Below, one piece after another: positions 1-64,000 of a DNA stretch of 64,000 nt. The notes below the pieces were generated by a model. That model was not told the DNA's origin. It did no database searches and saw only the letters and a program-made list of their open reading frames with translations. The translations under genes were made by a program, and so were the position numbers. Origin of the DNA: an uncultured Gemmatimonadales bacterium (lineage in GTDB: Bacteria; Gemmatimonadota; Gemmatimonadetes; Gemmatimonadales; GWC2-71-9). Location of the stretch: NCBI GenBank assembly GCA_963697065.1, contig CAVOMQ010000003.1:43974-107973 (forward strand). Reading direction: 5' to 3'. Numbering within the stretch: position 1 is the first letter of the stretch; every line of letters begins with the position of its first letter.

Positions 1-38
1 ACAACCTGGAACGCCTTACACCTGGAGCAATCCCTCGA

Positions 39-515
39 ATGCCGCGACCGACACCCCAGTCTCACCCGGGCGACCAGCTCGCCGAACTTCTGCGCATGCT
101 GGACATCAGTCAATCGCAGCTCGCTGACGACATCGGCACCACGGCCGCATCCGTTTCCCGCATCGTCTCCGGCAAGCAGGCCCTCACCCTTGGCATGGCT
201 GAATTGATCGCGTCGCGCACCGGCGCACGGGTCGGTTGGCTCATGACCGGCGAACTGCCGGTGTTCCCGAATCAGGCCCGGGACGACATGAACAAGGCGG
301 CCTATCAGGCGGGGTGGCGGGCGGCGATGCAGGCGGTGCTCTCCGACGTCACCGCCCTGCGCGACACCGTCAAGCCGGGCAAGCCGGGCAAGCGGGCCGC
401 TACCTCACCATCCGCAACGGTGGCCGCGGCGCGCCGGCATCGGGCGGAACTGGCGCAGCGGGGATTGCTGGGGGGCGGTCGTACTCGGGTGACTCATCGT
501 CGGAAACGGGCGTAA
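39..515 (+). CDS. XRE-family HTH regulator, HigA-antitoxin-like
   Basis: HPGDQLAELLRMLDISQSQLADDIGTTAASVSRIVSGKQALTLGMAELIA..GWL resembles the HigA/XRE HTH pattern. The low-complexity C-terminus overlaps the convergent small gene. Confidence 0.65.
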   Translation: MPRPTPQSHPGDQLAELLRMLDISQSQLADDIGTTAASVSRIVSGKQALTLGMAELIASRTGARVGWLMTGELPVFPNQARDDMNKAAYQAGWRAAMQAVLSDVTALRDTVKPGKPGKRAATSPSATVAAARRHRAELAQRGLLGGGRTRVTHRRKRA

Positions 516-678
516 TCGCTCCGGTCAACACCGCCCGCCAGAATGCCTTGATACTGTCGTCGCCCAGCGGGCGGTAGATCTCGATGGGGTCGTCACTGCC
601 GGCGTCGTATCGGATCACATCGCCCGGCATGACGTGCAGTGGGGCATACGGGGCCGTCACGTGGTACCACGTGGCCAT
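400..678 (-). CDS. Small hypothetical protein (AbrB-like or SH3-like pattern), paralog of 14957-15151
   Basis: MATWYHVTAPYAPLHVMPGDVIRYDAGSDDPIEIYRP..FWRAVLTG aligns by eye with the ORF at 14957-15151. It has its own sigma70-type promoter. Confidence 0.55.
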   Translation of the reverse strand: MATWYHVTAPYAPLHVMPGDVIRYDAGSDDPIEIYRPLGDDSIKAFWRAVLTGAITPVSDDESPEYDRPPAIPAAPVPPDAGAPRPPLRMVR

Positions 679-703
679 CAACGGTCTCCGAAAGAGGTCG
701 TCT

Positions 704-732
704 AGGGTACGCCACCCCGGTGTGGCTGTCAA
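704..732 (-). promoter_or_regulatory. sigma70-type promoter TTGACA-N17-TACCCT
   Basis: Read directly on the minus strand, 25 nt upstream of the ATG at 678. Confidence 0.55.
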
Positions 733-804
733 TCGCACCGGGGGTCAGTGCGGCGGCGACATTCCACGAGTCCCGGCCGCCACCCCTTCGCTCCGAGCCG
801 CACC

Positions 805-1323
805 GTGATCATCCCGCGCCCAGCCGCCGACGAACACGCCCCGTACTACCAGCGCTACATCGCCCTCGTTCCCGACGGCGACCTGCTCGCCAGCCTCGAG
901 CGGCGTGGACGCGAGACCGCGGCAATGCTGCGTCAGGTACCGGCGGCCAGGACGCACTTCCGCTATCAACCGGAAAAGTGGAGCGTGCTGGAGGTGATCG
1001 GGCACGTCGTCGACACCGAACGGGTCTTCTCGTATCGCGGCCTCTCGTTCTCTCGCGGAGACACCACCGCCCTTCCATCGTTCGACGAGAACGCCTGGGT
1101 TCCCGGCTCCGGCGCCGATGACCGGGCGCTCGAGAGTCTGGTGGCGGAGTTCGAGGCGGTGCGCGCCGCAACCGTGGCCCTGTTCGGCGGCATGACCGCC
1201 GAGCAGGTGGCGCGGCGCGGCACGGCCAGCGGCAAGCCGATGTCGGCGCGGGCGGCTGCGTGGGTCATCGCGGGCCACGAACGCCATCACGTGGCACTGC
1301 TGCACGAGCGCTACGGGATCTGA
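805..1323 (+). CDS. DinB/YfiT-family protein
   Basis: RYQPEKWSVLEVIGHVVDTERVFSYR...LPSFDENAW...IAGHERHH is the DinB His-triad pattern. GTG start assumed. Confidence 0.8.
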   Translation: MIIPRPAADEHAPYYQRYIALVPDGDLLASLERRGRETAAMLRQVPAARTHFRYQPEKWSVLEVIGHVVDTERVFSYRGLSFSRGDTTALPSFDENAWVPGSGADDRALESLVAEFEAVRAATVALFGGMTAEQVARRGTASGKPMSARAAAWVIAGHERHHVALLHERYGI

Positions 1324-1484
1324 TCGCCGCTCGCGACCGTCGGCCGTTGTCATCGTGCTGAAAGCTTCCCGGTCGTATCTTGGCCGCACGATGATCACCC
1401 GCTTCGACCCGCTTCGCCAGACCGGGCATTCGCACACCACGCGCAATACATCAGATCCGCTCCGCACGGCCACGGGAGCATCCG

Positions 1485-2408
1485 GTGACTGACACCACGC
1501 CGGACCACCGGCGCCGATGGCCGTGGCCCGTGGCACTCATCGTCGTGATCGCGGCGGTCCTCTTCACCCCTCCGGCCCGGCAGATCGCCGACCGTTTCCT
1601 CGCTTCGCTTCGCATCGCCCGCCCGCAACCGGTTGCGGTGAACCTTCCGGCTGTTCCCGGCGCGACGTATCGCATCCAGGAACTGGTCACCGGCATGCTG
1701 GCGGACAGCGCCTCGACTGAACACGATGAACCGGGCCGGACAGCCGCCACTCCCTCGGCTGCGAGCACGATTGCCGGCTTCGCACTCCATCTTCCCCGCA
1801 CGCGCCTTGACACGCCGGCGGTGAGCGTCACCGGCGCCCACGACGTCACGGTCGCCATCAATCGCGCCCGATTCCGGACCATCCTCGACGAAGCCGGCAA
1901 GTCCGGGGTGGTCGTGCCGCCGGCCGTCGAGGGCGCCGTCGTCACCATGCACACGCCCGCCGCGGTGGTGCTGCGCTACGGTCACTGCCCCGCACCGGCG
2001 CCGGCCACTCTCGCCACGCAGGTGCAGGGCCCGCCGCCGCCACCGCCCGACGTGGGCGACTGCATCGAGTTGACGGAAACACCGCAGGTCGTGGCGACTG
2101 CGCCTTCCGGCGTGGCGTTCGATCAATTGGTCGAAATCGCGCTCGAGCTCTCCGGCCTGAGTCCCGAACGCGCCGCCACTTTCCAGCGCCAGCTCGATTG
2201 GCGCTCGACCCTGGCACTGTCGCTGCCGCGATTCGTCCGGTCGTTCGACACCGTCACGGTGGCCGGCGCGCCCGGTCTCCTCTTCGGCGCCGGCGGCCGG
2301 CGCGGCCCGTCATATGTCCTGGTCTGGGCGAAGAGCGGCATCGTCTATGCCCTCACCGGGTACGGCAACTCCGCCGACGGCGTGGCCGCCGCCAACGCGA
2401 TCAACTGA
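1485..2408 (+). CDS. Membrane-anchored hypothetical protein leading an ABC operon
   Basis: N-terminal TM (WPWPVALIVVIAAVLF), then an extracytoplasmic domain ending ..LVWAKSGIVYALTG; directly upstream of the ABC genes. Confidence 0.6.
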   Translation: MTDTTPDHRRRWPWPVALIVVIAAVLFTPPARQIADRFLASLRIARPQPVAVNLPAVPGATYRIQELVTGMLADSASTEHDEPGRTAATPSAASTIAGFALHLPRTRLDTPAVSVTGAHDVTVAINRARFRTILDEAGKSGVVVPPAVEGAVVTMHTPAAVVLRYGHCPAPAPATLATQVQGPPPPPPDVGDCIELTETPQVVATAPSGVAFDQLVEIALELSGLSPERAATFQRQLDWRSTLALSLPRFVRSFDTVTVAGAPGLLFGAGGRRGPSYVLVWAKSGIVYALTGYGNSADGVAAANAIN

Positions 2409-2432
2409 ACGTGATCCCCGGAACCGACGCAG

Positions 2433-3350
2433 ATGCCTGAACTCGCCATCGTGACGGACAACCTCCGCAAGGTGTACGGCTCGCAGACGGCGGTCGGCGG
2501 GCTCACGCTCGAAGTGCCGCGTGGCGAGATCTTCGGCTTCCTCGGCCCCAACGGCGCCGGCAAGAGCACGTCGATCAAGATGCTCCTCGGACTCGTCCAT
2601 CCCACATCAGGGCATGCCGAGGTGCTGGGCAGCGCACCCGACCACGCCGCGATGCGGCGGCGCATCGGGTTTCTCCCCGAAGACTTCCGGTTCTACGACT
2701 GGCTCACCGGCGCCGAGCTGCTCGACCTGCACGGCCGTCTGGCCGGCGTGTCGCGCACCACGCTGCGCCGCCGGATCCCCGAAGTCATGTCGCTGGTGGG
2801 ACTCGAGGGCCAGGAGCATCGTCGCATTCGCGGCTACTCGAAGGGCATGCTGCAGCGCATCGGCCTGGCGCAGGCCATCGTACACGAGCCCGACCTGATC
2901 TTTCTCGACGAACCGACATCAGGGCTCGATCCGATGGGCCGTCGACTGGTCCGCGACATACTCCGCGCCGAACGGGCGCGCGGCGCCACGGTGTTCCTCA
3001 ACTCCCATATCCTCAGCGAAATCGAGATCACCTGCGACCGCGTCGCCTTCATCCGGGCGGGCCAGCTGGTCACGGCGCTCGATCTGCGTGCCGAGCGGCC
3101 CGGCAACGTCCGCGTCGCCATCCGGGCCGCGAACCTCCCGGCCGAGGCCGTCGCCGCCATGAATCGATGGACGACGGACGCGGTGCGCGACGCGGACCAC
3201 CTGCGATTCACCCTTCCCGGCGACGATGCCCTTCCCGACATTGTCCGTCACCTGGTCAACGCCGGCGCGGACATCTTCGGCGTGACGCCCGAACGCCTTT
3301 CGCTCGAGGAACTGTTCGTGCAGATCATGGGAAAGGACAGCGGCCGGTGA
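2433..3350 (+). CDS. ABC transporter ATP-binding protein (ABC-2/BcrA type)
   Basis: Walker A GPNGAGKS, signature YSKGMLQR, Walker B IFLDEPTSGLD. Confidence 0.9.
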   Translation: MPELAIVTDNLRKVYGSQTAVGGLTLEVPRGEIFGFLGPNGAGKSTSIKMLLGLVHPTSGHAEVLGSAPDHAAMRRRIGFLPEDFRFYDWLTGAELLDLHGRLAGVSRTTLRRRIPEVMSLVGLEGQEHRRIRGYSKGMLQRIGLAQAIVHEPDLIFLDEPTSGLDPMGRRLVRDILRAERARGATVFLNSHILSEIEITCDRVAFIRAGQLVTALDLRAERPGNVRVAIRAANLPAEAVAAMNRWTTDAVRDADHLRFTLPGDDALPDIVRHLVNAGADIFGVTPERLSLEELFVQIMGKDSGR

Positions 3351-4180
3351 ATCCGATCTGGATCATGGCCCGGATGACCTGGCGCGAGGCCGCGCGCCGC
3401 AAGATCCTCTGGACGGCGCTCCTGGCCGCCGCCATTCTGCTCATCATCTTCGCCGTCGCATTGCGGCTGCAGGTGGTCGAGTTCGGCTCGCGGGCCATGT
3501 CGCCGTTCGTGCGCTACCAGGTCGAGAGCGGCATGCTGATCGTGGGACTCTACGTCTGCGACCTCCTGGCCGTCGTCATGACGATCCTCACGTCCATCGA
3601 CACGCTCGCCGGCGAGATCAGCTCGGGCACGATCCACGCGATTGCCACCAAGCCCATCACCCGCTGGCAGATTCTCGCCGGCAAGTACCTCGGCTTCGCC
3701 GCGATGGTGGTCGTCTACGTCGCGTTGACGTTCCTGAGCACCATCGCGGTCTCCTCCGCGGTCACCGGCGTGGTGCCGCAGCACGCCATCCTGGGCGCGG
3801 CGCTGATCGTCTTCGAGTGCCTGGTGGCGCTGGGCGTCACCTTCCTGCTCGGCACCTGGTTCACCACGCTGACCACCGGCGTGATCGCGCTCGGACTGCA
3901 GGCGGTGGCATTCCTCGGCGGCTGGCTGGAACAGGTCAGTGGCTTCTCGCAGAGCGTCCACATCGTGACCCTCGGCGTCGTCTCGAGCCTGATCATGCCG
4001 GGCGAGTCGCTCTGGCGCCGGGCGGCGTACGAGATGCAGACACCACTCGCCGGATCGCTGTCGTTCTCGCCGTTCGCGAACGTGTCCATTCCGAGCGGCG
4101 TGGCGGTGGCATATGCGGGTGTCTATCTCGCCGTCGTGGTCGCCGTCGCGGTCAGCCATTTCCACCGCCGGGACCTCTGA
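3347..4180 (+). CDS. ABC-2 type permease
   Basis: Six hydrophobic segments, GEISSGTIHAIATKPITRWQILAGKY motif, C-terminal FHRRDL; GTG overlaps the ATPase stop. Confidence 0.85.
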   Translation: MNPIWIMARMTWREAARRKILWTALLAAAILLIIFAVALRLQVVEFGSRAMSPFVRYQVESGMLIVGLYVCDLLAVVMTILTSIDTLAGEISSGTIHAIATKPITRWQILAGKYLGFAAMVVVYVALTFLSTIAVSSAVTGVVPQHAILGAALIVFECLVALGVTFLLGTWFTTLTTGVIALGLQAVAFLGGWLEQVSGFSQSVHIVTLGVVSSLIMPGESLWRRAAYEMQTPLAGSLSFSPFANVSIPSGVAVAYAGVYLAVVVAVAVSHFHRRDL

Positions 4181-4352
4181 CGCCGTTCCAGCGCTCCTGT
4201 CCGGCCGTTCTGATCGCCACGACCCAACAATCGTATCGTACCATCTCACCAACGGTCCAATCGGCGCGCCGCACGTCGTCATCCGATGGACGGCCCGGAC
4301 AGGTCGTCGCGTTGACAGGCAGGAATCACGTCGTGCAGCGGAGGACCACGCG

Positions 4353-4970
4353 ATGCGAACACTCATTTCGATCCTGTGCGCCACGGGCTGTCTCGCCGCG
4401 CCGCTCGCGGCGCAGGCGACGGTCGACATCACCGGCGGCTATGTCAGTTCGAATATCCACGCCAGCGGCATCACCGGCACCGCCAGCACGGCGGCGCGCA
4501 GCGGGTTTGCCGCCGGCGTCTCGGTACTCGGCCGGCTGGCGCCCCATCTTGGCGTCGTTCCCGGGGCGATGTTCATCGAAAAGGGCTACCAGGCCACCGC
4601 CGCCGGTATCACCAGTTCATTGAAGTTGGACTATATCGAAATTCCGGTGCTGTTGCGGGTCTGGGGCGGTACCGGCAACACCCGGGTGTTTGCGTTGGGC
4701 GGCCCGGCGGCGGCGTTCCGGGTCTCGTGCAGCGACGAGATCAGCGGCGGCTCGATTGCGGCCGGAGGCGTCTGCACCAGCGGGACGACCAACAACCTCA
4801 AGAGCGCCGATATCAGCGTCATGTTCGGCGGAGGCGTGCAGGTGCACGCCATTTCGATCGGCGCCCGGTACGACCTCGGGCTGACCGACGTCTATACCAA
4901 CGACAGTGGCACCGCGACCTACCGGAACCGCGCGCTGCTCATCCTGGGCGGCGTTCAGGTCGGCTGGTAG
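4353..4970 (+). CDS. Outer-membrane beta-barrel (PorT/OMP_b-brl_2-like)
   Basis: Signal peptide, LKLDYIEIPVLLR motif, alternating beta strands, C-terminal aromatic W; GGAGG RBS. Confidence 0.75.
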   Translation: MRTLISILCATGCLAAPLAAQATVDITGGYVSSNIHASGITGTASTAARSGFAAGVSVLGRLAPHLGVVPGAMFIEKGYQATAAGITSSLKLDYIEIPVLLRVWGGTGNTRVFALGGPAAAFRVSCSDEISGGSIAAGGVCTSGTTNNLKSADISVMFGGGVQVHAISIGARYDLGLTDVYTNDSGTATYRNRALLILGGVQVGW

Positions 4971-5003
4971 GACGGGAGCCGGGCGGAGCGGGCGGACGGT
5001 GGG

Positions 5004-5222
5004 CTAACTCCCGCCGCCCGCCGCCTCGTCGTCTTCGACCCACTTCTGGCGGGGAATCCCCGTCGTCGCCGACAGTCGCCAGACGAACTTCATCGGGCCG
5101 CCACCCTTGGCCGTCTCATCGGCTTCGAGTTCGATCGCATCGATGTTCTGGCCGGACATCCGCCGTACCAGCTCGCGCTGCTCCGGCGTCAGCACGATCC
5201 GAACCGGTTCCTGGTCTGCCAT
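5004..5222 (-). CDS. Small hypothetical protein
   Basis: 72-aa ORF (MADQEPVRIVLTPEQRELVRRMSG...) with GGAGT RBS, downstream of the PrsW gene. Confidence 0.45.
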   Translation of the reverse strand: MADQEPVRIVLTPEQRELVRRMSGQNIDAIELEADETAKGGGPMKFVWRLSATTGIPRQKWVEDDEAAGGGS

Positions 5223-5328
5223 CCTTACTCCATGATAGGTCATGTTGTGCAATGCGCCGCGGCGTGGCGCCGAACCACCAAGATCTATCCGTGACCCGTC
5301 ACGAACGCGTCACGGCGGGCCAGCGGTC

Positions 5329-6666
5329 TCACGCTTTCGCCGCCGCCTGCGCCGTACGCACCTGCTTCAGGCCATCCTGGATCATCCCCAACACCAGCAA
5401 CCATGCCACCGCGCCGAGAAGGATGTACTTCCCGTAATATGGCAGCGAGATGCCGTCGAAGTTCCACAGCATGTGCATCACCATGCAGATCACCAGCACC
5501 CTGAGGAAGCGGGGATCGAACCACATCTCCTTGCGGAACGGCTGGTTGCCGCGAACGCGCCAGAGTGCGGCACCCACCAATCCGGTCCAGAGCACATGTC
5601 CGCCCAACACGCTCAGGAAGCCGCGCTCCTGGATCGACGCCAGCATGGCGGCGCCGCCGCTTTCGAGTCCTGCGCGGAGCGCGTAGCCTGCCGACTCGAA
5701 TACCGCGAACCCCGTCCCCACAGTGGCCCCCAGCAGAAGACCGTTCAACGTCCAGCGATAGCGCGCCTTCCGGACCACCAGCAGCAACGTCAGCGCCTTG
5801 GCGGTCTCCTCGATGATCCCGGCGCTGGCGGCACCCAGCCAGTTGTCGAGATGCGTCACGTCGAAGAACACCAGCGCCACGGCGATCGAGAGCAGCCCGC
5901 CCACCAGGAGCAGCTTGATCACCTGATAGAGCGAGACGTTGCGGGGAACGTTGACCTCGAAGAAGAACACCAGCAGCGACAGCGGTACCGCCACCGCCCC
6001 GATCATGATCAACCCGGGGATCAGGTTCTCGTTGTCGAACTTTTCCCAGGTGTACACGAACCCGAGATAGAGGGCCAGGGAAAGGCCGAAGACCCGGAGG
6101 AACATCCACGGCTTCGGCCATGACGCGTTGATCGCCATCAGGTCCGGGGTGGTCGCCGGTGTGCCGACGGTGAAGTACGCCTCGACTTCGTCGTCGGTGT
6201 GCTTCCTGGTGGCGTCAGCGAACATCTCGCGGGCACTCCACTCGCCGGGCGTCTCGATGCCGGCGGCGCTGGAGAGCTGGTCGCCGAGCTTGCCGACGAA
6301 GTCCATCACGCCGCCGCCGCCCGGGCCGTGGGGTGACTCGATCCGCCAGACCGAGGTGCCGAGGCGGAGCTGCTGTGCTCCGGTGACGGTCAGCTCGGCG
6401 GCCGCGTGCCCGTCGACGAATGGCAGGGTGTCGGAGAGCGCTTTGACATGAAGCGCGCTGCCGTCCCAGCGAAGCATGGCAAAACGGTCAGTGACGCGGG
6501 CGTCATCGCTCAGAATGTTGCTCTCGGGTGATTTCCCGACGAGGAGCGGGCGGGTCGTGAGGGCCACGCGTTTGCCGCGGTCGGCGCCGGCGATGCAGAC
6601 GAGGAACGGTTGCGAGGCCGGCGAGGCGACGTCGGGAGTCGCGGGCGTGGCGGGCGATTCGGACAT
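5329..6666 (-). CDS. PrsW-family intramembrane metalloprotease with N-terminal FHA-like domain
   Basis: AGIIEETAK, GTGFAVFESAGY, GGHVLWT and HMLWN PrsW motifs; the N-terminal VGKSPESNILSDDARV..FA segment is FHA-like. Confidence 0.8.
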   Translation of the reverse strand: MSESPATPATPDVASPASQPFLVCIAGADRGKRVALTTRPLLVGKSPESNILSDDARVTDRFAMLRWDGSALHVKALSDTLPFVDGHAAAELTVTGAQQLRLGTSVWRIESPHGPGGGGVMDFVGKLGDQLSSAAGIETPGEWSAREMFADATRKHTDDEVEAYFTVGTPATTPDLMAINASWPKPWMFLRVFGLSLALYLGFVYTWEKFDNENLIPGLIMIGAVAVPLSLLVFFFEVNVPRNVSLYQVIKLLLVGGLLSIAVALVFFDVTHLDNWLGAASAGIIEETAKALTLLLVVRKARYRWTLNGLLLGATVGTGFAVFESAGYALRAGLESGGAAMLASIQERGFLSVLGGHVLWTGLVGAALWRVRGNQPFRKEMWFDPRFLRVLVICMVMHMLWNFDGISLPYYGKYILLGAVAWLLVLGMIQDGLKQVRTAQAAAKA

Positions 6667-6782
6667 GGCGGGCTCCGGGCGAGCAAGTCGCGCCGGACCG
6701 GCGCGGTGTCACGGGATCGAGGCGGAATATCGGAACGACGATACGGCGGGAGTGGTGAACGGCGCAAGCGGGAGGGGCGCGC

Positions 6783-7850
6783 TCAGAGCCGGCACCGCAG
6801 CAACGTCTGGAACCCATCATCCTGCGCCGCCCGGAGATAGAGGAGATCATCGTGCACGGCGAGCAGCGTCATTCCCGCCGGCACGGTCATCGTACGGATC
6901 ACGACGCCGACTGGTGACAGCTCTGTCCAGATCTCGGGACGTTCACCGAGGGTCGACCGGAGAACCCAGAAGCGATCGTGGTTGTCCATCAGGGCCTCGA
7001 AGGCCGCGGCAAAGAAGCGCGGCCTCGGAGTATCGGCCCGCAGCTTTGCCGCGGTCGCGGGATCGAGCCCCTTCACCATCGAGGCCAGAACGGTGTCGTA
7101 CTCCTGCGTCGTGACCGCCCTCGGCGGAAGCTCGACCGTGGTGTCGAGTACGGCGTCGCCGGCCGGATTCAGGCAGCTGAGGTGCAGGTCGGACGCCTTC
7201 CCCGGCACGACGACGCACCAACGCGCGGCGTCGGGGGTCCATGCGGCCAGGGCGAGCCGCATCGTGAACGGCCCAGCGCTGTGCGGATCGCCGGCGCGAA
7301 ATGTGTCGGGCGCCGCGACGTCGGCGAGCGTATCGGGTCGTTGGCCCTGATCGAACGCGAGAATCCGGACGTCGGGGATGGACACCAACGTCTGCGCGAG
7401 GCCCACCGACCGGCCGGAAGCGGTCCGGACCCAGCTTCCCGGCAATGGCGGCGTCAGCGTGCCGGCGTACCGGCCGTCGGCGGTGAAGGCGACGGACCGT
7501 CCCAGCCGATAGTCGCTCACCCAGAGGGTGTCAGCGACCCACCACGCGACACCGATCGAACGGAATTCGCCCGGCCCCTCCCCGCTACGGCCCACCACGG
7601 TGTCGTGTCCGTCGGTATCGAGATGGATGGCTGTCGGCCGCCTGCCGGCGCTCCATGCCAGCACGCCGTCGGGTCCCGGTGCGACCATACCGATCATTCC
7701 GTCTTCGGATTGTCGGGAGGCCACGGCGGTGTCACATCGGGACGCGTCCAACAGCGGAAGCGCCTGCGCGTCGGCGGGCGCGGAGTGTTGGCAGCCGATG
7801 AGCAGCGGCACGACGGCGCTGATTACGCCAAGGAATCGTCGGTTTCGCAT
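6783..7850 (-). CDS. 6-bladed beta-propeller lipoprotein
   Basis: Lipobox LLIGC; VGRSGEGPGEF and DTLWVSD propeller motifs; MDNHDRFWV near the C-terminus. Confidence 0.65.
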   Translation of the reverse strand: MRNRRFLGVISAVVPLLIGCQHSAPADAQALPLLDASRCDTAVASRQSEDGMIGMVAPGPDGVLAWSAGRRPTAIHLDTDGHDTVVGRSGEGPGEFRSIGVAWWVADTLWVSDYRLGRSVAFTADGRYAGTLTPPLPGSWVRTASGRSVGLAQTLVSIPDVRILAFDQGQRPDTLADVAAPDTFRAGDPHSAGPFTMRLALAAWTPDAARWCVVVPGKASDLHLSCLNPAGDAVLDTTVELPPRAVTTQEYDTVLASMVKGLDPATAAKLRADTPRPRFFAAAFEALMDNHDRFWVLRSTLGERPEIWTELSPVGVVIRTMTVPAGMTLLAVHDDLLYLRAAQDDGFQTLLRCRL

Positions 7851-8098
7851 TGGTTACGGTACGGCCCGGTACCGTCGGGGTCAACCGGCGGACAGCACCC
7901 GAAGGATTGCGGCTTGGCCAGCGGGTTTCAAAATGATCCAGCGCCGCGGCTTGGACGTTTTCCGATGGGCGCTGAATCTCCGTGATCGTCACTCCCGCGC
8001 CGCGTCAGGCCCCGGCAACGGGTAGCCAACGACGTCGGCGGACGACGCCCGCATCGACGGCATCCCGCGCAGAATCAGGAAGGAGTCGAACGGATCGC

Positions 8099-9310
8099 TC
8101 ACCTCTCAGGCGCCAGCTTGTACACGCGAACTTCCGATTCGTTCGGATGGTACGTATAGCGTGCGACCAGATATCCGTTGGCGATCTGGAGCACCTCCAG
8201 GTCGCCCGGCATAACAGTCGTACCGAGGAACCGCCCGCTACGATCAAACACGTCCCAGGTGGCCGGGTCGCCCGTCACCGCCCACATCCGAGCCCAGAGG
8301 CGGTGCGCATCGTCAACCTTCAGCGCGGTGTAGGCGGGCTCCCGCGGAGGAAATCGAATCCATTCGAGTGCCAGGCTGTCGTCATGCCTGAGCACCGGAT
8401 CACTCCGCTGGAGACGCGCCCGCTTGAGTCGCCGCAGCAGCTCCGGTGTCACCGATCCGCGCTCCCGCCCGATCCGGATCAGGCCCAGCAGTCTACCGGT
8501 GGGAGCGCGCTGCTGTATCTCGAACGCCGAGCCGTCCGTGTAGTACCACCAGTCGTCATCCACCGCAATGGAGCCGATCTGGCCGAGTGGCGTCTGGCCG
8601 GCGACGCTGTAGTGCATGGCGAAGCCGAAGCGCTCGGCCCCGAAGAACGGGCCGAGCTCCGTCAGCTTTCCTTTGCGATCGACGTGATAGACGACAATCG
8701 TGTCGATGTCGGTCTGGCGATTCTGAGGCAGGAGCTGATTGTGCGTCGTGCCGATCATCTCGCCCGACGCGAACGCGCCGAGGATCGACAGGAACGGTCG
8801 TTCCCACCCCCCTCGGGGGAGCTTCGAGCGAATGTCGGGCGGGTTCTCGACGCGGCGGGTTTGAAGGACGGAACCCCTGCGGCTCAGTTGCATCAGCCGA
8901 TTGGCCACCCCATCCCATTCCACCACCGTACCACCGGCCATCGTGAAGAGATTCGACGGCCCTTCGCGCCCCGAGATGCCGACGACGTCGATGCCGAATC
9001 GGTAGCCACCGTCAGGCTTGAAGAAGGCGACGCGATCGTGGTCGAATTCCGCCACCACGACATTACCGTCCATCAGCCGCAGCGCGCCGGAGACGATACC
9101 GAGGTCAGCGTTGCCTTTGGCGCCCGGCCCGCCCAATGCGACAATCGGAGCCGGCTCGACTACTCGCCAGCTGTTCGTGTCCAATATTGGCGCGGCGTTC
9201 GAGACGATTCTCACCCCAGCGCTATCCCGGACGCGTGGCAGCTGTGCGTGGCACCGACCAAGCCATGCCGCCAACATTACGCTCGCGCATACGAAGCGGC
9301 TAAGGGCCAT
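8099..9310 (-). CDS. 6-bladed beta-propeller secreted protein
   Basis: Signal peptide, VRDSAGVRIVSN, GREGPS, VDDAHRLWAR..WDVFDRSGRFLG motifs. Confidence 0.7.
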   Translation of the reverse strand: MALSRFVCASVMLAAWLGRCHAQLPRVRDSAGVRIVSNAAPILDTNSWRVVEPAPIVALGGPGAKGNADLGIVSGALRLMDGNVVVAEFDHDRVAFFKPDGGYRFGIDVVGISGREGPSNLFTMAGGTVVEWDGVANRLMQLSRRGSVLQTRRVENPPDIRSKLPRGGWERPFLSILGAFASGEMIGTTHNQLLPQNRQTDIDTIVVYHVDRKGKLTELGPFFGAERFGFAMHYSVAGQTPLGQIGSIAVDDDWWYYTDGSAFEIQQRAPTGRLLGLIRIGRERGSVTPELLRRLKRARLQRSDPVLRHDDSLALEWIRFPPREPAYTALKVDDAHRLWARMWAVTGDPATWDVFDRSGRFLGTTVMPGDLEVLQIANGYLVARYTYHPNESEVRVYKLAPER

Positions 9311-10076
9311 GTCGTGCACTCTGCAGCACCCGCCGGACAGTGTCAAGCCCGTAATCGGTCTTCTCAGCGTCTTGCAAGTCCGGTCTAACAGTCCTCCCAA
9401 GGAGGCTTGCAACGAGCCGGTTCAATTGCTGGAAGGGCATCGCACCGGCAACCGGCAGTCCGTTGATGAACGACGTTGGCGTTCCAACAATGCCAAGTTG
9501 TGCGGCTTCCCGGGTATCCCGATTCACCCTGTCCTGATACATCCCGGATTGGACGCAAATGCTGTAGCGCCTCATGTCTGGAATACGGATGCTGTCCCCA
9601 ATGTCGTGCCATGGCTCGTGCGTTACTGCGGTCGCTCCGAAGCTGAACGCCGCTCGATAGTACTCCGGGAATCTCCCCTGATCGGCTGCGCACTGGCCGC
9701 CCTCGTGTAGCTGGAGCTCGGCAAGCCCGGGTTGGAATAGGAGGTTCTTGACAACAACGGCAACCACATCGGGGTAGCGCCGCCGGAGCTTCTCGATTGT
9801 GGCAGAAAAACTCACGCAATAGCCACAGGCGTAGTTCACAAACTCGACGATAACGACCGGCGCGTCGTCCGGGCCCATCCGGGGTCCTTCGGCGGCCATT
9901 TGATAGAAGAGCGTCGGGTCTATGCTTCCGTCGGGCAGCGAGGGCAACGAGAGCCGCTGCGCGCTGCGGCGCCGTTGATAGGCTGCAACCCGGTCTCGAA
10001 TGCCCAGGATAACCAGCCCGAGTGCGACGACATACAGAATCTTCGTCGCGCGGTTAAGCATCTTGGCGATTGGCAT
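9300..10076 (-). CDS. DsbA-family thiol-disulfide oxidoreductase (module 1)
   Basis: GPDDAPVVIVEFVNYACGYC and GIVGTPTSFING motifs; N-terminal TM anchor. Confidence 0.85.
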   Translation of the reverse strand: MPIAKMLNRATKILYVVALGLVILGIRDRVAAYQRRRSAQRLSLPSLPDGSIDPTLFYQMAAEGPRMGPDDAPVVIVEFVNYACGYCVSFSATIEKLRRRYPDVVAVVVKNLLFQPGLAELQLHEGGQCAADQGRFPEYYRAAFSFGATAVTHEPWHDIGDSIRIPDMRRYSICVQSGMYQDRVNRDTREAAQLGIVGTPTSFINGLPVAGAMPFQQLNRLVASLLGRTVRPDLQDAEKTDYGLDTVRRVLQSARHGP

Positions 10077-10091
10077 CTCAGAACGCCCGCC

Positions 10092-11207
10092 TCACCTATG
10101 CGTCGAGGCCGCCACCCGCCGACCAGAGCTTACGGCGGGATTGGCTTCCAGGCGATATTCGAAAATGCCTTCGCCGTTCTGACCTGCAGCGAAGAGTGTA
10201 GTGTCACCCGAGACAGCAATGGTACTCATCTCGTGGTTCAGCCCGATCACGTTGACCAACTGCCCATCCCAGTCGAAGACGTGTACATACCTGGCCGCGC
10301 GTACCCTCCCTCCGTGGGGGCCGTCGGTTCGGTGGCCGGCGAATAGCGCGTAGAGATAGCGCGACGTTGCGTCGCAGTCGATGTAGTAGAACCAATCAGC
10401 CTGAGCCCACAACGTGTGCCGACGCGGAGACATCGCCCAGTCTCCGTTTGAGGCAAATGGTACGCTTGCACGAACCACGAACAGACCAGCTGAGTCGAAG
10501 ATGTCGATTCGGCCCCCGAGCTGGTACAGCACCGCAAATCGACGTGCGACGGGACTGGCGCATGCTGCGAATCCCCCCGATGCGGCACGGCGAGCCAGCA
10601 GTGGTATTGAATCGGCTCCGAGAAGCGCTGCATTGTGCATGGCCAACAAGTGGCCACTCGTATCCGAAATGATGATTCGATTCGTATCCATGTCGCCGAT
10701 GCCGACGAGTCGGTTGCGGGCAAGCCAGAGCAAAGCATATACGTCGACGAAGGCGCTCGGTGGATGGAATATCGCATAGTCGGCCGTTGGGCGACCGGTC
10801 TCCCGCGTCATCCGCTTCAAACCGTCGTCGTAAGCCCAGATTCCGGCGTCATCACCCGGACGATGGCTGAATTGTGGCATCTTCTTGAAGTCACCGGGTC
10901 CTTCCCCATGCCGCCCCATCGAAACTGAGACCTCGCCGGTTGCAATATCCACAGCGTGCAAATAGGGATCTCCGGAGCGATCACCTACCCATAGGCGATC
11001 ACCCTGGACGCCGAGGTGTCCCGGGTCACCAATGATCGGATCGGACACGAGCAAGCGAGGTTCGGGATACTGCGGATGAAGGTCGGCGTGGGAAATCGCT
11101 GGTGTGCCGTCAGCAAGGTGGTCCAAAGGCCAGCCGGACAAGGTAGCGTGCCGACATCCGGTTGCGAGCAGGAGCGTAACTGGCCCAAGTACCCGGAGCG
11201 CCGTCAT
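10092..11207 (-). CDS. BF3164/TolB-like 6-blade propeller lipoprotein (module 1)
   Basis: Lipobox LLATGC; GRHGEGPGDF; YLYALFAG..YVHVFDWDGQ C-terminal motif. Start uncertain (11207 or 11309). Confidence 0.7.
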   Translation of the reverse strand: MTALRVLGPVTLLLATGCRHATLSGWPLDHLADGTPAISHADLHPQYPEPRLLVSDPIIGDPGHLGVQGDRLWVGDRSGDPYLHAVDIATGEVSVSMGRHGEGPGDFKKMPQFSHRPGDDAGIWAYDDGLKRMTRETGRPTADYAIFHPPSAFVDVYALLWLARNRLVGIGDMDTNRIIISDTSGHLLAMHNAALLGADSIPLLARRAASGGFAACASPVARRFAVLYQLGGRIDIFDSAGLFVVRASVPFASNGDWAMSPRRHTLWAQADWFYYIDCDATSRYLYALFAGHRTDGPHGGRVRAARYVHVFDWDGQLVNVIGLNHEMSTIAVSGDTTLFAAGQNGEGIFEYRLEANPAVSSGRRVAASTHR

Positions 11208-11305
11208 CCGCGTCGCCCTCGATCCGGCAGTCGCCAAGCCCCGGTCGGCAGAGCGCGCCTTTCGCTCTCCCGACCGGAGCCAAGCGGGAGCTTCAATCAG
11301 ACATG

Positions 11306-11581
11306 TCAATGGTTCCAGTAGGTGTCAAGATTGATGCCCGAGTGGAACGGGTCGCACCGCACGCTGATCGGGTCACACGTGTCACAGTTGCCGGCACTGC
11401 AGTAGCTGTTTTCCTCGTAAGTCCCCGATTGATCAGTGTGGACGCAGAGGTGGTTGGCTTCAGCCTCGCATAAGATCCCCTGAGTGGCATGCAGGACTGG
11501 CGTTCTTCCCGCAAACGTGGCCAATGCCAATGTGATGATTGCCGCTGCCGAGAATCGGACAGCCTCTTTCCATGTTTGCAT
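11306..11581 (-). CDS. Secreted 6-Cys peptide P1
   Basis: GGAGG RBS; Sec signal ending PVLHA; mature part C-x7-C-x14-C-x4-C-x2-C-x6-C. Confidence 0.75.
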   Translation of the reverse strand: MQTWKEAVRFSAAAIITLALATFAGRTPVLHATQGILCEAEANHLCVHTDQSGTYEENSYCSAGNCDTCDPISVRCDPFHSGINLDTYWNH

Positions 11582-11819
11582 TGTGCTACCCTCCGTGGTT
11601 GGTTGCTCTCACTAACGACGGATTTCGCAGGACCCCGACCGAGCTACGCGCCGATGGCTGGTTAACCGACGTAGGATCGAGAGACCGTGTCTCGTCAGCT
11701 ACGCGGCTTCCGGCGACTCAGGCGGATGAAGCGGCCTCCACTCAAGCGATGGATGGTGTGCCCTCGCCATGTCGTGAGTATGCCAAGCCCCATCTTGCGC
11801 GCCACGATGTCTCCGTCCG

Positions 11820-11914
11820 GTGAAACCTCGCACCCTCAACACTCACCCATTCCCCGGATTCCGCCAGACCAGAAAACAGTGCTTTCTGCTGTTTTTCGCC
11901 CAGTTTCGCCTCGA
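11820..11914 (-). promoter_or_regulatory. Conserved intergenic element between AraC-like regulator and cargo (copy 1)
   Basis: Non-coding match to 22215-22310; contains AAAACAG-N9-CTGTTTT on the minus strand. Confidence 0.5.
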
Positions 11915-12586
11915 TTACCGATCTGTTACATATCCACCCATGCGCAGGCCGACCTCCAATACCGGCTCCCACGCTCCCATCGCCACGAGCTGCCGCCAGG
12001 TCCGCCCGAAGTACCGGTGGCACCAACGCGATACCGTCTTGACGTCGACGGCGGCCTGCTCGGCCGCCACGGCCTGCGGTTGCGCGGCCGCGATCGCCCG
12101 CGCGATCAGCTCCACGCACGACCCAAGCGCCCTCCAATCGTGGGGCAGCCATGCGCCGTATTTCCGAAGCGATCGGCGCAGCGACTCGGCATCGGCCTTC
12201 GGATCGCGGATGTCGAAGAACAAGCTGGCGAGGCCGAGCGATGCCCTGAATGCGATATACGCTGCAACATCGGTCGCATCGGGAATCCGGCGCTGACCGA
12301 TTGCGATCCTCATTTCAGGGATTGTGTCCGAGACCTCGGCGCCAAATGGCGTGAGATGCATGGCCGGGGGACACAGCAGGTTGAGTGTCGCGGACGCAAC
12401 GGCGCGAGCGCCAAACAACACCGTCGGACACCATGGACTGGCGCGCCACTGATCGACGGCCTCGGCGACACGCACCAGATGATCGTCGTCGTCCGGGACC
12501 ACCAGCAGTGTACCCAGCGGGCGCGGCGCAGGAGGCCCCGCAACAACCGCCTCCAGCGCCCCGGGTAGCAGGCAGCATACGGTCAT
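11915..12586 (-). CDS. AraC-like transcription regulator, copy 1
   Basis: Two HTH-like segments (ESLRRSLRKYG..PHDW; AAEQAAVDVKTVSRWCHRYFG); paralog at 22311-22982; ATG (MTVCC) preceded by GAGGC. Confidence 0.65.
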   Translation of the reverse strand: MTVCCLLPGALEAVVAGPPAPRPLGTLLVVPDDDDHLVRVAEAVDQWRASPWCPTVLFGARAVASATLNLLCPPAMHLTPFGAEVSDTIPEMRIAIGQRRIPDATDVAAYIAFRASLGLASLFFDIRDPKADAESLRRSLRKYGAWLPHDWRALGSCVELIARAIAAAQPQAVAAEQAAVDVKTVSRWCHRYFGRTWRQLVAMGAWEPVLEVGLRMGGYVTDR

Positions 12587-12640
12587 CAGCCAATGCCTCG
12601 AGTCGTGATCGCCCCACGCCCGCGAGCGCAGCACACCGCC

Positions 12641-12695
12641 GTGGCGTGGCGTGGCGTGGCGTGGCGTGGCGTGGCGTGGCGTGGCGTGGCGTGGC
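12641..12695. repeat. Pentanucleotide SSR (GTGGC)11
   Basis: 11 perfect units counted directly. Confidence 0.95.
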
Positions 12696-12700
12696 GTATA

Positions 12701-12729
12701 ACTCTACCGTCCGGGGTAACGCCTGTCAA
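12701..12729 (-). promoter_or_regulatory. sigma70-type promoter TTGACA-N17-TAGAGT
   Basis: Read directly; the -10 box is 5 nt from the SSR. Confidence 0.75.
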
Positions 12730-12809
12730 TGAGGCCTCGCTGCAGTGAGGATCCGCGGCGTGTATGGTTTCATTGCGTTGACGACTTACACCGCGCGGGC
12801 TCCCCCACC

Positions 12810-13294
12810 TCACCCCTCCCCCCGATCCAGCACCCGGTACTGGATCGCCTCCCCCACATGCGCCGGCCCCACCTCGGCCGCCCCCTCCAGATCCGCCAGC
12901 GTCCGCGCCAGTTTGAGCACGCGGTGATATGCCCGCGCCGACAGCCCCAGCTTGACGATCGCCTGCTTCAGCACCGCGTCGGTCGCGGCATCGGTCCGCA
13001 CGAACTTCGCCAATTCGCGCGGCCCCATGTGCGCATTGGCATACACCCCGCGCACTTCCCGGAACCGCTCCAGCTGTCGCGCCGCGCCGCCTCCACCCGC
13101 TGTCGCACCACGGTACTCGACTCCGCCGCCTTGCGCGCCGTGAGATCGTCGTACGCCACCGGCGGCACGCTGAGGTGAATGTCCACCCGGTCGAGCAGCG
13201 GCCCCGAGATCCTGGCCCGATACCGCTGCACCGCCATCGGTGAGCAGCTGCACTGCCGCGAGGCGTCGCCCAGGTAGCCGCAGGGGCAGGGATT
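12810..13294 (-). pseudogene. comM: Orphan 3' end of comM/yifB, copy A
   Basis: [10 protein letters not shown]...[12 protein letters not shown], a direct repeat of 23211-23692; homology ends at GATT (13291-13294); 1-nt indel near 13083. Confidence 0.9.
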
Positions 13295-13725
13295 GGTTGC
13301 CAAACTACCGTTGCGGCTGACCGCGCCGACACCGAAGCCGGGTTACCCCAAGCAGTTCAAGCACTTAGGGGATCATCTGAGGGCCCGGCGGATTGACCTT
13401 GGGCTCCTGCAGAGAGAGGTGGCGGCTCGGATCGGCGTCGAGAAGGCGACACTGATGAACTGGGAATTGGGACACACCGCCCCAGCACCGGCCGCCTATC
13501 CGGCGATCATCGCATTCCTGGGCTGCGACCCGCGTCCCGATCCCCGCGACGGCGGGTGCGGTAATACGCCGAGCGCGGTTGACCCGAGGCTGGTCCTTGG
13601 CTGATCTGGCAGTCCAAGCGGGCGTGGATCCGGCGAGCGTGGCGCGAGTCGAGGTCGACACGAAGGGGGTGACGTCGCGAGTCCGGCAAGCGATCCGGCG
13701 GGTGCTGGGGCTGGCTTCGGTTTGA
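13293..13725 (+). pseudogene. Tandem double-HTH XRE regulator, frameshifted in the linker
   Basis: LGDHLRARRIDLGLLQREVAARIGVEKATLMNWE. Removing one C in GATCCCC (about 13545) continues into a second HTH, AVIRRARLTRGWSLADLAVQAGVDPASVARVE, with stop at 13725. Confidence 0.7.
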
Positions 13726-14037
13726 CCGCCGAATGGGCAGTCGATTGGCCCTCGACGCCGTCCGGTCAGCCTCACATTGTGCGGCCAGTAAGCGAGGCGT
13801 CGATGCTACAATCGAAAGCGGCGTTCAGATCGACGAGCTTGGCATCGTGCTGCGCCACAGTGTCCTTTCGCACCGCAACCAGCCTGGTCCTGAGCTGCCC
13901 AATGTTTCGCCACATCCGTTCTCCGGAGAGCGCCTGTGCAGCGGCGACACCGCTACTTGTCAGGCCGACCGCCGGGCCGGGCCTAGTTCAGTGCGAACTG
14001 CCCGGATTTTCCGGGGAGACATGAGTAACATCAAGCG

Positions 14038-14376
14038 TCAGTAACCGATCAAGTATCCGGCCGCGGCCCCGAGCAGGACACCAATCAGGACAATTCCGAT
14101 GACCGCCGCACCGGATCCACCGTTCTCGCCTGCGGCCGCACCGGCACCGGCGCCAATAGCCCCGCCGACGAGCCCGCCCAGGATCGCGCCGGCGATCGCA
14201 CCGCTATGGTGCGTTACCGAATCCGGAAGCACGCGCGAAGATAAATCCGACCGCCCGATCACTTGCGATTGAACTGGTTGACTCATCCCCAACCGGTCCC
14301 CACCAATCACCTGAGCGCTCGCGGGAGCCGCCAAGAAGAGGCTGATCACAACCACCCGCCAACACGTACGCAGCAT
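14038..14376 (-). CDS. Secreted/membrane protein with glycine-zipper-like segment
   Basis: Signal peptide (ISLFLAAPASA), then AIAGAILGGLVGGAIGAGAGAAAG and a C-terminal TM. Confidence 0.6.
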   Translation of the reverse strand: MLRTCWRVVVISLFLAAPASAQVIGGDRLGMSQPVQSQVIGRSDLSSRVLPDSVTHHSGAIAGAILGGLVGGAIGAGAGAAAGENGGSGAAVIGIVLIGVLLGAAAGYLIGY

Positions 14377-14421
14377 CAGTGAAGCTCCCATGCAGAAGGC
14401 CGAATCCTCCGCTCGGCGACA

Positions 14422-14967
14422 TCAGAACGCCCATGCGTCCAAACGGTCGGAATATGGTGAGGAGTTCGGTTCCGCGCCAGTCCAACCACCGAACCGCTCG
14501 CCCGTCCAATAGCACTCTTCGTAGCCATTATCCTCAAGGGATGGGTTGGTGGACGCAACGCAATCCATCAACGGATAGGAACTCGATCCCACATTCCGGG
14601 CCGGCAAAATCGATATTTGGATGTTTCGGTTCCCTTCACACACCTCATCAATATGACCGCCACCAAAGATGCCAGCGTTGCACTCAGACTCGCTCGCGTA
14701 ATTGGCATGCTTGTTCAATGAAACATGCACGACAGGTATCCCGCCGTGATGGCTGGCGTCGTACGACAGCGCCGTCGGATAGCCGTCGACAGGGCTTAGT
14801 TCATCGGGCATCATGCTGGCGCCATTCGTGTTCGGGACGGACGCCTGATCAATCCAATACAGTTCGTAGTGTCCATGCTGTGAATATGCTGCCTTATCCA
14901 AGACCCAGTGGTGAAACGTGGGTTCGTACCGCACATCAAGAACAATTGCTTCGGAGTCACCCCAATG
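14422..14967 (-). pseudogene. 5'-truncated Vps62/NPP1-like secreted protein remnant
   Basis: HWGDSE...AAYSQHG...VHVSLNKHANY resembles the HxGDWE / YxSxH / GxHAxY pattern; Cys-containing C-terminus; no signal peptide or plausible start. Confidence 0.5.
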
Positions 14968-15151
14968 GCTGGTCGAGTCGTTCGAGCCGCCCCGTGGCAA
15001 CGGCTTGCCAGAAACCCGCGAGGGCACCCACGTCTTTACACCGGATGATCTCGATCGGAAATGGCTGGCCGGGATCGTACCGCACCAGCTCGCCCGGCAA
15101 TACTCCGAGCTCGGGGCAAGGCTGCCGCACGCGGTAATGCGAGGCGTTCAT
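14957..15151 (-). CDS. Small hypothetical protein, paralog of 400-678
   Basis: HYRVRQPCPELGVLPGELVRYDPGQPFPIEIIR..FWQAVATG; promoter at 15181-15209. Confidence 0.5.
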   Translation of the reverse strand: MNASHYRVRQPCPELGVLPGELVRYDPGQPFPIEIIRCKDVGALAGFWQAVATGRLERLDQPLG

Positions 15152-15180
15152 GGGGGACAACCGGAGCGAGAGGTAAGAGG

Positions 15181-15209
15181 AGGATACGGTGCAGGCTTCC
15201 GGACGTCAA
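15181..15209 (-). promoter_or_regulatory. sigma70-type promoter TTGACG-N17-TATCCT
   Basis: Read directly, about 80 nt downstream of the comM copy B stop, facing into the cassette. Confidence 0.65.
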
Positions 15210-15286
15210 GTATCGGTTAGCGGCCGACGCAAACTGTTCGCCGGATCCCGGCCGAACCGTCCATCCCGCCGCTCCCGCGCGACGCC

Positions 15287-15772
15287 TCACCCCTCCCCCC
15301 GATCCAGCACCCGGTACTGGATCGCCTCCCCCACATGCGCCGGCCCCACCTCGGCCGCCCCCTCCAGATCCGCCAGCGTTCGCGCCAGTTTGAGCACGCG
15401 GTGGTATGCCCGCGCCGACAGCCCCAGCTTGACGATCGCCTGCTTGAGCACCGCATCGGTCGCGGCATCGGTCCGCACGAACCTGGCCAGCTCCCTGGGA
15501 CCCATGTGCGCATTGGCATACACCTCGCGCACTTCCCGGAACCGCCCCAGCTGTCGCGCGCGCGCCGCTTCCACCCGCTGCCGGACCACGGTACTCGATT
15601 CCGCTGCCTTGCGCGCCGTGAGATCGTCGTAGGCCACCGGCGGCACGCTGAGGTGAATATCCACCCGGTCGAGCAATGGCCCCGAGATCCTGGCCCGGTA
15701 CCGCTGCACCGCCATCGGCGAACAGCTGCATTGCCGCGAGGCGTCGCCCAGGTAGCCGCAGGGGCAGAGATT
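15287..15772 (-). pseudogene. comM: Orphan 3' end of comM/yifB, copy B
   Basis: [10 protein letters not shown]...VLDRGEG*, in frame throughout; homology to comM ends at GATT (15769-15772). Confidence 0.9.
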
Positions 15773-16207
15773 TGTTGCCAAACTACCGCTGCGACTGACG
15801 GCACCTACACCGAAGCCGGGTTACCCCAAGCAGATCAAGCACTTAGGGGACGAGATCAGGGCTCGGCGGATTGATCTTGGGCTACTGCAACGAGAGGTGG
15901 CGGCCCAGGTCGGCGTGGACACGGCCACAGTACGGAATTGGGAATTGGGGCACAGGGCGCCAGTGACAGCCGCCTACCCCGCGATCATCGCCTTCCTGGG
16001 CTACGACCCGGTGCCAACGCCAAGGATGCTAGGGGAAGTCTCATCCGACATCCTCGACTCATAAACGGGTGGACGGTTGGGCACCTCGCAGCCATGGCTG
16101 GGGTCGTTCCGGTAACCGTGTCTCGAATGGAACAGGACATCCCCGGAACGGCTCGACGAGCCACCCGGACGATCTGCCAGGCAATGGGAGTCGTCGAGCA
16201 CGTCTAA
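15773..16207 (+). pseudogene. Tandem double-HTH XRE regulator, second copy, frameshifted in the linker
   Basis: VAKLPLRLTAPTPKPGYPKQIKHLGDEIRARRIDLGLLQREVAAQVGV; second HTH (LINGWTVGHLAAMAGVVPVTVSRME) lies in another frame after about 16040. Confidence 0.7.
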
Positions 16208-16241
16208 CCGGGCCAACGCCAGGGACGCACACCCCCACCAA

Positions 16242-19200
16242 TCAGCGCGGCCGCTGATTGGTGCGGAGCTGCTGCCGCTGACCGGGTGTGAGGACGCTCG
16301 TCGCATTCGCGTAGTACCGGAGGTCCAGGGAGGACAACGCCTGCACCACCGGTTCCGCTCTTGCACGCAGTTCGGCATCCCCAAGCCGGGGCCCCGCGCT
16401 CACAACGAACAGGGCCAGAGGTGCGAGGAGCGCATCGGTTTCGCGCTGGTATGCTGCGCTCAACGTGGCTAGCGAGTCGAGCTGACGGCCGGTCAGGGCG
16501 ATAGCCGCGCCAGTCGTGATTATCCGTGATATCGGGTCTATTACCCACTCACGCCGCAGTGCGCTCATCGCCTGGCTGAGCCGCGTCGAATCACTCCCGT
16601 GCGCCGGTAAGCCAAGCGCCTTGAGGAGCGCGTGCGACTGGCCCTGCGGCCCGAAGTCATATTGGGCACCGAGCCGGATCTGAAATGGTGGGAAGTGCTT
16701 GCGAGTATCGCCGTACATCAGCGATTGACGAAAAGGGGGTTGACCGTGTAGCGGAATGACTCGGTAGCCGGATCGAAGCCCGTCACATACAGGAGTCGCG
16801 GATCCGGCTGCTGGACCCCAGAGAATCGCCCGAATGGCGTGCTCTGCAGATGCAGCAGGCTTACGATAGCGCCTCCAGCGTTTAGAAGCTGCGTAGTAAC
16901 TCTGAGTCGATCGGTCAGGCCAAATGAGGCTGGTGGGGCAAAATCGAGGTTAAGATCCAACTGAATTTGCCATGAGCTTCGGCAGCTCTCCGCCCCGGCA
17001 ACTCGCCCGATCTGCGCCTGAAGACATGCCCTCGCCGGAGTGGGCGCCGTTCTGAGCACACTGCGCATCTGCGCAGCCAAAGCGGAGTCGCTGACCTTTG
17101 CGGGGTCGAAGATGAATGCGGCGTCATCGCCCGATATATGGTCGCCGTTGACGTCGCCAGCGACCACCGGCGTGAATGGAATTCCTGACGTCATCTGGAT
17201 CCGAGCGCCAAGGGTAAACCACCAGACGCGATACCCAAAGGATCCGACCTATCAGCCGGTGGACGGGCCGATCATTGATCACCGTTTGCACGGCACGAGG
17301 ATCCTCCGGCGTACCCCGGCGTTGGACTTGGTCCAGGTTGAGGGAATACGTGACGTCGAGTGGGATATTCCCAAAGAGGGCTTCAGTTCCGACGTGCACC
17401 TCGACTTGCTCTGCCACCCCGTTCAAGTCCGACACCCACCGGGTCACGCTGGCGAATCTAGGATCCACCCGCGCAGTCCCCGGACCGATCAGCCCGGTCG
17501 TTGGATCGATGCCGGCCGGATCTGCGAAGACCGGACGTCCATCTTCCTGCTGCAGCCGGAACACCGGGGCTGCCGGAAGATTGAGATCGGTGAACGACTC
17601 GATGTGGCGTCGCAGCGCCAGGGCGACCTGCGGCTGCACCCCCCATTGGCCAAGCCGAAAGCCGGTCCCGACCGATGCCTTCCACATCAGGGGTGGGCTG
17701 TATCGGGGGTCAAGCAACTGTACGGACGGTACGCTCGCGGCGAATGCCGGCATCCCAGCACTGTCTGCGCAGGTTGCCGGCGGAGGGCCCGCCTGCCAAT
17801 TGGCGGCTGGAACTGCCGGCCCCACGCACGACAAGCTCTCGGGCGCACCCCGCAGGCCGGTATTCGCGCTGATGCCATCGAGTCGGCTCGGGGACACGGT
17901 TCCCCAATAGGCACCGAGGCTTCCGTAGACGACCTGACCGACCGGGCCGACGTTCTGGACAGTCACATCGTTTGGCCCCAGTACGCCCGCCATGTTTGTC
18001 ATCGTGTTGGTGCCAGGAATTCGCACCCGAACGAACGGCACCTGGCCCTTCGGTCGGTGCACGATCCAGGCGATTCCAATGCGCGGGGTGAGTTCGATCA
18101 CAGCAGGGACGTGATCCGTCCGGTACCCGAACACTGACTCGACAACCGCGTTCAACGGTGGGGTTGCGCCAACCGTGAGGTAGTCAGCGCGTAATCCAGC
18201 GTCAACACTGACCCGCCGGGAGGCTTCCCAGAGGTCCGCGATCCAGACGCTCGGATGCCACGTGACGACGCTCTGGCTGCTCGGATCCAGGAGTCGCGAG
18301 TACGCTCCGGGCTGGTTTTGCTCGAGTTCGGCGAGCGACAGGTAGGCGAACGTGCCGTTTGGATTCGCACCGTTCTCGGCTCGCGTCCGCTCGATCTGCA
18401 AATCCTCCCCCAATCGGACGTGGTGAACATTGCCGTAAAGCTGGCGGGCGAGTTCGTCACGCACTTCCACGCGGAGGGTCGAAGCGTCACTCTGCGCGCC
18501 CCCACCGCCGAATTGCACCGTCGTGCGATCCTGACTGCGCCGTGTCGAATACTGTACCGATCAACACGGATCCGGTCGGGGTCGCAAGCAACGGCTCTGT
18601 ACGGCGCGACGACCGCGTGACAGCAGCCCGGAAATCGTTGACAAAGCCACCCAGATAATTCAGCGCTGTCAGCGAATACCTGTTGACATCATCTCGCCGG
18701 GTAACGGCCGTCGTTGGATAGGCGGCAGTTCCCACGCCTCCGCCGCTCTCGCGATGCCAAGTCGGCCAAGCCGAAAGGGTGACCCGATTCGTTGACCCCG
18801 GTTCCCAATCGACACTGAAGAATCCAGCTGCATCGAGCGTCTGGTCCGACCCAACACCGCGGCTCGGACGCAACGGAATGCCGTGCTCGGACAGCGCGGT
18901 TGAGATGCTCGTAATCGAATCGAGCGCCAGGCCTCGCTCGGCGAGCAGTGGTTCTGGCGCATCGAGAATCGACCGCAGCGGCTGAGATTGGAGCATCGCG
19001 GTCCAGGAAGCAAAGAAATGCCCATCCAGCCACGGGATCGGTCCGGAAGCTGCGCCCGATGACAGGAATTGCCGTGATGCGGGAAACGGCGACGCCGGGT
19101 CCGTCCAGGCGACACGGGGGTCGCTGTACGCCGCCCGCCCGACGGCCGTGGCCGTATTCGAACCTCGCTTGAGCGTTACATCCAGTTCGGCGCCCGGATT

Positions 19201-19851
19201 CTGGCTATGAGCGACATCGGCCGTCGTGCTCGCGTAACGGATTGCCGCGATTGCGTCCGGCGGCAGCAGCCTTGCGTCGGCGCGCATGCCATCCACGACG
19301 ACCGCGTTCTGGTCTGCCGGCGCACCCAACAGACTGCTGCCGGAGTCCGTCACGGACGTCTGCCCCAGGGCGTCAAGCAGTTCGTTCAGATCGCCGGCTT
19401 GATTCAGGATCAATCGCCGGGTGATCACCAGATTCTCTGTGCCGCCGACCGCAGGCCGAAGCCGATCGGATGGGGTAGCGATGTGGTTCGTCGTTGCAAA
19501 TAGATCGGGGAGCTTGAAGGGCGCGGACCGAAGCATGGTGTCGGCGACAATGCGTGACGCCGCTGAAGAAGCACGAGCGGTCCAGCGAACCGGAACGTAG
19601 CCGATCTTTCGGACCAGCAGTACCACACTTGCGGCTCCGTCGAACAGCACAGCCCGATATGACCCGGTCGAGTTCGTGTGGGCGATCTGTCGCTCCGCCG
19701 CGCTCTGTACCGAGACTTCAGCATCCAGGATCGGCTGCCGCAACGAATCGGTAATCCGACCTTCGACGACAGTTGGTGCCTGCGCCTTGGCTGGGTACGC
19801 CAGTGAACATACCAATCCCAAAGTGGTGAGGCCGCGCGACAGCAGCACCAT
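16242..19851 (-). pseudogene. TonB-dependent receptor with carboxypeptidase-regulatory-like N-domain (Oar-like), split into 4 ORFs
   Basis: VEGRITDSLRQPILDAEV..RKIGY N-domain; barrel motifs (DAGLRAD, PRIGIAW, VAGDVNGD, QIRLG). Frameshifts near 18500, 17150 and 16730 may be assembly errors. Confidence 0.75.
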
Positions 19852-19853
19852 CG

Positions 19854-21011
19854 TCAGTGGCGAGGCAATCCGCTCACCCGGTAGCGAACAAGAGTCGCCC
19901 CCTTTGGGAGGACGCGGATGCCGACAAGTGTCGCGCCGCTGACCGCCTTCAGCATGACGTCGCTCGGCAGCTTCACCTGCCCAATCAGATCCCCGCTTGG
20001 GTCAAGAACCGACCACGCTCGCTCGGACCCCTTTCCGTACATCTCCACCCAGACGGACCCATCGTCGGAGACCAGCAGTGCCTGCAACGGCTGGTGGAGG
20101 CGAGCTGGAGAAGCCCGCAACGCACTGTCGATCTGTCGGTTGCGCCCGGGGAGTCGCTCTTCGTCGATCACCGCCGCGATGCCACTATCGAGCTCCGGCG
20201 CTGTGACCGGCGTCATACTGGTCTGAAAACGACACGCGTACGCAGTGTCACCCATTGCGTCCGTTCGGACGACCGTGAACCAACCGGAATCCGGGCCCGT
20301 CATGATTCCCCGGGCATTCACGACGGTCCTGCCATTCGCCGAGATGGCGGTGTAGGGAGGACGGCAGTAGGGGATGGGAATCCAGGAGCCATCCGACAGG
20401 GACTGCTCGCAGAAGACCAACCCGCTTCGGACTGATGCCGCGACGCTCCGATACGAACCATCCGGTGCCGAGACGAGAAGCACCGACGCAGTGCGTTCGA
20501 CGTCACTTCGCAGCGCCGGAATATTCTCCAAGATCAGAAGATCGCCATTGGGCAGATATCTGATTACGCTTGGACCGAACAAGCCGTTGTGAGCCTTCGG
20601 CTGCACGCCGGGGGGTCCCTGAACTGTGCGGGGGACTGGCATTGTGCGGGCGACCGATCCCCGTGTATCGAACAGCGTCAGTCGGGCGAGCCGGTTGTCG
20701 TAAGTCCAAATCGAGTCGCCGCGCCATCCGGCCGATGGGCTCGCTATGAACTGGCCGGGCCCATCACCTTGGGTTCCGACCGTTCGCACCCGAGTGCCGG
20801 TAGAATCCAATACGTAAAGGGAGTAGTGGAATGGACCCGTCAGGAGCAACGAACCATTAGGTCCCAAGGTGACGTAGGCAGTCGAATCGAAACCATACCG
20901 CGAGATGTCGATCGAGAGATCCGAAGCAACGCCAAGCGCCGGCGGCACTTGCGCCGAAGCAGAACGAAGGAGCCCGATGACAACCCCCGCAAGGAGGGTC
21001 GGGATTCGCAT
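19854..21011 (-). CDS. 6-bladed beta-propeller secreted protein (module 2)
   Basis: Signal peptide; VGTQGDGPGQF, GDSIWTYD, VSDDGSVWV..WSVLDPSG motifs. Confidence 0.7.
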   Translation of the reverse strand: MRIPTLLAGVVIGLLRSASAQVPPALGVASDLSIDISRYGFDSTAYVTLGPNGSLLLTGPFHYSLYVLDSTGTRVRTVGTQGDGPGQFIASPSAGWRGDSIWTYDNRLARLTLFDTRGSVARTMPVPRTVQGPPGVQPKAHNGLFGPSVIRYLPNGDLLILENIPALRSDVERTASVLLVSAPDGSYRSVAASVRSGLVFCEQSLSDGSWIPIPYCRPPYTAISANGRTVVNARGIMTGPDSGWFTVVRTDAMGDTAYACRFQTSMTPVTAPELDSGIAAVIDEERLPGRNRQIDSALRASPARLHQPLQALLVSDDGSVWVEMYGKGSERAWSVLDPSGDLIGQVKLPSDVMLKAVSGATLVGIRVLPKGATLVRYRVSGLPRH

Positions 21012-21166
21012 CAATTTGTCCCCCGCCGCGCCACACACAGGAGTCGCCTAGTCCGCTGCCAGCGCCATTGGAGATGCGCGTGAGGAGCTGGACCGCGGTG
21101 TGCCAGCCCCCCCCGCGAATAGTAAAGCATGATGCGCCTGAACGCCGGCGACGAGACCACCGGTGA

Positions 21167-21463
21167 TCAGTAGATGCAGTGGTTCCCGTACCCAGAGCCC
21201 ATGTCCGAGCCATCTGGGGCGTAACAATCTGAAAAGTACTCGCAGTACGGTGCCTGCTCCTGCACGTCGCTCGAGCAGCCCCATTCGAGCGAGACGTCGA
21301 CGCACAACTGATGAGGATCGTCTGGACAGTCATCTCCCGCCTGGCATGCGTCGAATGCCATGCAGCCACCACCGCCCTGAGTAGCCAGTGCCGGCGTTGA
21401 GAAGTACGCCAGCGCAATAACTGAACTGCTCAACACAAGCAACAACTTCTGTCGAACTGTCAT
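21167..21463 (-). CDS. Secreted 8-Cys peptide P2
   Basis: GGAGG RBS; signal ending TPALA; mature part C-x5-C-x5-C-x7-C-x8-C-x10-C-x5-C-x15-C, acidic. Confidence 0.75.
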   Translation of the reverse strand: MTVRQKLLLVLSSSVIALAYFSTPALATQGGGGCMAFDACQAGDDCPDDPHQLCVDVSLEWGCSSDVQEQAPYCEYFSDCYAPDGSDMGSGYGNHCIY

Positions 21464-21505
21464 CGTTCCCTCCCGTTGAGTTGAATGATCGCTGCGCGCC
21501 GCGCT

Positions 21506-22186
21506 TTACGTTGACCGAGAACTTTGCCCAGCGGCCCTATGTAGGACGCGACGTACAATTTCGTCCAACCGCGCACTATCGAGAGCGCCAGTATAACGAA
21601 GCCCGTCGATGACAAGGGTCGGCGTCGCGTGAACCCCGGCTCGAACCGCCGCTATTGAATCCAGCGTGATCGCAGAAACAGGCGTCGATCGGTTGACGCA
21701 CGCAGCAAATGCGCCAGAATCCGTCACGCCAGCGTCGCGGGCGAAATCGGCAAAAGACTTCAGGCCCAGCGAATCCTGCTTCTGATACAATTCGTCATAC
21801 ATTGCCTCAAAACGATTCTGCGCTGCTGCGCATTCCGCGGCCCGGGCGCTAGCGTATGCGAAGCGGTGATATGGCAATGGGTAGTTCCGGAAAATGAGAG
21901 CAACTTGGCTGGGATACTCTGCATGAATTGCTCGAAATGAAGCAACAGCGAACGCACGGCAGGCCGGGCACTCGAAGTCACCGAACTCAATGATTGTCAC
22001 CGGCGCATGCAAGGGACCGATCCTGTGGCCGGCTGCGGCAAAGGTGAGCCAGTCGGAGATCTTCGTCGGCGCTTCCACCAGGGCTCTTGCACCCGCAGGC
22101 TTAGGCCAAAAAGTGCGCTTCACGCTGAGTCCGGTGGTGAAGACTGCGCAAACCGCTACCACGCCAATGACGACATTCGTCCTCAC
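21506..22186 (-). CDS. DsbA-family oxidoreductase (module 2)
   Basis: GPLHAPVTIIEFGDFECPAC, FRNYPLPYH, GVHATPTLVIDG; N-terminal TM. Confidence 0.85.
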   Translation of the reverse strand: MRTNVVIGVVAVCAVFTTGLSVKRTFWPKPAGARALVEAPTKISDWLTFAAAGHRIGPLHAPVTIIEFGDFECPACRAFAVASFRAIHAEYPSQVALIFRNYPLPYHRFAYASARAAECAAAQNRFEAMYDELYQKQDSLGLKSFADFARDAGVTDSGAFAACVNRSTPVSAITLDSIAAVRAGVHATPTLVIDGLRYTGALDSARLDEIVRRVLHRAAGQSSRST

Positions 22187-22214
22187 TTCGTTTCGTTCGA
22201 CGAAGTCTCTGCGG

Positions 22215-22310
22215 GGTGAGACTCGCCGCACTGAACACCTATCAATTCCCCGGATTCCGCCATACCAGAAAACAGCGCTTTCTGCTGCTTTTCGCCCAGT
22301 CACGCCTCGA
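22215..22310 (-). promoter_or_regulatory. Conserved intergenic element between AraC-like regulator and cargo (copy 2)
   Basis: Matches 11820-11914 (e.g. TCCCCGGATTCCGCCA.ACCAGAAAACAG.GCTTTCTGCTG.TTTTCGCCCAGT). Confidence 0.5.
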
Positions 22311-22982
22311 TCACCGATCTGTTACATATCCACCCGCCTGCAGAGCGGCCTCCAGCGCCGCCTCCCACGCATCCATTGCCACGAGCTCCCGCCAGGTCAG
22401 CCCGAAGTACCGGCGGCACCACCGCGAGACCGTCTTGACGTCCACGCCCGCCAGCTCCGCCGCCATGGCCTCCGTATGCCCGGCCGCAAGCGCCCGTGTG
22501 ATCAGCTCCAGGCAGCTCCCGAGTGCCCGCCAGTCGTGTGGCAGCCACGCTCCATACCTCCGGAGCGATCGGCGCAGCAAATCGGCGTCGACCGCAGAAT
22601 CCCGTAAGTCGGAGTACAGGTTGGCGAGACCGAGCGACGTCCTGAACGCGATGTAGGCGGCAATATCGGTGGCGTCGGGCATTCGGCGCTGACGGATTCC
22701 GTTCCTGATTTCGGCGACCGGGGGCAAAACCTCACCGCAAAGCGGAGTTACATGCATTGCAGAGGGAACCAGCAAGTCCAGGATCCGAGGCGCAACGTTA
22801 TGGGCGGCGACCAGGACCGTCGGGCACCATGGGCTGGCGCGCCATTGATCGACGGACTCCGCGACTCGCGCCAAATTGTCATCGCCGCCCGGAACCACGA
22901 GTACTGTGCCCAGCGGGCGCGGTGCGGGCGGCCCGGCGTCAATCGCCGTCGGTTCGCCGGGTAGCAGGCAACACACGGTCAT
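22311..22982 (-). CDS. AraC-like transcription regulator, copy 2
   Basis: Colinear paralog of 11915-12586 (MTVCCLLPG...GGYVTDR). Confidence 0.65.
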   Translation of the reverse strand: MTVCCLLPGEPTAIDAGPPAPRPLGTVLVVPGGDDNLARVAESVDQWRASPWCPTVLVAAHNVAPRILDLLVPSAMHVTPLCGEVLPPVAEIRNGIRQRRMPDATDIAAYIAFRTSLGLANLYSDLRDSAVDADLLRRSLRRYGAWLPHDWRALGSCLELITRALAAGHTEAMAAELAGVDVKTVSRWCRRYFGLTWRELVAMDAWEAALEAALQAGGYVTDR

Positions 22983-23036
22983 CTGTCGATGCCTCGGCTT
23001 GCGGCCACCAACCTCCCGCGAGCGCATCACACCGCC

Positions 23037-23104
23037 GTGGGTGGCGTGGGTGGCGTGGCGTGGCGTGGCGTGGCGTGGCGTGGCGTGGCGTGGCGTGGCG
23101 TGGC
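23037..23104. repeat. Pentanucleotide SSR: 11 perfect GTGGC units (23050-23104) plus 3 flanking units
   Basis: Counted directly; flanking units GTGG, GTGGC, GTGG at 23037-23049. Confidence 0.95.
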
Positions 23105-23109
23105 GTTCA

Positions 23110-23138
23110 ACGATACCGGCTGGTGCAACCGGTGTCAA
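23110..23138 (-). promoter_or_regulatory. sigma70-type promoter TTGACA-N17-TATCGT
   Basis: Read directly; same position relative to the SSR as the promoter at 12701-12729. Confidence 0.75.
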
Positions 23139-23210
23139 GCCGGCACCGCGCCAGCGCAGTTCCGCGGCAGTTACGTGTTGATCGGTGCCCGGATTTCCGG
23201 AACTGATCCG

Positions 23211-24741
23211 CTACTCCCCCCGATCCAGCACCCGGTACTGGATCGCCTCCCCCACATGCGCCGGCCCCACCTCGGCCGCCCCCTCCAGATCCGCCAGCGT
23301 CCGCGCCAGTTTGAGCACGCGGTGGTATGCCCGCGCCGACAGCCCCAGCTTGACGATCGCCTGCTTGAGCACCGCGTCGGTCGCGGCATCGGTCCGCACG
23401 AACTTCGCCAATTCGCGCGGCCCCATGTGCGCATTGGCATACACCCCGCGCACCTCCCGGAACCGCTCCAGCTGTCGCGCGCGCGCCGCCTCCACCCGCT
23501 GCCGCACCACGGTACTCGATTCCGCCGCCTTGCGCGCCGTGAGATCGTCGTAGCCACCGGCGGCACGCTCAGGTGAATGTCCACCCGGTCGAGCAGCGGC
23601 CCCGAGATCCTGGCGCGATACCGCTGCACCGCCATCGGCGAACAACTGCACTGCCGCGTCGCGTCACCCAGGTAGCCGCAGGGGCAGGGATTCATCGCCG
23701 CCACCAGCAGGAACCTCGCCGGGTACATGAGGCTCATCGCTGCACGCGCAATCGTCACCTGCCCGTCTTCCAACGGCTGCCGCAGCACCTCCAGCACATT
23801 GCTCGGCAACTCCGCCACTTCGTCGAGAAAGAGCACGCCGTGATGCGCCAGCGACACTTCGCCCGGGCGCGGAATCGCCCCGCCGCCGATCAATCCGGCA
23901 TACGAGACGGTGTGATGCGGCGCCCGGAACGGTCGGCGCGTCACCAGCGCCTGCCCCGCCGGCAGCAGCCCCGCCACGCTGTGGATCCGCGTCACGTCGA
24001 GCGCCTCGGCCAGCGACATCGACGGCAGGATGGTCGGCAGCCGCCGTGCCAGCATCGTCTTGCCCGCCCCCGGCGGACCGATCAGCAGCAGGTTGTGCGC
24101 TCCCGCCGCCGCCACCTCCATCGCCCGCTTGGCCGCGCGCCTGCGCCTTGACCTCGGCGAAGTCGACGTCAGCACTGCGGCAGCTCGTCCATCAGCGCGG
24201 CCGCGTCGGTGCGCACCGCGGCCAGCGGCGCCTCGCCGGTGACATGCCGGCAGACTGCCATCAGATTCGCGGCTCCCCGCACCGCCACGCCGCCCACCAC
24301 CGCCGCTTCTGCCACGTTCGCCTGCGGCAGGATCAGCTCGTCGCAGCCGAAGCCCCGCGCCGCCAGCGCAATCGGCAGCGCACCGCGAATTGGCCGGAGA
24401 TCACCCTCCAGACCCAGCTCACCAAGCAATAGCGAACGATGCAGCCGATCGTCGGGAATCTGCCCGCTCGCGGCGAGGATTCCGATGGCGACGGCCAGGT
24501 CGAACGCACTGCCCCGCTTCTGCACGTCGGCCGGCGCGAGGTTGACGGTGATGCGGCGCAGCGGCAACTGGAAGCCGGCGTTCTGGAGGGCGGCGGCGAC
24601 ACGTTCGCGCCCTTCCTTCACGGCGCCCACCGGCAGCCCCACCGTGGTGAACGACGGCAGCCCGTTGGCGATGTCGATCTCGACGTCGACGGCGAGCGCG
24701 TCGACGCCGAGGACAGTGGCGGAATGGATGCGGGAAAGCAG
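23211..24741 (-). CDS. comM: ComM/YifB Mg-chelatase-like AAA+ ATPase with three single-base frameshifts
   Basis: [14 protein letters not shown] start, [36 protein letters not shown]. Indels near 24172, 24140 and 23552; CTG follows the GGAGG RBS. Confidence 0.9.
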
Positions 24742-24855
24742 AACGGCCTCCGAGCAGGGAGGCCGGGAGGATCAGGTCTTCAATGGCGCGCAGCGAATCG
24801 AACGGACGCCGGCGGGTTCAAAGAAACGCAACGTTCGATGCGATCCGGCCGCCGT

Positions 24856-25419
24856 CTATGGCAACTTGATCCCGAACAGCGCCAGCAGTTGTTCCGCCCG
24901 CGCCATCACCGCCGTCTCCTGCGCCATCACCTGCTGGTCGGTGACGTCGAGCCGGGGCTCGAATCCCTGGTCGGTCCAGAGCAGCATCTTGCCCGCATCG
25001 AATGCGAACAGGTCGGCCGGCTCCTGCACCACGCTGACATCGCCCCCCACGAACCAGATGCTGGTGTCGGGCACCATGCCGGCAAGCGCGCTCGAATCAC
25101 TCACCACGAGCTTGCGCGGCACACCCGCGACGGTCCAGAGCGAGATCAGTTGGGGCACGGTGTCGGGTGGCGGTGGCACGATCGACGTGTCGCGCCGCTG
25201 CATCTGGTCGAGCGCGCCGTCGACGGACGACATGGTGCGCTGCATGATGCCGATCACCGCCCCGGTGTCACCGGGCGCCACGTCGGCGAACGTTTCGGGC
25301 AGTGCCGCGACGGCCGACGTCGCGGGCTCCCCGGTCGAAACGGAATCGCCGGGCGCCGGCGGGGAACTCCCGCGCCGGCACCCGGCGAGCAGCACGGCGA
25401 GCAGCGTCAGCCGGCGGAT
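24856..25419 (-). CDS. Hypothetical lipoprotein
   Basis: Lipobox LLAGC; the signal peptide extends in frame to ATC at 25419 after GGAAGG (first standard start GTG 25395). Confidence 0.65.
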   Translation of the reverse strand: MRRLTLLAVLLAGCRRGSSPPAPGDSVSTGEPATSAVAALPETFADVAPGDTGAVIGIMQRTMSSVDGALDQMQRRDTSIVPPPPDTVPQLISLWTVAGVPRKLVVSDSSALAGMVPDTSIWFVGGDVSVVQEPADLFAFDAGKMLLWTDQGFEPRLDVTDQQVMAQETAVMARAEQLLALFGIKLP

Positions 25420-25431
25420 GGTTCCCTTCCC

Positions 25432-25809
25432 TCAGAAGCCCCGGGCACCACGGCCGGTCGCCGCCGCCACGGAGTCGAACTTCGGCTTCTGCACGTCGGT
25501 CAGGATGCTGTCGATGGACATCTTGAACGAATCGAACACGTCCTGCTGCTTCTTCGTCGAGTCCGGCGACACCACGGCGCCGGCCTGGCGCTGATCACGA
25601 GTGTATTGCTGCAAGGGTTGTACGACCTTGTTGTACGTCGTGAGTGCCGCCTGATACGCGGTCTTCTGCGGCGACGAAAGCTTGAGCAGCGCGTTCATCT
25701 GGTCGTAATTCAGGATGCCTTGCGGTCCGAATCCGCGCCCGCCGCGTTGAGCCGCCAGGGGGGACACCGCCACCACCAGCAATGCCAGCAGTGCAAAACG
25801 GGACTTCAT
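25432..25809 (-). CDS. Secreted helical protein (Spy/CpxP-like)
   Basis: Signal peptide PLAA, LKLSSPQK and ILTDVQKPKF (LTxxQ motifs), RGG-rich ends. Confidence 0.6.
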   Translation of the reverse strand: MKSRFALLALLVVAVSPLAAQRGGRGFGPQGILNYDQMNALLKLSSPQKTAYQAALTTYNKVVQPLQQYTRDQRQAGAVVSPDSTKKQQDVFDSFKMSIDSILTDVQKPKFDSVAAATGRGARGF

Positions 25810-25933
25810 AGAAGGAGACTCCGGGAGACTGGTTCACCCCGCTGGAATCGTCCGGGAATCGGCGCACCGCGGGTCGGCTTTGCTACGCCGGGAGACCACA
25901 GCAGGTTGAAACGTGGTCCGGACCTTCCCGGAA

Positions 25934-28900
25934 TCACTCCCCGTCGCCCGGCCCGGCACTCTGCGCGGGGACGAACCGGATCCGGAACGCCGCACCGCGT
26001 CCCGGCCCGCTCTCCGCCCCGATCGTGGCCCCCCACCCCTCCACCAGCCGCCGGACGATGGCAAGCCCGAGGCCGGTCCCGCTGGTCCGGGTCGAGAACG
26101 ACGGCTCGAAGATCCGCCCCAGCTGGTCGGCGGGGATCCCCGGCCCGTTGTCCTCTATATCCAGCGCGTTGCTGCCGACCACCAGCCGGACCCGGTCCGC
26201 CCCGGCCTGGCGGGCGTTGTCGAGCAGGTTGAGCAGCACCTGGACCAGCTCTTCCCGGCGGGCCCGGACCGGACCGACCTCGCCGTCGTTGCCGGTGACG
26301 TCGATCCGGAGCCCGTCCGACCCGAGACCGTACAGACCGGCGATCTCTTCACTCACTGCCAGGAGATCGATCGGCTCGAGCGGAGCCACCGACCGGTCGG
26401 GTGGCGCACCGTAGCGGGCGAACGAGCGCGCGATCCGGTCGAGCCGCTCGATCTCGGCGAGCAGCCTCGTCACCGTGTCGTCGACCAGTTGCCGCAGGTC
26501 CGGATCGACGGTCGCTTTCGCCTCCTGTGACACGCGGCGGAGATGCTGCAACCCGAGCCGCATCGGCGTGAGCGGATTCTTGATCTCGTGCGCCACCTGC
26601 CGCGCCATCTCGCCCCACGCCAGCACCCGGGCCGCCCGCGCCGCTTCGGTGATATCGGTGAGCGCGAGGACCAATCCGCCGTCGACCAGCGGGGCGAGTG
26701 TCACGTCGAACCGCCGCATCTCCACCGCGAACTCGAAGCTTTCCGGGGTGCGTGTCTGGCGCCTGAGCAGCCGGTCGACGCCATCGGCAATCGGCGACCA
26801 CGGCGCGGGGAGTTGTTCGCGGATCGGCCGGCCCGGTTGGACGTGGACGCCGAGCAATTCGGTGGTACGCGGATTGGCATGGGTCACCACGCCGGCTGAG
26901 TCGACGCCCACCACGCCGGTCGCCACGGTGGCCAGGATCGCCGCGGTCCGCGCCCGTCCCGCCCGCAGTTCCGATTCGCTGGCGCGGAGATCATGCTCCA
27001 TCTGGCTGATGGCGCCGAACACCGGGACGAACTCGGCCGGGATCGGTTCTGCGGGCGGTGCTGCTTCACCACGACCGATCGCGAGAGCAGTGCGCCGCAG
27101 CGTATCGATCGGTTGTCCCAGTCCGTCCGCCACCCGTCCCGCGACCACGATCGCCGCACCGGCCCCGGCGAGCGTGGTGAGCACCAGCAGCATCGCCAGA
27201 TCCACCTGGCCGCCTTCAAAATCGGTTTCGCCGCCCGGGAGTACCGCGGCGATCAACGTGGCGGGCCGCGCCGTCGCCTGCACGCCGACCCGTGCCCGGC
27301 CACTGGGAAGCGAGTTCGACAGATTGGCCGGACCGAGTGCCGTGGCGGCGTGCGACGGCGGATTGATCGCCGCCGGCAGCAGCCCGAGTTGTTCCAGAAT
27401 CGGATTGCTGGCGGTGATCAGCCGGCTGTCGCGATAGACGCCCAGCTCGGCGCTGACGTCGTCGGCCACCAGTGCCAGGGAGTCGTGATCCGGCCTCGGC
27501 GCGTCGGCAATCGACAGCCCGCCGTTGACCGTGACGTCGCGCAGCGTCGCTTCGAGGTCGTCGGCCCGCTGGTCGGCGGCGCTCAACCGCAACCGATACA
27601 CCGACCAGAGCGTGAACAGCGCCGCCGGCACGATGAAGAACGCCATCAGCGCGGTGGCGATCATCCGCCGGTACGATCGCCGGAACACCGGTGCTCCCGG
27701 CGGCCGCCAATGTCCGAACAGCCACTGCAACCCGAACCACACCGCGCCCACCACCACCAGGTCGAGAATCGTCACCAGCACGGCGCGCACGGCATACTGT
27801 GCCGGTTTGGCGATCTCGATTTCGGCTCGCACGGTGCGGGGAAATTCGCCGCCGGTCACCACCCGGTCGGTGCGGATGAAGCGGTTGGTGCGGTAGAACG
27901 CCGTGTCGGGCGACGCCGCCGCCGCCGGGATCACGTCCACCCGATACGAGGGCGTCGCCGTGCTCCGCCACCCGGTGAGCTGCCCGAACACCGTCGGCAC
28001 CAACAGGTGCGAGCGCGGGCCGACCATCACCGTCGCGATCGTGTCGGGCGTGAGCGGCAACACCAGCACGTCATGATGCCCGGCGCCGCGCGCCAGCGAC
28101 ACGATCACGGCGGTGTCGCCCACGCTCCGGACCAGCGGGGCCAGGTCGTACCAACTCACCGAAAGCGAGTCGAGCGGCACTTCGTCAAGCTGGTGACCGG
28201 TACTGTCCCACAGCGAGAGGTAGGACGGAAAACCATCCCGCCACAGCGGCGAACTTCGCCACGCGGCATAGAGCCGGTCGAGACGCGTGGCGTGTGCGGC
28301 CTGCGCCGTGGCCGCGAAGGAGTCGAGCGCATTGACGGCGAGCGTGTCGGACGTGGCATCGAGCCGCGCAAGGTCGGTCGAGGCCAGCGCCATGGTGCGT
28401 TGCAGCGATGCGCTCCAGGTGGCCAGCCCGGCCAGCGTCACGGCACAGGTTGCCACCGCCGCCAACCGGATCCGGGGCGGCGCCGGCGCGAGCAACAACC
28501 CCAGCGGCACGGCCCAGAGTACCACGTACCACACCGCCCAACCCGACGGACTCCATCCCTCCACTCCCGCGGCGCCGACGATCAGCGCGGTGACGATCGC
28601 CAGCCTCCCGAACCACGGGGTGCGGGCAGGATCGTCGGGATTGCGCAACAGCACGTTCGCGAGCGCGAGGTAGCTCGCCGCCGCCACCGCGACGATCACT
28701 TCCCACAGGAACCACGTCGGCGACGATTGCAACTCGCCCAGCGGTATCAGGGCGCGAGCGCCGGCCGCGACGAGCCACGGCGAGGCCGCGAGCTGTATCG
28801 CGGCCACGGTCCCTCCGACCACGGTCCGCCGCGTGGTCCGCCGCCACGCAATGATCGCCAGCTCGGCGATTGCCGCGGTCACCAGCACTGCTTCGATCAA

Positions 28901-29866
28901 TGTCGCGTTGGCCACACCCGCCGCGACCCCGGACCGCAGCAGCGCCCAGAGCGGCACCAGCAGCGCGGCGGCGCGGGGGCCCACCTGCCGCGCCGTCATC
29001 AGCACCAGCACCGCCAGGGCAATCAGGCCGGCGGCAACAATCCAGCGCGCCACGCCCGCTTCGCCAGCCACATACGCTGCCGAATCGGGCGCCACCGGTT
29101 GCATCGCCCGCTCGACCCCGGGGATCGCGGCAGGTGCGCCATCGAACGCAACCACGGAGTCGCCCGGGGCATCCCACCTCCAGTGAACCCCCTGCCATGT
29201 CCCCGCCTGGCTGGCCAGTGACGGCCCGGCGGACGGCAATGCCGGCAACGCATCGAGCAGAAGCGTCGCCTGGGCGACCCGTGTCCCCAGCCGCTCCTGC
29301 AGCACCAGCACATGCGCAAACGGCGTCGCGTCGAGCCAGGCCGCGGTATTCCGCGGTTCCGGCGGCGTCCGCTGGGGACCCGCCACGGCCACGACCGTGT
29401 CGCCTCCGAGCACGGCCAGCGCCATTTCGACCGGCGCACCGCGAACCAGGTCATCGAGCGGTGGCACTTCCTCTGGAGCCCGATTGGCCGCACGTTGCAG
29501 TGCCATCCGCGCCGCGCGCGCGGCGTCGTCGACGGCGGCGCCGAGGCGACGGTTGCGGACGGCGGTAGCATCACGCACCGCCTCTTCGACGAGAATGCGG
29601 GCGTGGACCACCACGTGCGCCAGCCGGACGGTGGCTGCGCCAAGACCGAGGAGCAGGAGCATGAGGCCGACCGCCGTCCCCCGGGCGCGTTCGACCCGGA
29701 ACCACGCGATCCAGGCCAACGCACCGGCCGCCGCCGTCGCGGCCGCCAGCCATGGCCAGGTGGCCAGGCGGGCTGCTTCGCCGGCCAGCACGACGACGGC
29801 ACCAGCGGCGATCCAGAACCCCGTCTCCGGCCGCCGCGGTGTTGATGTAGCACTCTGAAACTTCAC
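25934..29866 (-). CDS. Large multi-TM sensor histidine kinase (NtrY-like)
   Basis: H-box AHEIKNPLTP, N-box NLLDNA, G boxes DNGPGI and GTGLGL; HAMP/PAS-like region; many TMs. Start uncertain. Confidence 0.9.
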   Translation of the reverse strand: MKFQSATSTPRRPETGFWIAAGAVVVLAGEAARLATWPWLAAATAAAGALAWIAWFRVERARGTAVGLMLLLLGLGAATVRLAHVVVHARILVEEAVRDATAVRNRRLGAAVDDAARAARMALQRAANRAPEEVPPLDDLVRGAPVEMALAVLGGDTVVAVAGPQRTPPEPRNTAAWLDATPFAHVLVLQERLGTRVAQATLLLDALPALPSAGPSLASQAGTWQGVHWRWDAPGDSVVAFDGAPAAIPGVERAMQPVAPDSAAYVAGEAGVARWIVAAGLIALAVLVLMTARQVGPRAAALLVPLWALLRSGVAAGVANATLIEAVLVTAAIAELAIIAWRRTTRRTVVGGTVAAIQLAASPWLVAAGARALIPLGELQSSPTWFLWEVIVAVAAASYLALANVLLRNPDDPARTPWFGRLAIVTALIVGAAGVEGWSPSGWAVWYVVLWAVPLGLLLAPAPPRIRLAAVATCAVTLAGLATWSASLQRTMALASTDLARLDATSDTLAVNALDSFAATAQAAHATRLDRLYAAWRSSPLWRDGFPSYLSLWDSTGHQLDEVPLDSLSVSWYDLAPLVRSVGDTAVIVSLARGAGHHDVLVLPLTPDTIATVMVGPRSHLLVPTVFGQLTGWRSTATPSYRVDVIPAAAASPDTAFYRTNRFIRTDRVVTGGEFPRTVRAEIEIAKPAQYAVRAVLVTILDLVVVGAVWFGLQWLFGHWRPPGAPVFRRSYRRMIATALMAFFIVPAALFTLWSVYRLRLSAADQRADDLEATLRDVTVNGGLSIADAPRPDHDSLALVADDVSAELGVYRDSRLITASNPILEQLGLLPAAINPPSHAATALGPANLSNSLPSGRARVGVQATARPATLIAAVLPGGETDFEGGQVDLAMLLVLTTLAGAGAAIVVAGRVADGLGQPIDTLRRTALAIGRGEAAPPAEPIPAEFVPVFGAISQMEHDLRASESELRAGRARTAAILATVATGVVGVDSAGVVTHANPRTTELLGVHVQPGRPIREQLPAPWSPIADGVDRLLRRQTRTPESFEFAVEMRRFDVTLAPLVDGGLVLALTDITEAARAARVLAWGEMARQVAHEIKNPLTPMRLGLQHLRRVSQEAKATVDPDLRQLVDDTVTRLLAEIERLDRIARSFARYGAPPDRSVAPLEPIDLLAVSEEIAGLYGLGSDGLRIDVTGNDGEVGPVRARREELVQVLLNLLDNARQAGADRVRLVVGSNALDIEDNGPGIPADQLGRIFEPSFSTRTSGTGLGLAIVRRLVEGWGATIGAESGPGRGAAFRIRFVPAQSAGPGDGE

Positions 29867-29921
29867 TGGCTGGTCACCGTAAGTGGCCACGGCATCACCC
29901 ATTGACCGGTAAGGACGGAAC

Positions 29922-31463
29922 ATGACGAAGCTTCGTCTCGGGTGCACTCTGGCATTCTCGCTCGCCTCTGCCATGGCGCCGCTCGCGGCGCAGACGGGAG
30001 GGGTCCTGGTTCCCCGGCAGCTCTCCCTGGCCGACGCCGTCCGGTTGGCCAAGAGCTACAGCCCGGTCTACCGCACCGCCGAGAACAATGCCGACCCGGC
30101 GGCCGTAGCGGTACGGCAAGCGCAGTTTGCGCTGCTGCCCACGGTCGACGCCGGGGGTTCGGTCGGGTACACCGGCGCCGGTAGTTCGACCTTCGGCGGC
30201 ACGACATTCAATCAGACGTCGCCCTCGCTCACCTCCGGGTATCAGGTGACGGCGAGCTGGTCGCTGTCGCCGTCGACCTTCCTCGGACCGGCCCAGGCGA
30301 AGGCGAACGAGCGCGCCGCCGAATCGAACATCGGCGCGGCCGCCGTCTCCGTCACCAACGACGTCACCACCCAGTACATCACCGCGCTCCGCGCGCAGGC
30401 GACCCTCAAGGTGGCGCAGGACCAGGTGGCCATCTACCAGTCGAACTTCGACCTCGCCCAGGCGCGGTTCCAGGTCGGCCAGGGGACACAGCTCGATGTC
30501 ACCCAGGCCCGTGTCAACCTGACCAATGCCCAGGTGACCGTCGCCCAGGACCAGCAGGCGCTCACCCAGGCAAAGATCACGTTGCTGGAGCACATGGGCG
30601 TGCCGATGATGGACGACGTCGACTCGCTCGACCTGACGGAACAGTTTCCGATGACGGCACCGGCCTTCGACCTCCAGAACCTGCTGTCGATGGCCCACCA
30701 GTCGAACCCGACCATCCAGGCGGCGAGCGACCAGGCGCACGCGGCGCACGTCGGCGTCCGCGCCGCCCAGTATCACTACCTCCCGTCGTTCAACGTCAGC
30801 ACCGGGTTCCGGGGATACACCCAGCAGTTCACCGACGAAAACGTCCTGCTCGGCAATTCGCTCCGCAGTGCTCAGGGCGCCGCGTCGAACTGCAACTTCC
30901 AGAACGAGATCATCCAGCGCCTCACGTCACCGCTGCCGGAAGACAACGGCGGCATCATTGCCGACTGCAACAGCTTTGCCGGCTTGAACAGCAACGGCAC
31001 GGCGCTCGACCCCGCCCGGATCCAGGCGATCAAGTCGGGCAACGAGGTCTTCCCGTTCAGCTTCTCGCAGCAGCCGTGGAGCATTTCGCTCGGCGTCTCG
31101 CTGCCGATCTGGGACGGCTTCTCCCGCTCGCTGCAGATCTCGCAGGCGCGGGCGCAGGCCGACAACGCGGACGAGACGGTGCGGCAGCAACAGCTCGCCA
31201 CCGACGCGCAGATCCAGCAGCAGCTGGTGGCGGTGCGCATTTCGTGGCAGACGGCGCAGATCCAGGACTCCAACCGGGTGCTGGCGCACCAGCAGCTTGA
31301 ACTCGCGCAGGAGAAGTACCGTATCGGAAACGGCACGGCGATCGATGTGGTCACCGCCGAGGGAGCGGTGGCGCAGGCCGAAGGGGCCTGGGTGTCCGCC
31401 GTCTACAACTATCACCTGGCCATCGCGGCGCTCGAAGCCGCGGTCGGCCGGCCGCTGCGGTAA
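29922..31463 (+). CDS. TolC-family outer membrane efflux protein
   Basis: Signal peptide; ARFQVGQGTQLDV and EKYRIGNGTAIDV repeats. Confidence 0.9.
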   Translation: MTKLRLGCTLAFSLASAMAPLAAQTGGVLVPRQLSLADAVRLAKSYSPVYRTAENNADPAAVAVRQAQFALLPTVDAGGSVGYTGAGSSTFGGTTFNQTSPSLTSGYQVTASWSLSPSTFLGPAQAKANERAAESNIGAAAVSVTNDVTTQYITALRAQATLKVAQDQVAIYQSNFDLAQARFQVGQGTQLDVTQARVNLTNAQVTVAQDQQALTQAKITLLEHMGVPMMDDVDSLDLTEQFPMTAPAFDLQNLLSMAHQSNPTIQAASDQAHAAHVGVRAAQYHYLPSFNVSTGFRGYTQQFTDENVLLGNSLRSAQGAASNCNFQNEIIQRLTSPLPEDNGGIIADCNSFAGLNSNGTALDPARIQAIKSGNEVFPFSFSQQPWSISLGVSLPIWDGFSRSLQISQARAQADNADETVRQQQLATDAQIQQQLVAVRISWQTAQIQDSNRVLAHQQLELAQEKYRIGNGTAIDVVTAEGAVAQAEGAWVSAVYNYHLAIAALEAAVGRPLR

Positions 31464-31490
31464 ACGACCCGAAAGGAACGTCACACAGCC

Positions 31491-32777
31491 ATGACTCGCG
31501 GAGCCAAAGTCGGTTTGGGTGTCATCATCGTCGGTGTGGCACTGGCCGGCATCTCGGTCAGGACGCGCGCCAACCGTGGCCAGGTGGTCGCCGTGCGGAT
31601 GGAACCGGTCGCGCAGCGCGATCTGGTGGCGGTGGTGACCGCCAGCGGCCAGATCGAGGCCAAGAGCGACGTCGACGTGTCGTCGGACGTGCAGGCGCGG
31701 ATCAACACGATCCACGTCAAGGAAGGCGACTTTGTCCGCAAGGGCGAGCTGCTGGTGGAACTCGACCAGTCGCAGTTCAAGGGCGCGGTGGACCGCGGCA
31801 AGGCGGGACTCCTCCAGGTGCAGGCGCTCGAGGCGCAGGCGCTGGCCAATCGTGACCAGGCCAAGCGCACCCTCGACCGGGCGCTCGAGCTGAAGAAGGC
31901 CGCCCCCGGACTGACGACGGACGAATCCGTCGAACAGGCGCAGGACGGGTACGCCGTGGCGAAAGCCAATTATGACGCCGCGGTGGCCAACGTCGACAAC
32001 GCCAAGGCGACGCTCAAGGAAGCCCAGGACAATCTCGATCGCACCATGATCGTCGCGCCGATCGACGGCAAGGTGGTGGAGCTGCCGAAGAAGGAGGGCG
32101 AAGTCGCCGTCCCGGGAACCTTCTCGTCCGAACAGGCTCTGCTGATGCGCATCGCCGACATGTCCACCATCATCGCCAAGGTCAAGGTGGACGAGACCGA
32201 CGTCGTCCGCCTCGCGCTGGGCGACTCGGTGAGCGTGGCCATCGACGCCTTCCCCGACACCACCTTCGCCGGCACCATCACCAAGGTGGGCAACAGCGCG
32301 TCGACGACCACGGCGAGCACCGCGTCAACCGGCAACGGCGACCAGGCGGTGGACTTCGACGTCGAGGTGACGCTCAAGCACCCGCCGAAGGACATCCGCC
32401 CCGATCTCAGCATGACGGCGCGGATCATCACCGACACGCGCCACAACGCGCTGAGCATCCCGATCATCGCGCTCACAGCCCGCCCCGCGAAGGCCGCCGG
32501 CAGCGACACCAGCAAGGCCGCGGCGATCACCACCACCATGAAGCCCGGCGACACCGCCGAGGTGACCAAGGTGAAGGAGCAGGACGGGGTGTTCCTGGTG
32601 CGGAACGGCGTGGCGTACTTCACGCCGGTCAGGGTCGGCATCGCCGGTGACGAGTACTTCGAGGTGCTCGACGGCCTCAAGGAAGGCGACACCGTGGTCT
32701 CGGGCACCTACCAGGCGATCCGCGACATGAAGGACTCGACGAAGGTGAAGGCGGCCCCCGAGGTCAAGACACCATGA
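31491..32777 (+). CDS. Efflux periplasmic adaptor (MacA/HlyD family)
   Basis: [17 protein letters not shown] lipoyl motif, [20 protein letters not shown]. Confidence 0.9.
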
Positions 32778-33487
32778 CCGACGCCATCATCCGGCTGCAG
32801 GGGATCACCCGCGAGTATCTCATGGGCAGCGAACGGGTCCATGCGCTCACGGGCGTCGACCTCGAGATCCGTCGCAACGAGTATGTCGCCATCATGGGAC
32901 CCTCGGGCTCGGGCAAGTCGACCATGATGAACGTGCTCGGCTGCCTCGACACGCCGAGCGGCGGCAGCTACTGGCTCAACGGGCACGAAGTCTCGCGCAT
33001 GGTCGATGACGACCTGGCGCGGATCCGCAACCGCGAGATCGGGTTCGTCTTCCAGACGTTCAACCTGCTGCCGCGGGCTTCCGCGCTGGCCAACGTCGAG
33101 CTGCCGCTGGTCTACGCCGGCATGACGTCCCGCGAGCGCCGCCGCCGGTCGGAAGCCGCACTGCAGCGGGTCGGCCTCGGCGACCGGATGCACCACAAGC
33201 CCAACGAGCTTTCCGGCGGACAACGCCAGCGCGTGGCCATCGCCCGGGCCCTGGTCAACCAGCCCTCGATCCTCCTTGCCGACGAGCCCACCGGCAATCT
33301 CGACTCGAGCACCAGTGAAGAGATCATGCGGGTGTTCGGCGCGTTGCACACCCAGGGACAGACGGTGGTGCTGGTGACACACGAAGCGGAGATTGCGGCG
33401 CACGCGCATCGCGTCATCGTGCTGCGCGACGGCCGGATCGACAGTGACCGCCCCGGCACGCCCCGCGGCGGCGCGGCCGCGGCCTGA
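32774..33487 (+). CDS. ABC ATPase (MacB/LolD type)
   Basis: [34 protein letters not shown]. Confidence 0.92.
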
Positions 33488-34728
33488 TGCCGTTCTTCGA
33501 AGCGATCCGCCTCGCCCTGGCCTCCATTCGCGCGCAGAAGCTGAAGAGCTTCTTCTCGCTGGTGGGGGTGCTGATCGGCGTCACGTTCCTGATCGCCGTC
33601 GTTTCGATCGTGCAGGGAATGAACGTCTACATGACCGACAAGTTCGCCGGCGCGCTGATCGGCCTGAACACCTTCCAGTTGCGCTCCCGCCCCGACTTCG
33701 TGATGGGCAACGTCACCGAGGACCAGTGGCGGGCGTGGCAGCGGAATCCCCGCATCACGATCGAAGACGCCGCGTACATCGAGTCCCATCTCGCCGTCCC
33801 GGCGCGGTTCGCCCGCGTGGGCTACGACCAGCTGGCGGTGGAGTTCCATGGCCGCAGCGCGAGCGGCATCCAGGTGATCTGCGCCGATCCCGGCATCTTC
33901 GCCATCAAGGGCTACAACATCGGCGACGGCCGGATCTTCACCGAGCAGGAGCAGGACGCCGGATCGCACGTCGTGGTGCTCGGGTGGGAGCTGGCGCAAC
34001 GCCTCTTCGAGGGGCGTGACCCGCTGGGCCAGGCGGTGCAGATCGGCGGCATTCCGCACACGGTGATCGGCGTGGTCGAAAAGCAGGGGAATCTCTTCGG
34101 GTTCTCGCTCGACAAGTTCGCCATCGTTCCGATCACGTCGCCGGTGCGCAACATGGTGAACCGGCCCCACGTGCTCGACGAATTGCAGGTGCAGACGCTC
34201 GACCCGAAGATGATGCAGAACGCGGTGGAGGACGTCACCGTCCTGATGCGCGACCGGCGCGGGCTCAAGCCGGAGCAGCAGAACAATTTCTCGGTCGAAA
34301 CCGCCGAGGCGGCGCTGTCGGAATGGGACAAGATCGCCAACGTGCTCTTCCTGGCGCTTCCCGGGCTGGTGGCGATCTCGCTGGTGGTGGGCGGGATCGT
34401 CATCATGAACATCATGCTGATGGCGGTGGCCGAGCGCACCCGTGAGATCGGCATCCGCAAGGCGCTCGGCGCGCGGCGCCGCGACATCATGTCGCAGTTC
34501 GTGGTCGAAGCGGCGGCGCTGTCGGTGACCGGCGCGCTGTTCGGCATCGCAGCCGGCATCATGCTGGCGTTCATCCTCCGCGCCACCACACCGCTTCCCG
34601 CCGCCGTCGCCCCCTGGTCGATCGCCGTCGGGGTGTCGCTCGGCATCCTCGTCGGCATGGTGGCCGGCGTCTATCCGGCGCGGCAGGCGTCGATGCTCGA
34701 TCCCATCGAAGCGCTGCGGCACGAATGA
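33487..34728 (+). CDS. MacB/FtsX-type ABC permease 1
   Basis: ERTREIGIRKALGARRRDI..QF; C-terminal LDPIEALRHE. Confidence 0.9.
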   Translation: MPFFEAIRLALASIRAQKLKSFFSLVGVLIGVTFLIAVVSIVQGMNVYMTDKFAGALIGLNTFQLRSRPDFVMGNVTEDQWRAWQRNPRITIEDAAYIESHLAVPARFARVGYDQLAVEFHGRSASGIQVICADPGIFAIKGYNIGDGRIFTEQEQDAGSHVVVLGWELAQRLFEGRDPLGQAVQIGGIPHTVIGVVEKQGNLFGFSLDKFAIVPITSPVRNMVNRPHVLDELQVQTLDPKMMQNAVEDVTVLMRDRRGLKPEQQNNFSVETAEAALSEWDKIANVLFLALPGLVAISLVVGGIVIMNIMLMAVAERTREIGIRKALGARRRDIMSQFVVEAAALSVTGALFGIAAGIMLAFILRATTPLPAAVAPWSIAVGVSLGILVGMVAGVYPARQASMLDPIEALRHE

Positions 34729-35984
34729 ATCGCACCCTGGGACGCGGCAACCTCCTGGCGCGGGCCACCGAAGGCATGCGCCTGGCCGTCGACGCGCTCC
34801 GCGCCAGCAAGACGCGGGCGGCGCTCACCATCCTCGGCGTCGCCATCGGCGTGATGGTCGTCGTCGGCATGGCGTCGATGATCACCGGCATCCGCGATTC
34901 GGTCACCAACATTGTCGAACAGGCCGGCCCGACCACGTTCATCGTGCTCCGCTATTTCCAGGCCGGCATTGTGGTCAGCGACGACCGCATGGCGCCGTGG
35001 CGCCACCGTCCCGCGCTCACCGAAGCCGACGCCCGGCTGATCCAGTCCCTTTCCGATGTCGCCGCCGTCAACGTGCACGAATCGGCGAATTCGGAGGTGG
35101 CGTACCGCGACAAGCGGCTCAGCTCGGTGGGGATCGACGGCTACAGCGCCACCTGGATGCAGATCGAGGGCGGCGAACTGCTCGAAGGGCGCAATTTCAC
35201 GCCGACCGAGGCTGACGGTGGCGCGTTCGTGGCGGTCGTCAACGACCAGGCCGTCAAGCAGTTGATGCCCGGCCTCGATCCGATCGGGAAGCAGATCCGG
35301 GTCTTCGGGCTGCCGTTTACGGTGGTCGGCGAATACCGCGACCCCAAGGGCGTCTTCGGCAACAACACCGCCGTGCGCGTCGTCATTCCCCACGAGACGC
35401 TGGTCCACCACGGCGATTACCAGCGCAACTGGATGGATATCGCGGTCTTCCCCGCCGCCAACGTGACGCAGGGCGACGCGATGGATCAGGTCACGTCGGC
35501 GCTGCGGGTGAAGCGCGGCCTGAAACCGGAGCAGGACAACAACTTCGACCTCGTCTCCGGCGACAAGTTCCTGGAGAGCTTCAACAGCATCACCCGTGGG
35601 TTCTTCCTGGTGATGCTGGTCCTCTCCAGCGTCGGGCTGATGGTCGGCGGTGTCGGCGTGGTGGCGATCATGATGATCTCGGTGACCGAGCGCACCCGCG
35701 AAATCGGCATCCGCAAGGCCATCGGTGCGACGCGCGGCGAGATCCTCTTCCAGTTCCTGATCGAGGCGGCGACGCTGACCGTCATCGGCGGGCTGGTGGG
35801 ACTCGCCGCCGGCGCCCTGATCGCGTTCGCCATCGAACACCTCACGCCCATTCCGGCGGTGGTCCCGCTCTGGTCGGTGTTCGCCGCGATCGGGACGTCG
35901 GCGATCACCGGCGTGTTCTTCGGCCTCTACCCCGCCAACCGGGCGGCGCGGCTCGATCCGGTGGACGCGTTGCGGTACGAGTAG
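34725..35984 (+). CDS. MacB/FtsX-type ABC permease 2
   Basis: ERTREIGIRKAIGATRGEI; LDPVDALRYE. Confidence 0.9.
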   Translation: MNRTLGRGNLLARATEGMRLAVDALRASKTRAALTILGVAIGVMVVVGMASMITGIRDSVTNIVEQAGPTTFIVLRYFQAGIVVSDDRMAPWRHRPALTEADARLIQSLSDVAAVNVHESANSEVAYRDKRLSSVGIDGYSATWMQIEGGELLEGRNFTPTEADGGAFVAVVNDQAVKQLMPGLDPIGKQIRVFGLPFTVVGEYRDPKGVFGNNTAVRVVIPHETLVHHGDYQRNWMDIAVFPAANVTQGDAMDQVTSALRVKRGLKPEQDNNFDLVSGDKFLESFNSITRGFFLVMLVLSSVGLMVGGVGVVAIMMISVTERTREIGIRKAIGATRGEILFQFLIEAATLTVIGGLVGLAAGALIAFAIEHLTPIPAVVPLWSVFAAIGTSAITGVFFGLYPANRAARLDPVDALRYE

Positions 35985-36007
35985 CTGGGCCAGCGCTATC
36001 TTCCTCC

Positions 36008-37252
36008 ATGCCCTACCGCGAAGCGCTCCGCCTCGCCCTCGCCACCATCCGCTCCGCCAAACTCCGCTCGTTCTTCACGCTGCTCGGCATCATCGTCTCG
36101 GTGGGCTTTCTGGTCACCGTGGTGGCGATCATCCAGGGCATGAATTCGTATGTCCAGACCAATCTCACCGACGCCATGATCGGCACCAACGCCTTCCAGG
36201 TGCGCCGCACGCCGATCACCGTGGGGCTGCTGAGCGACGAAGAGATGCGGCGCCTGGCGCTGCGCCCGATCATTTCGCGGAGCGACGCCGCAGCGGTGGA
36301 ACGGGCATTACCCGACGCCGAAGCGGTGGCGATGCAGAGCGGCTGGCCGACGCCGATCACCACGGTGGTCTCGGGCAATCAATCGCTCGGCGGCGTGATG
36401 ATCTTCGGCGTCACCCCGCCCTACCAGACCGTCCAGGACTACCGGTTCGCCGCCGGCGAGCCGCTGGTCGATCCCGACGTCCGGGAACGCCGTCCGGTGA
36501 TCGTGGTGGGGTACGACATTGCCGACAAGCTGTTCGCGTCGCCCGCGACCGCCGTCGGCTCGAAGGTCCGGATCGCCGGGCAGGAATTCACCATCAGGGG
36601 CGTCATCGCGCAGAAGGGCAAGACGCTGGGCCAGTCGTTCGACGCGTTCGTGCTCATGCCCATTTCGACGTTCGAATCGATCTGGGGGCCGCGCGAGACC
36701 ACGGTGGTCTCGGTGAAGATGCGCAGCGCGGGCGCGATCCCCGCCGCGATGGACCGCGCCGAAGAGGCGATGCGCATCGCCCATCATCTCCTCCCGACGC
36801 AGGCCGACAACTTCACGGTCGACAAGGCCGACGCGCTGGTGGCGTTCTGGAAGCAGTTGACCGCGCTGCTCTTCGCGGTCATTCCCGCGGTCGTGGGCAT
36901 CGGGATCGTCGTCGGCGGCATCGTCATCATGAATATCATGCTGATGGCGGTGAGCGAACGGACCCGCGAGATCGGGATCCGCAAGGCCGTCGGCGCCAAC
37001 CGCCGCGACATTCACCGGCAGTTCCTGGTCGAGACCGTGATCCTGAGCATGCTGGGCGGTGCCCTCGGCGTCGCCAGCGGCTGGGGCCTGGCACAGCTGG
37101 TGGCGCGGTTCTCCCCGCTGCCCGCCACGGTGACGCTCTGGTCGGTGGTGGTGGCGCTCGCCCTCGGCGCCGGCACCGGTGTCATCTTCGGCGTCTATCC
37201 CGCGGCGCGGGCCGCGCGCCTCGACCCGATCGTGGCGCTGCGGCAGGAATAG
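36008..37252 (+). CDS. MacB/FtsX-type ABC permease 3
   Basis: ERTREIGIRKAVGA; LDPIVALRQE. Confidence 0.9.
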   Translation: MPYREALRLALATIRSAKLRSFFTLLGIIVSVGFLVTVVAIIQGMNSYVQTNLTDAMIGTNAFQVRRTPITVGLLSDEEMRRLALRPIISRSDAAAVERALPDAEAVAMQSGWPTPITTVVSGNQSLGGVMIFGVTPPYQTVQDYRFAAGEPLVDPDVRERRPVIVVGYDIADKLFASPATAVGSKVRIAGQEFTIRGVIAQKGKTLGQSFDAFVLMPISTFESIWGPRETTVVSVKMRSAGAIPAAMDRAEEAMRIAHHLLPTQADNFTVDKADALVAFWKQLTALLFAVIPAVVGIGIVVGGIVIMNIMLMAVSERTREIGIRKAVGANRRDIHRQFLVETVILSMLGGALGVASGWGLAQLVARFSPLPATVTLWSVVVALALGAGTGVIFGVYPAARAARLDPIVALRQE

Positions 37253-37255
37253 CCG

Positions 37256-38503
37256 ATGAACCTCCGGGTCCGCAACATCGGCGAAGGGGTGCTGCTGGCC
37301 ATCGACGCCATGCGCACCAACAAGCTGCGGTCGGCGCTGACCGTGCTGGGCGTGGTGATCGGCGTCACCACCGTGATGATGATGGCGTCGCTGGTCGAAG
37401 GGATCCGCAGCCAGATCTTCGCGACGATCGAAACGGCGTCGCCGGAGACGTTCTACGTGATCCGCTTCTTTTCGTCGACCCCGCTCAATCCGCAGAACCT
37501 CCCCGCCGAGGTCCGCGCCCGCCCGGTGGTGAACGAACGCGACGCCGCCGCCATCGCCCGACTTCCCGAGATCGCGCACGCCGGGCTCTGGGTCCAGGTG
37601 CAGCAGCGGATGGACTACTACGGCGTGCATTCCCAGACGCTGATCATCTGGGGCGCCGACGACAACTATCTCGACGTGCAGGGCGGCAACCTGCTCGAAG
37701 GCCGGTGGTTCTCGAAGGCCGAACTGAACGCGGGCGAACAGGTCATGGTCATCGCGTCCGACGTGGCCGACCATCTGTTCGGCAGTCTCGACCCGCTCGG
37801 CAAGGTGGTGCGAGTCGGCGGCCGGTCGTTCACCATCATCGGAGTCTTCGCCCGGCCCGACAACATCTTCCAGCCGCCTGGCCAGACCGACGGCGGCGTG
37901 GCCCCGTTCCGCGCCATCAAGCAGCTCTTCCACTACGACGACACCAACGCCCTGTTCATCGTGGTGCTCGCCAAGCGGGGCGTCGATCTCGACATCGCCA
38001 AGGACGCCACCATCGCCGCACTGCGCCGGGTCCGGGGCCTCAAACCGGGCGCGCCGAACTCCTTCGACGTGCTGACCCAGGACCAGATCCTCGGCGTCGT
38101 CGACAAGCTGACGTCGGCGTTCTTCCTGGTGATGATCGCGCTCTCGAGCGTCGCGCTGCTGGTCGGCGGCATCGGGGTGATGGCAATCATGATGGTGTCG
38201 GTCACCGATCGCACCCGCGAAATCGGCGTGCGCAAGGCCCTCGGTGCCACCCACGGTGAAATCCTCTGGCAGTTCCTCGTCGAAGCAGCGACGCTCACCG
38301 CCACCGGCGGACTGCTTGGCATCCTGGTCGGCATCCTCGCCGGTGAAGGGCTCAAGGCGTTGCTCCATATCGAGGCCGCACCGCCGCTCTGGAGCGCCGT
38401 CGTCGCCACCGGCGTCTCCATCATGATCGGCCTGGTCTTCGGCATCGTGCCGGCGAATCGGGCGGCGCGGATGGATCCGGTGGAGGCGTTGAGGTACGAG
38501 TAG
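37256..38503 (+). CDS. MacB/FtsX-type ABC permease 4
   Basis: DRTREIGVRKALGA; MDPVEALRYE. Confidence 0.9.
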   Translation: MNLRVRNIGEGVLLAIDAMRTNKLRSALTVLGVVIGVTTVMMMASLVEGIRSQIFATIETASPETFYVIRFFSSTPLNPQNLPAEVRARPVVNERDAAAIARLPEIAHAGLWVQVQQRMDYYGVHSQTLIIWGADDNYLDVQGGNLLEGRWFSKAELNAGEQVMVIASDVADHLFGSLDPLGKVVRVGGRSFTIIGVFARPDNIFQPPGQTDGGVAPFRAIKQLFHYDDTNALFIVVLAKRGVDLDIAKDATIAALRRVRGLKPGAPNSFDVLTQDQILGVVDKLTSAFFLVMIALSSVALLVGGIGVMAIMMVSVTDRTREIGVRKALGATHGEILWQFLVEAATLTATGGLLGILVGILAGEGLKALLHIEAAPPLWSAVVATGVSIMIGLVFGIVPANRAARMDPVEALRYE

Positions 38504-38528
38504 AGCCCAGAGCCCAGGGCTCTGGGCT
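38504..38528 (+). terminator. REP-like hairpin / terminator after the efflux operon
   Basis: AGCCCAGAGCC-cag-GGCTCTGGGCT (11-bp stem) followed by ATTTT. Confidence 0.6.
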
Positions 38529-38539
38529 ATTTTCCCCCC

Positions 38540-39256
38540 ATGTCCGTTGACCTGCTCGCCATCATGGCCCATCCCGACGACGCCGAACTGGTCTGCGGCG
38601 GCACGCTGGCGCGCGCCGCCGAACAGGGCCATCGCGTCGGCATCGTCGACCTCACCCGCGGCGAACTCGGCTCGCGCGGCACACCCGAGCTCCGGGCAAA
38701 GGAGGCGGCGGAGGCCGCCGAAATACTCGGCGTGGTCGAACGTCGCAACGCGGGGCTGCGCGACGGCCACCTCACGAACGATGACACCAGCCGCCGCGTG
38801 GTTGTCGAACTGCTGCGCGTCCTCCGGCCGCGCACCGTCATCCTGCAGTACATCAACGGCCGCCACCCGGATCATCGCGTCGCCTCCGAGCTGATCCGCG
38901 ACGCCAGCTTTCTCGCCGGACTCACGAACTATCCCGCCGACGGCGACAAGTTCCGGCCCGACAAGCTGTGTTATGCGCTGAGCTTCCGCGAAGACGTCGT
39001 CAAGCCGAGCTTCGTGGTGGACATCAGCGCGCAGTTCGAGAAGAAACTGCGCGCCGTGGCCTGCTTCGCGTCCCAGTTCGCGGGGGTGCGCCAGGCGGGA
39101 GAGCTCTATCCGACCGGCCAGCCGTTCGCGGACCTGATCGCCACGCAGAACGGCCACTACGGATCCCTGATCCGGGTGCGCTACGGAGAACCCTTCTGGA
39201 CGCCGGAGGCGATGGCGGTGGACGACGTGGTGACGCTGGGGGTCTCCAGCCTGTAG
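38540..39256 (+). CDS. bshB1: Bacillithiol biosynthesis deacetylase BshB1 (PIG-L family)
   Basis: AHPDDAEL, VDLTRGELGSRGTPELRAKEA, RHPDH motifs; C-terminal RYGEPF. Confidence 0.8.
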   Translation: MSVDLLAIMAHPDDAELVCGGTLARAAEQGHRVGIVDLTRGELGSRGTPELRAKEAAEAAEILGVVERRNAGLRDGHLTNDDTSRRVVVELLRVLRPRTVILQYINGRHPDHRVASELIRDASFLAGLTNYPADGDKFRPDKLCYALSFREDVVKPSFVVDISAQFEKKLRAVACFASQFAGVRQAGELYPTGQPFADLIATQNGHYGSLIRVRYGEPFWTPEAMAVDDVVTLGVSSL

Positions 39257-39274
39257 CCGCTCCGGTATCAACAT

Positions 39275-39303
39275 TGTAAATCGTTACAGTGAAGCACTTT
39301 ACA
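39275..39303. promoter_or_regulatory. AT-rich nested palindrome upstream of iscS
   Basis: TGTAAA-N17-TTTACA containing TGTAA-N4-TTACA and AGTG-aag-CACT. Confidence 0.4.
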
Positions 39304-39386
39304 CCGGCGTGCCGACGGCGCATCGTTGCGGGATGATCGTTGCCGTCGAGTCGCCGCGCGCCCCGGTGATGGGTAGATTTGGGCCC

Positions 39387-40556
39387 ATGGACGCGATCTA
39401 TCTCGACAATGCCGCGACGACCCCCGTCCGGGGTGACGTCCTCGAAGCGATGCTGCCGTTCTTCAACGCCTCCTGGGGAAACCCCTCGTCGGCCCACCGG
39501 TTCGGGCGAGCCGCCCGGGCGGGGATGGAACAGGCCAAGCGCGAGGTGGCCGAGGCGCTGGGGGTCGAGCCCAACCAGGTGATCTTCACCTCGGGCGGCA
39601 CCGAGGCCGACAACCTGGCGGTGATCGGTGCGGCACTCGCCGCCCGGAATCACGGCCGGCCGATGCACGTCGTGACCACCGCCATCGAGCACAAGGCGGT
39701 GCTCGCCGCGGCGCATGCCGTGGTGGAACTCGGTGGCGAAGAGACGATCCTCCCGGTCGGACCGGACGGAGTGGTCGATCTCGACGCCCTCGACGCCGCG
39801 CTTGCGACCCACCCCGCGCTGGTATCGGTGATGTGGGTCAACAACGAGGTCGGTGTCGTCCAGCCGGTGGTCGACATCGGCGCCCGCTGCGCCGCCGCCG
39901 GGGTGCCGTTCCACAGCGACGCCGTGCAGGCATTCGGCAAGGTGCCGATCGACCTCGCCGCCGCCCGGTGTCAGTTGCTGTCCATCAGCGGCCACAAGCT
40001 CGGCGCCCCCAAGGGAATCGGCGCCCTCATCGTGCGCGACCGCACCATCATCGAAGCGATCATCCATGGCGGCGGGCAACAGTTCGGCATCCGTCCCGGC
40101 ACCGAGAACGTCGCCGGCGCGGTGGCCCTTGGCCGCGCGGCGAAACTTGCCCGCGCCGAACTGGAGCGCGAGGCGAATCGATTGGGACGGTTGCGGGACG
40201 ATCTTGCGAGCCGGCTCACCGCGGGTGTGCCCGACGCGGTGGTCCATGGCGCCGCCGCCGAACGCGCGCCGCACGTGCTGTCGCTGGGGATTCCCGGCGC
40301 CGAAGCGGAAGCGCTGCTGATGCACCTCGACCTGGCGGGTGTGGCGTGTTCGGGGGGATCGGCCTGCTCGACCGGTTCGGTCGAACCGTCGCACGTGCTG
40401 GTGGCGATGGGCGTGGCACCCTCGGTGTCCACCAGCACGCTGCGTTTTTCCCTCGGGCACGACACCACGCCAGCCCACATCGACCGCGTCGTCGAGCTCT
40501 TCCCCGGCATCGTCGCCAGGGTGCGCGAATTGCACCGGAGTCTCGGGCGTGCCTGA
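39387..40556 (+). CDS. iscS: Cysteine desulfurase (IscS/NifS type)
   Basis: [40 protein letters not shown]. Confidence 0.9.
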
Positions 40557-41628
40557 AGCGGGGCGGTCCCGGATTCTGGTGGCGATGAGCGGTGGTGTCG
40601 ACTCGTCGCTGGCCGCGGCGTTGCTGGTGGAACAGGGGCACGACGTGATCGGGGCGACGATGAAACTGTTCTGCTACGGCGACAACGTCCCCGACCGGCC
40701 GTGCTGTTCGCTCGATTCGATCGCCGATGCGCGCGCCGTGGCCCATCGCCTCGGCATCCCGCATTACGTGCTCAACTTCGAGGATCGCTTCTCCGACCGG
40801 GTGATCGACAACTTCGTCGACGAATACGCGCATGGACGCACGCCGATTCCCTGTGTGCGCTGCAACTCGTTCACCAAGTTCCGCGACCTGCTTGCCCACG
40901 CCGACGCGCTGGGATGCGACGGGATTGCCACCGGCCACTACGCCAACGCCCGCGACGGCGCCCTCTACCGCGGCAACGACCGCGGCAAGGACCAGAGCTA
41001 CTTCCTCTGGGGCATCGACCGCGGTGTCGTCGGGCGGATGTGGACACCGGTGGGGGGACTGACCAAGGCGGAAACGCGCCGCCGGGCCCGGGCCCTGGGG
41101 CTCGAGACCGCCGACAAGCCGGAGAGCGTCGAGATCTGTTTCGTGCCCGACGACGACTACGTCGGCGTGCTTGAACAGCGCCTTCCCGCCGACGCGCCGG
41201 CGCTCACCCCCGGTCCGCTGGTCACGACCGCCGGCGACGTGATCGGTGAACACCACGGCTTTGCCCGCTACACGCTGGGTCAGCGCCGCGGACTCCCCGG
41301 CGGACGTTCGCTGCCGCTCTATGTCGTGGCGATCCGCCCCGACACGCGCGAAGTCGTCGTGGGGGGCGAAGACGAGCTGTTGGGCCACGGGGCGACGCTG
41401 GCGGAGTGCAATTGGCTCGCCGAGCCGCTCGCGCCGGGCGAACGATGCTTCGCGCAGCTCCGCTATCGCGCCAGGGCGGTGCCGGCCGTCGTCCGCGAAA
41501 CCAGCGGCGATCGGGTCGTGCTCGAGCTGCACGAGCCGGTGCGCGCCATCACGCCGGGCCAGTCGGGCGTTCTCTATTCGGCGGCCGACCAGGTGCTGGG
41601 TGGCGGCGTGATCGAGGCGGCGGCGTGA
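40549..41628 (+). CDS. mnmA: tRNA 2-thiouridylase MnmA
   Basis: [41 protein letters not shown]. Confidence 0.93.
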
Positions 41629-43763
41629 ACCCGACCGCGGCCGCCGTCGACCTGCACGGCGCCACGGCGCCCGCGACGCCGGCAAGGCCGGCCGACCTGC
41701 GCGACGCATCGCTCTACCTCAATCGCGAGCTGGCGTGGCTCGAGTTCAATCGCCGCGTGCTGCACGAGGCGCTCGACGCGCGGACGCCACTGCTCGAACG
41801 GGTCAAGTTCCTCGGCATCTTCTCGAGCAATCTCGACGAGTTCTTCCAGGTGCGCGTGGCCGGCCTGCGCGAACAGGTGGCGGCGCGCGTGCTGGAACGC
41901 GCCCCCGACCGGATGCCGCCGGGGCAGCAGCTCGCCGCCATCCGCACCACGGTGCGCAGCCTCGTCGACCAGCATTCGCGCTGCCTGATTCACGACGTCC
42001 TGCCGGCGCTCGCCGCCAACGGCATCAAGCTGCACGATCGCTTCGACGCGCTGTCGCCGCTGGAACGGGAGCACCTGACGGAGTATTTCCGGTCGAACGT
42101 CTTTCCGGTGCTGACGCCGCTGGCGGTGGACCCGGCGCATCCGTTCCCGCACATCTCCAACCTGTCGCTGTCGCTGGCGGTGTCGCTCGCCGACGCCGAT
42201 GGACGCACCCACTTTGCCCGCGTCAAGGTGCCGAAGCTGTTGCCGCGGTGGGTACCGCTGACCCGGCCGAACGAGTTTCTCCCGCTCGAATACCTCATCG
42301 GGGCGCACGTCGAGGCGCTCTTCCCCGGCGTGCAGATCCTCGGTTGGCACCTCTTCCGGATCACCCGCAATACCGAGCTCAATCTCGAATTCGGCAGCGG
42401 CAGCAACGACGAAGCGGAAGATCTCCTCGAGCTGATCCAGGAAGAAGTGCGCAACCGGCGCTTCGGCGAGGTGGTGCGGCTCGAGGTGCAGAAGTCGATG
42501 CCGCCGTCGCTGCGGGCGCTGCTGATCGAGGAGTTCAACGCGGCCGACGCCGACGAGGGGCTGCCGCTCACCGACGACGACGTGTTCGAGGTGGCCGGCC
42601 CGCTCGACGCCAGTGACCTGGCCTCGATCGCGGCGATCGATCTGCCGGCGCTGCACGACCCGCCATTCATCCCCGCCACGCCCCGGCGCCTCGCGGAGGA
42701 TCACGACCTCTTCGCCACCATCCGCGAAGGCGACGTGCTGCTCCACCACCCGTACGACTCGTTCCAGACCTCGGTGGAGCGGCTGATCGCCGTCGCCACC
42801 GAAGATCCCGACGTGCTCGCCATCAAGATCACCCTGTACCGCACCGGCGGCGAGATCGCCCGGCTGCTGGCCCTGGCCGCCGAACGCGGCAAGCAGGTGG
42901 CGGTGCTGATCGAACTGCAGGCGCGCTTCGACGAAGAGAACAACATCAGCTGGGCGAAACGCTTCGAAGACATCGGCGTGCACGTCAGCTACGGCGTGTC
43001 AGGACTCAAGACCCACGCCAAGGTGTTGCTGGTGGTGCGCCGCGAAGGGGACGCCATCCGTCGCTACGTGCACGTCGGCACCGGCAACTACAATCCGAAG
43101 ACGGCGCGGTCCTACACCGACTTCGGGCTGATCACCGCCGATCCGGAGATCGGCATGGACCTGAGCGACCTGTTCAACGTGTTGACCGGCTTTGCCGCCC
43201 CGGCCGGTTACCGCAAGCTGCTCGTCGCGCCGCGGTGGATGAAGCTGCGCTTTCTGGAGCTGATCGACCGCGAGGCGATGCACGCCCGCGAAGGGCGGCC
43301 AGCGCACATCATCGCCAAGATGAACGCCCTGGTCGACCAGGACATCATCGAGGCACTGTATCGCGCCTCGGGAGCCGGCGTCCGGATCGACCTGATCATC
43401 CGCGGCATCTGCTGCCTCCGTCCCGAACTGCCGGGGGTGAGCGACAACATCCGCGTCATCTCCATCGTCGGCCGCTTCCTGGAGCACTCCCGGGCGTTCG
43501 TCTTTGCCAACGGCGGCGAAGAGGAAGTGTGGATCTCCTCAGCCGACTGGATGCCGCGCAATCTCGACCGCCGCATCGAGGCGGCGGTGCCGATCCAGGA
43601 CCCGCGCTACCGCGTCGAGATCCACCGGGTGCTGGAATTGATGCTGCACGACAATCGCGAGGCGTGGGACATGCGCGCCGACGGGAGCTTCGTGCAACGC
43701 ACGCCGGCGGCGGATGAACGGGAGCGAGCGACACATCGGATGCTGATCGAGCAGCGGAGATAG
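41625..43763 (+). CDS. ppk1: Polyphosphate kinase 1
   Basis: [55 protein letters not shown]. Confidence 0.95.
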
Positions 43764-43769
43764 TACCCC

Positions 43770-43797
43770 GAAGGCGCCCTGGGCTCCGGGCGCCTTC
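43770..43797. terminator. Hairpin between convergent ppk1 and dnaJ
   Basis: GAAGGCGCCC-N8-GGGCGCCTTC perfect 10-bp stem. Confidence 0.65.
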
Positions 43798-43810
43798 GCC
43801 TCACCAACCA

Positions 43811-44902
43811 TCAGGTGGCGGCAGACTTCTCACCGAACGCCTTTTCGATCGCCTCTTTCTGCTCGTCACTGAGCTTCTCCGGGATCCGCACTTTCACCGT
43901 CACCACTTCATCGCCGGCCTGGCCGCTCTTTTCGAGCCCCTGGCCGCGGATGCGGAATTTGCGCCCCGGCTGCGTGCCGGACGGGATCTTGAGCCGCACC
44001 TTGGCACCACGGACCGTGCGCACCTGGATCACCGCACCCAGCAACGCCTGCGAGAGTGAGATCGGGATTTCGCAGAGAATGTCGAGACCGTCGCGGCTGA
44101 AGAAGCGATCGGGCTCCACCTGGAACGTGACCAGCACGTCGCTGGGACGCCCCCCCGCCTTGGCCCGGGGACCTTGCTCCTTGAGGCGCACGCGGGTGCC
44201 GCTGTCGGTGGCCGGAGGGACGGTCACGAGCAGGTGCTTTTCGGCGCGCACTTCGCCGCTGCCGCCGCAGGTGTGACACGGCGTGCCGGGGATCTTGCCG
44301 CGCCCACGGCACACCGGACAGGGGCGGTTCACGGCAAAGCCGCCCTGTCCGAAGGAGATCGTTCCGGTGCCTTTGCACTCCGGACAGGTCGTGAGCGACG
44401 TGCCCGGTTCCGCACCGGTGCCACCGCAGGTGGCACACACGTCGTTCATCGCGAGCGTCACCGGCACCTTGCCACCGGTGGCCGCAGTCCGGAACGGGAC
44501 GCTGACGGTGACCTCGACATGATCTGGCTCGACCTCCTCACCGCCGCCGCGGCGCCGCCCGAAGATCGATGAGAAGATGTCGCCCAGTCCGAACGACCCG
44601 AAGTCGCCGAAATCGACCCCTTCCGCACCGCCCTGGCCGCCGCCGGGCCGTGGCGCGCCGCGCGGGCCGGTGGTGTCGAACGCACCCAGCCGCCGCATGC
44701 GGTCGTACTTGCTGCGCTGCTCCGGGTCCGACAGCACGGTGTTGGCCTCGGAGATCTGCTTGAAGCGCTCCGCCGCCTGCGGATTGTTGGGATTGGCGTC
44801 GGGATGGAACTGCTTGGCCAACTTGCGGTAGGCCTTCTTGATGTCGGCGGCGGTCGCCGACTCGGGAACGCCAAGAACCGAGTAGAAATCCTGGCTGGCC
44901 AC
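43811..44902 (-). CDS. dnaJ: Chaperone DnaJ
   Basis: J-domain HPD, G/F region, four CxxCxGxG repeats. Confidence 0.95.
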   Translation of the reverse strand: MASQDFYSVLGVPESATAADIKKAYRKLAKQFHPDANPNNPQAAERFKQISEANTVLSDPEQRSKYDRMRRLGAFDTTGPRGAPRPGGGQGGAEGVDFGDFGSFGLGDIFSSIFGRRRGGGEEVEPDHVEVTVSVPFRTAATGGKVPVTLAMNDVCATCGGTGAEPGTSLTTCPECKGTGTISFGQGGFAVNRPCPVCRGRGKIPGTPCHTCGGSGEVRAEKHLLVTVPPATDSGTRVRLKEQGPRAKAGGRPSDVLVTFQVEPDRFFSRDGLDILCEIPISLSQALLGAVIQVRTVRGAKVRLKIPSGTQPGRKFRIRGQGLEKSGQAGDEVVTVKVRIPEKLSDEQKEAIEKAFGEKSAAT

Positions 44903-45463
44903 TCAGTTACCCTGGTCGGAATAGACCTGGACGCGCGCCGGCCGGATCACCGCGCCCTTGAACCGGTAGCCGGTCTGGAAGACCGCCTTGACGGTATGGT
45001 CCTGATCCGGCCGTTCGGCGGGGGCCACGGACACCGCCTCATGCTGGGTGGGATCGAACGGTTCGCCCACGGCCGCGATCTGCTCCAGCCCTGCCGCCTG
45101 CAGCTCCTTCCACAGCTTCCGCTGGATCAGCAGGAACGCGCTCTGGAAGGTGTCCGTCGGCTCCGGGTGGCCGGCCGCCAGGCGGTCGATGTCGTCGATC
45201 ACGTCGAGCAGCCGCAACGCCAGCGCCGCGGCTCCCCGGTCGAAGGCCTCGGTCTTCTCGCGGTGGGTGCGCTTGCGATAGTTGTCGTATTCCGCGGCGA
45301 GGCGCAGGAACCGATCCTCGGCGTCGGCCACCGCCTTGGCCGCCTCGGCGGCCGGTATGCTGTCCTCCGGGCGCCAGTCCTCCTCCGGAGGCTGGGGCTC
45401 GGTCATGGGCAGGTCGCGATCGGCGTTTCCGGCAGCGCCTTCCATCGGATCTTCAGCCTTCAC
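44903..45463 (-). CDS. grpE: Nucleotide exchange factor GrpE
   Basis: RLAAEYDNYRKR, FDPTQHEAV, GYRFKGAVIRPARVQV; GTG with AAGGAG RBS. Confidence 0.92.
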   Translation of the reverse strand: MKAEDPMEGAAGNADRDLPMTEPQPPEEDWRPEDSIPAAEAAKAVADAEDRFLRLAAEYDNYRKRTHREKTEAFDRGAAALALRLLDVIDDIDRLAAGHPEPTDTFQSAFLLIQRKLWKELQAAGLEQIAAVGEPFDPTQHEAVSVAPAERPDQDHTVKAVFQTGYRFKGAVIRPARVQVYSDQGN

Positions 45464-45537
45464 GTGGGGGCTCCTTTCCGCATCCGCTGAAAGGAACGCA
45501 ACCCATGTGCCGGAAGGCAATGCCGGAAAGGCAGCCC

Positions 45538-45677
45538 GGAGCCCAGGGCCCAGAGCCCCGCATGTCGGACTCGGCGCGTAGAGTCAACATCACGGCGATG
45601 CGACCAGACGCCACACCGCCGAACGCTGTGCAAGCCGAGTTCCGTGTTCGGGGCCATGGGCTCTGGGCCATGGGCTC
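45538..45677. repeat. REPIN/MITE-like palindromic element, copy 1
   Basis: Left arm GAGCCCCGCA.GTCGGACTCGGC and right arm GCCGAGT...GTGTTCGGGGCCATGGGCTC shared with 51488-51649. Confidence 0.65.
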
Positions 45678-45684
45678 GCTTCTT

Positions 45685-47307
45685 CTAGTACCGCCATCCT
45701 TTCGTATCCGCCCCCGCCGGCGCATGGGCGAGCAGCTGCGCCTCCATCTTCTGGAGAATCTCCGGCATCCGCGGCCCCCAGCAGTGCGGCGCCATCGGCT
45801 GGAAGACGATCTCGCCGGTCCACTTCGGATTCGCCGTGGTGGTGAGGAAATCATCGAGCATGTGGACGCCCATGTTGAGGTAATACGTGTCCATGGCACC
45901 GACGTAGACGTTGATCTTGTCAGCCACCTTCGGCCCCAGCGTCGACCAGTTGGTCTGGAGGATGTTCCGCAGGTCGTAGTGTTGCTTCCAGTAGTCGGCC
46001 ACCTGGTGGTCGATCACACCGGTCACCTTGTTCCAGATCGGCGCCGGGTAGCCGCCCGCTCCGACCGGACTGTACGTCGCCTGCCAGATGTCCCACTGAC
46101 CGCCGGAGCGGCCGCTGTCGCCCACCACCAGCTCGTACCAGTTCTCGTCCTTCATCATCGTGGTGATGTTGCCATCGGGCCGCCGGACGTCGGGGCGTTC
46201 CACCTTCATCCAGCCGTGATCGACCCAATAGGCGTTGCTGTCGCTGTAGATGTTCACGATCTGGTGGTAGCGGAAGTCCACCGCGTCGGGACAGAGCGCC
46301 CAGGTGCCGCCGTAGAAGTCGGGGTAGAAGACCTGCTGGGAGAGCGCGATCCATCCGCCCGTCGATCCGCCGGTGAGGAGCCGCGCCCACGGCTGGCCGA
46401 TCACGCGGAAGCGCTTCTCGACCGCCGGGATCAGCTCCTGCATGATCGCGTCGCCGTACGGGCCGTTGTTGGCCGAGTTGACGCCGTAGGAATCGTCGTA
46501 ATAGGGCGACGGATGCTGGAGCGAGACCATGATCACCCGCGGCGTGCTGTCGGCGAGCCATTGCGCGTTGGCACCGCCGCCCGGCGCGCGCAGCGAGAAG
46601 TGGCCTTCGTCGTAGACGATCGGGTACTTCACGTCGGGGTGTGTGTCATAGCCCTTCGGCAGCAGGACGATGGCGCCGAGGAAGATCGGCTGCCCCCACC
46701 ACTTCGAGAGAATGTCGCTCTTGATCCTGATGTGCTTGACATATTGGTCGTCAGCCGGCTCGGTGATCGGCGGAATCACCTGGTCAGCGACAAGCCGGAT
46801 CGGCGTCGACGACTTGGGATCGAAGGTGATCTGCACCGGCTTGCCATGGATGTTCCCCGGCGAGCTCTTCCAATCCTGTCCTTCCCACTGGTCCATGTGC
46901 AGCCAGACCACATGCCCGTCGGCGCGCGCGAACCGGGTGTAGATGTTGACGAACGGTTCCACCCAGTAGGTGCCGGCGGGGATGTCGCGCAGCGAGCGCG
47001 CCGGGTAGCCGAAGGTCGATGCGTCGATCACGGCCGGAGCGCCGGGCTTGAGTGCCTCGACATTCACGCCGAAGAGCGGCACGCCGTCTTCTCCGGTCTG
47101 GTCGATCGGGGTGCGGCGGGCGTCGTTGACCCGGGTGATCGCCACATACACGCGCCCGGTGATCGGGCCGGCGTGCGCGGACGCGGGGAACGAGATCTCG
47201 AAACGCGGGCCGGTGGCACGCTGGCCCGAGATGGCGGCGATGGGGAGTATGGTGATGATCGCCATGCAGACGGGCTGCGGCCAACGCCGTCGGACAGTCA
47301 GTATCAC
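45685..47307 (-). CDS. Secreted alpha/beta hydrolase (putative esterase family)
   Basis: IVLLPKGYD, NNGPYGDAIMQELIPAVE, LLTGGSTGGW nucleophile elbow; GGAGG RBS with GTG. Confidence 0.8.
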   Translation of the reverse strand: MILTVRRRWPQPVCMAIITILPIAAISGQRATGPRFEISFPASAHAGPITGRVYVAITRVNDARRTPIDQTGEDGVPLFGVNVEALKPGAPAVIDASTFGYPARSLRDIPAGTYWVEPFVNIYTRFARADGHVVWLHMDQWEGQDWKSSPGNIHGKPVQITFDPKSSTPIRLVADQVIPPITEPADDQYVKHIRIKSDILSKWWGQPIFLGAIVLLPKGYDTHPDVKYPIVYDEGHFSLRAPGGGANAQWLADSTPRVIMVSLQHPSPYYDDSYGVNSANNGPYGDAIMQELIPAVEKRFRVIGQPWARLLTGGSTGGWIALSQQVFYPDFYGGTWALCPDAVDFRYHQIVNIYSDSNAYWVDHGWMKVERPDVRRPDGNITTMMKDENWYELVVGDSGRSGGQWDIWQATYSPVGAGGYPAPIWNKVTGVIDHQVADYWKQHYDLRNILQTNWSTLGPKVADKINVYVGAMDTYYLNMGVHMLDDFLTTTANPKWTGEIVFQPMAPHCWGPRMPEILQKMEAQLLAHAPAGADTKGWRY

Positions 47308-47441
47308 GGTTCCTCCTGGAGGACTGAACTATAGCCCGGGCCGGACCAAGCCTGGCGCTCCCTGCCGGCCAATGCCCGACTGACGCCATTCTCGCCCGCG
47401 TCAGATCCTGATCCGAGCGCGCACCACGCGTTCCAATCCGC

Positions 47442-47470
47442 TTGACACTCGTTCGCAACGCGAGTATTAC
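47442..47470 (+). promoter_or_regulatory. sigma70-type promoter TTGACA-N17-TATTAC
   Basis: Both boxes conserved at 51934-51962 while the spacer differs. Confidence 0.65.
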
Positions 47471-47471
47471 C

Positions 47472-48134
47472 TTGTTTGTACACCAGCAGGATCCGGATCC
47501 CCTGACCGCATTGGACATCGATTGCGTTGGCGCACTGCATGGGCGACTGCTCGCCGGATACCCTGAGGCGGGCCCCGAGATCGCGGCTATCGCCTACGGT
47601 CCGCTGGTCGAGTACCTCATCGCCCATCACCCTTGCGTTGACCCCGGCGCGGTTCACGACGCCGTGGCCGACGCGGTCGTTGCCTATCTCGACCGCCCGG
47701 CCCGGGCCAACGGGGTCGGCGGACGCCAGGTCATGGCGCATCTTCAGCTTGCCGCGTGGCGGAACATCCTGAACCATCGGCGCCGGGAAGGTCGGCTCAA
47801 GCGGCGTGAACAGCGTTACGCAGCCGACCTCGGCCGGCGGCGGCGCGATTCGGACCGGCGGGTTGTTGCTCTTCTGGGTTCCGCGGGGAAAGTATTAGAG
47901 GAGGCGATAGATCCGGGCGAGTCCGCGGAAGTGTCAGCGATGGAGCCCGCCGGGTGGAGCACCGAGGAACGGACCGTCTGGGTGCTCTTCCGGGCCGGCG
48001 AACGACGAACTGCGGAGTACGCCGCGGCGCTCGGGATCACGGGTCGGCCCGTGTCAGACCAGCGGGTGATCGTCAAGCGCATCAAGGAGCGGCTCCGGGT
48101 GCGCGTGAAGCGGGGGGGGGGGCGTAGACGATGA
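47472..48134 (+). CDS. ECF sigma-factor-like regulator, copy 1
   Basis: Region-2-like VHDAVADAVVAYL..HLQLAAWRNILNHRRRE and region-4-like ERTVWVLFRAG..EYAAALGI..VKRIKERLR; TGA overlaps the dsbA ATG. Start inferred. Confidence 0.65.
   Translation: MFVHQQDPDPLTALDIDCVGALHGRLLAGYPEAGPEIAAIAYGPLVEYLIAHHPCVDPGAVHDAVADAVVAYLDRPARANGVGGRQVMAHLQLAAWRNILNHRRREGRLKRREQRYAADLGRRRRDSDRRVVALLGSAGKVLEEAIDPGESAEVSAMEPAGWSTEERTVWVLFRAGERRTAEYAAALGITGRPVSDQRVIVKRIKERLRVRVKRGGGRRR
48112..48122 (+). repeat. G11 homopolymer at the 3' end of ECF copy 1
   Basis: Counted directly. Confidence 0.85.
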
Positions 48135-48982
48135 GGTTCAGCAACGGGATTACAAACGGCTTGATGGTTGTCTCGGTCGTCTGCGCCGTCAGTCTGACGG
48201 GTATGCAGGTTTGGGAGCGGTTCGGTCCGGCGGTGCCGCCCACTGGGCCGTCGGCGCTTCGTGGCGCCGACACGGTCCGCATTCCGGATTGGCAACACGA
48301 CACAGTCGGTGGCCATCATCTGGGACTCGCGACAGCTCCTGTTACGATCATCGAGTTCGCGGACCTCGAGTGCCCCGTATGCCGGCAGTTCACTATCGGT
48401 GCTTTGGCATACATACGTGCGAAATACCCAACGGATGTGCAAGTCGTGTTTCGCCATTGGCCACTGAGCTATCATCATTTCGCGTACCCCGCGGCGCGGG
48501 CCGCTGAGTGCGCGGCCGCCCAGGGGCGATTTGATGCATTCCAGCAGTTGGTGCACGCCAAACAGGACTCGCTGGGGCTGAAGGCGTTCGGGGACTTTGC
48601 CCGGGAGGCGGAAGTGCCGGATGCGCGGGCGTTCGCCACGTGCAATGCCCAAACCGGTCCCGTTGCAGCGGTCGAAGCCGATATCAACGTCGCGAAGGCC
48701 GTGGGCGGTCGGGGGACGCCGACCATCGTCATCAACGGCTTGCGGTTAACTGGTGCGCCCGATTCCGCCTCGCTCGGTCGGCTCATCGAATCCGCGTTGA
48801 AGCAAATCCACGTTTCCGGCGGTACCAGCCCCGGGAAGGGGATTTCCCGGACTCGGCTGGAGCTGCCAACTACCGGCACTCTCGATCACCTGGAAACGCC
48901 TGCGGCCGTGGCATCCAACATCTTCACGCCGAACCCGAATCACGCCATCGCAACGCCCGAAGGAACCATACTCAGGAGGTAA
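48131..48982 (+). CDS. DsbA-family oxidoreductase (module 3)
   Basis: GLATAPVTIIEFADLECPVC, FRHWPLSYH, GGRGTPTIVING; N-terminal TM. Confidence 0.85.
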   Translation: MRFSNGITNGLMVVSVVCAVSLTGMQVWERFGPAVPPTGPSALRGADTVRIPDWQHDTVGGHHLGLATAPVTIIEFADLECPVCRQFTIGALAYIRAKYPTDVQVVFRHWPLSYHHFAYPAARAAECAAAQGRFDAFQQLVHAKQDSLGLKAFGDFAREAEVPDARAFATCNAQTGPVAAVEADINVAKAVGGRGTPTIVINGLRLTGAPDSASLGRLIESALKQIHVSGGTSPGKGISRTRLELPTTGTLDHLETPAAVASNIFTPNPNHAIATPEGTILRR

Positions 48983-48984
48983 CT

Positions 48985-49278
48985 GTGTTCAGCAAGCAGA
49001 TGATCGTCACCGGCCTTGCGAGTGTTACCGTCCTTGCCGCCGCGCTGGTGCATCCGCCAACCGCACAAGCAATGTGGCCGTCCTGCGGGCCGGGAGTGTA
49101 CACCATGTGCCTGGACGGGTTGGATCTTCCGGAGTGCTATGACGATCCAATATCGCTATGCCACGACTATCTCCAGCGCAACTACAGCTGCGACGGCAAC
49201 GTGATCGGGGCATACTGCCAGGTAAACGAAGACTGCGATTGGTCCAGCGAGGTGGTATGTTACGTCGAAGCCACCTGA
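48985..49278 (+). CDS. Secreted 8-Cys peptide P3
   Basis: GGAGG RBS with GTG; signal ending PPTAQA; C-x7-C-x8-C-x7-C-x9-C-x8-C-x5-C-x7-C. Confidence 0.75.
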   Translation: MFSKQMIVTGLASVTVLAAALVHPPTAQAMWPSCGPGVYTMCLDGLDLPECYDDPISLCHDYLQRNYSCDGNVIGAYCQVNEDCDWSSEVVCYVEAT

Positions 49279-49365
49279 GCCGCGTGGGACTCGCCAGTGT
49301 GGGGCAACGCAAGAGGAAACCGCAATGGTCCACCCGGCCGCGGATAGCAGCGATGGAGGGTTGGT

Positions 49366-51477
49366 GTGATTGTCCTTCAGCTATTGGCCGCGCTATCCAC
49401 GAATGGGGTAGCACAAGGCTGCCGAGATGGCGCGACGTGGAAGGACTCGGCCGAAGCGCTGATTCGCCGTTTGGAGCAACACGATTCGAGTGCACGGTCG
49501 AGGCTCGTTCCATACGCTGGTTGCCTCGTCGCCTATGCAGCTGAGCGTCAACTCGGTGCTGCTGACGCGAAACTGATGGCCAAGGTGGCCTTGGTGATGG
49601 CGGGGCCGATTTCGCCGCCGGAATCAACCCGCACGGCTCGCGAGGATCTCTGGCGCTTCCCGGCGGTGCAGGCATTGCGGCGGGGGCTGGCCGTCGACAG
49701 CGGTGACGCGTGGTACGCCGAGCAGCTCGAACGGATCACACCGTATCCATACATCTGGCTCGCGCCGGCCCGGGAACTGACACACCTCCGTGCCCTCGCG
49801 GCCCGCAACGCGATGCTCCCGGTCGATCTTGCCATGACCCGCATCCGGCTCGAACTTGAAACCGGTTCTCTCGATTCGGCGGCGCTGGCGTTCCGTCGAC
49901 TCGATTCAATATCGATCCCATTGCCGCAGTGGACCCATCTCGCTGCCGAGATCACCTTTGCGCGGGGCGATTCGGCGGCGGCCCGAAGCACCTACTACGC
50001 CGGCGCTGCCGCGATCTGCGATTCCAGTGATCGACAGATCTATACTCAGGAACTCTCGTGGATCGCGACGCCAGAGGAGTTGGCAATGTGGGACTCGCTG
50101 CCAATGACACCAGGCGCGCATCGTGATTGGTTGGAGGCGTTCTGGGCGCGGCGGGATCTGGCAGACGGGCAGTTGCCCGGTACTCGGTTGCCGGAGCAGT
50201 TCCGCCGCTGGCGCGAGGCGTTGCGCGACTACCGCTGGGACAGCGACGGCGATGTGGCGCTTGGGACGCCGGATCACGGCTTTGCCGAAGAGGATGGCGT
50301 CTGGAAATCCGACGACCTTCGCGTCCTCGGACCCAGTAACGCCGTGAACCGATGGCGGGCTAGGACCCGGATTCTCGATGACCGAGGTGCCATTGTGATG
50401 CGGCACGGCGATCCGATGCAGCTTCCACTGCCGCCGGGAAAGGCGTCAATCACAGAGCAGAACCTTTCGTGGCAGACACCGCGAGGGTCACTCATCATCG
50501 GCTTTTCCCGGATCAATGTCGCGAGCGGCCGCTTCGGCATGGTCGCGCGAAACATTCCGATGGGGGATCCCATGGTTGCCTGCGCATTCGATGCTCGACT
50601 CTGTCAACTTGCGCGCTTTGCGCACAGCCCGCTTGATCCCGCGGTGGCGACATCACACGGAATACTGGGCCAAGTCCTCAGATACTACGGAATGGAACGT
50701 GCGAGGGCCGAGCACACCGACGCCAACACGACCACATTCCGCGACTCCCTCGGCGCCATCACCCAGGCATTCGGTATCCCGAACGGCGGCGTACTTGTCG
50801 TTTTCGCCGTGCCCGCCGGCAGACTGACCAAGAATCCCGATGTGCCCGCCTTCGCCGCCAATCTCCGGGTGATCATCGGCGACTCCGCCGCGGGGCGCAT
50901 CGTCGCGGCGCTCGACTCTGTGCGCCATTGGCACACGGACGCCCCGGTCAGCGCCGATGCATGGCTGAGCGCGTACCTCACCGTTCCAGCGCCTGTCGGA
51001 ACCTGGGATGTGGCCATCACCATCTCCGACACGGCGAAGACGAGGGGCTCCGGCGTGCGCCTCGATGCCATTCCGGTGGTCATGTTCGACGGGAAGGCGC
51101 TCCAACTCAGCGACCCGATCCTCGGCCGCAGTGACGCGGGGCTGGTCTGGCATCACGACGGCGTCGCCATCCCCCTCAACCCCACCAATGCCTGGCGTAC
51201 CGCCGAACCGGTCGAGCTCACCGTGGAGGCCGATGGTCTCGTTCCCGGGCGCAGCTACAGCACCCGCTTCGAACTGTGGAAGGTGGCCGGGCACCCCAAA
51301 GCCCCCAGCGTCACCGTGGCGTTCACGGCGAAGACCGACAGCGCGCACGAGGTGATCCAACGCGAGCTCTCGGTACGCGAGCTCGATCCGGGCGACTACC
51401 GGCTGGTGATCCGGCTGCAGGACGCCGTCACGAAACAGGCCGTGACTCGCGAGCGCCGAGTGGCGGTGCGCCGGTAG
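49366..51477 (+). CDS. GWxTD-domain-like secreted protein with C-terminal Ig-like folds
   Basis: WIATPEELAMWDSL..WLEAFWARRD..EQFRRW..LDDRGAIVMRHGDP follows the GWxTD-domain pattern. Confidence 0.65.
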   Translation: MIVLQLLAALSTNGVAQGCRDGATWKDSAEALIRRLEQHDSSARSRLVPYAGCLVAYAAERQLGAADAKLMAKVALVMAGPISPPESTRTAREDLWRFPAVQALRRGLAVDSGDAWYAEQLERITPYPYIWLAPARELTHLRALAARNAMLPVDLAMTRIRLELETGSLDSAALAFRRLDSISIPLPQWTHLAAEITFARGDSAAARSTYYAGAAAICDSSDRQIYTQELSWIATPEELAMWDSLPMTPGAHRDWLEAFWARRDLADGQLPGTRLPEQFRRWREALRDYRWDSDGDVALGTPDHGFAEEDGVWKSDDLRVLGPSNAVNRWRARTRILDDRGAIVMRHGDPMQLPLPPGKASITEQNLSWQTPRGSLIIGFSRINVASGRFGMVARNIPMGDPMVACAFDARLCQLARFAHSPLDPAVATSHGILGQVLRYYGMERARAEHTDANTTTFRDSLGAITQAFGIPNGGVLVVFAVPAGRLTKNPDVPAFAANLRVIIGDSAAGRIVAALDSVRHWHTDAPVSADAWLSAYLTVPAPVGTWDVAITISDTAKTRGSGVRLDAIPVVMFDGKALQLSDPILGRSDAGLVWHHDGVAIPLNPTNAWRTAEPVELTVEADGLVPGRSYSTRFELWKVAGHPKAPSVTVAFTAKTDSAHEVIQRELSVRELDPGDYRLVIRLQDAVTKQAVTRERRVAVRR

Positions 51478-51487
51478 TACCAAACGA

Positions 51488-51649
51488 AAAGGCGCCCTGA
51501 GCCCATGGCCCTGAGCCCATGGCCCTGAGCCCCGCAGGTCGGACTCGGCCAGCGCTACCGCCGGACAGCAGTGCAAGAACTCGATGCCGCGCTGGCCTCC
51601 GTTCGCAGGCCGAGTCGGGTGTTCGGGGCCATGGGCTCAGGGCGCCTTT
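51488..51649. repeat. REPIN/MITE-like palindromic element, copy 2, with 23-bp perfect terminal inverted repeats
   Basis: AAAGGCGCCCTGAGCCCATGGCC (51488-51510) and its reverse complement (51627-51649). Confidence 0.75.
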
Positions 51650-51657
51650 CGCTCCTC

Positions 51658-51779
51658 TCATTTCACCCGCTTGCAGAGATCCATCATCGCCGCCTGGCAC
51701 GCCCGCGACCGGATATCGTGCCGCGTGCCGACGAAACTCCGCCGCACCGCGTCCACCTGCCCATGCACACTGTAGCCGA
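51658..51779 (-). pseudogene. cinA: Orphan 3' end of cinA
   Basis: 101-bp direct repeat (51679-51779 vs 55066-55166, 6 mismatches by eye) with its own tail and stop (DLCKRVK*). Confidence 0.85.
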
Positions 51780-51780
51780 C

Positions 51781-51907
51781 GGCACGCTGGCCCGAGAGGG
51801 CGGCCACGGGGGGCATGGCGACTGTCGCGATGCAGGCGAGCAGAGGCCGATGCGGCCGGAAGGTGGGTCTCACGGTTCCTCCTCGAGTGGTGAACCATAG
51901 CCCGGGC
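51781..51907 (-). pseudogene. Diverged copy of the 5' end and RBS of the esterase gene
   Basis: GGCACGCTGGCCCGAGA matches 47215-47231; CACGGTTCCTCCT...TGAAC.ATAGCCCGGGC matches about 47305-47341. Confidence 0.75.
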
Positions 51908-51933
51908 CTCACGCTGCATGGGTCCCACACCGC

Positions 51934-51962
51934 TTGACAGCCGTTCCCGGCGCAGGTATTAC
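51934..51962 (+). promoter_or_regulatory. sigma70-type promoter TTGACA-N17-TATTAC (copy 2)
   Basis: Read directly; same context as 47442-47470. Confidence 0.65.
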
Positions 51963-51963
51963 C

Positions 51964-52615
51964 TTGCTTGTACACCAGCAGGACTTGGATCCCCTTGGCC
52001 GGACCAGACGTCGATCGCGCTGGCGCACTGCACCTGCGGCTGCTGGCCGGGCACCCCGAGGCGGGGGCCGGAATCGCGGCGATCGCCTACGGTCCACTGG
52101 TGACCTACTTGGGCTCCCGTTTCCCTTACGTTGACCCGGACGCGGCTTACGACGCGGTCTCCGACGCGGTCATGGCCTACCTCGAACAGCCGGCCCGGGC
52201 CAAGGCGGTCGACGGACGCCAGCTCATGGCCCACCTTCAGCTTGCCGCCTGGCGTAACATGTTCAACCGTTTGCGTGAGGATGGCCGGCGCAGGCAGCGC
52301 GAGCGGCGATACGGCGACGCCAGGAACTGGCGGCGGCTGGAGTCGGCGCGGCGTGTTGTTGCTCTTGTGGGTTCGGCGGGGAAGGTATTACAGGAGGCGA
52401 TAGATCCGGGCGAGTCCACGGAAGTGTCAGCGATGGAGCCCGCCGGGTGGAGCACCGAGGAACGGACCGTCTGGGTGCTCTTCCGGGCCGGCGAACGACG
52501 AACTGCGGAGTACGCCGCGGCGCTCGGGATCACGGGTCGGCCCGTGTCAGACCAGCGAGTGATCGTCGAGCGCATCAAGGAGCGGCTCCGGGTGCGCGTG
52601 AAGCGGGGGGGGGGG
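51964..52615 (+). CDS. ECF sigma-factor-like regulator, copy 2 (1-nt indel near 52000; stop position depends on G-tract length)
   Basis: Paralog of 47472-48134. With G11 the frame runs on into peptide P4; with G10 it would stop at TGA near 52657. Confidence 0.6.
52605..52615 (+). repeat. G11 homopolymer at the 3' end of ECF copy 2
   Basis: Counted directly. Confidence 0.85.
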
Positions 52616-52690
52616 CGCTGCGAGCAACGATCGTTGTGTTCGGAATACCGGTCTGTGAGATCATTGTTCAATTCCAGCAAGGAGCGTCAG

Positions 52691-52975
52691 ATGCATCAAC
52701 AGCCGATTCGCCTTCTGGCGGCGGGCGTTGCGATCACCGCACTAGTCATCCTGGCGACCCAGCCAAGCAAGGCGCGCGCTGAGGAGGCAAAGTGTACCGA
52801 CGGGAAGGCGAATGAGGGGTGCCTGGAGTGCGACCCAGGCGGGAGCTGTAGCTTCAGTCACCCGGGCTTCAAGTCAAATGGCAGCGCGAACTCGTGGACC
52901 TGCGAGGTATCCGCGGGCGATCACTGCCAACACGGAGTCGCGAACTATGTGGACTGGAAGACCGAGGACGAGTAG
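52691..52975 (+). CDS. Secreted 6-Cys peptide P4
   Basis: AAGGAG RBS; signal ending QPSKARA; C-x8-C-x2-C-x5-C-x17-C-x7-C. Confidence 0.75.
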   Translation: MHQQPIRLLAAGVAITALVILATQPSKARAEEAKCTDGKANEGCLECDPGGSCSFSHPGFKSNGSANSWTCEVSAGDHCQHGVANYVDWKTEDE

Positions 52976-53045
52976 TGATTCAAACCGACGTGACGACGTC
53001 CCGGTCGGCCGGTTCCGCGGCCGGGCGCCCGCGTCCGGCGGTGCG

Positions 53046-54194
53046 ATGCAACGCGTCCTCGTGAACGCGGTGAGTTTATGCGCACTTGCTGGTTTCGCCG
53101 CCGCCTGTGCCCGCGACGCCAAGTCTGGAGCGGCGGGCCCGGACCAGAATCAGGCCGACCTGTTGCCGGACGATCACTTGCACCCCGTGGTGGTATCGGG
53201 CAGGCTGCTGGTGTCAAGCACCGCGTTCGGACGGCCCGAGTACGCACTGACGCAGGGGAATCGGCTCTGGATCTCCGACCAGGCTGGCGACCCATACATT
53301 CACCTTATCGATATTTCGGGGCGCCGAATTGTCGCATCCTTTGGTCACACCGGTGTCGGGCCCGGGGACTTTGATCAGGGAATCTCCGGTCTGTCGCGAC
53401 GGCCTGGGGACGCCACCGCAGCCTGGGCGCTCAGTCTCGGTCTCCGGCGCCTCACGAGGGTGCCCGCGATCAGCGCCGACACCGTGGTCACAATTCCCCT
53501 CACTGCACCCCGCTTTGCCGATCATGCAGAGTGGCTTACACGGGGCCGCCTGTTGCTGATCGGCGAAACGGATACCAGCCGCTTCGTGCTCGCTGATTCC
53601 AACGGGAAGCCGCTCCGGGTTGTGTCGGGCGATCTGGTCGGCGGGGATTCCATTTCGCTGGCGACACGAGTGGACCGCTCGAGCGGCCTTTCGCTTTGCG
53701 TGGCACCTGACGGTGCCCGTTTTGCCGTCTTCTACATTCACGCCGGACGCATGGATCTCTATGACTCCAATGCCGCACTGATTCGCCATGGCGACGTGCC
53801 GTTTGCGATCAACGGCTCATTCCGGCGCGATTCCGCAGGCCGCTGGCACGCGCACGACATCCGCCGCTACTACGAAGCCTGCTCGAGCAGTTCGACCCGT
53901 ATCTACGCGCTGTTCAGCGGCAAGCGGCTCGGACCGCGGTACACCGGAGCTGACGTCGAAGCGCAGTTCGTGCACATCTTCGATTGGACCGGCCGGTTCC
54001 TGGGTGCACTGCACCTCGATCAACCCCTGGCCGGGATGACAACGAGTGGCGACAGCGTGATGTACGGCATCGGGGCCGATGGCAGCCGGATCTATTCGTA
54101 CCGGCTGCCGTCGTTCAACTCCGCCCCAGCGGTGTCCGTTACGCCGACGAAGTCTAGCGGACTACTATTCGACGCCGGGGCCTCCTTATGGTGA
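53046..54194 (+). CDS. BF3164/TolB-like 6-blade propeller lipoprotein (module 4)
   Basis: Lipobox FAAAC; FGHTGVGPGDF; RIYALFSGK..FVHIFDWTG; paralog of 10092-11207. Confidence 0.7.
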   Translation: MQRVLVNAVSLCALAGFAAACARDAKSGAAGPDQNQADLLPDDHLHPVVVSGRLLVSSTAFGRPEYALTQGNRLWISDQAGDPYIHLIDISGRRIVASFGHTGVGPGDFDQGISGLSRRPGDATAAWALSLGLRRLTRVPAISADTVVTIPLTAPRFADHAEWLTRGRLLLIGETDTSRFVLADSNGKPLRVVSGDLVGGDSISLATRVDRSSGLSLCVAPDGARFAVFYIHAGRMDLYDSNAALIRHGDVPFAINGSFRRDSAGRWHAHDIRRYYEACSSSSTRIYALFSGKRLGPRYTGADVEAQFVHIFDWTGRFLGALHLDQPLAGMTTSGDSVMYGIGADGSRIYSYRLPSFNSAPAVSVTPTKSSGLLFDAGASLW

Positions 54195-54892
54195 AGGTCC
54201 ACATGATGGCTCGGTCGCACGATTGGGTGACAATCGTGCTGTTGCTCGTGGCAGGAATACTCGGCGGGTATGCGGCCTATGTACGATTCGGACCAGGACA
54301 GGGTGCCCGCGGCGACGAACCGGCATCAGCGCAATATGGCCGAGTTGGCGCGGAACGCTTCCGGCGTGCTGCCGAGACTGGGGATCGCATCGGACCGGAG
54401 AATGCCCCGATAACCGTCGTCGTCTTCTCCAACTACCTTTGTGAGTACTGCCGACGGTTTGAACCGACCCTGACACAACTCCATCATCGATATCCCGACG
54501 AGGTCGCGATCGTCTGGAAACACTACGCTCCCCTTCTTACACGCCGAGCATCAACGGTCGACCTCGCGGCCGACTGTGCGGCGGATCAAGGGGATTTCGC
54601 GCCGTTCAATCATGCCCTGTTCACCGACACACTTGTGGCACGCGTGCCGGACCGATGGCTGCGTATCGGTCAGCGCATCGGGATCGACACCGCAACCATG
54701 GCCGGATGCATTCGGTCGCGACGCCATGCCGCCGACGTAATGCACGACACGGAGGAAGGGCAGGCGCTGGGCGTGACAGGCACGCCGACCTCGTTCATCA
54801 ACGGCGTTCGCATCGTGGGCCAGGTACCATTCGACATCCTGGACTCAGTCGTATCGTCGCAACTTCGTAGCGGGCGGCCCAGTACAAAGTGA
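54188..54892 (+). CDS. DsbA-family oxidoreductase (module 4)
   Basis: GPENAPITVVVFSNYLCEYC, GVTGTPTSFING; N-terminal TM. Confidence 0.85.
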   Translation: MVKVHMMARSHDWVTIVLLLVAGILGGYAAYVRFGPGQGARGDEPASAQYGRVGAERFRRAAETGDRIGPENAPITVVVFSNYLCEYCRRFEPTLTQLHHRYPDEVAIVWKHYAPLLTRRASTVDLAADCAADQGDFAPFNHALFTDTLVARVPDRWLRIGQRIGIDTATMAGCIRSRRHAADVMHDTEEGQALGVTGTPTSFINGVRIVGQVPFDILDSVVSSQLRSGRPSTK

Positions 54893-55041
54893 TGCGCACT
54901 TGCACAGATCACGGTGTCAGATGCTCGCCCCAATGGATGAGGTGCCGGGAACGGCGCCCACGAGATTCATTCGATACCCCGAAAGCCCTGTAGGCTGCCA
55001 TGGCTCCCTCGTCCTGTTTTGGCCAGCGCCGCCACCGGTCG

Positions 55042-56300
55042 CTATGGTTGCACTCTGAGCAATGTATCCATCATCGCCGCCTGGCACGCCCGCGACCGGA
55101 TGTCGTGCCGCGGGCCGACGAAACTCCGCCGTACCGCGTCCACCTGCCCGCGCACGCTGTAGCCGAACCACACCGTCCCCACCGGCTTCTCCTGCGTGCC
55201 ACCGTCCGGTCCCGCGATGCCGGTGATCGCGATCGCCACCTCGGCGCCATGGCGCCGTGCCGCCCCCGCCGCCATCTCGCGCACCGTCTCCTCCGACACC
55301 GCGCCGTAGCGCTCGATCGTCTCTTCGCGGACGTCGAGCAGTTCGACCTTGAGGCGGTTGGCGTAGCAGATCACGCCACCGAGAAAGACATCGGACGACC
55401 CCGGAATCTCGGTGATGCGCGTGCCGAGCATCCCGCCGGTACACGACTCCGCCACCGCGAGCTTGAGCCCGCGCGCGCGCAGCGCGTCGAGCACCACCGC
55501 GGCGAGATCCGTGTCGCCTTCGCCGTAGACCCAACGTTCCGCCGCCTGCACAGGCGCGCGATTCCCGCCTTGAGCGCTGCATCCGCCGCGGCCGGGTCCA
55601 TGTGCCACGCGGTGAGCCGCAAATCCACGCCGCGCAGTCCCGGCAGGTAGGCCAGCGTCAATGGCGCCAGCCGCGCTTCGACGATGGCGACGGCTTCGGC
55701 CAGGGTCGATTCGGCCACACCGGTGGTCCGCAGCGTCGCCGAGCGCACCACGGCGCCGCCGAAGCGCGGCGCCAGGCGCGGAATCACCTCGTGCCCGGTG
55801 AGCATCCGCATCTCGTGCGGCACGCCGGGCAGCATGATGACGATGCCGCGCGGCGTCTCGATCCAGAGCCCTGGTGCGGTACCCCATTGGTTGGCGAGCA
55901 CCTCGGCACCTTCCGGCACCATCGCCTGACTGCGGTTCGACGCCACCGGCACTCGCCCGAGCTTCGCGAAGCGCGCTTCGAGGCGGTGCCAGACGTCGTC
56001 GTCGAACTTGAGCGGCAGGCCGAGGAGTTGCGCCACCGTTTCGCGGCTGCAGTCGTCGCTGGTGGGGCCGAGTCCGCCGGTGGTGATCACCACCGCCGCG
56101 CGCTGCAGGGCCGCGTCGACGGCGTCGCGAATCTGCGCCGGGTCGTCGCTGACGGCGGTACGCCGCACCACCGGCATCCCTGCGGCCGCGAGTGCGGTGG
56201 CCAGGAACGCCGAATTGGTGTCGACGGTGAAGCCCAGCAGCAGCTCGGTACCGATCGTCACCAGCTCGATGGCGATGCCGGACTCCGGAGTGCCGTCCAT
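55042..56300 (-). CDS. cinA: Competence/damage-inducible protein CinA (1-nt frameshift near 55552)
   Basis: VTIGTELLLGFTVDTNS, TTGGLGPTSDD, AVAESCTGG, ITGIAGPDGG..KPVGTVW. Confidence 0.9.
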
Positions 56301-56304
56301 CAGT

Positions 56305-56952
56305 TCATGAGCGGAAGAGCTGGCGGTATCGGATCAGATACGCCACGAACGAATAGATGGTGAGCGTCAGCGCGATGCCCAGCGTCGCGGCCACGAAGCC
56401 GCCGTGAAACTGGTGCCAGTACGCCGCCAGCTGCGAGTGTTCCCACCCCATCGGCTTGACGGCGTCGCGGAACGCGAACCAGGTGAGCGTGCCGCCGATG
56501 AAGACGTTCTGCAGCACCGCCTTGATCTTCCCCTCCGATTCCGCGGCGATCACCACGCCGCGCGTCTGCGCCCAGGCCCGCAGCACCGTCATGGCGATCT
56601 CGCGGCCGATCAGCAGCAGGCAGACCCAGAGCGGGATGCTCCCCCAGATCGGGATGTCGTACGCCTGCTGGCGCTCGGTGGAGATCCACCAGATCGGCCC
56701 CAGCGTGGCGAACAGCAGCAGCTTGTCGGCGATCGGGTCGAGATACTTGCCGAGGTCGCTCACCTGGCCGCGGCGGCGCGCCAGCCGGCCATCGATGACG
56801 TCGGTCACCGCCGCCGACACGAAGATCACGAAGCAGATCAGCTTGGGCCAGTAGCCATGGATGAACGGCAGCAGGGCGACGATCGGGGTGATCCCGATCC
56901 GCGCGATCGTGAGGATGTTCGGCAGGGTCCAGATGGTGCTGCGGTCGGTCAT
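56305..56952 (-). CDS. pgsA: CDP-alcohol phosphatidyltransferase (PgsA)
   Basis: [38 protein letters not shown]. Confidence 0.9.
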
Positions 56953-57623
56953 CCGAGCGACTTGAGCACCAGCTTGCTGACCGCCTTGAGGGTGTCGAAG
57001 ACCCCCTCGCCGCGCACCGCGATCGCCTCGAAGGTGGGCACCCGCTCCACCCAGACGCCGTCGACCTCGCGGACGAGATAGTCGCCGGCACGGTAGGGAT
57101 CCGGCGTGAGCTTCTGCTTCTCCGGGTCCTGCACCGGCCATCCCGGATTGAGCGCGGCGTCGAGCGACGCCACCGGTGCGGCGGTGGGGAGGTCGCGCTT
57201 GTTGTACTGGATCACGAACGGCAGCGTGGTCAGGTCGTAGCCGTGCTGCGCCATGTTGTCGTACAGGTTCTGCATCGCCTCGAGGTTCGCCTCGGTGCGG
57301 TCGATCTGCGAATCGGCCACGAACACCACGCCGTCGACGCCCTTGAGGATCAGCTTGCGCGACGCGTTGTAGTACACCTGGCCGGGCACGGTGTAGAGGT
57401 GGAACCGGGTGCGGAAGCCGCGGATCGTGCCGAGGTCGACCGGCAGGAAATCGAAGAACAGCGTCCGCTCGGTTTCAGTGGCGAGCGAGATCAGCTTGCC
57501 CTTGGACGACGGCGCGACCTTCTCGTAGACGTACTCGAGGTTGGTCGTCTTGCCGCCCAGCCCCGGGCCGTAATAGACGATCTTGCAGTTGATCTCGCGC
57601 GACGCGTAGTTGATCAGCGACAT
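56949..57623 (-). CDS. mglA: MglA-family small GTPase
   Basis: [58 protein letters not shown]. Confidence 0.93.
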
Positions 57624-57635
57624 CGGCCCGCCCTC

Positions 57636-58133
57636 TCAGCCGCCAAAGAGCTTGTCGAGTTCATCTTCCGCCTCGCCCACGAAGCCGGCGTCGACGCCGT
57701 TGCGCCGGCCGGTGTCCCGGGTGAACATGCCGGTGAAGATGTCGGTCAGCTCGCCCACGGTGCCGCGCATCCGCAGCTTGACCAGGCCGAGCGTGGTGCG
57801 ATTGTCGAACAGCACCACCAGGATCACCCGCCGGGCAATATCGGCGAGATAGAGCGACTCGCGCTCGCCCTGGTGGAACAGCGTGCCGAATTCCCCTTCG
57901 CCGAGCAGCCGCGCCAACTGGTCGTTGGCGGAAAAATCGGCGGCGGTCAGCGACGCGAACGCGGTCGGATCGAACGCCGGCGGCTCGCCCACCGTGATCA
58001 GCATCTGGCCGGCCCGGTCGACCAGCAGTGCCGTGCGCGCGGCGGCATCGCGCAGGAAGTCGACCAGCACCGCGCGGATGCGGTGCGAATCGTCTTCGCC
58101 GAACGACCACGATGCCGCCTGGCCAGCGCTCAT
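57636..58133 (-). CDS. mglB: MglB roadblock/LC7 GAP
   Basis: LLVDRAGQM, FASLTAADFSANDQLARLLGEGEF..LFHQGE, FDNRTTLGLVKLR. Confidence 0.9.
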   Translation of the reverse strand: MSAGQAASWSFGEDDSHRIRAVLVDFLRDAAARTALLVDRAGQMLITVGEPPAFDPTAFASLTAADFSANDQLARLLGEGEFGTLFHQGERESLYLADIARRVILVVLFDNRTTLGLVKLRMRGTVGELTDIFTGMFTRDTGRRNGVDAGFVGEAEDELDKLFGG

Positions 58134-58429
58134 GCCGCGCCCGCCCCGGCGCCCATCCTGAGCGCGCCGACCAGTTTCCACGCCCGGGCGCGGAGCGCCG
58201 GAACCACTTCCCACGCCAGATAGTCGTGCAGCAACGGCAGCCGCTCGGGGTTGCGCTCCCTCGCCAGCCAGCCGAGCGCGGCGCGGCGACGGTAGGCGCG
58301 GGTCGAGAAGAGGTCGCTGCGGTGCCGGTGGTCGAAGCGGCGCGACACGAACCACCCGGCCACGAGCCCGGCAGCCACCGCCACGGCGACACCGGCGGCC
58401 ACCCCGGCGGTCTCTTGCCGGCGCCTCAC
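58130..58429 (-). CDS. Small membrane-anchored hypothetical protein
   Basis: N-terminal TM then DLFSTRAYRRRAALGWLA; overlaps both neighbours (coupled). Confidence 0.6.
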   Translation of the reverse strand: MRRRQETAGVAAGVAVAVAAGLVAGWFVSRRFDHRHRSDLFSTRAYRRRAALGWLARERNPERLPLLHDYLAWEVVPALRARAWKLVGALRMGAGAGAA

Positions 58430-59022
58430 CGCACCTCCTCGCGCGCGTTGAGCGCGTGGGTCAACGTCACCCCGTCCACGTATTCCAGCTCTCCTCCCAC
58501 CGGCAGGCCGCGCGCCAGGCGCGACACCCGGATCCCGTTGCCCCGCGCGGCCAGCCGTTGCTGCAGAAAGGTGGCGGTCGCTTCCCCTTCCAGCGAGGAG
58601 CTGGTGGCGAGAATCACTTCGCGCACCTCGCCCTGGTCCAGCCGCCGCTCCAGCAGGTCGACCCGGAGCGCGTCGGGACCGATCCCGTCGAGCGGCGACA
58701 GCCGTCCCCCCAGCACAAGGTATCGGCCGCGATACGCTCCGGCTCGCTCCAGCACCGCCAGCCCCGACGGTTCCTCGACGATGCAGAGCAGCGAGGCATC
58801 GCGTCTCGGGTCGCGGCAGATGTCGCACACCGCCTCTTCCGTCGGTTGGCCGCATTCGGCGCAGGGGTGGACCCGTTCGGCCACGGCGGTGAGCGCCGCC
58901 GCCAGCGCCGCCATGCGTTCGCGCGGCTGCTGCAGCAGATGGAAGGTCAGGCGCTGCGCCGTCTTCCGCCCCACCCCGGGGAGCCGGGCGAACTCGGCGA
59001 TGAGCGTCTCGAGGGCGCTCAC
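58426..59022 (-). CDS. recR: Recombination protein RecR
   Basis: LPGVGRKTAQRL, CAECG..CDIC zinc finger, GRLSPLDGIGP, EVILAT..EGEAT, RLARGLPVGGELEYVD. Confidence 0.95.
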   Translation of the reverse strand: MSALETLIAEFARLPGVGRKTAQRLTFHLLQQPRERMAALAAALTAVAERVHPCAECGQPTEEAVCDICRDPRRDASLLCIVEEPSGLAVLERAGAYRGRYLVLGGRLSPLDGIGPDALRVDLLERRLDQGEVREVILATSSSLEGEATATFLQQRLAARGNGIRVSRLARGLPVGGELEYVDGVTLTHALNAREEVR

Positions 59023-59025
59023 GCG

Positions 59026-59328
59026 TCAGCCGGACGCCGATTCCGGATCACGCGCCGTGCGTATCGATTCCACGGCGCGTTCGTCGATCCGCCGCTGCGC
59101 CTCGGTCACCGCCGACACGATCAGGTCGGCCAGGAGGTCGGCGTCGCGCAGCGCGAACGCCGCCGGGTCGATGACGAGCGACTTGAGGCCGCGGTGCCCG
59201 TCGACCCGCACTTTCACCATCCCGCCCCCGGCGGTCGCTTCCGCGCTGGTCTGCGCCAGTTCGGCGTCGAGCGCGCGCAACTCCCGCTCCCGGGTGCGGA
59301 GCTGGGCAATGTTCATCGAATCAGCCAA
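59026..59328 (-). CDS. ybaB: YbaB/EbfC nucleoid-associated protein
   Basis: AGGGMVKVRVDG..LVIDP..DLIVSAV; located between dnaX and recR. Confidence 0.85.
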   Translation of the reverse strand: MADSMNIAQLRTRERELRALDAELAQTSAEATAGGGMVKVRVDGHRGLKSLVIDPAAFALRDADLLADLIVSAVTEAQRRIDERAVESIRTARDPESASG

Positions 59329-59361
59329 GCGTCTCCCTCATTCCCGTGCCATCGGCCGACG

Positions 59362-61137
59362 TCAATTCTCGTCGACGAGTTCCAAATCTAACGCGTCCGC
59401 GGCGGCATCCAGGGCGGGATCGGCGCGCCGGAGATCGCCGAGCCGCTGGCGCCGCGCCTCGTCGGCGCTGAGCCGCCCGGGGCGCGACGCCGGGCTGCCG
59501 TCGGGCGCCGCCAGCGACTCGGTCCGCACCGCCACGGCGCGTCCGACCCACTCGCGCAGCACCGCTTCGATGGTCGCCAGTTGCCGCTCGGCCCCCTGGC
59601 GGAAGAAGTCGTGCTCGGCGGCAAACCCGAGCACCACGACTCCGCGGTCGTCGAGCTGCGGCACGGCGTGGCTGATGGCCTGCCCCGCCAGCGCGCCGCG
59701 GCGCGTCACCGCGGCCACCAGGTCGGTCCAGGTGCCGGCAAGCGTGGCCGCGGTGAGCGGACCCGCCAGGGTCACCGGTCCCTCGTCCGAGGCGCCAGCG
59801 GCCGGCTCCGCGCTCGATCCGGCGGGTGCGGCGTCACTCCCTCGGCCGCCACTTCCGGCCGCTATGGCGCCGCGTCCCTGGCCGCCAATCGTCTCTAGTG
59901 TCGGCACCGCCCCACCACCGCCAGAGTCCCCGCCACGCCCTCCCCCGGCTCCCCTGGTGCCACCGCCGCCCGACGGGCCGCCGGGGGTATTCCTGTCGCC
60001 GCCGCCGCCCGCCAGCAGCTCGCGGAGGTCGGCGGCGCGGTCCATCATCGTCCACCGCAGCAGCAGCGTCTCGAGCGCGATCCGCGGGCTGGCGCTGCGC
60101 CGGATGGCGGTTTCGCTGTCGCCGAGCAGCTTGAGCATCCTGACGCCGTCCTCGGCCGGTATGCCCCGGGCCGCTTCGGCCACCATGGCGCGGGTCGATT
60201 CCGGCATCCCCTCCGGCGCGGCGCCGTAGTGGTGCATCACCAGCGCGCGCACCGCCTCGGCCAGGCCGCCGGCGAATTCGGCGAGGTCGGCGCCGGAATC
60301 GACCACCTGGTCCATCAGCGGAAAGATGTCGGCCGGACGGTGGCCGGCGACGGCGGCGAGCACCGCGCCGTACGCCTGGTCGTCCATCAGGCCGAGCACG
60401 TCGCGCACCCTGGCCGCGGTGAGCGGACCGTCGCCGAAGGAGAGACACTGGTCGAGCACCGACAGTGCGTCGCGCATGCCGCCGTCGGCGTGCCGCGCGA
60501 TGAGCAGCAGCGCGTCGTCTTCCGCCTCGAGTCCCTCCAGATCGAGCACCTGGCGCAATCGTTGGTAGATCGCGGCGGGACCGATGCGCCGGAAGTCGAA
60601 GCGCTGCAGCCGCGACATGACCGGGGCGGCGGTGTTGGCAATCTTCTGCGGTTCGGTGGTGGCGAAGACGAAGACGACGCCCGGCGGTGGCTCCTCGAGG
60701 ATCTTGAGCAGCACGTTCCACGCTTCGCGCGTCAGCATGTGCGCTTCGTCGACGATGTACACCTTGTGATGCCCCGCCTGCGACGCAGCGTACATGGCGC
60801 GCTCGCGCAGGTCGCGCGCGTCGTCGACGCCGCGATTCGACGCCGCGTCGATCTCCACCACGTCGAGGTCGGCAGACCCGTTCCAGATCTTCCGGCACGA
60901 CACGCACTCGCCGCACGGTTCGCCACCCGGTTCGCGATTCTCGCAATTGAGCGCCATGGCGAGGATCCGCGCCGCGGTGGTCTTGCCCACGCCGCGCGGC
61001 CCGGTGAGCAGGTAGCCGTGACCGACACGCCCCTTGGCCACCGCCCCGCGCAACGCGGCGGCCACATGGTCCTGCACCATCAGATCGGCGAAGCGGCGGG
61101 GACGGTAGCGGCGGGCGAGGGCGATGGGCATGGGCAT
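59362..61137 (-). CDS. dnaX: DNA polymerase III gamma/tau
   Basis: LARRYRPRRF, GPRGVGKTT, VEIDAASNRGVDD, IVDEAHML, SRLQRFDF. Confidence 0.95.
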   Translation of the reverse strand: MPMPIALARRYRPRRFADLMVQDHVAAALRGAVAKGRVGHGYLLTGPRGVGKTTAARILAMALNCENREPGGEPCGECVSCRKIWNGSADLDVVEIDAASNRGVDDARDLRERAMYAASQAGHHKVYIVDEAHMLTREAWNVLLKILEEPPPGVVFVFATTEPQKIANTAAPVMSRLQRFDFRRIGPAAIYQRLRQVLDLEGLEAEDDALLLIARHADGGMRDALSVLDQCLSFGDGPLTAARVRDVLGLMDDQAYGAVLAAVAGHRPADIFPLMDQVVDSGADLAEFAGGLAEAVRALVMHHYGAAPEGMPESTRAMVAEAARGIPAEDGVRMLKLLGDSETAIRRSASPRIALETLLLRWTMMDRAADLRELLAGGGGDRNTPGGPSGGGGTRGAGGGRGGDSGGGGAVPTLETIGGQGRGAIAAGSGGRGSDAAPAGSSAEPAAGASDEGPVTLAGPLTAATLAGTWTDLVAAVTRRGALAGQAISHAVPQLDDRGVVVLGFAAEHDFFRQGAERQLATIEAVLREWVGRAVAVRTESLAAPDGSPASRPGRLSADEARRQRLGDLRRADPALDAAADALDLELVDEN

Positions 61138-61157
61138 CCCGGCAGGAGCGAAAAGAA

Positions 61158-61258
61158 GTGCCCCAGGCACCCCGAAGCGACACCGGACATCGCTTAGCGC
61201 TGCTACCGGCGAGGTCCTGACGCGGTTCGCGCGCCAGCGCCCTTCGGACCTGGGGCAC
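61158..61258 (-). ncRNA. ffs: SRP RNA (4.5S, ffs)
   Basis: Terminal stem GTGCCCCAGG/CCTGGGGCAC; core GAACCGCGTCAGGACC-TCGCC-GGTAGCAGCGCTAAG; canonical position upstream of dnaX. Confidence 0.85.
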
Positions 61259-61300
61259 GCGGAATCTAATACGTCAGAGAACTCGCGCCCTCGGAATACG

Positions 61301-61460
61301 AAAGGCGGCCATGGCCCATGGCCATCCATGGCCCCACATACGGAACTCGGCGCGCCAAGCGACGGCAACGGGGCACCGGAGTCCCTTTGTACTCAAGCAG
61401 GGCGGTAGCGCATGCCGAGCCGCGCGACTGGGGCTCTGGGCCATGGGCCCTGGGCGCCTC
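61301..61460. repeat. REPIN/MITE-like palindromic element, copy 3 (inverted)
   Basis: CCATGGCCCC.....CGGAACTCGGC and GCCGAG...GGGGCTCTGGGCC match the reverse complements of the arms of copy 1. Confidence 0.6.
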
Positions 61461-61472
61461 TCGCTTTGGGCT

Positions 61473-62438
61473 CTAGCTGATCTCCGACTCCTTCAACGCC
61501 CTCGCATGCTCCCACACATCCGCGATCGCCGCACCGATCAGGAAGACGAGCGACATGTACCAGAGCCAGAGGATCAGCAGCAGCGCCGCGCCGACATCGA
61601 GGTCGACGGAGAACTGCCCCCGGTTGGCGGCGGCCACCAGATACCAGCCGTAGAGCCACTTGGCCACTTCGAACCCGAGCGTGGCCACGCCGCCGGCGAG
61701 CAGCGCCGACGACCAGCGGAGGCGCCGGGGGCTGGCGTAGCGATAGAGCGCCGTGAAGAGGATCAACCCGAGGCTCACCGCAAGCACGTGCCCCACCAGC
61801 ACGCCGACGGTGGTCACCAGCCACGTCCACGGCGGCCGCAGGAGCACCCCTTGGGCGGCGATGACGTGTGCGCCCGCCGAGAGGGTCAGGTTGGCGACGA
61901 TGAGCAGCAACACGAAGGCCACCATCCCGAGGTCGCGGCCTTTCGCAAAGAGGTAGCCCAGCACGTAGCTCAACACGAGGTGCGGATGCACGCGCCGTTC
62001 GCGCACCTGGAAGATGCGGGAGAGACAGACGCGGATGGCGGCGAAGAGCCGGGTGCTGAACCAGACGAATGCCGGGATGGCGAACCACGTGAGGTGGGTG
62101 CGGTAGCCGCGCACCTTGGCGAGCACGCCCTCGATGACCGAGAACGGATCGTTCGCGCCGCCGTGCAGGTGCGCCGGCAGGAAACGGAAGATGAGCTGGG
62201 TGGGATCGGCGTTGCTGAAATAGCTGTTGGACGCCAGCACGTGCCCGATCCCGGCGACCACCAGAATCGCCAGCGGGATGACCGTCAGCAGGGCGTCGAA
62301 CGTCAGCGCCGACGCGAGGAGCGGCAGGTTGGCCCGCTCCAGCACGTCGGCGACCTTGGCGCGCAGCGACAGCAGCGGCGCCACGCCGGGGATGCCGCCG
62401 TGCGACGAAGCGTCAGGCGTCGCGTTCGGGGGCATCAC
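61473..62438 (-). CDS. YihY/virulence factor BrkB-family membrane protein
   Basis: ASALTFDALLTVIPL, LYRYASPRRLRW..ALLAG, LWLWYMSLVFLIGA. Confidence 0.85.
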   Translation of the reverse strand: MMPPNATPDASSHGGIPGVAPLLSLRAKVADVLERANLPLLASALTFDALLTVIPLAILVVAGIGHVLASNSYFSNADPTQLIFRFLPAHLHGGANDPFSVIEGVLAKVRGYRTHLTWFAIPAFVWFSTRLFAAIRVCLSRIFQVRERRVHPHLVLSYVLGYLFAKGRDLGMVAFVLLLIVANLTLSAGAHVIAAQGVLLRPPWTWLVTTVGVLVGHVLAVSLGLILFTALYRYASPRRLRWSSALLAGGVATLGFEVAKWLYGWYLVAAANRGQFSVDLDVGAALLLILWLWYMSLVFLIGAAIADVWEHARALKESEIS

Positions 62439-62450
62439 CCGCGATGCGGG

Positions 62451-62846
62451 TTATTCGCCGTTTCCCGACGACTCGCCGGCGATCGCCGCGCGGCGACGCG
62501 AGCGCGCGTCGGTCAATCGGCGCTCCATCTCGTCGCGCGCGCTGGCGGCGGTGCGCGTCACCCGCTCGCGCCCCTCGCGCACCGTGTCGCTGACGTCGTC
62601 GACCATGTCGCTCACCGAGTCCTTGAGCCGCGCCCCCCGCTCCTGCAGGTCGGTGCTCAGGTCTTCCAGCTTTTCGCCCGCCTGCGCCTGGAGCCGCCGG
62701 GCGCGCCGCTTCAGCTCGTGGCGGGTCCGTTCCCCCGACTGTGGCGCGAACAGCAGCCCCACCGCCGCGCCGATCGCCGCCCCGACGATGAACCAGCGGA
62801 ACCCGGAGCCGCGCTCCTCGATCACGTATTCGCGGTCGTCTGACAT
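62451..62846 (-). CDS. YtxH-domain protein
   Basis: [27 protein letters not shown] motif followed by a coiled coil. Confidence 0.85.
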
Positions 62847-62872
62847 TCTGCCCTCGCTCTCTTCAGTCATGG

Positions 62873-64000
62873 TCATTCGCCGGCATCGGCGTCGTCTTCG
62901 GCGAGCGCACCGGCGTGCGCCAGCACGCCATACCCCAACCCCGGTGCAACCACCATGCGCCGCACCATCCCGGCGGTCCCCGTCACCTGCAGCTGCTCGA
63001 ACAGGAAGGCGAACGTCCGTTCGAGGTCGTCGCCGATCTGGCGGCGCACCGCCGCCGGCAGGTCCCACACCTCGGCCTTGAACGGCCCGATCGCCTTCTT
63101 CCGCGTCTTGTAGTAGAACTGCTCGTCGGTGTCGCTCGCCTTCCGCTCCGACGCGGCGTTTTCGTCCAGCCACCGATAGATCCGCTCCCGCAACGCCGCC
63201 GGGAACGCCGCGTGGTCGAACACCATGTTCTGGAAATTGGTGGCGAGATGGATTTCGGCCGTCTCGATCCGCGGAAAATGTCCGAACGCCGTGCTCGGCA
63301 GCGTCGACGCCCCGTGCTGCACCGCTCCGGCCAGCCCGTAACGCTCCCGCGCCACCTTCGACAACTCCTCCAGCGTCTTCAGGTCGAGCTTGACGTCGGC
63401 GATCGACCCGTCGGGCAACACCACGCCACCGTGCGACGTGCCGGTCTGCACCGAGATCTTGCTGATGCCGGCGTATGTGCCCAGCGCGTCGAGCGTCCGC
63501 TCGTAGCCCCGCATGAACGCGTCGAGCTCCTCGACCGTCGAGTTCTTCTGCCCCACCTCGCCGATCTCGGCACCGACCGAGACGGTGACGCCTTCCGGTT
63601 CGCGCTCCCGGATGAATCGCGTGATGTCGGCGGCGCGCTCGTAGTTGTCGCGTTGCTGTTCGTCGAGCGTCGGCCGCGAGAGTTCGACCAGCGTCGAGGT
63701 GTCGACATCGATGTTCAGAAAGCCGGCCGCCATCTCCTCGGCGATCAGCTTCTTCACCTCGCCCACCTCGCCGTCGGCGATCGGTGGCGTACTTCTTCGC
63801 GCTGACCTGCGAATGGTCGCCCTGGATGAACAACGGGAGGTGATATCCCTCGCGGAGTGCCGCGCCGAGCATCACGGCGACGTATTCGGCCGGACGCTGG
63901 CCGGTGTAGGAGATTTCCGACCGCGCGATTTCGACGATGATGGCGCCGCCGTCGCAGCCGCGCGCCGCGCGAAACACCGCCCGGGCCGTGTCGTACGCCA
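62873..64000 (-). CDS. Class II fructose-bisphosphate aldolase (5' end outside window; 1-nt frameshift near 63775)
   Basis: [47 protein letters not shown]. Confidence 0.8.

Follow-up and report, generated by a model that had tools for sequence, protein, structure and literature searches.

In the comM region of an uncultured Gemmatimonadales bacterium, a reading frame for a DNA-binding protein of the XRE family starts, in two tandem copies, exactly at a recombination joint and without a conserved start codon or ribosome-binding site, which raises the question of what such a frame can be. The window analyzed here is a stretch of 64,000 nucleotides (GCA_963697065.1, CAVOMQ010000003.1:43974-107973). 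The favored answer, to which we give a probability of roughly two in three on the basis of sequence comparisons, is that both junctions, A and B, would be attL sites of a comM-targeting large serine recombinase (LSR) system, the XRE frame the orphaned tail of an LSR, and the units passenger cassettes devoid of LSR.

Organization of the comM Locus

The locus is a tandem array in the order original comM 3' end (A), cassette 1, comM 3' end (B), cassette 2 and comM 3' end (C), the last being contiguous with the comM 5' part. Its features are as follows.

9300-12694, minus strand: terminal unit downstream of fragment A, with a DsbA-like gene (9300-10076), a propeller gene (10092-11309), an HTH protein gene (11915-12634) and a repeat (12640-12694)
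12810-13288, minus strand: comM 3' fragment A, displaced, with one frameshift, stopping at the CA of junction A
13287-13310, plus strand: junction A (putative attL), CA at 13287-88 followed by the element right half-site GGGATTGGTTGCCAAACTACCG
13289-15766, plus strand: cassette 1 (2478 bp), with XRE tail, Gly-zipper membrane protein, truncated lipoprotein and comM 3' copy B
13296-13725, plus strand: XRE frame A, encoding two HTH_3 domains, with a frame shift near 13560 and without a conserved start
14038-14391, minus strand: Gly-zipper membrane protein (cassette 1)
14422-15027, minus strand: truncated lipoprotein (cassette 1)
15287-15766, minus strand: comM 3' fragment B, open, 164-aa ORF
15765-15788, plus strand: junction B (putative attL), CA at 15765-66 followed by the right half-site GAGATTTGTTGCCAAACTACCG
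15767-23686, plus strand: cassette 2 (7920 bp), ending in comM 3' copy C
15774-16207: XRE tail (cassette 2)
16242-19851, minus strand: TonB-like outer-membrane protein, in four ORF pieces (cassette 2)
19854-21038, minus strand: beta-propeller protein (cassette 2)
21506-22303, minus strand: DsbA-like thioredoxin (cassette 2)
22311-23138, minus strand: HTH protein (cassette 2)
23045-23104: pentanucleotide repeat (cassette 2)
23171-24700, minus strand: resident comM, with ChlI, Mg_chelatase and Mg_chelatase_C domains (Pfam, ORFs)
23685-23686: attB-type site, the CA crossover dinucleotide within uninterrupted comM

The resident comM exhibits two apparent frameshifts, near 24165 and 23552, and its 3' part (23211-23686) is the copy carried in by cassette 2. 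Fragment B is a mosaic of blocks of the original and the new type. Compared to its 4.07 kb counterpart in the relative L026, in which the XRE frame is intact (142 aa), cassette 1 has lost ~1.6 kb internally. Downstream of fragment A lies a (GCCAC)11 repeat, followed by the HTH gene at 11915-12634; the terminal unit to which this gene belongs has a paralogue (about 81%) in the right part of cassette 2 and represents either an old cassette or the region that natively lies downstream of comM. Below position 8000, the window is syntenic with the post-array flank of the relative G018.

Position of the Crossover

The core GGGGCAGGGATT is found at 13283-13294 and 23681-23692, and its variant GGGGCAGAGATT at 15761-15772. 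At 23681-23692 the comM core is unbroken and the intact site reads GGGGCAGGGATT/CATCGCC (a slash marks the joint here and below), while at 13283-13310 and 15761-15788 GGGGCAG(G or A)GATT is fused to GTTGCCAAACTACCG, which occurs in the window only at 13296 and 15774 (expected number 0, from 100 shuffles). Chance is excluded, because some 490 bp of comM 3' sequence lead up to each junction and because the junction recurs in 30 non-redundant sequences of other genomes and of metagenomes. The att-like junction that an earlier note had read at the NPCPCG codons of comM is thus real, with every quoted string in its place, and so is the conserved arm, both copies of which translate to VAKLPLRLTAPTPKPGYPKQ of the XRE protein.

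The arm was then tabulated over 48 non-redundant XRE-arm junctions from Gemmatimonadales, Longimicrobiales, Vicinamibacteria and soil metagenomes. In 30 of them it is fused to comM at one constant position (three times in G018, and in G013, G010, G008, G017, L026, Longimicrobiales and many metagenome contigs), as expected of the site-specific joint proposed in the note; joining at variable comM positions was not encountered. The remaining 18 junctions lie outside comM and keep the same boundary, for which reason these copies, on their sequence pseudo-site or attP-type joints, do not count against a site-specific joint. Since 16 of these 18 flanks terminate in CA, the crossover is placed at this dinucleotide (13287-88, 15765-66 and 23685-86), which is TG on the comM coding strand at the Pro/Cys codon boundary in N-P/C-P-C-G. 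A second class of arms (type 2, as opposed to the type 1 of the window) diverges from comM right after the CA. The crossover had been proposed to fall within or next to GATT: it is next to it, not within, the exchange taking place two bases to its left, and GGGATT is common to both sides since the right arm of the element mimics comM at this place.

A third cassette, on contig C1, splits a lipoprotein gene. Its ends read ...CCACA/GGGATTT and ...GGGGCA/GAGGTG, and the G018 orthologue of the gene is unsplit, compatible with a single CA before insertion. Exchange at a central dinucleotide without target duplication, a trait of LSR att sites, is observed at the array, at the C1 insertion and at four joints between LSR genes and comM.

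Large Serine Recombinases of Relatives

Relatives L110-L115 encode recombinases of LSR type, with Resolvase and Recombinase (+ Zn ribbon) domains. In four LSRs harboring the first two domains (P0186-P0189), the C-terminal end is an antisense translation of the comM 5' part, the DNA reading ...CA/GGGATTCATCGC... beside a truncated comM of 343-347 aa. The comM 5' part of L115 is 91% identical in protein to that of the window, and the L115 element also carries a T4 coupling-protein-like gene. The reading frames agree: the CA provides codon positions 1-2 of the Gln or His in ...Q/H-G-F in 4 of 4 LSRs and in 26 of 26 type-1 XRE arms. The LSR genes of L113 and L115 end in TTTGGCAACGAAACCT-CA and TTTGGGAACGAATCAG-CA, respectively, and the 16 nt 5' of this CA match the mirrored XRE arms at 11-14 positions (4 expected by chance), so that LSR ends and XRE arms compose an imperfect inverted repeat centered on the dinucleotide, as in an attP. 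The putative recombination site of an L115-type LSR, partner of the comM site, would be TTTGGCAACGAAACCN-CA-GGGTTTCGTTGCCCAAA.

Two sequences, L031 and G013_C4, retain about 30 nt of the LSR end, and this remnant (...LATQPQGF) is joined in-frame to the XRE arm. More distant LSRs (P0093, P0113 and P0155) bear arrays of HTH units at the C-terminus, and these arrays match the XRE profile with E-values of about 1e-38 to 1e-44. A length-unrestricted search with a chimeric query returned no fused LSR-XRE protein of the cassette family at E<=1e-6, and the tail model therefore rests on the frame, the half-site symmetry, the short remnant and the distant fused LSRs. The in-frame ORFs upstream of the arm at the 18 non-comM flanks encode no LSR core, and no contig was seen to carry both an LSR and the comM 3'/XRE left end of its autonomous element. 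Type-2 arms have a different frame relative to the CA, and no LSR matching them was found.

These data suggest the following organization. The target would be the CA (TG on the coding strand) that separates the Pro codon of NPCPCG from its first Cys codon. Autonomous relatives would have, at the right end, an LSR gene whose ORF crosses attP: the final ~20 bp of the LSR core would serve as the left half-site, and the opening ~20 bp of the "XRE" frame as its mirror image, the right half-site. Once the element is excised as a circle, the XRE frame with its two HTH domains would thus form the C-terminal tail of the LSR, an in-frame fusion that we infer for the cassette family. Integration would sever this tail and transfer it to the opposite end of the element, leaving there an attL made of the comM left half, the CA crossover and the element right half-site.

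The XRE Frame

The severing of an LSR tail, as proposed, would explain why the XRE frame starts exactly at the crossover and lacks start codon and ribosome-binding site. Alternatively, the frame might belong to an ordinary stand-alone regulator of the cassette that uses a non-canonical or upstream start, the position of the crossover being coincidental or autoregulatory. Its domains are indeed those of XRE-family regulators (HTH_3/HTH_31; PF01381 / PF13560, with a pair of domains in L026, where the copy is intact), stand-alone homologues of 110-200 aa number in the hundreds, and the fused protein of the cassette family has not turned up. The XRE profile retrieves 430 clusters at E<1e-30, not all of which are cassette tails. 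Furthermore, gene callers place an ATG in the antisense comM stretch (MHC..., in some lineages) or a TTG in type-2 arms, and the comM half and arm of type 2 make up a palindrome, CGCAGGGA-CA-TCCCTGCG, that could be an operator.

The start of the frame argues against such a regulator, as no start codon of its own is conserved. Twenty-four of 26 aligned type-1 arms have no ATG, GTG or TTG at or beside codon 1, the exceptions being a single ATG and, as in copy A, a single TTG; in two arms codon 3 is TAA. A canonical start is absent from copy B, the C1 copy and the three G018 copies; TTG is found in copy A and L026 only. The codon that overlaps the core is, as the note had it, TTG in copy A (13293-13295) and TTT in copy B, and the former is best read as a Phe/Leu variant of a linker codon rather than a conserved start. 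An in-frame TAG seven codons upstream in copies A and B closes the upstream frame in this genome (G000), and an in-frame TAG does so in G018, and scanning of the plus strand upstream of XRE revealed no sigma-70-like promoter. Positions +0 to +20 of the arm include invariant third-codon bases, all third positions of the first seven codons being invariant, as expected of a protein-binding DNA site. Together with the identity of the frame to that of the LSR ORFs and the in-frame LSR remnant of L031, this makes a stand-alone regulator improbable. For the orphaned tail, expression of the XRE frame very probably depends on the recombination state, as the note suspected and more radically than it proposed, since the LSR ORF crosses the same CA in-frame in autonomous relatives.

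Search for the Recombinase

No recombinase is encoded between 13289 and 23686, nor in more than 10 other arrays; the units of the window are therefore not autonomous, LSR-encoding members of the family. In this genome PF00239 has no match, and tblastn with P0186-P0189 retrieves antisense comM only. G018, a single 3.3-Mb contig with three cassettes, has no LSR either, and none of the serine recombinases of 41 relatives is located at comM. The LSR of G010 (contig C3) and the resolvase of G035 (contig C92) are unrelated to the comM site. As movers, the IS110 (PF01548) and IS200/605 (PF01797) transposases were discarded, both being absent from G000, and a DDE enzyme (TG...CA ends) and a hairpin/attC mechanism, weighed on the sequence, were dropped. 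Viral contigs yielded generic HTH matches only, an Rfam scan of 9-26 kb no match, and the analysis of contig ends no hidden link to an integrase. Flanked by att joints (attL-type at A and B, attB-type in comM) of a recombinase that related autonomous elements encode, and lacking a recombinase themselves, the cassettes are in this respect built like recombinase-less cis-mobilizable units (CIME or pseudo-SCC type). They do not neighbor an autonomous element in this genome; the close relative L115 (a short contig) has one at the same comM site.

A resident tyrosine recombinase, either XerC/D as in IMEX or a conserved integron-type integrase, might instead insert the cassettes in trans. These enzymes are the only recombinases common to G000 and G018, an IntI-like gene is found in 5 of the 6 genomes of the genus that bear an array and in 7 of the 19 that do not, and the cassettes stack as integron cassettes do. 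The sites, however, do not fit. A first search found no E. coli-like dif; the only dif-like site, the candidate dif ATGACGTATAA-GATAGA-TTATGTTAAGT at C1(-)115056 (ATGACGTATAAGATAGATTATGTTAAGT), is unlike the att site (GCAGGGGCAGGGATTCATCGCC). The IntI-like gene lies on another contig (C1:1754160-1755176), the crossover is at the CA and not at a G/TT core, and no attC-like hairpin was seen by eye in the junction sequences. Moreover, pseudo-sites share two bases, compared to the 6-8 bp overlap that would be needed, and LSR genes abut the very same CA, which leaves this alternative with hardly any likelihood.

Proposed Growth of the Array

According to the LSR reading, a passenger cassette would combine the XRE tail with cargo and with a functional comM 3' end that was taken from an earlier host and serves as the replacement. 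Canonical serine integrases do not recombine an attL-type with an attB-type site, the pair that bounds the cassettes here, and the route of deposit and movement is for this reason inferred. Any present-day activity would be putative. Most likely, an autonomous element would integrate beside a cassette, move out with it and later excise alone. Each deposit would push aside the prior comM 3' end, so that the array would lengthen on its comM 5' side. It would then be reshuffled by homologous recombination and gene conversion among the ~490-bp comM 3' copies, as well as by whole-locus exchange between strains; differences among these copies are mostly at synonymous codons (1035 against 285), and shared blocks form a mosaic pattern.

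Homologous recombination could also be proposed as the sole process, the comM/XRE joint being an old inherited scar. Cassettes would then be gained and lost through RecA-dependent crossovers, double or of Campbell type, within the 490-bp comM 3' repeats and flanking comM, for example after natural transformation, and the array would not be the substrate of a site-specific enzyme. The mosaic copies and the lack of a recombinase in this genome are consistent with it, a single crossover of a circle bearing a comM 3' fragment gives the same architecture, and the segment from the HTH gene through the comM 3' end and cassette 1 to comM is 95-97% identical to L026, as compared to 82-85% for the chromosomal flanks. 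Yet this process cannot yield 18 non-comM insertions with the same boundary and a CA flank, and it explains neither the precise, two-ended insertion into the C1 lipoprotein gene nor the mirror-image half-sites and the LSR ORFs ending at the same CA. As a full account it is unlikely; probably, homologous recombination is a second layer, responsible for spread and reshuffling and not for the origin of the joint.

On the LSR reading, a more ambitious scheme may tentatively be drawn, which we consider possible and rather doubtful in its entirety: the comM of soil bacteria would be an integron-like gene-capture platform, operated by a serine recombinase that is split by its own att site. The full-length enzyme would exist only in the circle and drive integration, integration would leave behind a core devoid of its tail and the tail as an orphan, and this change of form would act as a switch of directionality or site choice. 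Cassettes with attL would be captured and released at the recombinase end, swapping the tail and repairing comM.

Comparison with Known Systems

Literature searches found no published description of this comM cassette/XRE family. LSR elements that insert inside genes include Listeria phage A118 in comK, Bacillus SPbeta in spsM and the skin element in sigK. The present system shares with them a 2-bp central dinucleotide crossover, an imperfect inverted-repeat attP, the absence of target duplication, pseudo-sites with little in common beyond the dinucleotide, and a recombinase with Resolvase, Recombinase and Zn-ribbon/coiled-coil domains. It differs in that attP would lie inside the recombinase ORF, integration removing the C-terminal double-HTH tail, and in that many units are recombinase-less and bring a substitute 3' end, by which the target gene stays whole.

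In staphylococci, SCCmec, ccr-less pseudo-SCC and SCC composite islands occupy the 3' end of rlmH (orfX) and are moved by the serine recombinases CcrAB/CcrC. Both systems have tandem cassettes at one gene end, repeated att joints, variable cargo and many recombinase-less units that depend on an LSR from a neighbor or in trans. The SCC joints, in contrast, consist of short direct repeats right at the rlmH terminus, while the cassettes described here carry a 490-bp functional gene end and an orphaned recombinase tail and reside in soil Gemmatimonadota and Acidobacteriota. Comparable att-flanked units without recombination or transfer genes are the CIMEs (cis-mobilizable elements) accreted with ICESt1/ICESt3 of Streptococcus thermophilus, thought to be co-mobilized in cis after a neighboring integration; these use a tyrosine integrase and the fda 3' end, and involve no split recombinase gene. 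Integron arrays likewise stack promoter-poor cassettes by a fixed site, the newest nearest the docking site, without a cassette-borne recombinase. Here, however, there is no IntI by the site and no attC hairpin (by eye), the units are multi-gene (2-20 kb) and the crossover is of serine type.

An att site within an ORF has a reported precedent in the integration-dependent immunity of cluster G, N and P mycobacteriophages, where attP is said to lie inside the repressor gene (Broussard et al. 2013). There too, integration alters the C-terminus, hence the activity, of a phage protein, but it is a repressor that is split, by a tyrosine integrase, whereas here the serine recombinase itself would be.

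The comM gene is also targeted by Tn6022/AbaR and type I-B1 CAST transposons. A tyrosine-recombinase element occupies it in cyanobacteria (PMC9881144), and diverse defense-carrying elements do so in Acinetobacter (PMC11472951). The landing site is convergent and the cargo often consists of defense genes. Whereas those elements, which rely on transposases or tyrosine recombinases, inactivate comM, the present cassettes restore it.

Implications

A DNA-binding "gene" that begins at a recombination joint without a start signal thus receives a testable answer: it would be half of a recombinase gene. The same reading also explains the widespread recombinase-less cargo and defense islands at comM, which spare the competence helicase that the known comM-targeting elements destroy. 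If the tail alters the action of the serine integrase, the split gene would represent a natural, RDF-independent coupling of integrase form to integration state; such a coupling, if true, would bear on the control of serine integrase directionality and on the use of these enzymes in genome engineering.

Organization of the comM array

Junctions A and B are most likely large serine recombinase (LSR) attachment joints of cassettes that carry no recombinase of their own. At each of them the 3' end of comM, a minus-strand gene with ChlI, Mg_chelatase and Mg_chelatase_C domains (Pfam), meets the XRE arm, an HTH reading frame beginning at the crossover. The shared core string, the reverse complement of the comM N-P-C-P-C-G codons, reads GGGGCAGGGATT at 13283-13294 and 23681-23692 and, as a variant, GGGGCAGAGATT at 15761-15772; uninterrupted comM reads GGGGCAGGGATT/CATCGCC, the slash marking the joint here and below. 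All strings quoted in the earlier note are present at their positions. The last ~490 bp of comM occur three times, in direct orientation.

comM 3' copies, units and frame-shifted genes of the array (window coordinates)
12810-13288, comM 3' copy A, runs on into the XRE arm
15287-15766, comM 3' copy B, runs on into the XRE arm
23211-23686, comM 3' copy C, the sole copy running on into the comM 5' part
13289-15766, unit 1, 2478 bp, XRE arm to comM 3' end
15767-23686, unit 2, 7920 bp, XRE arm to comM 3' end
23171-24700, comM, frame-shifted
13296-13725, XRE frame of unit 1, frame-shifted
15774-16207, XRE frame of unit 2, frame-shifted
16242-19851, TonB-like gene, frame-shifted

As copies A and B join the XRE arm and only C joins the comM 5' part, the window contains two tandem units. 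Unit 1 carries a glycine-zipper membrane protein and a truncated lipoprotein, and unit 2 a TonB-like outer-membrane protein, a beta-propeller protein, a DsbA-like thioredoxin and an HTH protein. An ORF and domain survey reveals no recombinase gene within or close to this array.

The arm GTTGCCAAACTACCG is found at 13296 and 15774 only, and in none of 100 shuffled sequences. Both arms translate to VAKLPLRLTAPTPKPGYPKQ, in agreement with the earlier claim that a conserved arm encodes the start of the XRE protein. The TTG at 13293-95 in copy A, replaced by TTT in copy B, is most likely just a Leu-for-Phe linker codon, and an in-frame TAG is read seven codons upstream of both XRE frames. Some third-codon bases within arm positions +0 to +20 are invariant, a sign that the DNA sequence itself is under constraint.

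The source genome (G000), a Gemmatimonadales MAG of 5 contigs, exhibits single-base frame shifts in many ORFs, including the resident comM (two apparent shifts, near 24165 and 23552), the XRE frames of both units (between the two HTH domains) and the TonB-like gene, split into four ORF pieces. Orthologues of the frame-shifted window genes are open in L026, a stretch from a second MAG, and in the related genome G018. The shifts may be long-read indel errors or else true decay. To note, pentanucleotide arrays (CGTGG or GCCAC; 11 repeats at 12640-12694, 12 at 23045-23104) separate the comM stop from the start region of paralogous HTH genes of 239 and 275 aa, and the number of repeats might alter the N-terminal end or the leader of these genes.

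The joint in other genomes and at other sites

The joint between comM 3' end and XRE arm lies at the identical nucleotide in five related genomes (G018, G013, G010, G008 and G017), and is also found in a Longimicrobiales MAG and in many soil metagenome contigs. G018, a single 3.3-Mb contig, holds three tandem units, and L026 one unit of 4.07 kb, a version of unit 1 that lacks the deletion and whose two-HTH protein of 142 aa is intact. The proposed tabulation of what the arm is joined to gives, after duplicate removal, 48 non-redundant junctions, 30 on comM at the identical nucleotide and 18 elsewhere. Two arm types occur: CA/GGGnTTy-rTTGCCnAAnTnCC (type 1) and CA/yCCCyGCG-TTGCCwTTyTGyCA (type 2). 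Because CA terminates the flank at 16 of the 18 non-comM junctions and type 2 departs from comM right after CA, the alignments place the exchange point at CA, two bases left of GATT, at the boundary of the Pro and first Cys codons on the coding strand. The crossover, previously put within or next to GATT, is therefore next to it and not within it.

A third G000 unit, at contig C1:531760-539157 (L001 6761-14158), splits a lipoprotein gene whose G018 orthologue is unbroken, with T-E-V at the insertion point. Its ends read ...TCCACA/GGGATTTGTTGCC and ...GGGGCA/GAGGTGTATGG, and it comprises XRE, an IS21 insertion, propeller, DsbA, an HTH_3 protein and a comM 3' copy. The left flank of this site matches the LSR-side half-site at 8-10 of 16 positions.

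Decayed XRE arms off comM are seen at G000 C2:61208, C2:65824 and C2:~256330, and at G018 C1:465966-470000 (L102). The G018 orthologue of the C2:256 kb site shows comM3'-HTH-propeller-DsbA joined to a degenerate arm, an arrangement suggesting that array units may have moved between loci. Other arrays (L103, L105, L062 and L017, the latter on G013 C4) are rich in defence-type genes (GmrSD with an N6_N4 methylase, TIR/SEFIR, PLD, methylase-restriction, and a putative nucleotidyltransferase judged by eye), unlike the window, whose own cargo consists of envelope proteins.

Search for the responsible recombinase

No recombinase was found in any of the more than 10 arrays inspected. The five tyrosine recombinases of G000 lie on contig C1, away from any array, and the genome has no serine recombinase, IS110-type transposase or Y1 transposase; G018 encodes two Xer-like recombinases and one integron-type integrase, nothing more. 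A Xer/dif route was rejected, the single dif-like site being unlike the att site, as was the integron-type integrase, which is weakly associated with arrays.

The candidate dif, at G000 C1(-):115056, reads ATGACGTATAA-GATAGA-TTATGTTAAGT, and no other site of this genome comes close to the E. coli-type consensus. The integron-type integrase (G000 C1:1754160-1755176), kept in about half of the genus, is followed by a putative trypsin-like peptidase gene and a protein that is TIR-like by eye, a possible chromosomal integron. A P4-type tyrosine integrase gene at G000 C1:2-878 is cut by the contig start.

The link to large serine recombinases

A profile built from 25 XRE homologues was run against 1.8 billion representative proteins. 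Three LSRs (P0093, P0113 and P0155; Resolvase and Recombinase domains; ~1000 aa) are among its best 150 matches, and in each the C-terminal half consists of repeated XRE-type HTH units. The profile also matches P0044-P0048, P0061 and P0078 (700-4162 aa) in 5 to 23 separate stretches; Pfam finds HTH families only (E <= 1e-40) in P0044, P0045, P0047, P0048, P0058 and P0077. Such very long proteins may be true poly-HTH proteins or may result from reading through arrays.

An autonomous element residing in comM is expected to have an LSR ORF that crosses CA and continues through antisense comM while keeping the XRE frame. A chimeric query, an LSR core followed by a 55-aa antisense translation from window position 23685 onward, retrieves four LSRs (P0186-P0189) with 60-77% identity over the antisense-comM peptide. 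Their genes read ...CA/GGGATTCATCGC... and adjoin a truncated comM of 343-347 aa. Among the four, L115, from a close relative, has a comM 5' part 91% identical to that of the window, and also a T4 coupling-protein-like gene. In all four LSRs, CA forms codon positions 1-2 of the Q or H in ...(Q or H)-G-F, a phase shared by all type-1 XRE arms. Read as a mirror image, the 16 nt 5' of CA agree with the XRE arm at 14/16 positions in L113 and 11-12/16 in L115 (chance, 4), so that attP would be an imperfect palindrome, TTTGGCAACGAAACCN-CA-GGGTTTCGTTGCCCAAA, in which the LSR core ends with the left half and the XRE frame opens with the right half. The attP predicted for the L115-type LSR is TTTGGGAACGAATCAG-CA-GGGATTTGTTGCCAAACTACCG. 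At two non-comM junctions, L031 and G013_C4, ~30 nt of the LSR end are retained in frame with the arm (...LATQPQGF/IAKVP). In G000 there is no trace of an LSR or of the coupling protein, and a search for proteins near this family in which LSR and XRE are fused returned none.

Proposed mechanism

Judged from these sequences, junctions A and B are most likely attL sites, the comM core at 23685-86 most likely an attB-type site, and the LSR/comM joints in L110-L115 most likely attR. Once an autonomous element is circular, its LSR frame would continue across attP into a two-HTH tail, which integration would part from the LSR core; a tail cut off in this way accounts for a frame that begins at the crossover without start codon or RBS. 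The window units end in a comM 3' copy instead of an LSR. A plausible four-step route would deposit them: an autonomous element enters restored comM beside a cassette; both excise together via the outer attL; the composite integrates in a new host; and the autonomous part leaves alone, the cassette staying behind with the previous host's comM 3' end, which mends comM. Among ten comM 3' copies, synonymous codon changes predominate (1035 versus 285), in keeping with this route. The cassette boundaries form an attL/attB-type pair, which canonical serine integrases do not recombine, and this step of the mechanism is accordingly uncertain.

Homologous recombination is clearly a second force on the array, as three features indicate. 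Sequence blocks recur among the comM 3' copies in reticulate fashion; identity to L026 is 95-97% over the stretch spanning the HTH gene, unit 1 and comM, with flanks at 82-85% (L026 8403-15204 against window 11699-24832); and the genes following fragment A have a diverged copy in unit 2. The step in identity points to a recent swap of the entire locus, comM as well, between the two MAGs through homologous recombination.

Relation to known systems

Known attP sites within a gene include those in mycobacteriophage repressors. Several kinds of element, namely Tn6022/AbaR, CASTs and tyrosine-recombinase elements, have converged on comM as a target and inactivate the gene (PMC9881144; PMC11472951). 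Literature searches found no published description of an LSR with attP inside its own ORF, nor of XRE-capped cassettes or comM-restoring arrays. The system works like serine integrase systems and like SCC/pseudo-SCC or CIME accretion. Autonomous elements encode an LSR; the window units encode none and are therefore passengers, not autonomous members. The observation made in the earlier note is thus real and its reading essentially right. The unusual feature, in part inferred, and the departure from known LSR elements, would be that the recombinase gene itself is divided on integration.

Follow-up and report, generated by a model that had tools for sequence, protein, structure and literature searches.

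Two small precursor genes and their neighbors

The window, which is the whole 64,000-nucleotide stretch of DNA from an uncultured Gemmatimonadales bacterium that was analyzed, contains P2 and P3, both genuine genes, judged from their sequences, whose small products are highly acidic and predicted to be exported. P2 (21167..21463, minus strand) encodes a 98 aa precursor; its ATG start at 21463 is preceded, 5 nt ahead, by the Shine-Dalgarno sequence GGGAGGGA, and its codons have a GC3 of 0.67 versus a GC2 of 0.48. The first 27 or so residues form a Sec signal peptide that stops at ALA, with TQ beyond the predicted cleavage site; the mature part that follows has 71 aa, eight cysteines and a net charge of -13. 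P3 (48988..49278, plus strand) has 96 codons before the stop. Its start, corrected here, is most likely the GTG at 48988, with AGGAGG 5 nt ahead; the public gene call gives the identical GTG start and a length of 97 aa. The Sec signal peptide of P3 ends in AQA, followed by MW, and its mature part comprises 68 aa with eight cysteines and a net charge of -11. These charges bear out the strong acidity that an earlier note had ascribed to both peptides; lysine and arginine together number zero in mature P2 and one in mature P3. That both are genes is indicated by the strong Shine-Dalgarno sites, by pairwise dN/dS values of 0.13-0.67 between family members (see below), and by the presence of eight cysteines throughout these members.

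Each peptide gene lies directly downstream of a gene for a DsbA-like oxidoreductase. The enzyme upstream of P2 (21506..22303, minus strand) has an N-terminal membrane anchor, a CPAC motif and a TP cis-Pro loop, and matches Pfam Thioredoxin_4 (1.7e-28) and DSBA (3e-09), both over the cut-off. The enzyme upstream of P3 (48131..48982, plus strand) likewise has a membrane anchor, with a CPVC motif and a Thioredoxin_4 match of 2.6e-24; among solved structures it is closest to 4pwo/4pwp, whose chains bear the name DsbA (E = 3.5e-15) and align with it at CPxC and GTP. Having a fold match above the cut-off (Thioredoxin_4 scores of 100.3 and 86.7 bits versus 23.2), CPxC and the cis-Pro loop, both can be assigned by sequence to the DsbA/Thioredoxin_4 group; they are 49% identical to each other. 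A small secreted Cys-rich ORF is found within about 2.5 kb of 10 of the 13 Thioredoxin_4 paralogues in the genome.

The remaining neighbors differ between the two loci. Upstream of the P2-linked DsbA gene lies an F4-type cassette regulator with a C-terminal helix-turn-helix (22311..23138, minus strand; weak HTH_28/HTH_29 matches), paralogues or orthologues of which stand first in the cassettes C5b, G018a and G018b. Downstream of P2 we found a secreted, 394 aa beta-propeller of the NHL/DUF5128 type (19854..21038, minus strand; weak DUF5128 and ScyF-NHL matches, NHL-repeat PDB matches with a best E of 5.8e-06), homologues of which occur in the cassettes of other members, followed by an outer-membrane barrel (CarboxypepD_reg plus OMP_b-brl_4; 17124..19851, minus strand). 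The barrel sequence is divided between two ORFs, of 454 aa and 464 aa, that overlap each other; this split may reflect a frameshift or an assembly error. The P3 cassette begins with an F6-type protein of 230 aa (47442..48134, plus strand), a presumed regulator that has no family or PDB match; it shares 76% identity with the N-terminal part of another ORF, 51968-52975.

Downstream of P3 lies the gene for a secreted partner of 703 aa, F2b (49366..51477, plus strand), which has N-terminal helical repeats, a middle alpha/beta part and two C-terminal beta-sandwiches. Its AlphaFold2 model reaches a pLDDT of 87.5, and a fold search with it matches the beta-sandwich part only. Over its C-terminal ~200 aa, F2b is homologous to F2a, the partner type of other members (hhalign 99%), and all 42 F2b homologues are hypothetical proteins of Gemmatimonadales. 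The middle part carries an FWxRRD...DDRG...HGDP motif that resembles, at the motif level only, the GWxTD domain (NCBIfam TIGR04514). Assignment of F2b to that domain was rejected, as it scores 14.6 bits (E = 0.036), and a homologue 13.4 bits, versus a 28-bit cut-off; a literature search returned no paper mentioning a GWxTD domain.

A family of eight-cysteine peptides

The earlier note had proposed that P2 and P3 define one family with eight cysteines, based on the motif pairs CPDDPHQLC and YCEYFSDC in P2, and CYDDPISLC and YCQVNEDC in P3. Re-examination of the sequences confirmed these motifs as well as the spacing described: the Cys-to-Cys loops measure 5,5,7,8,10,5,15 residues in P2 and 7,8,7,9,8,5,7 in P3, so that the third (x7) and sixth (x5) loops are equal while the others differ. 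In a six-frame translation of the whole 3.18-Mb genome, C.DDP..LC occurs twice, in P2 and P3 only, versus 0.034 occurrences expected, and YC....DC occurs four times versus 1.4 expected.

Could P2 and P3 nevertheless be unrelated Cys-rich ORFs, alike by composition and chance? HMMs built from P2 or P3 alone yield no significant cross-match among the ORFs of the genome (E = 8), and BLASTP aligns the two with 22 bits only; moreover, profiles made from a single subfamily do not recover the other subfamilies at significant E-values. However, the P2-P3 alignment scores z = 4.1-4.2 against shuffles, with 6 of 2000 shuffles attaining the observed score, while unrelated Cys-rich peptides from the same genome reach z values of at most 2.0. 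Taken alone, the likeness of P2 and P3 is weak, and it is through intermediate sequences that they are joined into one family. P3 is linked to L023p (z = 20) and L021p (z = 16), P2 is linked to L023p (z = 5.1) and to the G014 group (z = 4.0-4.6), and G018b to subfamily B (z = 5-6); furthermore, P2 is the best genome-wide match for profiles made solely from the members of other genomes. With the rare common motif and the position of both genes behind related DsbA paralogues also speaking against it, we regard a chance resemblance as highly improbable.

We defined the family by a Sec signal, eight cysteines in the pattern C-x4-7-C-x3-11-C-x7-9-C-x3-9-C-x8-11-C-x4-6-C-x5-15-C, a D-[PA]-x-x-[LI]-C core, an aromatic residue behind the last cysteine, net negative charge and a DsbA paralogue in the cassette, all of which are found in P2 and P3. 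The pattern and HMM searches that the earlier note had called for did reveal further members, bringing the family to about 18 distinct proteins in all public data searched. Every one has eight cysteines (tabulated for 12 representative mature peptides; one protein, P0058, was counted by profile score alone). Two new members, P0009 and P0010, came to light when 1.84 billion representative proteins were searched by profile, and were afterwards found to have the same gene context. Mature members comprise 62-72 residues, 5-17 of them Asp or Glu; the best-conserved non-Cys motif over the subfamilies is the DDPxx[L/I]C core, with the proline in at least 90% of the alignment rows, and no tryptophan is conserved in the alignment.

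As the earlier note had supposed, the peptides belong to no named family: they have no match in Pfam, NCBIfam, PADLOC or among PDB sequences other than sub-threshold chance matches (WRC, Sushi_2, Paramecium_SA), each confined to one member. Of the 52 species genomes of one genus, a group of uncultured Gemmatimonadales soil bacteria, 4 contain the family; about 293 genomes from 77 sister genera yielded no member. By these searches it is a rare, unnamed family, so far confined to one genus.

Cassette linkage and divergence

Each member lies in an accessory cassette with a membrane-anchored DsbA-like oxidoreductase, usually together with a secreted F2 protein (600-740 aa) and/or an NHL-type propeller, and usually with its own regulator. 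The cassettes are accessory, their distribution being patchy and cassette-like; the GC3 of their genes is below that of core genes, and in G000 and G018 tandem cassettes with differing content share one site. F2 adjoins the peptide gene in P3, C5a, C5b, G018a/b/c, both G014 cassettes, G009, L011, L012, L013, L021 and L023, and lies directly downstream of it everywhere but in L013, where a short ORF is called in between. Partner and peptide types match, P3-type peptides occurring with F2b, and subfamilies B and C with F2a.

Other observations weaken the case for a strict pairing. P2 diverges most among the members, and its cassette lacks F2; the layout of that cassette (DsbA, peptide, propeller) also occurs in one with an unrelated 7-Cys peptide, so that peptide and partner types are shuffled. 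F2b is also found between ychF and rpsF, a core-genome setting with no peptide, and the partner therefore has no general need of the peptide. Peptides and partners show no overall charge complementarity.

The idea of hypervariable loops, put forward in the earlier note, receives partial, moderate support. Between orthologous P3-type cassettes, DsbA reaches 57-58% identity and the partner 46-66%, but the mature peptide only 38-42%; in another subfamily, however, the peptide is conserved as well as its partner (59-78% versus 60-68%). In subfamily C, the signal region is conserved far above the mature part. Positive selection, for which a dN/dS comparison had been suggested, is not supported by the pairwise values given above.

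The opening gene of every complete cassette encodes a regulator, of either the HTH type or the presumed, 230 aa F6 type. Such an arrangement, and the small, stable and exported nature of the peptide, would fit a role as a secreted cue, perceived directly or via the partner, with feedback on the regulator of the cassette. Yet the cassettes contain no sensor kinase, anti-sigma factor or transmembrane receptor, and the regulators look cytoplasmic, with adjacency as their sole tie to the peptide; a signaling role is accordingly quite unlikely in our estimation.

A putative disulfide-rich miniprotein and its proposed partner

Sec export together with the adjacent DsbA suggests that the mature peptides contain four disulfides. 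AlphaFold2 gave no usable model for P2 (10 sequences, pLDDT 41), so the proposed structure prediction provided no fold with which to compare the knottin or defensin-like scaffolds named in the earlier note. Knottins (inhibitor cystine knots) are recognized by the connectivity I-IV, II-V, III-VI making a knot. Membership of the CS-alpha-beta defensins was rejected: their C...CxxxC...C...CxC signature is absent, CxC occurring in no member, loops spanning 3-15 residues, and CxxxC being present in some subfamilies only, at a position other than that in defensins. With eight cysteines and numerous acidic residues in so short a chain, the peptides might instead bind metal or calcium, in a metallothionein-like or mineral-associated manner, the cysteines being reduced or metal-coordinating. 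We consider this very unlikely, as the cysteines lie 3-15 residues apart without the CC, CxC or CxxC clusters that, with a cytoplasmic location, mark metallothionein-like peptides, the export signal directs the peptide into an oxidizing compartment, and the neighboring DsbA-type oxidase speaks for disulfides. A RiPP precursor with an enzymatically modified core peptide, to which the small Cys-rich precursor and the compact cluster might point, is extremely improbable: a Sec signal stands in place of a leader peptide, and no radical-SAM, YcaO, lanthipeptide or other known maturase family is encoded among the cassette neighbors.

The reading that we consider most likely, and hold tentatively, is that of a Sec-exported, DsbA-oxidized, four-disulfide miniprotein acting outside the cytoplasm with a co-encoded partner. 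The pre-proteins would leave by the Sec pathway and be cleaved behind the AxA site, freeing a highly acidic miniprotein whose eight invariant cysteines the adjacent membrane-anchored enzyme would oxidize. The miniprotein would then be the small component of a lineage-restricted cassette that also encodes a regulator, a DsbA of its own and a large secreted partner. To this partner, which is either F2, with its helical repeats and tandem beta-sandwiches, or an NHL-type propeller, the miniprotein might bind as a ligand, inhibitor or small subunit.

Alternatively, the released miniprotein might harm competing relatives in the manner of a bacteriocin, with F2, propeller or barrel serving immunity, release or uptake. 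The loci are accessory, multi-copy and patchy, each with its own regulator, the P3-type peptides diverge faster than their neighbors, the P2 cassette includes an outer-membrane barrel, and dedicated oxidoreductases are known from some bacteriocin loci: BdbB in the sublancin 168 operon, sunA-sunT-bdbA-sunS-bdbB (PMC6391423), the oxidoreductase mentioned for the enterocin F4-9 locus (PMC6606811), and pediocin PedC (PMC4919988). As presumably in the P2/P3 cassettes, these accessory or mobile loci encode a small exported disulfide peptide beside a dedicated oxidoreductase that makes its disulfides. However, they are Gram-positive systems of known antimicrobial function, with leader peptides, ABC exporters, one or two disulfides and, in some cases, glycosylation, whereas P2 and P3 have a Sec signal, eight cysteines, a diderm host, no exporter and no sequence similarity to them. 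Class II bacteriocins and microcins were rejected, since the signals are of the AxA Sec type rather than double-glycine leaders and no ABC transporter or peptidase is adjacent. Antagonism in general appears unlikely, given that the cassettes have no ABC exporter, C39 peptidase, lysis gene or recognizable immunity gene, that a Sec signal delivers the peptide no further than the diderm periplasm, that the peptides are strongly anionic without an amphipathic cationic part, and that dN/dS is below 1.

The favored reading, a miniprotein with a co-encoded partner, can be compared with other systems. DsbL/DsbI with AssT in uropathogenic E. coli and SrgA with PefA in Salmonella are dedicated DsbA paralogues with a private substrate; as presumably in the P2/P3 cassettes, the extra DsbA is encoded beside its exported substrate, although large enzymes or fimbrial subunits are oxidized there, and miniproteins, propeller/F2 partners and cassette arrays are absent. 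In methylamine dehydrogenase, the small, many-disulfide subunit MauA docks on the beta-propeller heavy subunit MauB, and the cluster encodes a thioredoxin-like helper protein, MauD, a precedent for miniprotein, propeller and private oxidoreductase as one periplasmic unit. MauA differs in having a tryptophan-derived quinone cofactor and 12 cysteines, against a family that conserves no tryptophan, and the cassettes have neither other mau genes nor sequence similarity to this enzyme. Like knottins, CS-alpha-beta defensins and conotoxins, the family combines a fixed Cys framework, variable loops and a signal-peptide precursor; unlike those eukaryotic peptides, which it matches in neither sequence nor profile, it is longer, anionic and evolves at dN/dS below 1. 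To our knowledge, unmodified Sec-exported many-disulfide miniproteins, well known in animals, plants and fungi, have hardly been described in diderm bacteria.

The family is a fresh take on the theme of a secreted disulfide peptide with its own oxidoreductase. A bolder proposal, which we rate as improbable, is that Gemmatimonadales possess previously undescribed, swappable extracytoplasmic two-part modules, each with its own DsbA, an anionic four-disulfide miniprotein and a cognate F2 or NHL-propeller binding protein. Specificity, in kin discrimination or antagonism, would reside in the fast-changing miniprotein, making it the bacterial counterpart of conotoxin- or defensin-like recognition peptides, and the 3' ends of genes would be hot spots for the exchange of cassettes. 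The general importance of the family is limited by its narrow distribution in one genus. Within that range it is a compact, testable case, with eight fixed cysteines, its own oxidase, a large, conserved and confidently modeled partner, and variants that occur naturally in related genomes. Such a case could give a first role to the F2/GWxTD-like proteins and propellers abundant in Gemmatimonadota, and could reveal by what means bacteria make stable binding scaffolds, be they extracellular or periplasmic, and vary them.

The P2 and P3 peptides and their family

The window (G000:C3:43974-107973) belongs to a genome of 3.18 Mb, with 68% GC and five contigs, which encodes two small exported proteins, P2 and P3. 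P2 (21167-21463, minus strand) has 98 aa and a Shine-Dalgarno site (GGGAGGGA) before its start. P3 (plus strand, ending at 49278) most likely starts at GTG 48988, with AGGAGG 5 nt before it and 96 codons to the stop; this is also the start of the public gene call, where the protein is listed as 97 aa. Each has an N-terminal Sec-type signal peptide with an AxA site (cut between ALA and TQ in P2, and between AQA and MW in P3), leaving mature parts of 71 (P2) and 68 (P3) residues with eight cysteines each.

The earlier note had described both peptides as strongly acidic and as sharing two motifs, CxDDPxxLC and YCx4DC. Both motifs are present as quoted, and the net charges are -13 (P2) and -11 (P3), lysine plus arginine amounting to zero and one residue, respectively. 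The Cys loop lengths are 5,5,7,8,10,5,15 in P2 and 7,8,7,9,8,5,7 in P3; thus, the x7 and x5 loops are indeed common to both, as claimed. In the six-frame genome translation, C.DDP..LC occurs twice, in P2 and P3 only (0.034 expected), and YC....DC four times (1.4 expected). AlphaFold2 modeling of mature P2 from a 10-sequence alignment gave a pLDDT of 41, without a usable fold.

Direct similarity between P2 and P3 is weak (BLASTP 22 bits), and an HMM built from either one alone did not significantly recover the other among the 39,254 ORFs of the genome; nor did single-sequence or single-subfamily HMMs cross-detect other subfamilies in this ORF set. Pure chance is nevertheless an unlikely source of the likeness; the case for a family is made from pairwise scores controlled by shuffling, from sequences that bridge the two, and from gene context. 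When P2 and P3 are aligned locally, z is 4.2 relative to composition-preserving shuffles, of which 6 of 2000 reached the observed score; five further Cys-rich secreted peptides from this genome do not exceed z = 2.0 against P2 and P3.

Further members came to light in four ways. A profile search of the genome's ORFs yielded two on contig C5 (C5a and C5b); six-frame searches of relatives yielded members in G018, G014 and G009; 5.8 billion protein clusters and 1.84 billion representatives yielded P0005, P0008, P0009 and P0010; and walking from homologues of the partner protein yielded L021p, L023p and G018c. Once these intermediates were added, the z-score network of members was connected: P3 is linked to L023p (z = 20), L021p (z = 16) and G018c (z about 9), L023p to G018b (z about 9), P2 to L023p (z = 5.1) and to G014, G009 and P0010 (z = 4.0-4.6), and G018b to subfamily B (z = 5-6). 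As a final P3-type profile search added just one protein, we put the family at about 18 different sequences across everything searched. Within the genus, it was found in four of 52 species genomes (four copies in G000, three in G018, two in G014 and one in G009); searches of 77 other genera of the same taxonomic family (about 293 genomes) found none.

All 12 tabulated representatives have eight cysteines and a net negative charge (-5 to -16, computed for ten of them). The best-conserved non-Cys feature of the family alignment is the DDPxx[L/I]C core, its proline being present in at least 90% of rows; most rows also have an aromatic residue after the last cysteine. In subfamily B (C5a, C5b, G018a, P0009), the alignment registers suggest that the third cysteine of P3-type peptides was lost and another acquired behind the fifth (CATPC), in which case one disulfide would be rewired. 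The family was said to be no recognised named one, and no member matches Pfam, NCBIfam, PADLOC or PDB sequences. PDB relatives were also sought by a profile search of PDB sequences, which gave chance matches only.

DsbA-like neighbors and secreted partner proteins

P2 and P3 each lie directly downstream of a DsbA-like gene. Both products exceed the Thioredoxin_4 cut-off, carry a membrane anchor at the N-terminus and contain a TP cis-Pro loop; their active sites are CPAC or CPVC, they are 49% identical to each other, and among solved structures the DsbA-named chains of 4pwo and 4pwp are closest to them. Genome-wide, 10 of 13 Thioredoxin_4 paralogues lie no more than about 2.5 kb from a small Cys-rich secreted ORF, and several such ORFs are of unrelated sequence types. 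Unrelated secreted Cys-rich miniproteins (6-8 Cys) are encoded in the window at 11306-11581 (minus) and about 52690-52975 (plus), at C5:68148-68414, and at C1:1002565-1002795, 557004-557279, 534470-534916 and 1014942-1015280; except for C1:1014942-1015280, each has a DsbA paralogue within about 2.5 kb, and a propeller gene is usual. P1, another window peptide, and that at C1:557004 have a C-terminal CDP[FY]xSG[IV]N motif in common. The DsbA-like gene before C5a is split over two frames (G000 C5:74524-75690, L001:10524-11690; break near C5:75040), which marks either a pseudogene caused by frameshift or an error of assembly; behind it, C5a and its F2 gene are intact.

The most constant neighbor of the family is F2, a secreted protein of 600-740 aa. 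Nearly all loci have its gene behind that of the peptide, separated by a short called ORF at most: in this genome after P3 (F2 at 49366-51477, plus), C5a and C5b, in G018 after G018a, G018b and G018c, in G014 after both copies, F2 and peptide genes alternating there, and likewise in G009, L011, L012, L013, L021 and L023. At L015 (G014:C7:675471-684406) the order is F2, peptide, F2, peptide, F2, then one propeller and one DsbA gene; the two peptides are paralogues with identical signal-peptide amino acids and diverged mature parts.

P3-type peptides are paired with F2b, and subfamilies B and C with F2a, the two F2 types having only their C-terminal ~200 residues in common (hhalign 99%, E = 3.4e-18). 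The F2b model is confident (pLDDT 87.5) and shows helical repeats at the N-terminus, an alpha/beta part in the middle that contains a GWxTD-like motif, and two beta-sandwiches; in a fold search only the sandwiches matched, to generic tandem beta-sandwiches (RbmA, transglutaminase C-terminal barrels, arrestin), which gave no functional lead. The search for F2b homologues gave 42, every one a hypothetical protein from Gemmatimonadales. At L025/L026/L034 (Gemmatimonadales MAG DASYEH010000014 and a JGI contig), the surroundings of an F2b orthologue (43% identical) are conserved and of core type: ychF on one side, rpsF-rpsR on the other, and a gene for a protein of 372-391 aa in front; neither a Cys-rich peptide nor a DsbA is encoded nearby. 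Such a setting points to a housekeeping protein as the ancestor of the cassette partner. Some cassettes (G014, L012, P0010) also contain an NHL/DUF5128-type propeller. Neither F2 nor the propeller showed charge complementarity to the peptide.

Cassette layout and apparent insertion sites

The P2 cassette is the exception: F2 is missing, and the order is DsbA, P2, a propeller of 394 aa and an outer-membrane barrel that is split. This layout recurs in a cassette on C1, with an unrelated 7-Cys peptide; peptide and partner types are therefore shuffled. The barrel gene (CarboxypepD_reg plus OMP_b-brl_4, window 17124-19851) falls into two ORFs that overlap (454 and 464 aa), perhaps through a frameshift. 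The neighbor genes were called with a crude GC3-based ORF picker written for this analysis. For the peptides and all cassette neighbors, Pfam, NCBIfam and PADLOC recognised only DsbA and the barrel, with weak NHL/DUF5128 propeller and weak HTH signals.

GC3 is lower in the cassettes than in core genes. Each cassette begins with a regulator of its own, and the cassettes stand in tandem adjoining repeated 3' pieces of a host gene, which in the window is comM. The P2 cassette has comM pieces on both sides, at window 15287-15781 and 23171-24175: one is the gene body (Mg_chelatase, 334 aa), the other a detached 3' fragment (Mg_chelatase_C, 164 aa). It looks like the cargo of an insertion into comM. 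At C5:72672-82169, tandem cassettes are flanked by the repeated 3' end of a 274-aa gene; G018 has different cassettes at this site. Over ~210 residues at its start, ORF 51968-52975 is 76% identical to the 230-aa product of the gene heading the P3 cassette (47442-48134), and the next cassette thus starts with a near-copy of the presumed regulator; this ORF runs in frame into another Cys-rich peptide, P4.

Divergence and proposed role

Among P3-type orthologous cassettes, identity is 38-42% for the mature peptide, 57-58% for DsbA and 46-66% for the F2 partner; in subfamily B, the values are 59-78%, 85% (one pair) and 60-68%. Pairwise Nei-Gojobori dN/dS of mature parts is 0.13-0.67, with no sign of positive selection, most pairs being saturated (dS > 1). 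A dN near 0 with a dS of 0.2-0.4 is seen for the signal-peptide region of subfamily C only, while dS of the mature part exceeds 1 except in the closest pairs. From these comparisons, the proposal of hypervariable loops on a fixed scaffold is a fair description for part of the family, not a demonstrated mode of selection.

Among known analogues of the system are private DsbA paralogues, for example DsbL, which accompanies AssT. In methylamine dehydrogenase, a small disulfide-rich subunit docks on a propeller and a thioredoxin-like helper is needed, a precedent for the combination of disulfide miniprotein, propeller and thioredoxin-fold helper in the cassettes. Literature searches on GWxTD, on Gemmatimonadota Cys-rich secreted proteins and on dedicated-DsbA peptide clusters turned up nothing on the P2/P3 system. 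Rival roles for the miniprotein are bacteriocin-like activity, signalling and metal binding; RiPP status of the family is unlikely. Like the P2/P3 cassettes, the bacteriocin locus of the sublancin operon has its own oxidoreductase, BdbB (PMC6391423), and the enterocin F4-9 locus is mentioned as another such case (PMC6606811).

We commit to the reading that the products are Sec-exported miniproteins. The precursor would be exported by Sec, its signal peptide cut off, and four disulfides formed by the cassette's own DsbA, as sequence features and established knowledge of DsbA-type enzymes indicate. Since the adjacency of the genes persists across deep divergence, we infer that the miniprotein would then act extracytoplasmically, jointly with the F2 or propeller protein encoded beside it.

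Follow-up and report, generated by a model that had tools for sequence, protein, structure and literature searches.

The window (the whole analysed stretch, 64,000 nucleotides from a soil Gemmatimonadales genome, hereafter G000) contains two units in tandem, which occupy the interval between a secreted esterase gene and cinA. Each unit has the order esterase 5' end, divergent (putative) promoter region, ECF-like sigma gene, secreted cargo and cinA 3' tail. This array, placed by an earlier note on this DNA at 47215-51780 (unit 1) and 51781-55166 (unit 2), was recovered by a repeat search and by pairwise alignments. Its features are the following, with G018 denoting the closest relative.

45685 to 47307, minus strand: full-length secreted esterase gene, 540 aa, Pfam Esterase; left conserved flank.
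47308 to 47501, unstranded: divergent intergenic region of unit 1, with an esterase RBS/TATAGT block and a TTGACA-N17-TATTAC block facing the ECF gene.
47502 to 48134, plus strand: ECF1, putative divergent ECF-like sigma factor of about 208 aa; start CTG at 47502 or TTG at 47511, stop overlapping the DsbA1 start (ATGA).
47880 to 48122, plus strand: near-identical sigma C-terminal (region-4-like) segment, ending in a G11 run at 48112-48122.
48131 to 48982, plus strand: DsbA1, DsbA/Thioredoxin_4 family (cargo 1), 64% identical in amino acids to its G018 counterpart.
48985 to 49278, plus strand: small1, small Cys-rich protein with a signal peptide (cargo 1).
49366 to 51477, plus strand: big1, putative lipoprotein of 703 aa (cargo 1) with a weak, sub-threshold match to the GWxTD domain.
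51485 to 51652, unstranded: palindromic MITE/REP-like element of about 165 nt, adjoining T1.
51658 to 51779, minus strand: T1, orphan cinA 3' tail of 122 nt (last 40 codons and stop), whose stop-proximal end resembles the cinA end of G018.
51775 to 51781, unstranded: junction J, fusion of the cinA tail to the esterase 5' fragment.
51780 to 51873, minus strand: orphan esterase 5' fragment of 94 nt (GTG start and about 30 signal-peptide codons), forming a chimeric ORF with T1.
51995 to 52618, plus strand: ECF2, second putative ECF-like sigma gene, start TTG at 51995, G11 run at 52605-52615.
52691 to 52975, plus strand: small2, small Cys-rich secreted protein with its own AAGGAG RBS (cargo 2).
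53046 to 54194, plus strand: p460, putative lipoprotein with a weak match to a TolB-like six-blade propeller (cargo 2).
54188 to 54892, plus strand: DsbA2, DsbA/Thioredoxin_4 family (cargo 2).
55042 to 56300, minus strand: cinA, right conserved flank, with tail T2 (55042-55166); its frame breaks near 55547 as assembled.

The first segment of unit 1 consists of the signal-peptide codons of the full esterase gene (47213-47307). The esterase is 93% identical in amino acids to its G018 orthologue, and the nucleotide identity between G000 and G018 drops from about 87% to about 50% at 47215-47225. Both intergenic blocks are kept in unit 1, unit 2 and G018; a simple sigma-70 scan of the intergenic regions called no promoter, and a promoter function of the blocks is putative. 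The MITE/REP-like element, which had been described beforehand as a REP element next to this cinA tail, has a second copy at 45525-45684 and roughly 20-30 matches in the genome. As for the broken frame of cinA, a contig from X1, one of two short-read runs (X1 and X3) obtained from separate soil samples, is 97.8% identical to the cinA region of the window and carries one extra base that restores the reading frame.

Neither ECF1 nor ECF2 matched any Pfam or NCBIfam profile. The top Foldseek matches in the PDB for an AlphaFold2 model of ECF1 (pLDDT 74) were all ECF sigma factors, with a TM-score of 0.75-0.78 for the sigma2 domain and E-values that were not significant, and Sigma70_r2 was matched by three of ten family relatives retrieved by profile search, two of them above the cut-off. 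ECF1 and ECF2 may be ECF-like sigma factors, an assignment that we treat as putative. They resemble ECF (group 4) sigma factors in their length of about 200 aa, their two helical domains, their best folds (sigmaE, SigW, SigL and CnrH) and the Sigma70_r2 matches of some relatives, but differ from them in having no Pfam or NCBIfam sigma match of their own and no recognisable anti-sigma gene. In this genome, no other member of the family turned up when all six-frame ORFs were searched with a profile; alignment of the ECF genes against GTDB species genomes retrieved G018 only, and a search of ECF2 against 5.8 billion proteins retrieved ECF1 only. Only three copies are known at such similarity, all of which end in a G11-G12 homopolymer. 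The contigs carrying more distant relatives were too short for their genomic contexts to be informative. As assembled, ECF2 has no stop beyond its G11 run, and its frame runs on into small2 to 52975; the lengths of the G11 tracts are those of the assembly, the short-read contigs ending 17 nt before the runs.

The cargo of each unit comprises a DsbA-family protein, a small Cys-rich secreted protein and a large putative lipoprotein. The earlier claim that the cargo differs completely between the units thus holds for sequence and gene order but not for the kind of protein. DsbA1 and DsbA2 are only 27% identical. The cargo of unit 1 matches that of G018, with big1 being 65% identical in amino acids to a 708-aa protein of G018 and 62% to a paralogue on contig C1 of the same genome. 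For the cargo of unit 2, no homologue above 47% identity was found in this genome or in 60 relatives, and p460 belongs to a family confined to this genus, its best match in those relatives being 47% identical.

Pairwise alignment of the two units indicated a mosaic of divergence. The esterase 5' coding segments (47213-47307 and 51780-51873) are 73.7% identical. The intergenic regions align only at the esterase RBS/-10 block and the TTGACA-N17-TATTAC block, with an indel of 59-75 nt. The sigma N-terminal halves (47502-47879 and 51995-52372) are 75.7% identical, and the C-terminal 243 nt (47880-48122 and 52373-52615) 97.5% identical up to the G11 run, past which no homology was found. The cinA tails (51679-51779 and 55066-55166) are 94.1% identical, with a stretch of 36 identical nucleotides (51679-51714 and 55066-55101), and the final 21-24 nt ahead of the two stop codons are unrelated (DLCKRVK-stop in T1, DTLLRVQP-stop in T2), as had been noted before. 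The stop-proximal end of T1 matches that of G018, whereas that of T2 does not. The dS between the units is 0.43 for the sigma N-terminal half and 0.047 for the C-terminal part; the value of 0.43 would mean that the N-terminal halves were already old when the units were joined, or that the array is very old.

At the junction, the cinA-derived letters end at 51779 and the esterase-derived letters begin by 51782. The sole overlap found there by pairwise alignment is GCCG at 51775-51778 (CGGC on the gene strand), with no longer homology across the joint, which bears out the earlier observation of CGGC microhomology only. The fusion is in frame, and the chimeric ORF, previously put at about 70 codons, has 71: it runs from GTG at 51873 to the stop at 51658 and encodes 71 aa (...ALSGQRA followed by VGYSVHGQVDAVRRSF...KRVK-stop), preceded by GGAGGAA-N4-GTG, which is identical to the corresponding segment of the full esterase gene. 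The chimeric ORF is a by-product for which no function is expected, and neither it nor the orphan tail should be named as a gene in annotation. The scar keeps pieces of both flanking genes, and the breakpoints are therefore known to the base.

The junction is also present in short-read data. An X3 unitig of 151 nt (51713-51863) crosses it with no mismatch, as does a 398-nt X1 contig, of which 246 nt lie on 51679-51924. The earlier note had named a failure of reads to span 51780 as the sign of an assembly chimera; exact spanning in two soil samples indicates that the junction is not one. Furthermore, the junction cannot be derived from either single-unit haplotype, so that a tandem or a circular form must exist.

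Among the relatives, 17 genus genomes carry cinA and grpE together on a single contig, and in 12 of these the two genes lie 200-390 nt apart; the order in G007 is cinA-FKBP-esterase-grpE. A single unit of the unit-1 type (est-ECF-DsbA-small-big-cinA) is present in G018, together with an intact cinA of 419 aa and a unit-1-like cinA end. The earlier note expected single units with different cargo in relatives; the single unit of G018 has cargo of the unit-1 type, and in most relatives cinA abuts grpE. No orphan cinA tail was found in 60 relatives, and among the 61 genomes a second copy of the tail occurs in this window only. Unit 2 continues through T2 into cinA, pgsA and mglA, collinear with G018 and at 87% nucleotide identity over 55066-58500. 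The dS against G018 is 1.05 for the sigma N-terminal half, ranges from 1.05 to saturation across the island, and is 0.45-0.66 in the flanks. Insertions recur between cinA and grpE in Gemmatimonadales, which makes this interval a hot spot, and in this lineage it holds a hypervariable island. The module of sigma factor, DsbA, Cys-rich protein and lipoprotein evolves much faster than its flanks.

Judged from these comparisons, unit 2 has the look of a diverged relative's allele of this locus and not of a fresh in-situ duplicate, and it was probably imported and added through one illegitimate and one homologous exchange. We infer the donor, the order of events and the route as follows. The resident chromosome would have carried one unit (unit 1, as in G018), and the incoming DNA of a diverged relative would have brought the other allele of the locus, consisting of the donor esterase, ECF2, small2, p460, DsbA2 and the donor cinA, which was added rather than swapped. 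At the right end, homologous recombination within cinA would have given cinA its incoming 3' end, T2; at the left end, in the signal-peptide codons of the donor esterase, the incoming DNA would have been joined illegitimately at the 4-nt GCCG to the resident cinA, 40 codons ahead of its stop, an event that stranded the resident tail T1 and put it in frame with an orphan esterase start. Gene conversion over about 243 nt may later have homogenised the sigma C-terminal segments, up to the G11 run at which their homology stops. Most simply, the addition would have taken a single step from linear DNA, by homology-facilitated illegitimate recombination (HFIR) in natural transformation or by an equivalent break repair. 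Within the imported-allele reading, we give this route a somewhat less than even chance; anchored by homology in cinA and joined illegitimately at its far end, linear DNA would yield the same product as a circle in fewer steps, and this route fits the data equally well or better.

Replacement-type flexible genomic islands, such as O-antigen and capsule loci, exchange allelic cassettes through homologous recombination in conserved flanks. The locus resembles them in its sharp boundaries between flanks and interior and in the different gene sets found at one site, but differs in that the incoming allele would have been placed beside the resident one instead of replacing it. The literature records HFIR joins that use 3-10 bp of microhomology beside an anchor of homologous sequence (PMC6382021, citing de Vries and Wackernagel 2002). 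In the array, the novel joint likewise lies at short microhomology, and at its other end the insert passes without interruption into homologous DNA. The likeness to HFIR as summarised in that source (de Vries and Wackernagel 2002; Meier and Wackernagel 2003; via PMC6382021) extends to putatively foreign DNA beside a homologous anchor, a far end at 3-10 bp of GC-rich microhomology (GCCG in our case) and the absence of recombinase or mobile-element genes. The difference from the cases summarised there is that the "foreign" DNA would here be an allele of the same locus, with a scar that holds recognisable fragments of both flanking genes, and that the event is deduced from one natural genome. The genome encodes homologues of ComEC and DprA, as do 10-11 of 14 control genomes; being nearly universal, these proteins do not demonstrate competence. 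Furthermore, the esterase-side breakpoint lies within about 2 nt of the collapse of identity between G000 and G018, a coincidence that a random illegitimate join does not predict and that counts against the import reading. The donor haplotype, that is, the donor esterase, unit 2 and the donor cinA alone, was not found in any collection searched. Esterase homologues were tried as a guide to the donor and rejected: they number in the thousands, none is closer than 80%, and the donor N-terminus was not identifiable among them.

The earlier note had proposed that a circle excised from the same locus of a relative was integrated by a Campbell crossover and supplied a new cinA end. Several parts of this proposal are borne out, namely the diverged allele (with its own esterase 5' end, promoter region and cinA end, the sigma N-half at dS 0.43, cargo at no more than 47% and a single unit of the unit-1 type in G018), the illegitimate 4-nt join and the intact cinA with the incoming 3' end; the circle and the Campbell crossover are not, there being no supporting sign of the former and no placeable point for the latter. 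A donor circle closed by illegitimate joining of esterase codon about 30 to cinA codon -40, followed by a single Campbell crossover in the 101-nt cinA tail, would yield exactly the observed product, and the 36-nt identical stretch of the tails is long enough for RecA pairing. The search of the reads for circle junctions also yielded one X1 contig with the topology of a unit-2 circle or of two copies of unit 2 in tandem: it runs through 54914-55065 and then 51679-51924, that is, from the right end of unit 2 through the tail and the junction to the left end of unit 2. However, the copy switch lies within the 36-nt identical stretch at a depth of 2.8 (about threefold), the competing branches (51560-51669 and 55167-55211) are uncovered, and the X1 depth is about 1.7 for unit 2 and about 2.0 for unit 1, so that unit 2 has no excess. 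Such a switch is what a k=31 graph with tip clipping should produce, and we rejected the contig as a proof of a circle or amplification. In addition, a non-replicating circle needs to enter the cell, and uptake in transformation delivers linear single strands. Nor does the tail reveal a crossover point: T1, T2 and the G018 tail differ at 6, 9 and 9 of the shared 101 nt in a star-like SNP pattern, with three unique changes each in T1 and T2 from the G018 tail, and this equidistance makes both the point and the direction of a crossover unreadable. We had also taken T1 to be of the resident type up to 10 nt from the junction, on the basis of three bases that it has in common with G018 against T2, but T2 also shares three with G018 against T1, and this argument for the one-step linear route over the circle was withdrawn. 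As a whole, the circle is rather unlikely, both as a route within the imported-allele reading and as an account of the locus.

Large identical tandem duplications are rapidly lost through RecA, and an array of diverged units is stable from the outset. This favours the imported allele over an origin in situ, in which an unequal illegitimate sister exchange would have duplicated the segment from the esterase 5' end to cinA codon -40; the copies would then have diverged for long, one of them would have received new cargo, and gene conversion would have acted on the sigma C-terminus. The microhomology junction is typical of tandem duplication, and the two most similar segments (97.5% and 94%) lie on either side of the cargo as possible arms for a later cassette swap. 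The tail (6 differences between the units, 9 to G018) and the sigma N-half (dS 0.43, and 1.05 to G018) could also share one age, about half the distance between G000 and G018. However, an identical repeat of 4.5 kb must then have outlasted recombinational loss for about half a species split, G018 has one unit, and more events are needed, including replacement of the stop-proximal tail as well as of the cargo. Roughly uniform divergence would be expected, but the identities along the units are 73.7%, 75.7%, 97.5%, none, 94.1% and none. Moreover, the esterase fragment is diverged to within 17 nt of the junction, and a later allelic replacement cannot therefore explain its divergence. We consider an in-situ duplication improbable.

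An assembly artefact, in which two haplotypes (esterase, unit 1 and cinA; donor esterase, unit 2 and donor cinA) or a chromosome and a separate unit-2 molecule were stitched together, is very improbable. The genome is a MAG, and only in the assembly is unit 1 connected to T1 across the MITE, short-read contigs being absent over 51546-51678. X1 contigs over cinA and pgsA differ by 2-3% from the window and those over unit 1, the junction and unit 2 are identical to it, which indicates that more than one strain is present. However, the junction occurs in the reads of two samples and could not arise from single-unit haplotypes; for most of their length the units share only about 75% identity, which makes a collapse or mis-join by a long-read assembler unlikely; and the genome has only five contigs, its nearest relative being a long-read MAG.

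Least probable of these rivals, and very improbable, is site-specific integration, in which unit 2 would be an island aimed at the cinA 3' end that brings a replacement tail and depends on a recombinase encoded elsewhere. Direct repeats of a gene 3' end around an insert with a replacement tail are the classic signature of such islands, the array also shares with them its tandem units and a functional gene that takes the incoming end, and a tandem array at comM in the same window has orphan 3'-end copies at 12810-13304 and 15287-15820. However, Pfam and NCBIfam scans of the unit ORFs found no recombinase, no att core beyond the 4-nt overlap is seen, the lack of an orphan cinA tail in the 60 relatives means that the site is not used recurrently, and the insert begins on its left with a piece of the chromosomal gene next door, a sign of an origin from the allelic locus and not from attP. 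A genome-wide search, made for tyrosine recombinases, gave five Phage_integrase matches, all on C1 and none on C3, the 135-kb contig of the array.

With the imported-allele reading, the array requires ordinary illegitimate and homologous recombination and no new mobile-element mechanism, and it offers a natural example of a hypervariable locus that gains a second allele instead of exchanging the one it has. It seems doubtful, and we give it little weight, that the array is one product of a recombinase-free stacking and shuffling of modules of regulator, DsbA and Cys-rich secreted protein in this lineage rather than a one-off event. If it were, short portable homology arms, such as the sigma C-terminal segment closed by a G-run and a conserved gene tail, could serve incoming DNA for the exchange or addition of cargo at conserved genes' 3' ends, where, within this window, both cinA and comM carry such arrays, and the repeats would permit later amplification or collapse. 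The locus also points to an uncharacterised family of modules, in which a divergent ECF-like sigma factor occurs with a DsbA of its own, a small Cys-rich secreted protein and a large lipoprotein.

The locus belongs to a metagenome-assembled genome of 3.18 Mb (68% G+C, five contigs), and the species-level genome nearest to it in the genome collection is OY970263.1, a long-read metagenome-assembled genome of an uncultured Gemmatimonadales bacterium (hereafter G018). At the locus in the window, two tandem islands, unit 1 and unit 2, lie between the esterase gene and cinA, with the following gene order.

Features of the locus
43811-45520, minus strand, dnaJ-grpE (left flank)
45685-47307, minus strand, secreted esterase gene
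47308-47501, divergent intergenic region of unit 1
47502 or 47511 to 48134, ECF1, ECF-like sigma gene of unit 1
48131-48982, DsbA1
48985-49278, small Cys-rich secreted protein of unit 1
49366-51477, big1, 703-aa lipoprotein
51485-51652, MITE/REP-like palindromic element, 165 nt
51658-51779, minus strand, orphan cinA tail (T1)
51780-51873, minus strand, orphan esterase 5' end
51874-51994, second intergenic region, unit 2
from 51995, ECF2, ECF-like sigma gene of unit 2
52691-52975, small2, second small Cys-rich protein, unit 2
53046-54194, p460, 382-aa putative propeller lipoprotein
54188-54892, DsbA2
from 55042, minus strand, full cinA gene (its tail, T2)
55042-57623, minus strand, cinA-pgsA-mglA (right flank)

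The tandem arrangement of units running from an esterase 5' end through an ECF gene and cargo to a cinA 3' end, as proposed in the earlier note, was borne out by a repeat search and pairwise alignments, in which the repeats were far above chance.

Identity between unit 1 and unit 2
Esterase 5' coding, 47213-47307 vs 51780-51873: 73.7%
Intergenic region, 47308-47501 vs 51874-51994: alignable in two conserved blocks alone
ECF N-terminal half, 47502-47879 vs 51995-52372: 75.7%
ECF C-terminal part up to the G11 run, 47880-48122 vs 52373-52615: 97.5%
cinA tail, 51679-51779 vs 55066-55166: 94.1%

Beyond the G11 run (from 48123 vs from 52616), the cargo has no sequence homology and a different gene order, but it is not completely different, as had been claimed, in that a DsbA-family protein, a small Cys-rich secreted protein and a large lipoprotein form a kit common to both units. 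At the junction between the units (51779/51780), the join can be placed between 51779 and 51782, and the parents share GCCG alone (51775-51778), in agreement with the proposal of an in-frame esterase-cinA fusion at a microhomology. The chimeric frame starts with GTG at 51873, with GGAGGAA at the same spacing as in the real esterase gene, and its product of 71 residues consists of a signal peptide followed by the last 41 CinA residues. The cinA tails were also found to differ at their ends as described, the last 21-24 nt before the stops (51658-51678 vs 55042-55065) having no identity. Over the 101-nt shared tail, T1 and T2 differ at 6 positions, with three unique changes in each, and both differ from G018 at 9, so that the comparison is star-like.

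Three soil-metagenome short-read runs of one study cover parts of the region at ~3x depth. Against the junction being an assembly chimera of two haplotypes, which would be indicated if reads did not span 51780, it was crossed with zero mismatches by a 151-nt unitig (51713-51863) from run X3 and by a 398-nt contig from run X1, of which 246 nt lie on 51679-51924. Because the overlap at the junction is 4 nt only, the 31-mers across it represent real molecules, which no single-unit haplotype supplies, and, therefore, a tandem or circular form occurs in nature. Positions 51546-51678 had no short-read coverage, so that only the assembly connects unit 1, via the MITE/REP-like element, with T1. The X1 contigs were identical to the window on unit 1, the junction and unit 2, and had at most one mismatch when those on the esterase gene are counted too, whereas those on cinA and pgsA (55214-56840) were 2-3% different. 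Close to the cinA tail there may thus be a boundary of recombination between strains.

The remaining 152 nt of the 398-nt X1 contig correspond to 54914-55065 and are joined to 51679-51924, giving the order of unit 2 right end, T1-type tail, junction and unit 2 left end. This topology would be that of a unit-2 circle or amplification, or of a tandem of two unit 2 copies, or else the product of a path switch in the de Bruijn graph. As proof of a circle the contig was rejected, since the copy switch falls inside a 36-nt stretch that T1 and T2 have in common without a difference, X1 had zero depth on either competing branch (51560-51669 and 55167-55211), and the depth over unit 2 (~1.7) was not above that over unit 1 (~2.0). 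The assembled structure alone, with a k=31 graph and tip clipping, would yield such a contig.

Among the genus genomes with cinA and grpE on one contig, 12 of 17 have the two genes on the same strand with a gap of 200-390 nt. Across the order the gap reaches up to ~10 kb, and the interval is therefore an insertion hot spot; in G007, another relative, the order is cinA, an FKBP lipoprotein gene, the esterase gene and grpE. G018 has one unit, composed of esterase, divergent ECF, DsbA, small Cys-rich protein and a 708-aa protein, followed by an intact 419-aa cinA. This single unit is of the unit-1 type. The stop-proximal cinA sequence of G018 is also like T1, not T2. No second copy of the cinA tail was found elsewhere among 61 genomes, the orphan T1 being present in the window only. 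The p460 family is confined to the genus, with at most 47% identity to the unit-2 copy.

Between the window genome and G018, dS in the flanks was 0.49 for esterase, 0.45-0.53 for cinA and 0.64-0.66 for grpE and dnaJ, and in the island it was 1.05 for ECF, 1.7 for big1 and saturated for DsbA. Nucleotide identity falls from ~87% to ~50% at 47215-47225, the boundary between signal peptide and mature esterase, and the orphan esterase fragment is cut within ~2 nt of this point. GC3 of island genes (0.66-0.81) is below that of the flanks (0.84-0.94). Between the two units, dS was 0.43 for the sigma N-terminal half (dN/dS 0.58) and 0.047 for the C-terminal part.

Large identical tandem duplications are quickly lost through homologous recombination. 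Since such duplications are unstable, most of the length of the units had already diverged by ~25% and G018 has a single unit, import is preferred over duplication in place. The esterase 5' end, promoter region, sigma N-terminal half, cargo and cinA end of unit 2 are all its own. In the most economical reading, unit 2 would be another allele of this locus, which came from a diverged relative and was placed beside the resident allele. This would require a homologous exchange within cinA together with an illegitimate join at GCCG. The 97.5% identical sigma C-terminal segment stands out from this pattern and would need a later gene conversion of ~243 nt, which stopped at the G run, where homology ends. 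The join could have been made directly on the resident chromosome, by one-step integration of linear DNA, or, as the earlier note proposed, it could have arisen beforehand in a donor circle, which a Campbell crossover then brought into the chromosome. The outline of that interpretation, with import of an allele, an illegitimate join and a new end for cinA, stands, but the circle and Campbell mechanism is unproven, and the one-step route is favored only because it does not need circle transfer. Pfam/NCBIfam scans found no recombinase genes in the units, and the whole contig encodes no tyrosine recombinase; ComEC and DprA are present in the genome, which is uninformative here. The one-step linear route would be an event of the same kind as homology-facilitated illegitimate recombination, for which joins at 3-10 bp microhomology are described (PMC6382021), and the event is a product of an already known kind of recombination.

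ECF1 and ECF2 matched no Pfam or NCBIfam model. The AlphaFold2 model of the regulator has two helical domains (pLDDT 74), and its best PDB matches were all ECF sigma factors, with a TM of 0.75-0.78 for the sigma2 domain and non-significant E-values. A profile search gave 1633 representatives of ~200 aa, with Sigma70_r2 in 3 of the 10 scanned. Assignment as divergent ECF-like sigma factors is thus reasonable but not proven. In the searches made, the gene is known only from the window genome (two copies) and G018, and all three copies are closed by a run of G11-G12 (48112-48122, 52605-52615 and, at L005, about 15330-15341); in the whole genome, no more than 12 runs of G or C are 9 or longer. With run lengths as assembled, the short-read contigs ending 17 nt before the runs, the stop of ECF1 (G11) overlaps the DsbA1 start (ATGA), ECF2 (G11) reads through into small2, and in G018, where the run is G12, the gene continues into DsbA; with one G less, the ECF2 stop would be 15 codons further on.

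Several side observations were made around the locus. As assembled, cinA has two overlapping frames (55042-55887 and 55371-56300), and an X1 contig that matches 55486-55889 at 97.8% identity has one added base after 55547, which restores a G018-like frame; the frameshift (55540-55555) may be real or may come from an error in the long-read assembly. The MITE/REP-like element (~165 nt, terminal inverted repeats AAAGGCGCCCTGAGCCCATGGCCC...GGGCCATGGGCTCAGGGCGCCTTT) has copies in the grpE-esterase spacer (45525-45684) and the big1-T1 spacer (51485-51652), with ~20-30 BLAST matches per copy genome-wide. Paralogous modules of a propeller lipoprotein or a large protein with DsbA occur genome-wide (27-62% aa identity), in the window at 9372-11081 and 21521-22180, some inside the comM array, and on other contigs at C1:557352-559187, C2:61320-62642, C1:1002819-1009940 and C5:68615-79504, several of them near long G/C runs (C1:1004602 G12, C5:68098 G9, C5:77978 C9). 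Two orphan comM 3' ends (12810-13304 and 15287-15820) lie downstream of the full comM (about 23211-24771), and the cargo of this array is like that of the cinA units in kind, with a regulator, a small Cys-rich protein, a propeller protein and DsbA.

Follow-up and report, generated by a model that had tools for sequence, protein, structure and literature searches.

Near-identical sigma-gene ends and a conserved guanine run between regulator and cargo in two tandem cassettes of a soil Gemmatimonadales genome

Layout of the two cassettes and identity of their regulators

The source genome (3.18 Mb) belongs to a soil Gemmatimonadales bacterium. Within the 64-kb window, which is the whole stretch of DNA that we analyzed, an esterase gene and cinA flank two tandem cassettes, M3 and M4. 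Each cassette is composed of a promoter-like site and a gene for a divergent, putative ECF-like sigma factor, followed by cargo genes for a DsbA-like oxidoreductase, a secreted peptide rich in Cys and a large exported protein. The features of the locus are as follows.

45685-47307, minus strand: flanking esterase-like gene, 540 aa, divergent from the M3 sigma gene (Pfam Esterase, 2e-6).
47442-47470, plus strand: M3 promoter-like site, read from the sequence: TTGACA (47442-47447), 17-nt spacer, TATTAC (47465-47470).
47511-48134, plus strand: putative sigma gene of M3 (ECF-like), 207 aa when read from TTG 47511, an uncertain start; the ORF at its longest extends from 47442.
47899-48124, plus strand: M3 copy of the near-identical segment, composed of the region-4-like half, the G run and 2 more nt.
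48112-48122, plus strand: M3 G11 run, read (C)GG GGG GGG GGG; it ends 8 nt 5' of the dsbA ATG.
48131-48982, plus strand: M3 cargo 1, DsbA-like protein of thioredoxin fold with a membrane anchor, 283 aa (Pfam Thioredoxin_4 2.6e-24, DSBA 9e-7).
48985-49278, plus strand: M3 cargo 2, P3, a 97-aa signal-peptide protein with 8 Cys, known from its translation; no Pfam match.
49366-51477, plus strand: M3 cargo 3, 703-aa protein; weak GWxTD-domain match only, below threshold.
51658-51975, minus strand: M3/M4 junction, in which a spare 3' end of cinA abuts a spare 5' end of the esterase gene (repeat families D9 and D12; tblastn).
51934-51962, plus strand: M4 promoter-like site 5' of the M4 sigma gene: TTGACA (51934-51939), 17-nt spacer, TATTAC (51957-51962).
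51995-52975, plus strand: M4 ECF-like sigma gene as assembled, 326 aa from TTG 51995; G11 keeps the frame open into P4.
52392-52617, plus strand: M4 copy of the near-identical segment (pairwise alignment, third-position comparison).
52605-52615, plus strand: M4 G11 run, followed by a 75-nt AT-richer spacer with AAGGAG (52679-52684) before the P4 ATG.
52691-52975, plus strand: M4 cargo 1, P4, a 94-aa signal-peptide protein with 6 Cys, known from its translation; no Pfam match.
53061-54194, plus strand: M4 cargo 2, 377-aa predicted lipoprotein, beta-propeller-like, with a lipobox-like N-terminus; weak TolB_like match below threshold.
54188-54892, plus strand: M4 cargo 3, second DsbA-like protein, 234 aa (Pfam Thioredoxin_4 4e-18, DSBA 9e-17).
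55042-56300, minus strand: flanking cinA (Pfam MoCF_biosynth, CinA_KH), interrupted near 55548, where 1 nt is missing compared with G018 and G439.

Two genomes of the same genus, G018 and G439, host a homologous cassette at this site. The esterase-like protein is 94% and 92.5% identical to its counterparts in G018 and G439, respectively, and the cinA product is 90% identical to both. The M3 cargo proteins are also found in G018, with identities of 64% (DsbA-like protein), 36% (P3) and 65% (703-aa protein), and the predicted lipoprotein of M4 has a homolog in a further genome, G440 (39%). The promoter-like motif upstream of the M3 sigma gene resembles the housekeeping TTGACA-N17-TATTAC and is kept in M4 and G018; a strict consensus scan skips the M3 site because it demands T at position 6 of the second hexamer. 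At the junction between the cassettes, the spare cinA end (51679-51779) is 94% identical to 55066-55166 and the spare esterase end (51775-51921) is 76% identical to 47209-47355. The 105-aa ORF at the junction matches the cinA end of G018 and G439 in tblastn searches.

The sequence-only reading had assigned the near-identical segment to sigma region 4. Family members and predicted fold suggest that it encodes the C-terminal half, with a region-4-like helix-turn-helix, of a putative divergent sigma factor of ECF type. The sigma protein itself has no match in Pfam, region 4 included, or in NCBIfam, and no meaningful sequence match in the PDB; its identification as a sigma factor therefore rests on family members and fold. 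An exhaustive profile search returned 2,265 family representatives. Members found at E-values down to 1e-49 match PF04542 (Sigma70_r2), one of them (P0008) at 33 bits with a cut-off of 24 bits, and several carry the JGI name ECF sigma. The AlphaFold model of the protein (pLDDT 82.6) has Foldseek matches that are mostly ECF sigma domains, with weak E-values. Its N-terminal domain aligns with region 2 of sigmaE and SigC at TM 0.73-0.75 (0.75 for 4lup_A; Foldseek E > 0.1). Three C-terminal helices are predicted, and the matches to sigma4 folds, all with weak E-values, reach TM 0.69 for 8jzt_A and 0.43-0.47 for 3vfz, 3vep and 3hug. The fold match thus weakly suggests that both regulators are divergent ECF-like sigma factors.

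They would share with the ECF (group 4) sigma factors the sigma2-sigma4 two-domain architecture, a length of approximately 200 aa and the lead position in an operon that encodes envelope or exported proteins. ECF sigma factors bind core RNA polymerase, direct it to a promoter class of their own and are usually paired with a cognate anti-sigma factor. The M3 and M4 proteins differ from the known ones in the missing Pfam and NCBIfam matches and in that no anti-sigma gene is recognizable: Pfam detected no anti-sigma domain among the cassette neighbor genes.

Homogenized 3' ends of the two sigma genes

Pairwise alignment reproduced the near-identity noticed in the sequence-only reading, as 47899-48122 matches 52392-52615 at all but 3 of 224 nt (47925, 48065 and 48075). 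The 5' halves are clearly more diverged, as had also been noticed, with 77% identity in the upstream coding part (88 differences over 384 nt). Homology does stop 2 nt past the G11 run: both copies read CG and then diverge completely, so that the block of near-identity ends where homology ends, which is the end of the sigma gene. At its other edge, high identity begins near 47861, earlier than the 47899 first given, with 5 mismatches in the intervening 38 nt. M3 and M4 differ at 88 of 384 nt in the 5' part and at 4 of 225 nt in the 3' part. At third codon positions the differences are 40 out of 128 and 1 out of 75, respectively (P-value = 1.5e-8, Fisher test). The same contrast is detectable in the proteins. 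In the 5' part M3 is about as close to M4 (65% amino acid identity) as to G439 (63%), and in the 3' part the corresponding values are 97% and 61%. Because the jump in identity is present at third codon positions, it points to recent gene conversion or recombination and not to selection; it also conflicts with the relationships of the 5' halves. These comparisons indicate that the last 225-265 nt, approximately, of both sigma genes were homogenized by a recent event of this kind, as had been proposed. Within the converted part the outgroups are equidistant from M3 and M4 and favor neither direction of transfer.

Near-identity between two copies in a metagenome-style assembly of few contigs could also be produced by cross-talk during consensus or polishing. 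Reads with multiple matches can homogenize repeats, the two paralogous copies are 4.5 kb apart, and the true sequences might be as diverged as the 5' halves, perhaps with different tract lengths. We consider this very improbable. The boundary falls at the gene end and not at an arbitrary point, and the segment is short, so long reads would cover both copies with their unique flanks. In addition, three differences survive inside the segment and identity climbs gradually from 47861 to 47899, which makes consensus collapse unlikely. Conversion between paralogs, or concerted evolution, is known for instance from the duplicated tuf genes and from pilE/pilS. As in those systems, the near-identity of M3 and M4 is confined to a block with sharp limits and extends to synonymous sites, and the copies are otherwise diverged, a few kb apart and on the same strand. 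Unlike in tuf or pilE/pilS, a single event covers one domain, and nothing points to a dedicated mechanism.

A conserved guanine run at the end of the sigma gene

The two G11 runs that close the homogenized segment are the sole G or C runs of at least 9 nt in the window, and they are two of the five of at least 10 nt in the whole genome. They encode the Arg-Gly-Gly-Gly tail of the sigma protein. In the source genome GGG represents 21% of the Gly codons and CGG 37% of the Arg codons, and GGGGGGGGG spells none of the 243 Gly-Gly-Gly tripeptides in confident ORFs. The run closes the gene at its 3' end, beyond the final predicted helix, where the model gives the tail a pLDDT below 50; a frameshift at the run would therefore leave the sigma domains intact.

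Whether the tract is short in homologs had been raised as a check on the sequence-only reading. In the closest ones, both of the same genus, it is not short: the same codons hold G12 (G018) and G8-A-G4 (G439), the latter with the total length and frame of M3. Third-position identity to M3 in the 3' part is only 45-47% for these two genomes, meaning that synonymous sites are saturated. The run is missing in four more distant homologs. In a phylum-wide sample of 401 genomes the family was found only in this genus, where a genus-wide search added the loci G439, G440 and G442. A DNA-level search with the three-sequence alignment returned G018 and one distant metagenome locus only, and the sigma protein of the window was found in one contig only and in no other assembly. 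Minority codons, together with conservation in lineages with saturated synonymous sites, suggest that the tract has been kept beyond coding needs. Judged by the sequence, the run is a real, conserved element at which sigma translation is predicted to stop and cargo translation to start. The proposal that it also marks a cargo swap point holds for the M3/M4 pair and fails in the two relatives: in G439, approximately 50-60 nt of the 5' end of dsbA follow the run before the cargo changes, and in G018 the same cargo follows behind a 40-nt insertion.

A conserved run could be a fixed by-product of gene overlap, in which a Gly-rich R-G-G-G tail is superimposed on the Shine-Dalgarno (SD) or re-initiation site of a coupled downstream gene, conversion keeps it in M4, and its length is stable. 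Many distant family members end in R-A/G-G-G at the protein level (RAGG or RGGG), and the G-richness is thus partly explained by the protein tail. The M3 run would occupy the place of an SD site, in G439 the interrupting A yields GGAGG 7 nt ahead of the TTG start, a relative in G442 has GGGGGA 7 nt before its DsbA ATG, and the 3' end of the 16S rRNA carries the canonical CCUCC anti-SD. One G fewer would give sensible ends in M4 (a stop at 52656) and in G018 (an ATGA overlap), and the odd frames of both would then be long-read errors of ±1 or recent neutral accidents. This explanation, which we regard as somewhat unlikely, has to account for a run of 11 where an SD site requires just 5-6 G. A synonymous break (CGC GGC ...) would be free and would remove the mutational hazard, yet CGG GGG GGG was kept in three lineages with saturated synonymous sites. 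Furthermore, no start codon follows the run in M4, so an SD role cannot maintain it there.

Sequencing error has a direct bearing on the odd frames. G018 (one contig, 82% completeness) is a Nanopore-only, Medaka-polished MAG (PMC12313526), and runs of at least 10 nt remain problematic on Nanopore R10.4 (PMC9262707). The difference between G11 and G12 in different genomes is therefore no evidence of slippage; the G018 tract is uncertain by ±1 G, and this difference, or even the A in G439, could be a consensus error. The few contigs of the source genome and of G439 (six contigs, 56% completeness) suggest that these assemblies are also long-read, and the 1-nt deletion in cinA may have arisen during assembly. 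The total tract length is the same in M3 and G439, which argues that at least the M3 length is right, and a C9 inside ftsH (C2:210061) is read correctly in the assembly. Same-strand frame changes occur at 9-15% of G/C runs of 5-7 nt and at 7% of random positions, a comparison that is not informative on homopolymer error. Clearly coding flanks on both sides were found for none of the runs of at least 9 nt and for 2 of 16 runs of 8 nt, and the frame-continuity gauge is silent on long runs. If the run is fixed, the locus would be a case of ordinary gene conversion between paralogous regulators, and a warning against trusting frames 3' of runs of at least 10 nt in long-read MAGs.

Reading frames and possible slippage at the run

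We computed the outcome of tract lengths from G9 to G13 in M3, M4 and G018. All three frame assignments of the sequence-only reading were recovered: with G11 the M3 sigma gene stops at a TGA inside an ATGA shared with the start of the DsbA-like gene at 48131; with G11 the M4 frame is open through the P4 ATG at 52691 to a stop at 52975; and with G10 M4 stops at TGA 52656-52658, giving a sigma factor of 220 aa. In M3, G12 or G9 would move the stop to 3 nt before the dsbA ATG, and G10 or G13 would add a 128-aa out-of-frame tail over the dsbA start. M4 with G12 would have a tail running 92 nt into P4. As assembled with G12, the G018 sigma gene is fused to DsbA, and G11 would restore the stop/start overlap (ATGA or TTGA) that M3 and G439 have in common. 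A change of one unit thus shifts stop, coupling or fusion at all three loci in silico, with outcomes that are not parallel, unlike the classic ON/OFF design. Downstream of the M4 run, the spacer does not resemble coding sequence in any frame, which indicates that the sigma-P4 fusion is not an old arrangement.

G runs of at least 9 nt are highly mutable, as known from Neisseria, Campylobacter and Bordetella, and both runs exceed the approximately 8-9 nt from which uninterrupted homopolymers can slip. Phase variation at the run is therefore plausible from its length. The reading that we tentatively prefer has two parts: the 3' ends of the sigma genes were homogenized by conversion or recombination, and the conserved G run probably acts as a phase-variable contingency tract. 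An 11-G run is intrinsically prone to slipped-strand gain or loss of one G, and each slip would shift the stop of the sigma gene. M3 would alternate between a coupled stop and start, a stop just upstream of the ATG and an out-of-frame tail; M4 would alternate between a free sigma factor, a sigma-P4 fusion and a tail into P4. Conversion would have brought a tract length suited to M3 into M4, which may explain the fusion frame of M4. Sigma domains that are intact in every frame, the unequal outcomes at M3, M4 and G018 and the share of G-richness explained by the protein tail speak against this reading.

A different use of the same letters would be programmed slippage, with RNA polymerase or the ribosome slipping at a set frequency and two products per locus, for example a free sigma factor and a sigma-cargo fusion. 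G GGG GGG fits the X XXY YYZ pattern, Gly-tRNA can re-pair in any register, and in several cases the alternative frames reach defined ends within 3-30 nt. Stimulatory RNA structure is missing: the folds around the run are no better than those of shuffled sequences (z +0.3 for M3, +0.4 for M4 and +1.3 for G018), and we rejected RNA structure as a candidate feature. The alternative-frame tails are unrelated between loci, the M4 spacer is not coding-like, and most documented cases of productive transcriptional slippage involve A/T runs. Programmed slippage is hence improbable. Still less probable, to the point of being nearly negligible, is that the run sets the spacing between the -35 and -10 boxes of an internal cargo promoter, as in Neisseria porA. 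A spacer of this type (approximately 16-18 nt) was rejected, since no sigma-70-type hexamer pair flanks either run. The sole motif shared after the run, ACGAT, occurs at +7 (M3), +2 (G018) and +12 (M4), and these differing distances exclude a fixed -10. In M3 the run lies inside an ORF, 8 nt from the ATG, with no space for a -10 box and a leader.

The preferred contingency tract has several counterparts. Contingency loci with homopolymeric tracts are known from Campylobacter jejuni, Neisseria and Haemophilus; some hold a poly-G tract by which neighboring frames are separated or joined, for example C. jejuni cj0031/cj0032. In these loci, as in M3 and M4, an uninterrupted run of at least 9 G lies in a coding region and its length sets the downstream frame; as in cj0031/cj0032, one tract length of M4 fuses neighboring ORFs. 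Like homopolymer contingency loci, the run is kept against codon preference, with an interruption in one relative (G439). Unlike in those loci, it occupies the very 3' end of a regulator gene, the domains are intact in all frames, and a shift would affect where translation stops, how it is coupled to the next gene or whether the two are fused; moreover, the host is a high-GC soil Gemmatimonadales and the tract is known from assembled sequences. The poly-C tract of Bordetella bvgS and the 7C tract of Mycobacterium tuberculosis glpK are also reversible frameshift sites. The likeness lies in the G/C homopolymer, in the regulatory gene (Bordetella) and in the high-GC genome (M. tuberculosis). The shift in bvgS and glpK inactivates the protein, whereas in M3 and M4 its effect would be confined to the tail and to the coupling with the next gene.

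We know of no published ECF sigma gene that carries a tract of this kind, and our literature search found none. Among the papers searched, ECF sigma factor, homopolymeric tract and phase variation appear together only in a review on M. tuberculosis (PMC13104627). If the run slips, a homopolymer switch would be located at the stop codon of a sigma gene, which is an unusual place, and would tune the coupling of the regulator to exported proteins or its fusion with them. It would also bring the logic of contingency loci into a free-living soil phylum, the Gemmatimonadota, in which, as far as we know, phase variation has hardly been studied.

In some ECF (group 4) sigma factors, an extension of the C-terminus serves as a built-in regulator. 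In their assembled frames, the M4 and G018 proteins would gain an extension with a membrane segment; unlike the known extensions, it arises in one tract phase only and its linker is not coding-like. One could imagine the run as a stochastic tether switch, with one phase giving a free sigma factor and another fusing it via a short linker to the signal-anchor of the next exported protein (P4 in M4 with G11, DsbA in G018 with G12). The membrane-tethered sigma factor would be silenced or releasable by a protease. Slippage, or conversion that imports another tract length, would replace a separate anti-sigma factor and couple the activity of the regulator to the export of its own cargo. This is a speculative and improbable extension of the contingency reading. 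A slipping run would in any case imply that conversion can carry a tract length from one cassette to another and so re-phase the neighboring operon.

The cassette site and its sigma-like genes

Cassettes M3 and M4 lie in tandem, bounded by an esterase-like gene and cinA, and are separated by a spare 3' end of cinA fused to a spare 5' end of the esterase gene (repeat families D9 and D12). A conserved TTGACA-N17-TATTAC motif lies 5' of each sigma-like gene and the exported redox cargo 3' of it.

Features of the two cassettes (window coordinates)
M3 sigma-like ORF: 47511-48134, start uncertain
M3 cargo: membrane-anchored DsbA-like protein (dsbA; Thioredoxin_4, 2.6e-24); 97-aa signal-peptide protein with eight Cys; 703-aa protein
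M4 sigma-like ORF: from 51995, start uncertain
M4 cargo: 94-aa signal-peptide protein with six Cys (P4); 377-aa lipoprotein; second DsbA-like protein
G11 runs: 48112-48122 (M3) and 52605-52615 (M4), the sole G/C runs of at least 9 nt in the window

Two genomes of the same genus, G018 (OY970263.1, an uncultured Gemmatimonadales MAG of the Microflora Danica project) and G439, carry a single cassette each at the same site. At the protein level, identity with the window is 90-94% for the flanking esterase and cinA and only 36-65% for the cassette genes. Judged by these comparisons, the interval between esterase and cinA is a hypervariable cassette site. In the window, cinA (55042-56300, minus strand) lacks 1 nt near 55548, not in a homopolymer, relative to G018 and G439, where the gene is intact, and is thereby split into two frames; this may reflect a true pseudogene beside inserted cassettes or an assembly indel. 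Another same-genus genome, G440, holds a set in reversed order (L027, 2800-6121), with a Cys-rich secreted peptide, a propeller-like protein, a DsbA-like protein and the sigma-like gene last; a tRNA gene adjoins the beginning of the set, which lacks a poly-G run. A GC-rich long inverted repeat with tandem GCCCTGAGCCCATG-like units occupies 51480-51660, 3' of the M3 cargo, and is perhaps a terminator or REP-like element; part of it recurs past the esterase 3' end (45534-45575, 90% over 42 nt).

The M3 and M4 sigma-like proteins have no sequence match in Pfam, NCBIfam or PDB, and 5' of their TTG codons the two genes run in different frames because of a 1-nt indel. An exhaustive profile search returned 2265 family representatives at E <=1e-3, some of which match Pfam Sigma70_r2 (family member P0008 at 33 bits, where the cut-off is 24) or are named ECF sigma factor by JGI. 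In the AlphaFold model (mean pLDDT 82.6), the N-terminal domain is helical and a long helix links it to a C-terminal part of three helices. Foldseek matches in PDB are mostly ECF sigma factors, every one with a weak E-value, the best at the domain level being sigmaE region 2 (4lup_A, TM 0.75) and sigma4 (8jzt_A, TM 0.69). On the basis of the family members and the predicted fold, we accept the two genes as putative divergent ECF-like sigma factors, and residues ~130-204, encoded by the near-identical segment, as their region-4-like half. The G run codes for Arg-Gly-Gly-Gly just past the last helix, where the model shows a disordered tail.

The family is detectable in 6 of the 52 genomes of the genus, and, among 401 genomes sampled across the phylum, in none outside it. 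In two unrelated metagenomes (L023, 5001-9981; L025, 5001-10043), distant members with about 30% identity head a conserved five-gene operon, followed by a ~125-aa protein, an IrrE/Peptidase_M78-like protein (weak CapP/RmrA matches), a ~420-aa protein and a HerA-like ATPase, the latter assigned by the PADLOC HerA and mad8 models. One operon adjoins a methyltransferase-like gene and the other a Cas4-Cas1 gene; the setting looks like a defence island, unlike the DsbA and Cys-rich peptide cargo of the window.

Probable recent conversion of the 3' half

The alignment of 47899-48122 with 52392-52615 is gapless and contains only 3 mismatches (47925, 48065 and 48075), and identity of the two genes 5' of it is only 77% (repeat family D6). 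Across the whole genome (3.18 Mb, 5 contigs) the 224-nt segment is present at these two sites only. Homology between M3 and M4 ends after G11 and the following CG, with nothing in common beyond. The sequence-only reading, which had described the 3 mismatches, the more diverged 5' halves and the end of homology 2 nt after G11, had also taken the run to be the point of cargo exchange; this is true for the M3/M4 pair and does not stand as a general claim.

When M3 and M4 are compared codon by codon, 88 of 384 nt differ in the 5' part and 4 of 225 in the 3' part. At third positions the difference is 40 of 128 versus 1 of 75 (P-value = 1.5e-8, Fisher test), and since the synonymous sites of the 3' part are also identical, purifying selection on the DNA-binding domain does not explain the pattern. 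Furthermore, the two parts show conflicting relationships: M3 shares 65% of amino acids with M4 and 63% with G439 in the 5' part, and 97% and 61%, respectively, in the 3' part. The third-position contrast and this conflict bear out the earlier suggestion of a recent event, and the region-4-like half has, with good support, very probably undergone conversion or recombination; any recombination may have been with a donor having the same 3' half. That the near-identity is instead an assembly artefact is unlikely, because three differences survive inside the segment and identity climbs gradually from about 47861. Outgroups are equidistant from M3 and M4 in the converted block, so that no direction of transfer is readable.

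Maintenance of the G run in relatives

Runs of G/C in the genome number 16 of 8 nt, seven of 9 nt, two of 10 nt, two of 11 nt and one of 12 nt; two of the five runs of at least 10 nt thus lie at homologous codons of two paralogues. Survey of the homologues, a check proposed with the original reading, revealed that in both G018 and G439 the tract is kept and is not short. G018 has G12 at the very codons of the M3 run. G439 has G8-A-G4; the distance between the C before the tract and the TAGACG after it is 13 nt as in M3, and the sigma stop and a TTG start share the sequence TTGA. The run is absent from four homologues at greater distance (G030, G440 and two in G442).

In the run-bearing half of the gene, third-position identity of M3 with G018 or G439 is 45-47%, which is essentially saturated. 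In the window's genome, GGG accounts for 21% of Gly codons and CGG for 37% of Arg codons, and of the 243 Gly-Gly-Gly tripeptides that confident ORFs encode, none is written as nine G's. The persistence of the run at the same codons, despite saturated third positions and minority codons, indicates that three lineages maintain the homopolymer as a nucleotide sequence, either whole or in its first eight G's at the minimum.

In G018 (L009, about 9270-9330, minus strand), about 40 extra nt lie between G12 and the dsbA start. They hold a second G6 run and then AAGACGATG, resemble an incomplete second copy of the 'G run + ACGATG' junction that is single in M3, and open a 19-codon mini-ORF directly after G12.

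Reading frames and the possible role of the run

We computed in silico the reading frames for altered run lengths at M3, M4 and G018.

Predicted outcome of each run length
M3, G11 (assembled): 207 aa, TGA within an ATGA shared with the dsbA start
M3, G12 or G9: TAG stop, ending 3 nt 5' of the ATG
M3, G10 or G13: 128-aa out-of-frame tail across the first 377 nt of dsbA
M4, G11 (assembled): in-frame fusion to P4, including its signal peptide, via a 25-codon linker
M4, G10 or G13: 220 aa, stop at 52656-52658, ending 32 nt 5' of the P4 start
M4, G12 or G9: tail ending 92 nt inside P4
G018, G12 (assembled): in-frame fusion to DsbA
G018, G11: ATGA overlap with dsbA

The ATGA overlap of M3, the open frame of M4 into P4 and its stop with G10 are as first read. 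Since M3 and G439 agree in length and both have an overlapping stop and start, the G11 call of M3 is probably right. The linker 3' of the M4 run is AT-richer, contains the P4 ribosome-binding site AAGGAG and appears non-coding in all frames, so that the sigma-P4 fusion is no old arrangement. Because the converted block takes in the run, a tract length suited to M3 may have been copied to M4, giving the fusion frame.

That frame may also be off by one G. The G018 data set is Nanopore-only and Medaka-polished (PMC12313526), runs of at least 10 nt are still a problem with R10.4 (PMC9262707), and the window's genome (five contigs, 93% completeness), G018 (one contig, 82%) and G439 (six contigs, 56%) all look like long-read MAGs with residual indels, of which the cinA deletion, if not a real pseudogene, may be one. 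A one-G difference between assemblies is therefore no evidence of slippage. A C9 in ftsH of the window's genome (C2:210061) is read correctly.

Taken at the level of sequence, the run is a real, conserved and slippage-prone element at the junction of sigma stop and cargo start. A contingency (phase-variable) role is the single most likely explanation, which we hold tentatively. Less likely, and next in rank, is a fixed tract, a by-product of the constraints of a Gly tail and of ribosome binding combined with consensus errors. A Shine-Dalgarno role is plausible for M3, where the run ends 8 nt 5' of the ATG, and for G439, where GGAGG lies 7 nt 5' of the TTG, the 16S rRNA end being the canonical CCUCC. 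However, such a site requires only 5-6 purines, less than the run, and the role is inapplicable in M4, where no start codon follows the run. Two further candidates were rejected: a frameshift stimulator or attenuator, as in M3, M4 and G018 the RNA surrounding the run folds no better than shuffled sequence, and a porA-type promoter-spacer switch, as there is no sigma-70-type hexamer pair around the run and the sole shared motif 3' of it lies at no fixed distance. The run is at present a well-defined candidate switch; if it does act as one, a well-known homopolymer mechanism would appear in a new form, placed at the 3' end of an ECF-like sigma gene.

The longest homopolymer of the genome lies outside the window, a G12 on contig C1 (C1:1004602-1004613; C12 on the coding strand), with 3 nt between it and the start codon ATG of a candidate LuxR/GerE-like HTH protein, small (~88 aa) and recognised by eye, and is a second long G/C run at a regulator gene in this genome.
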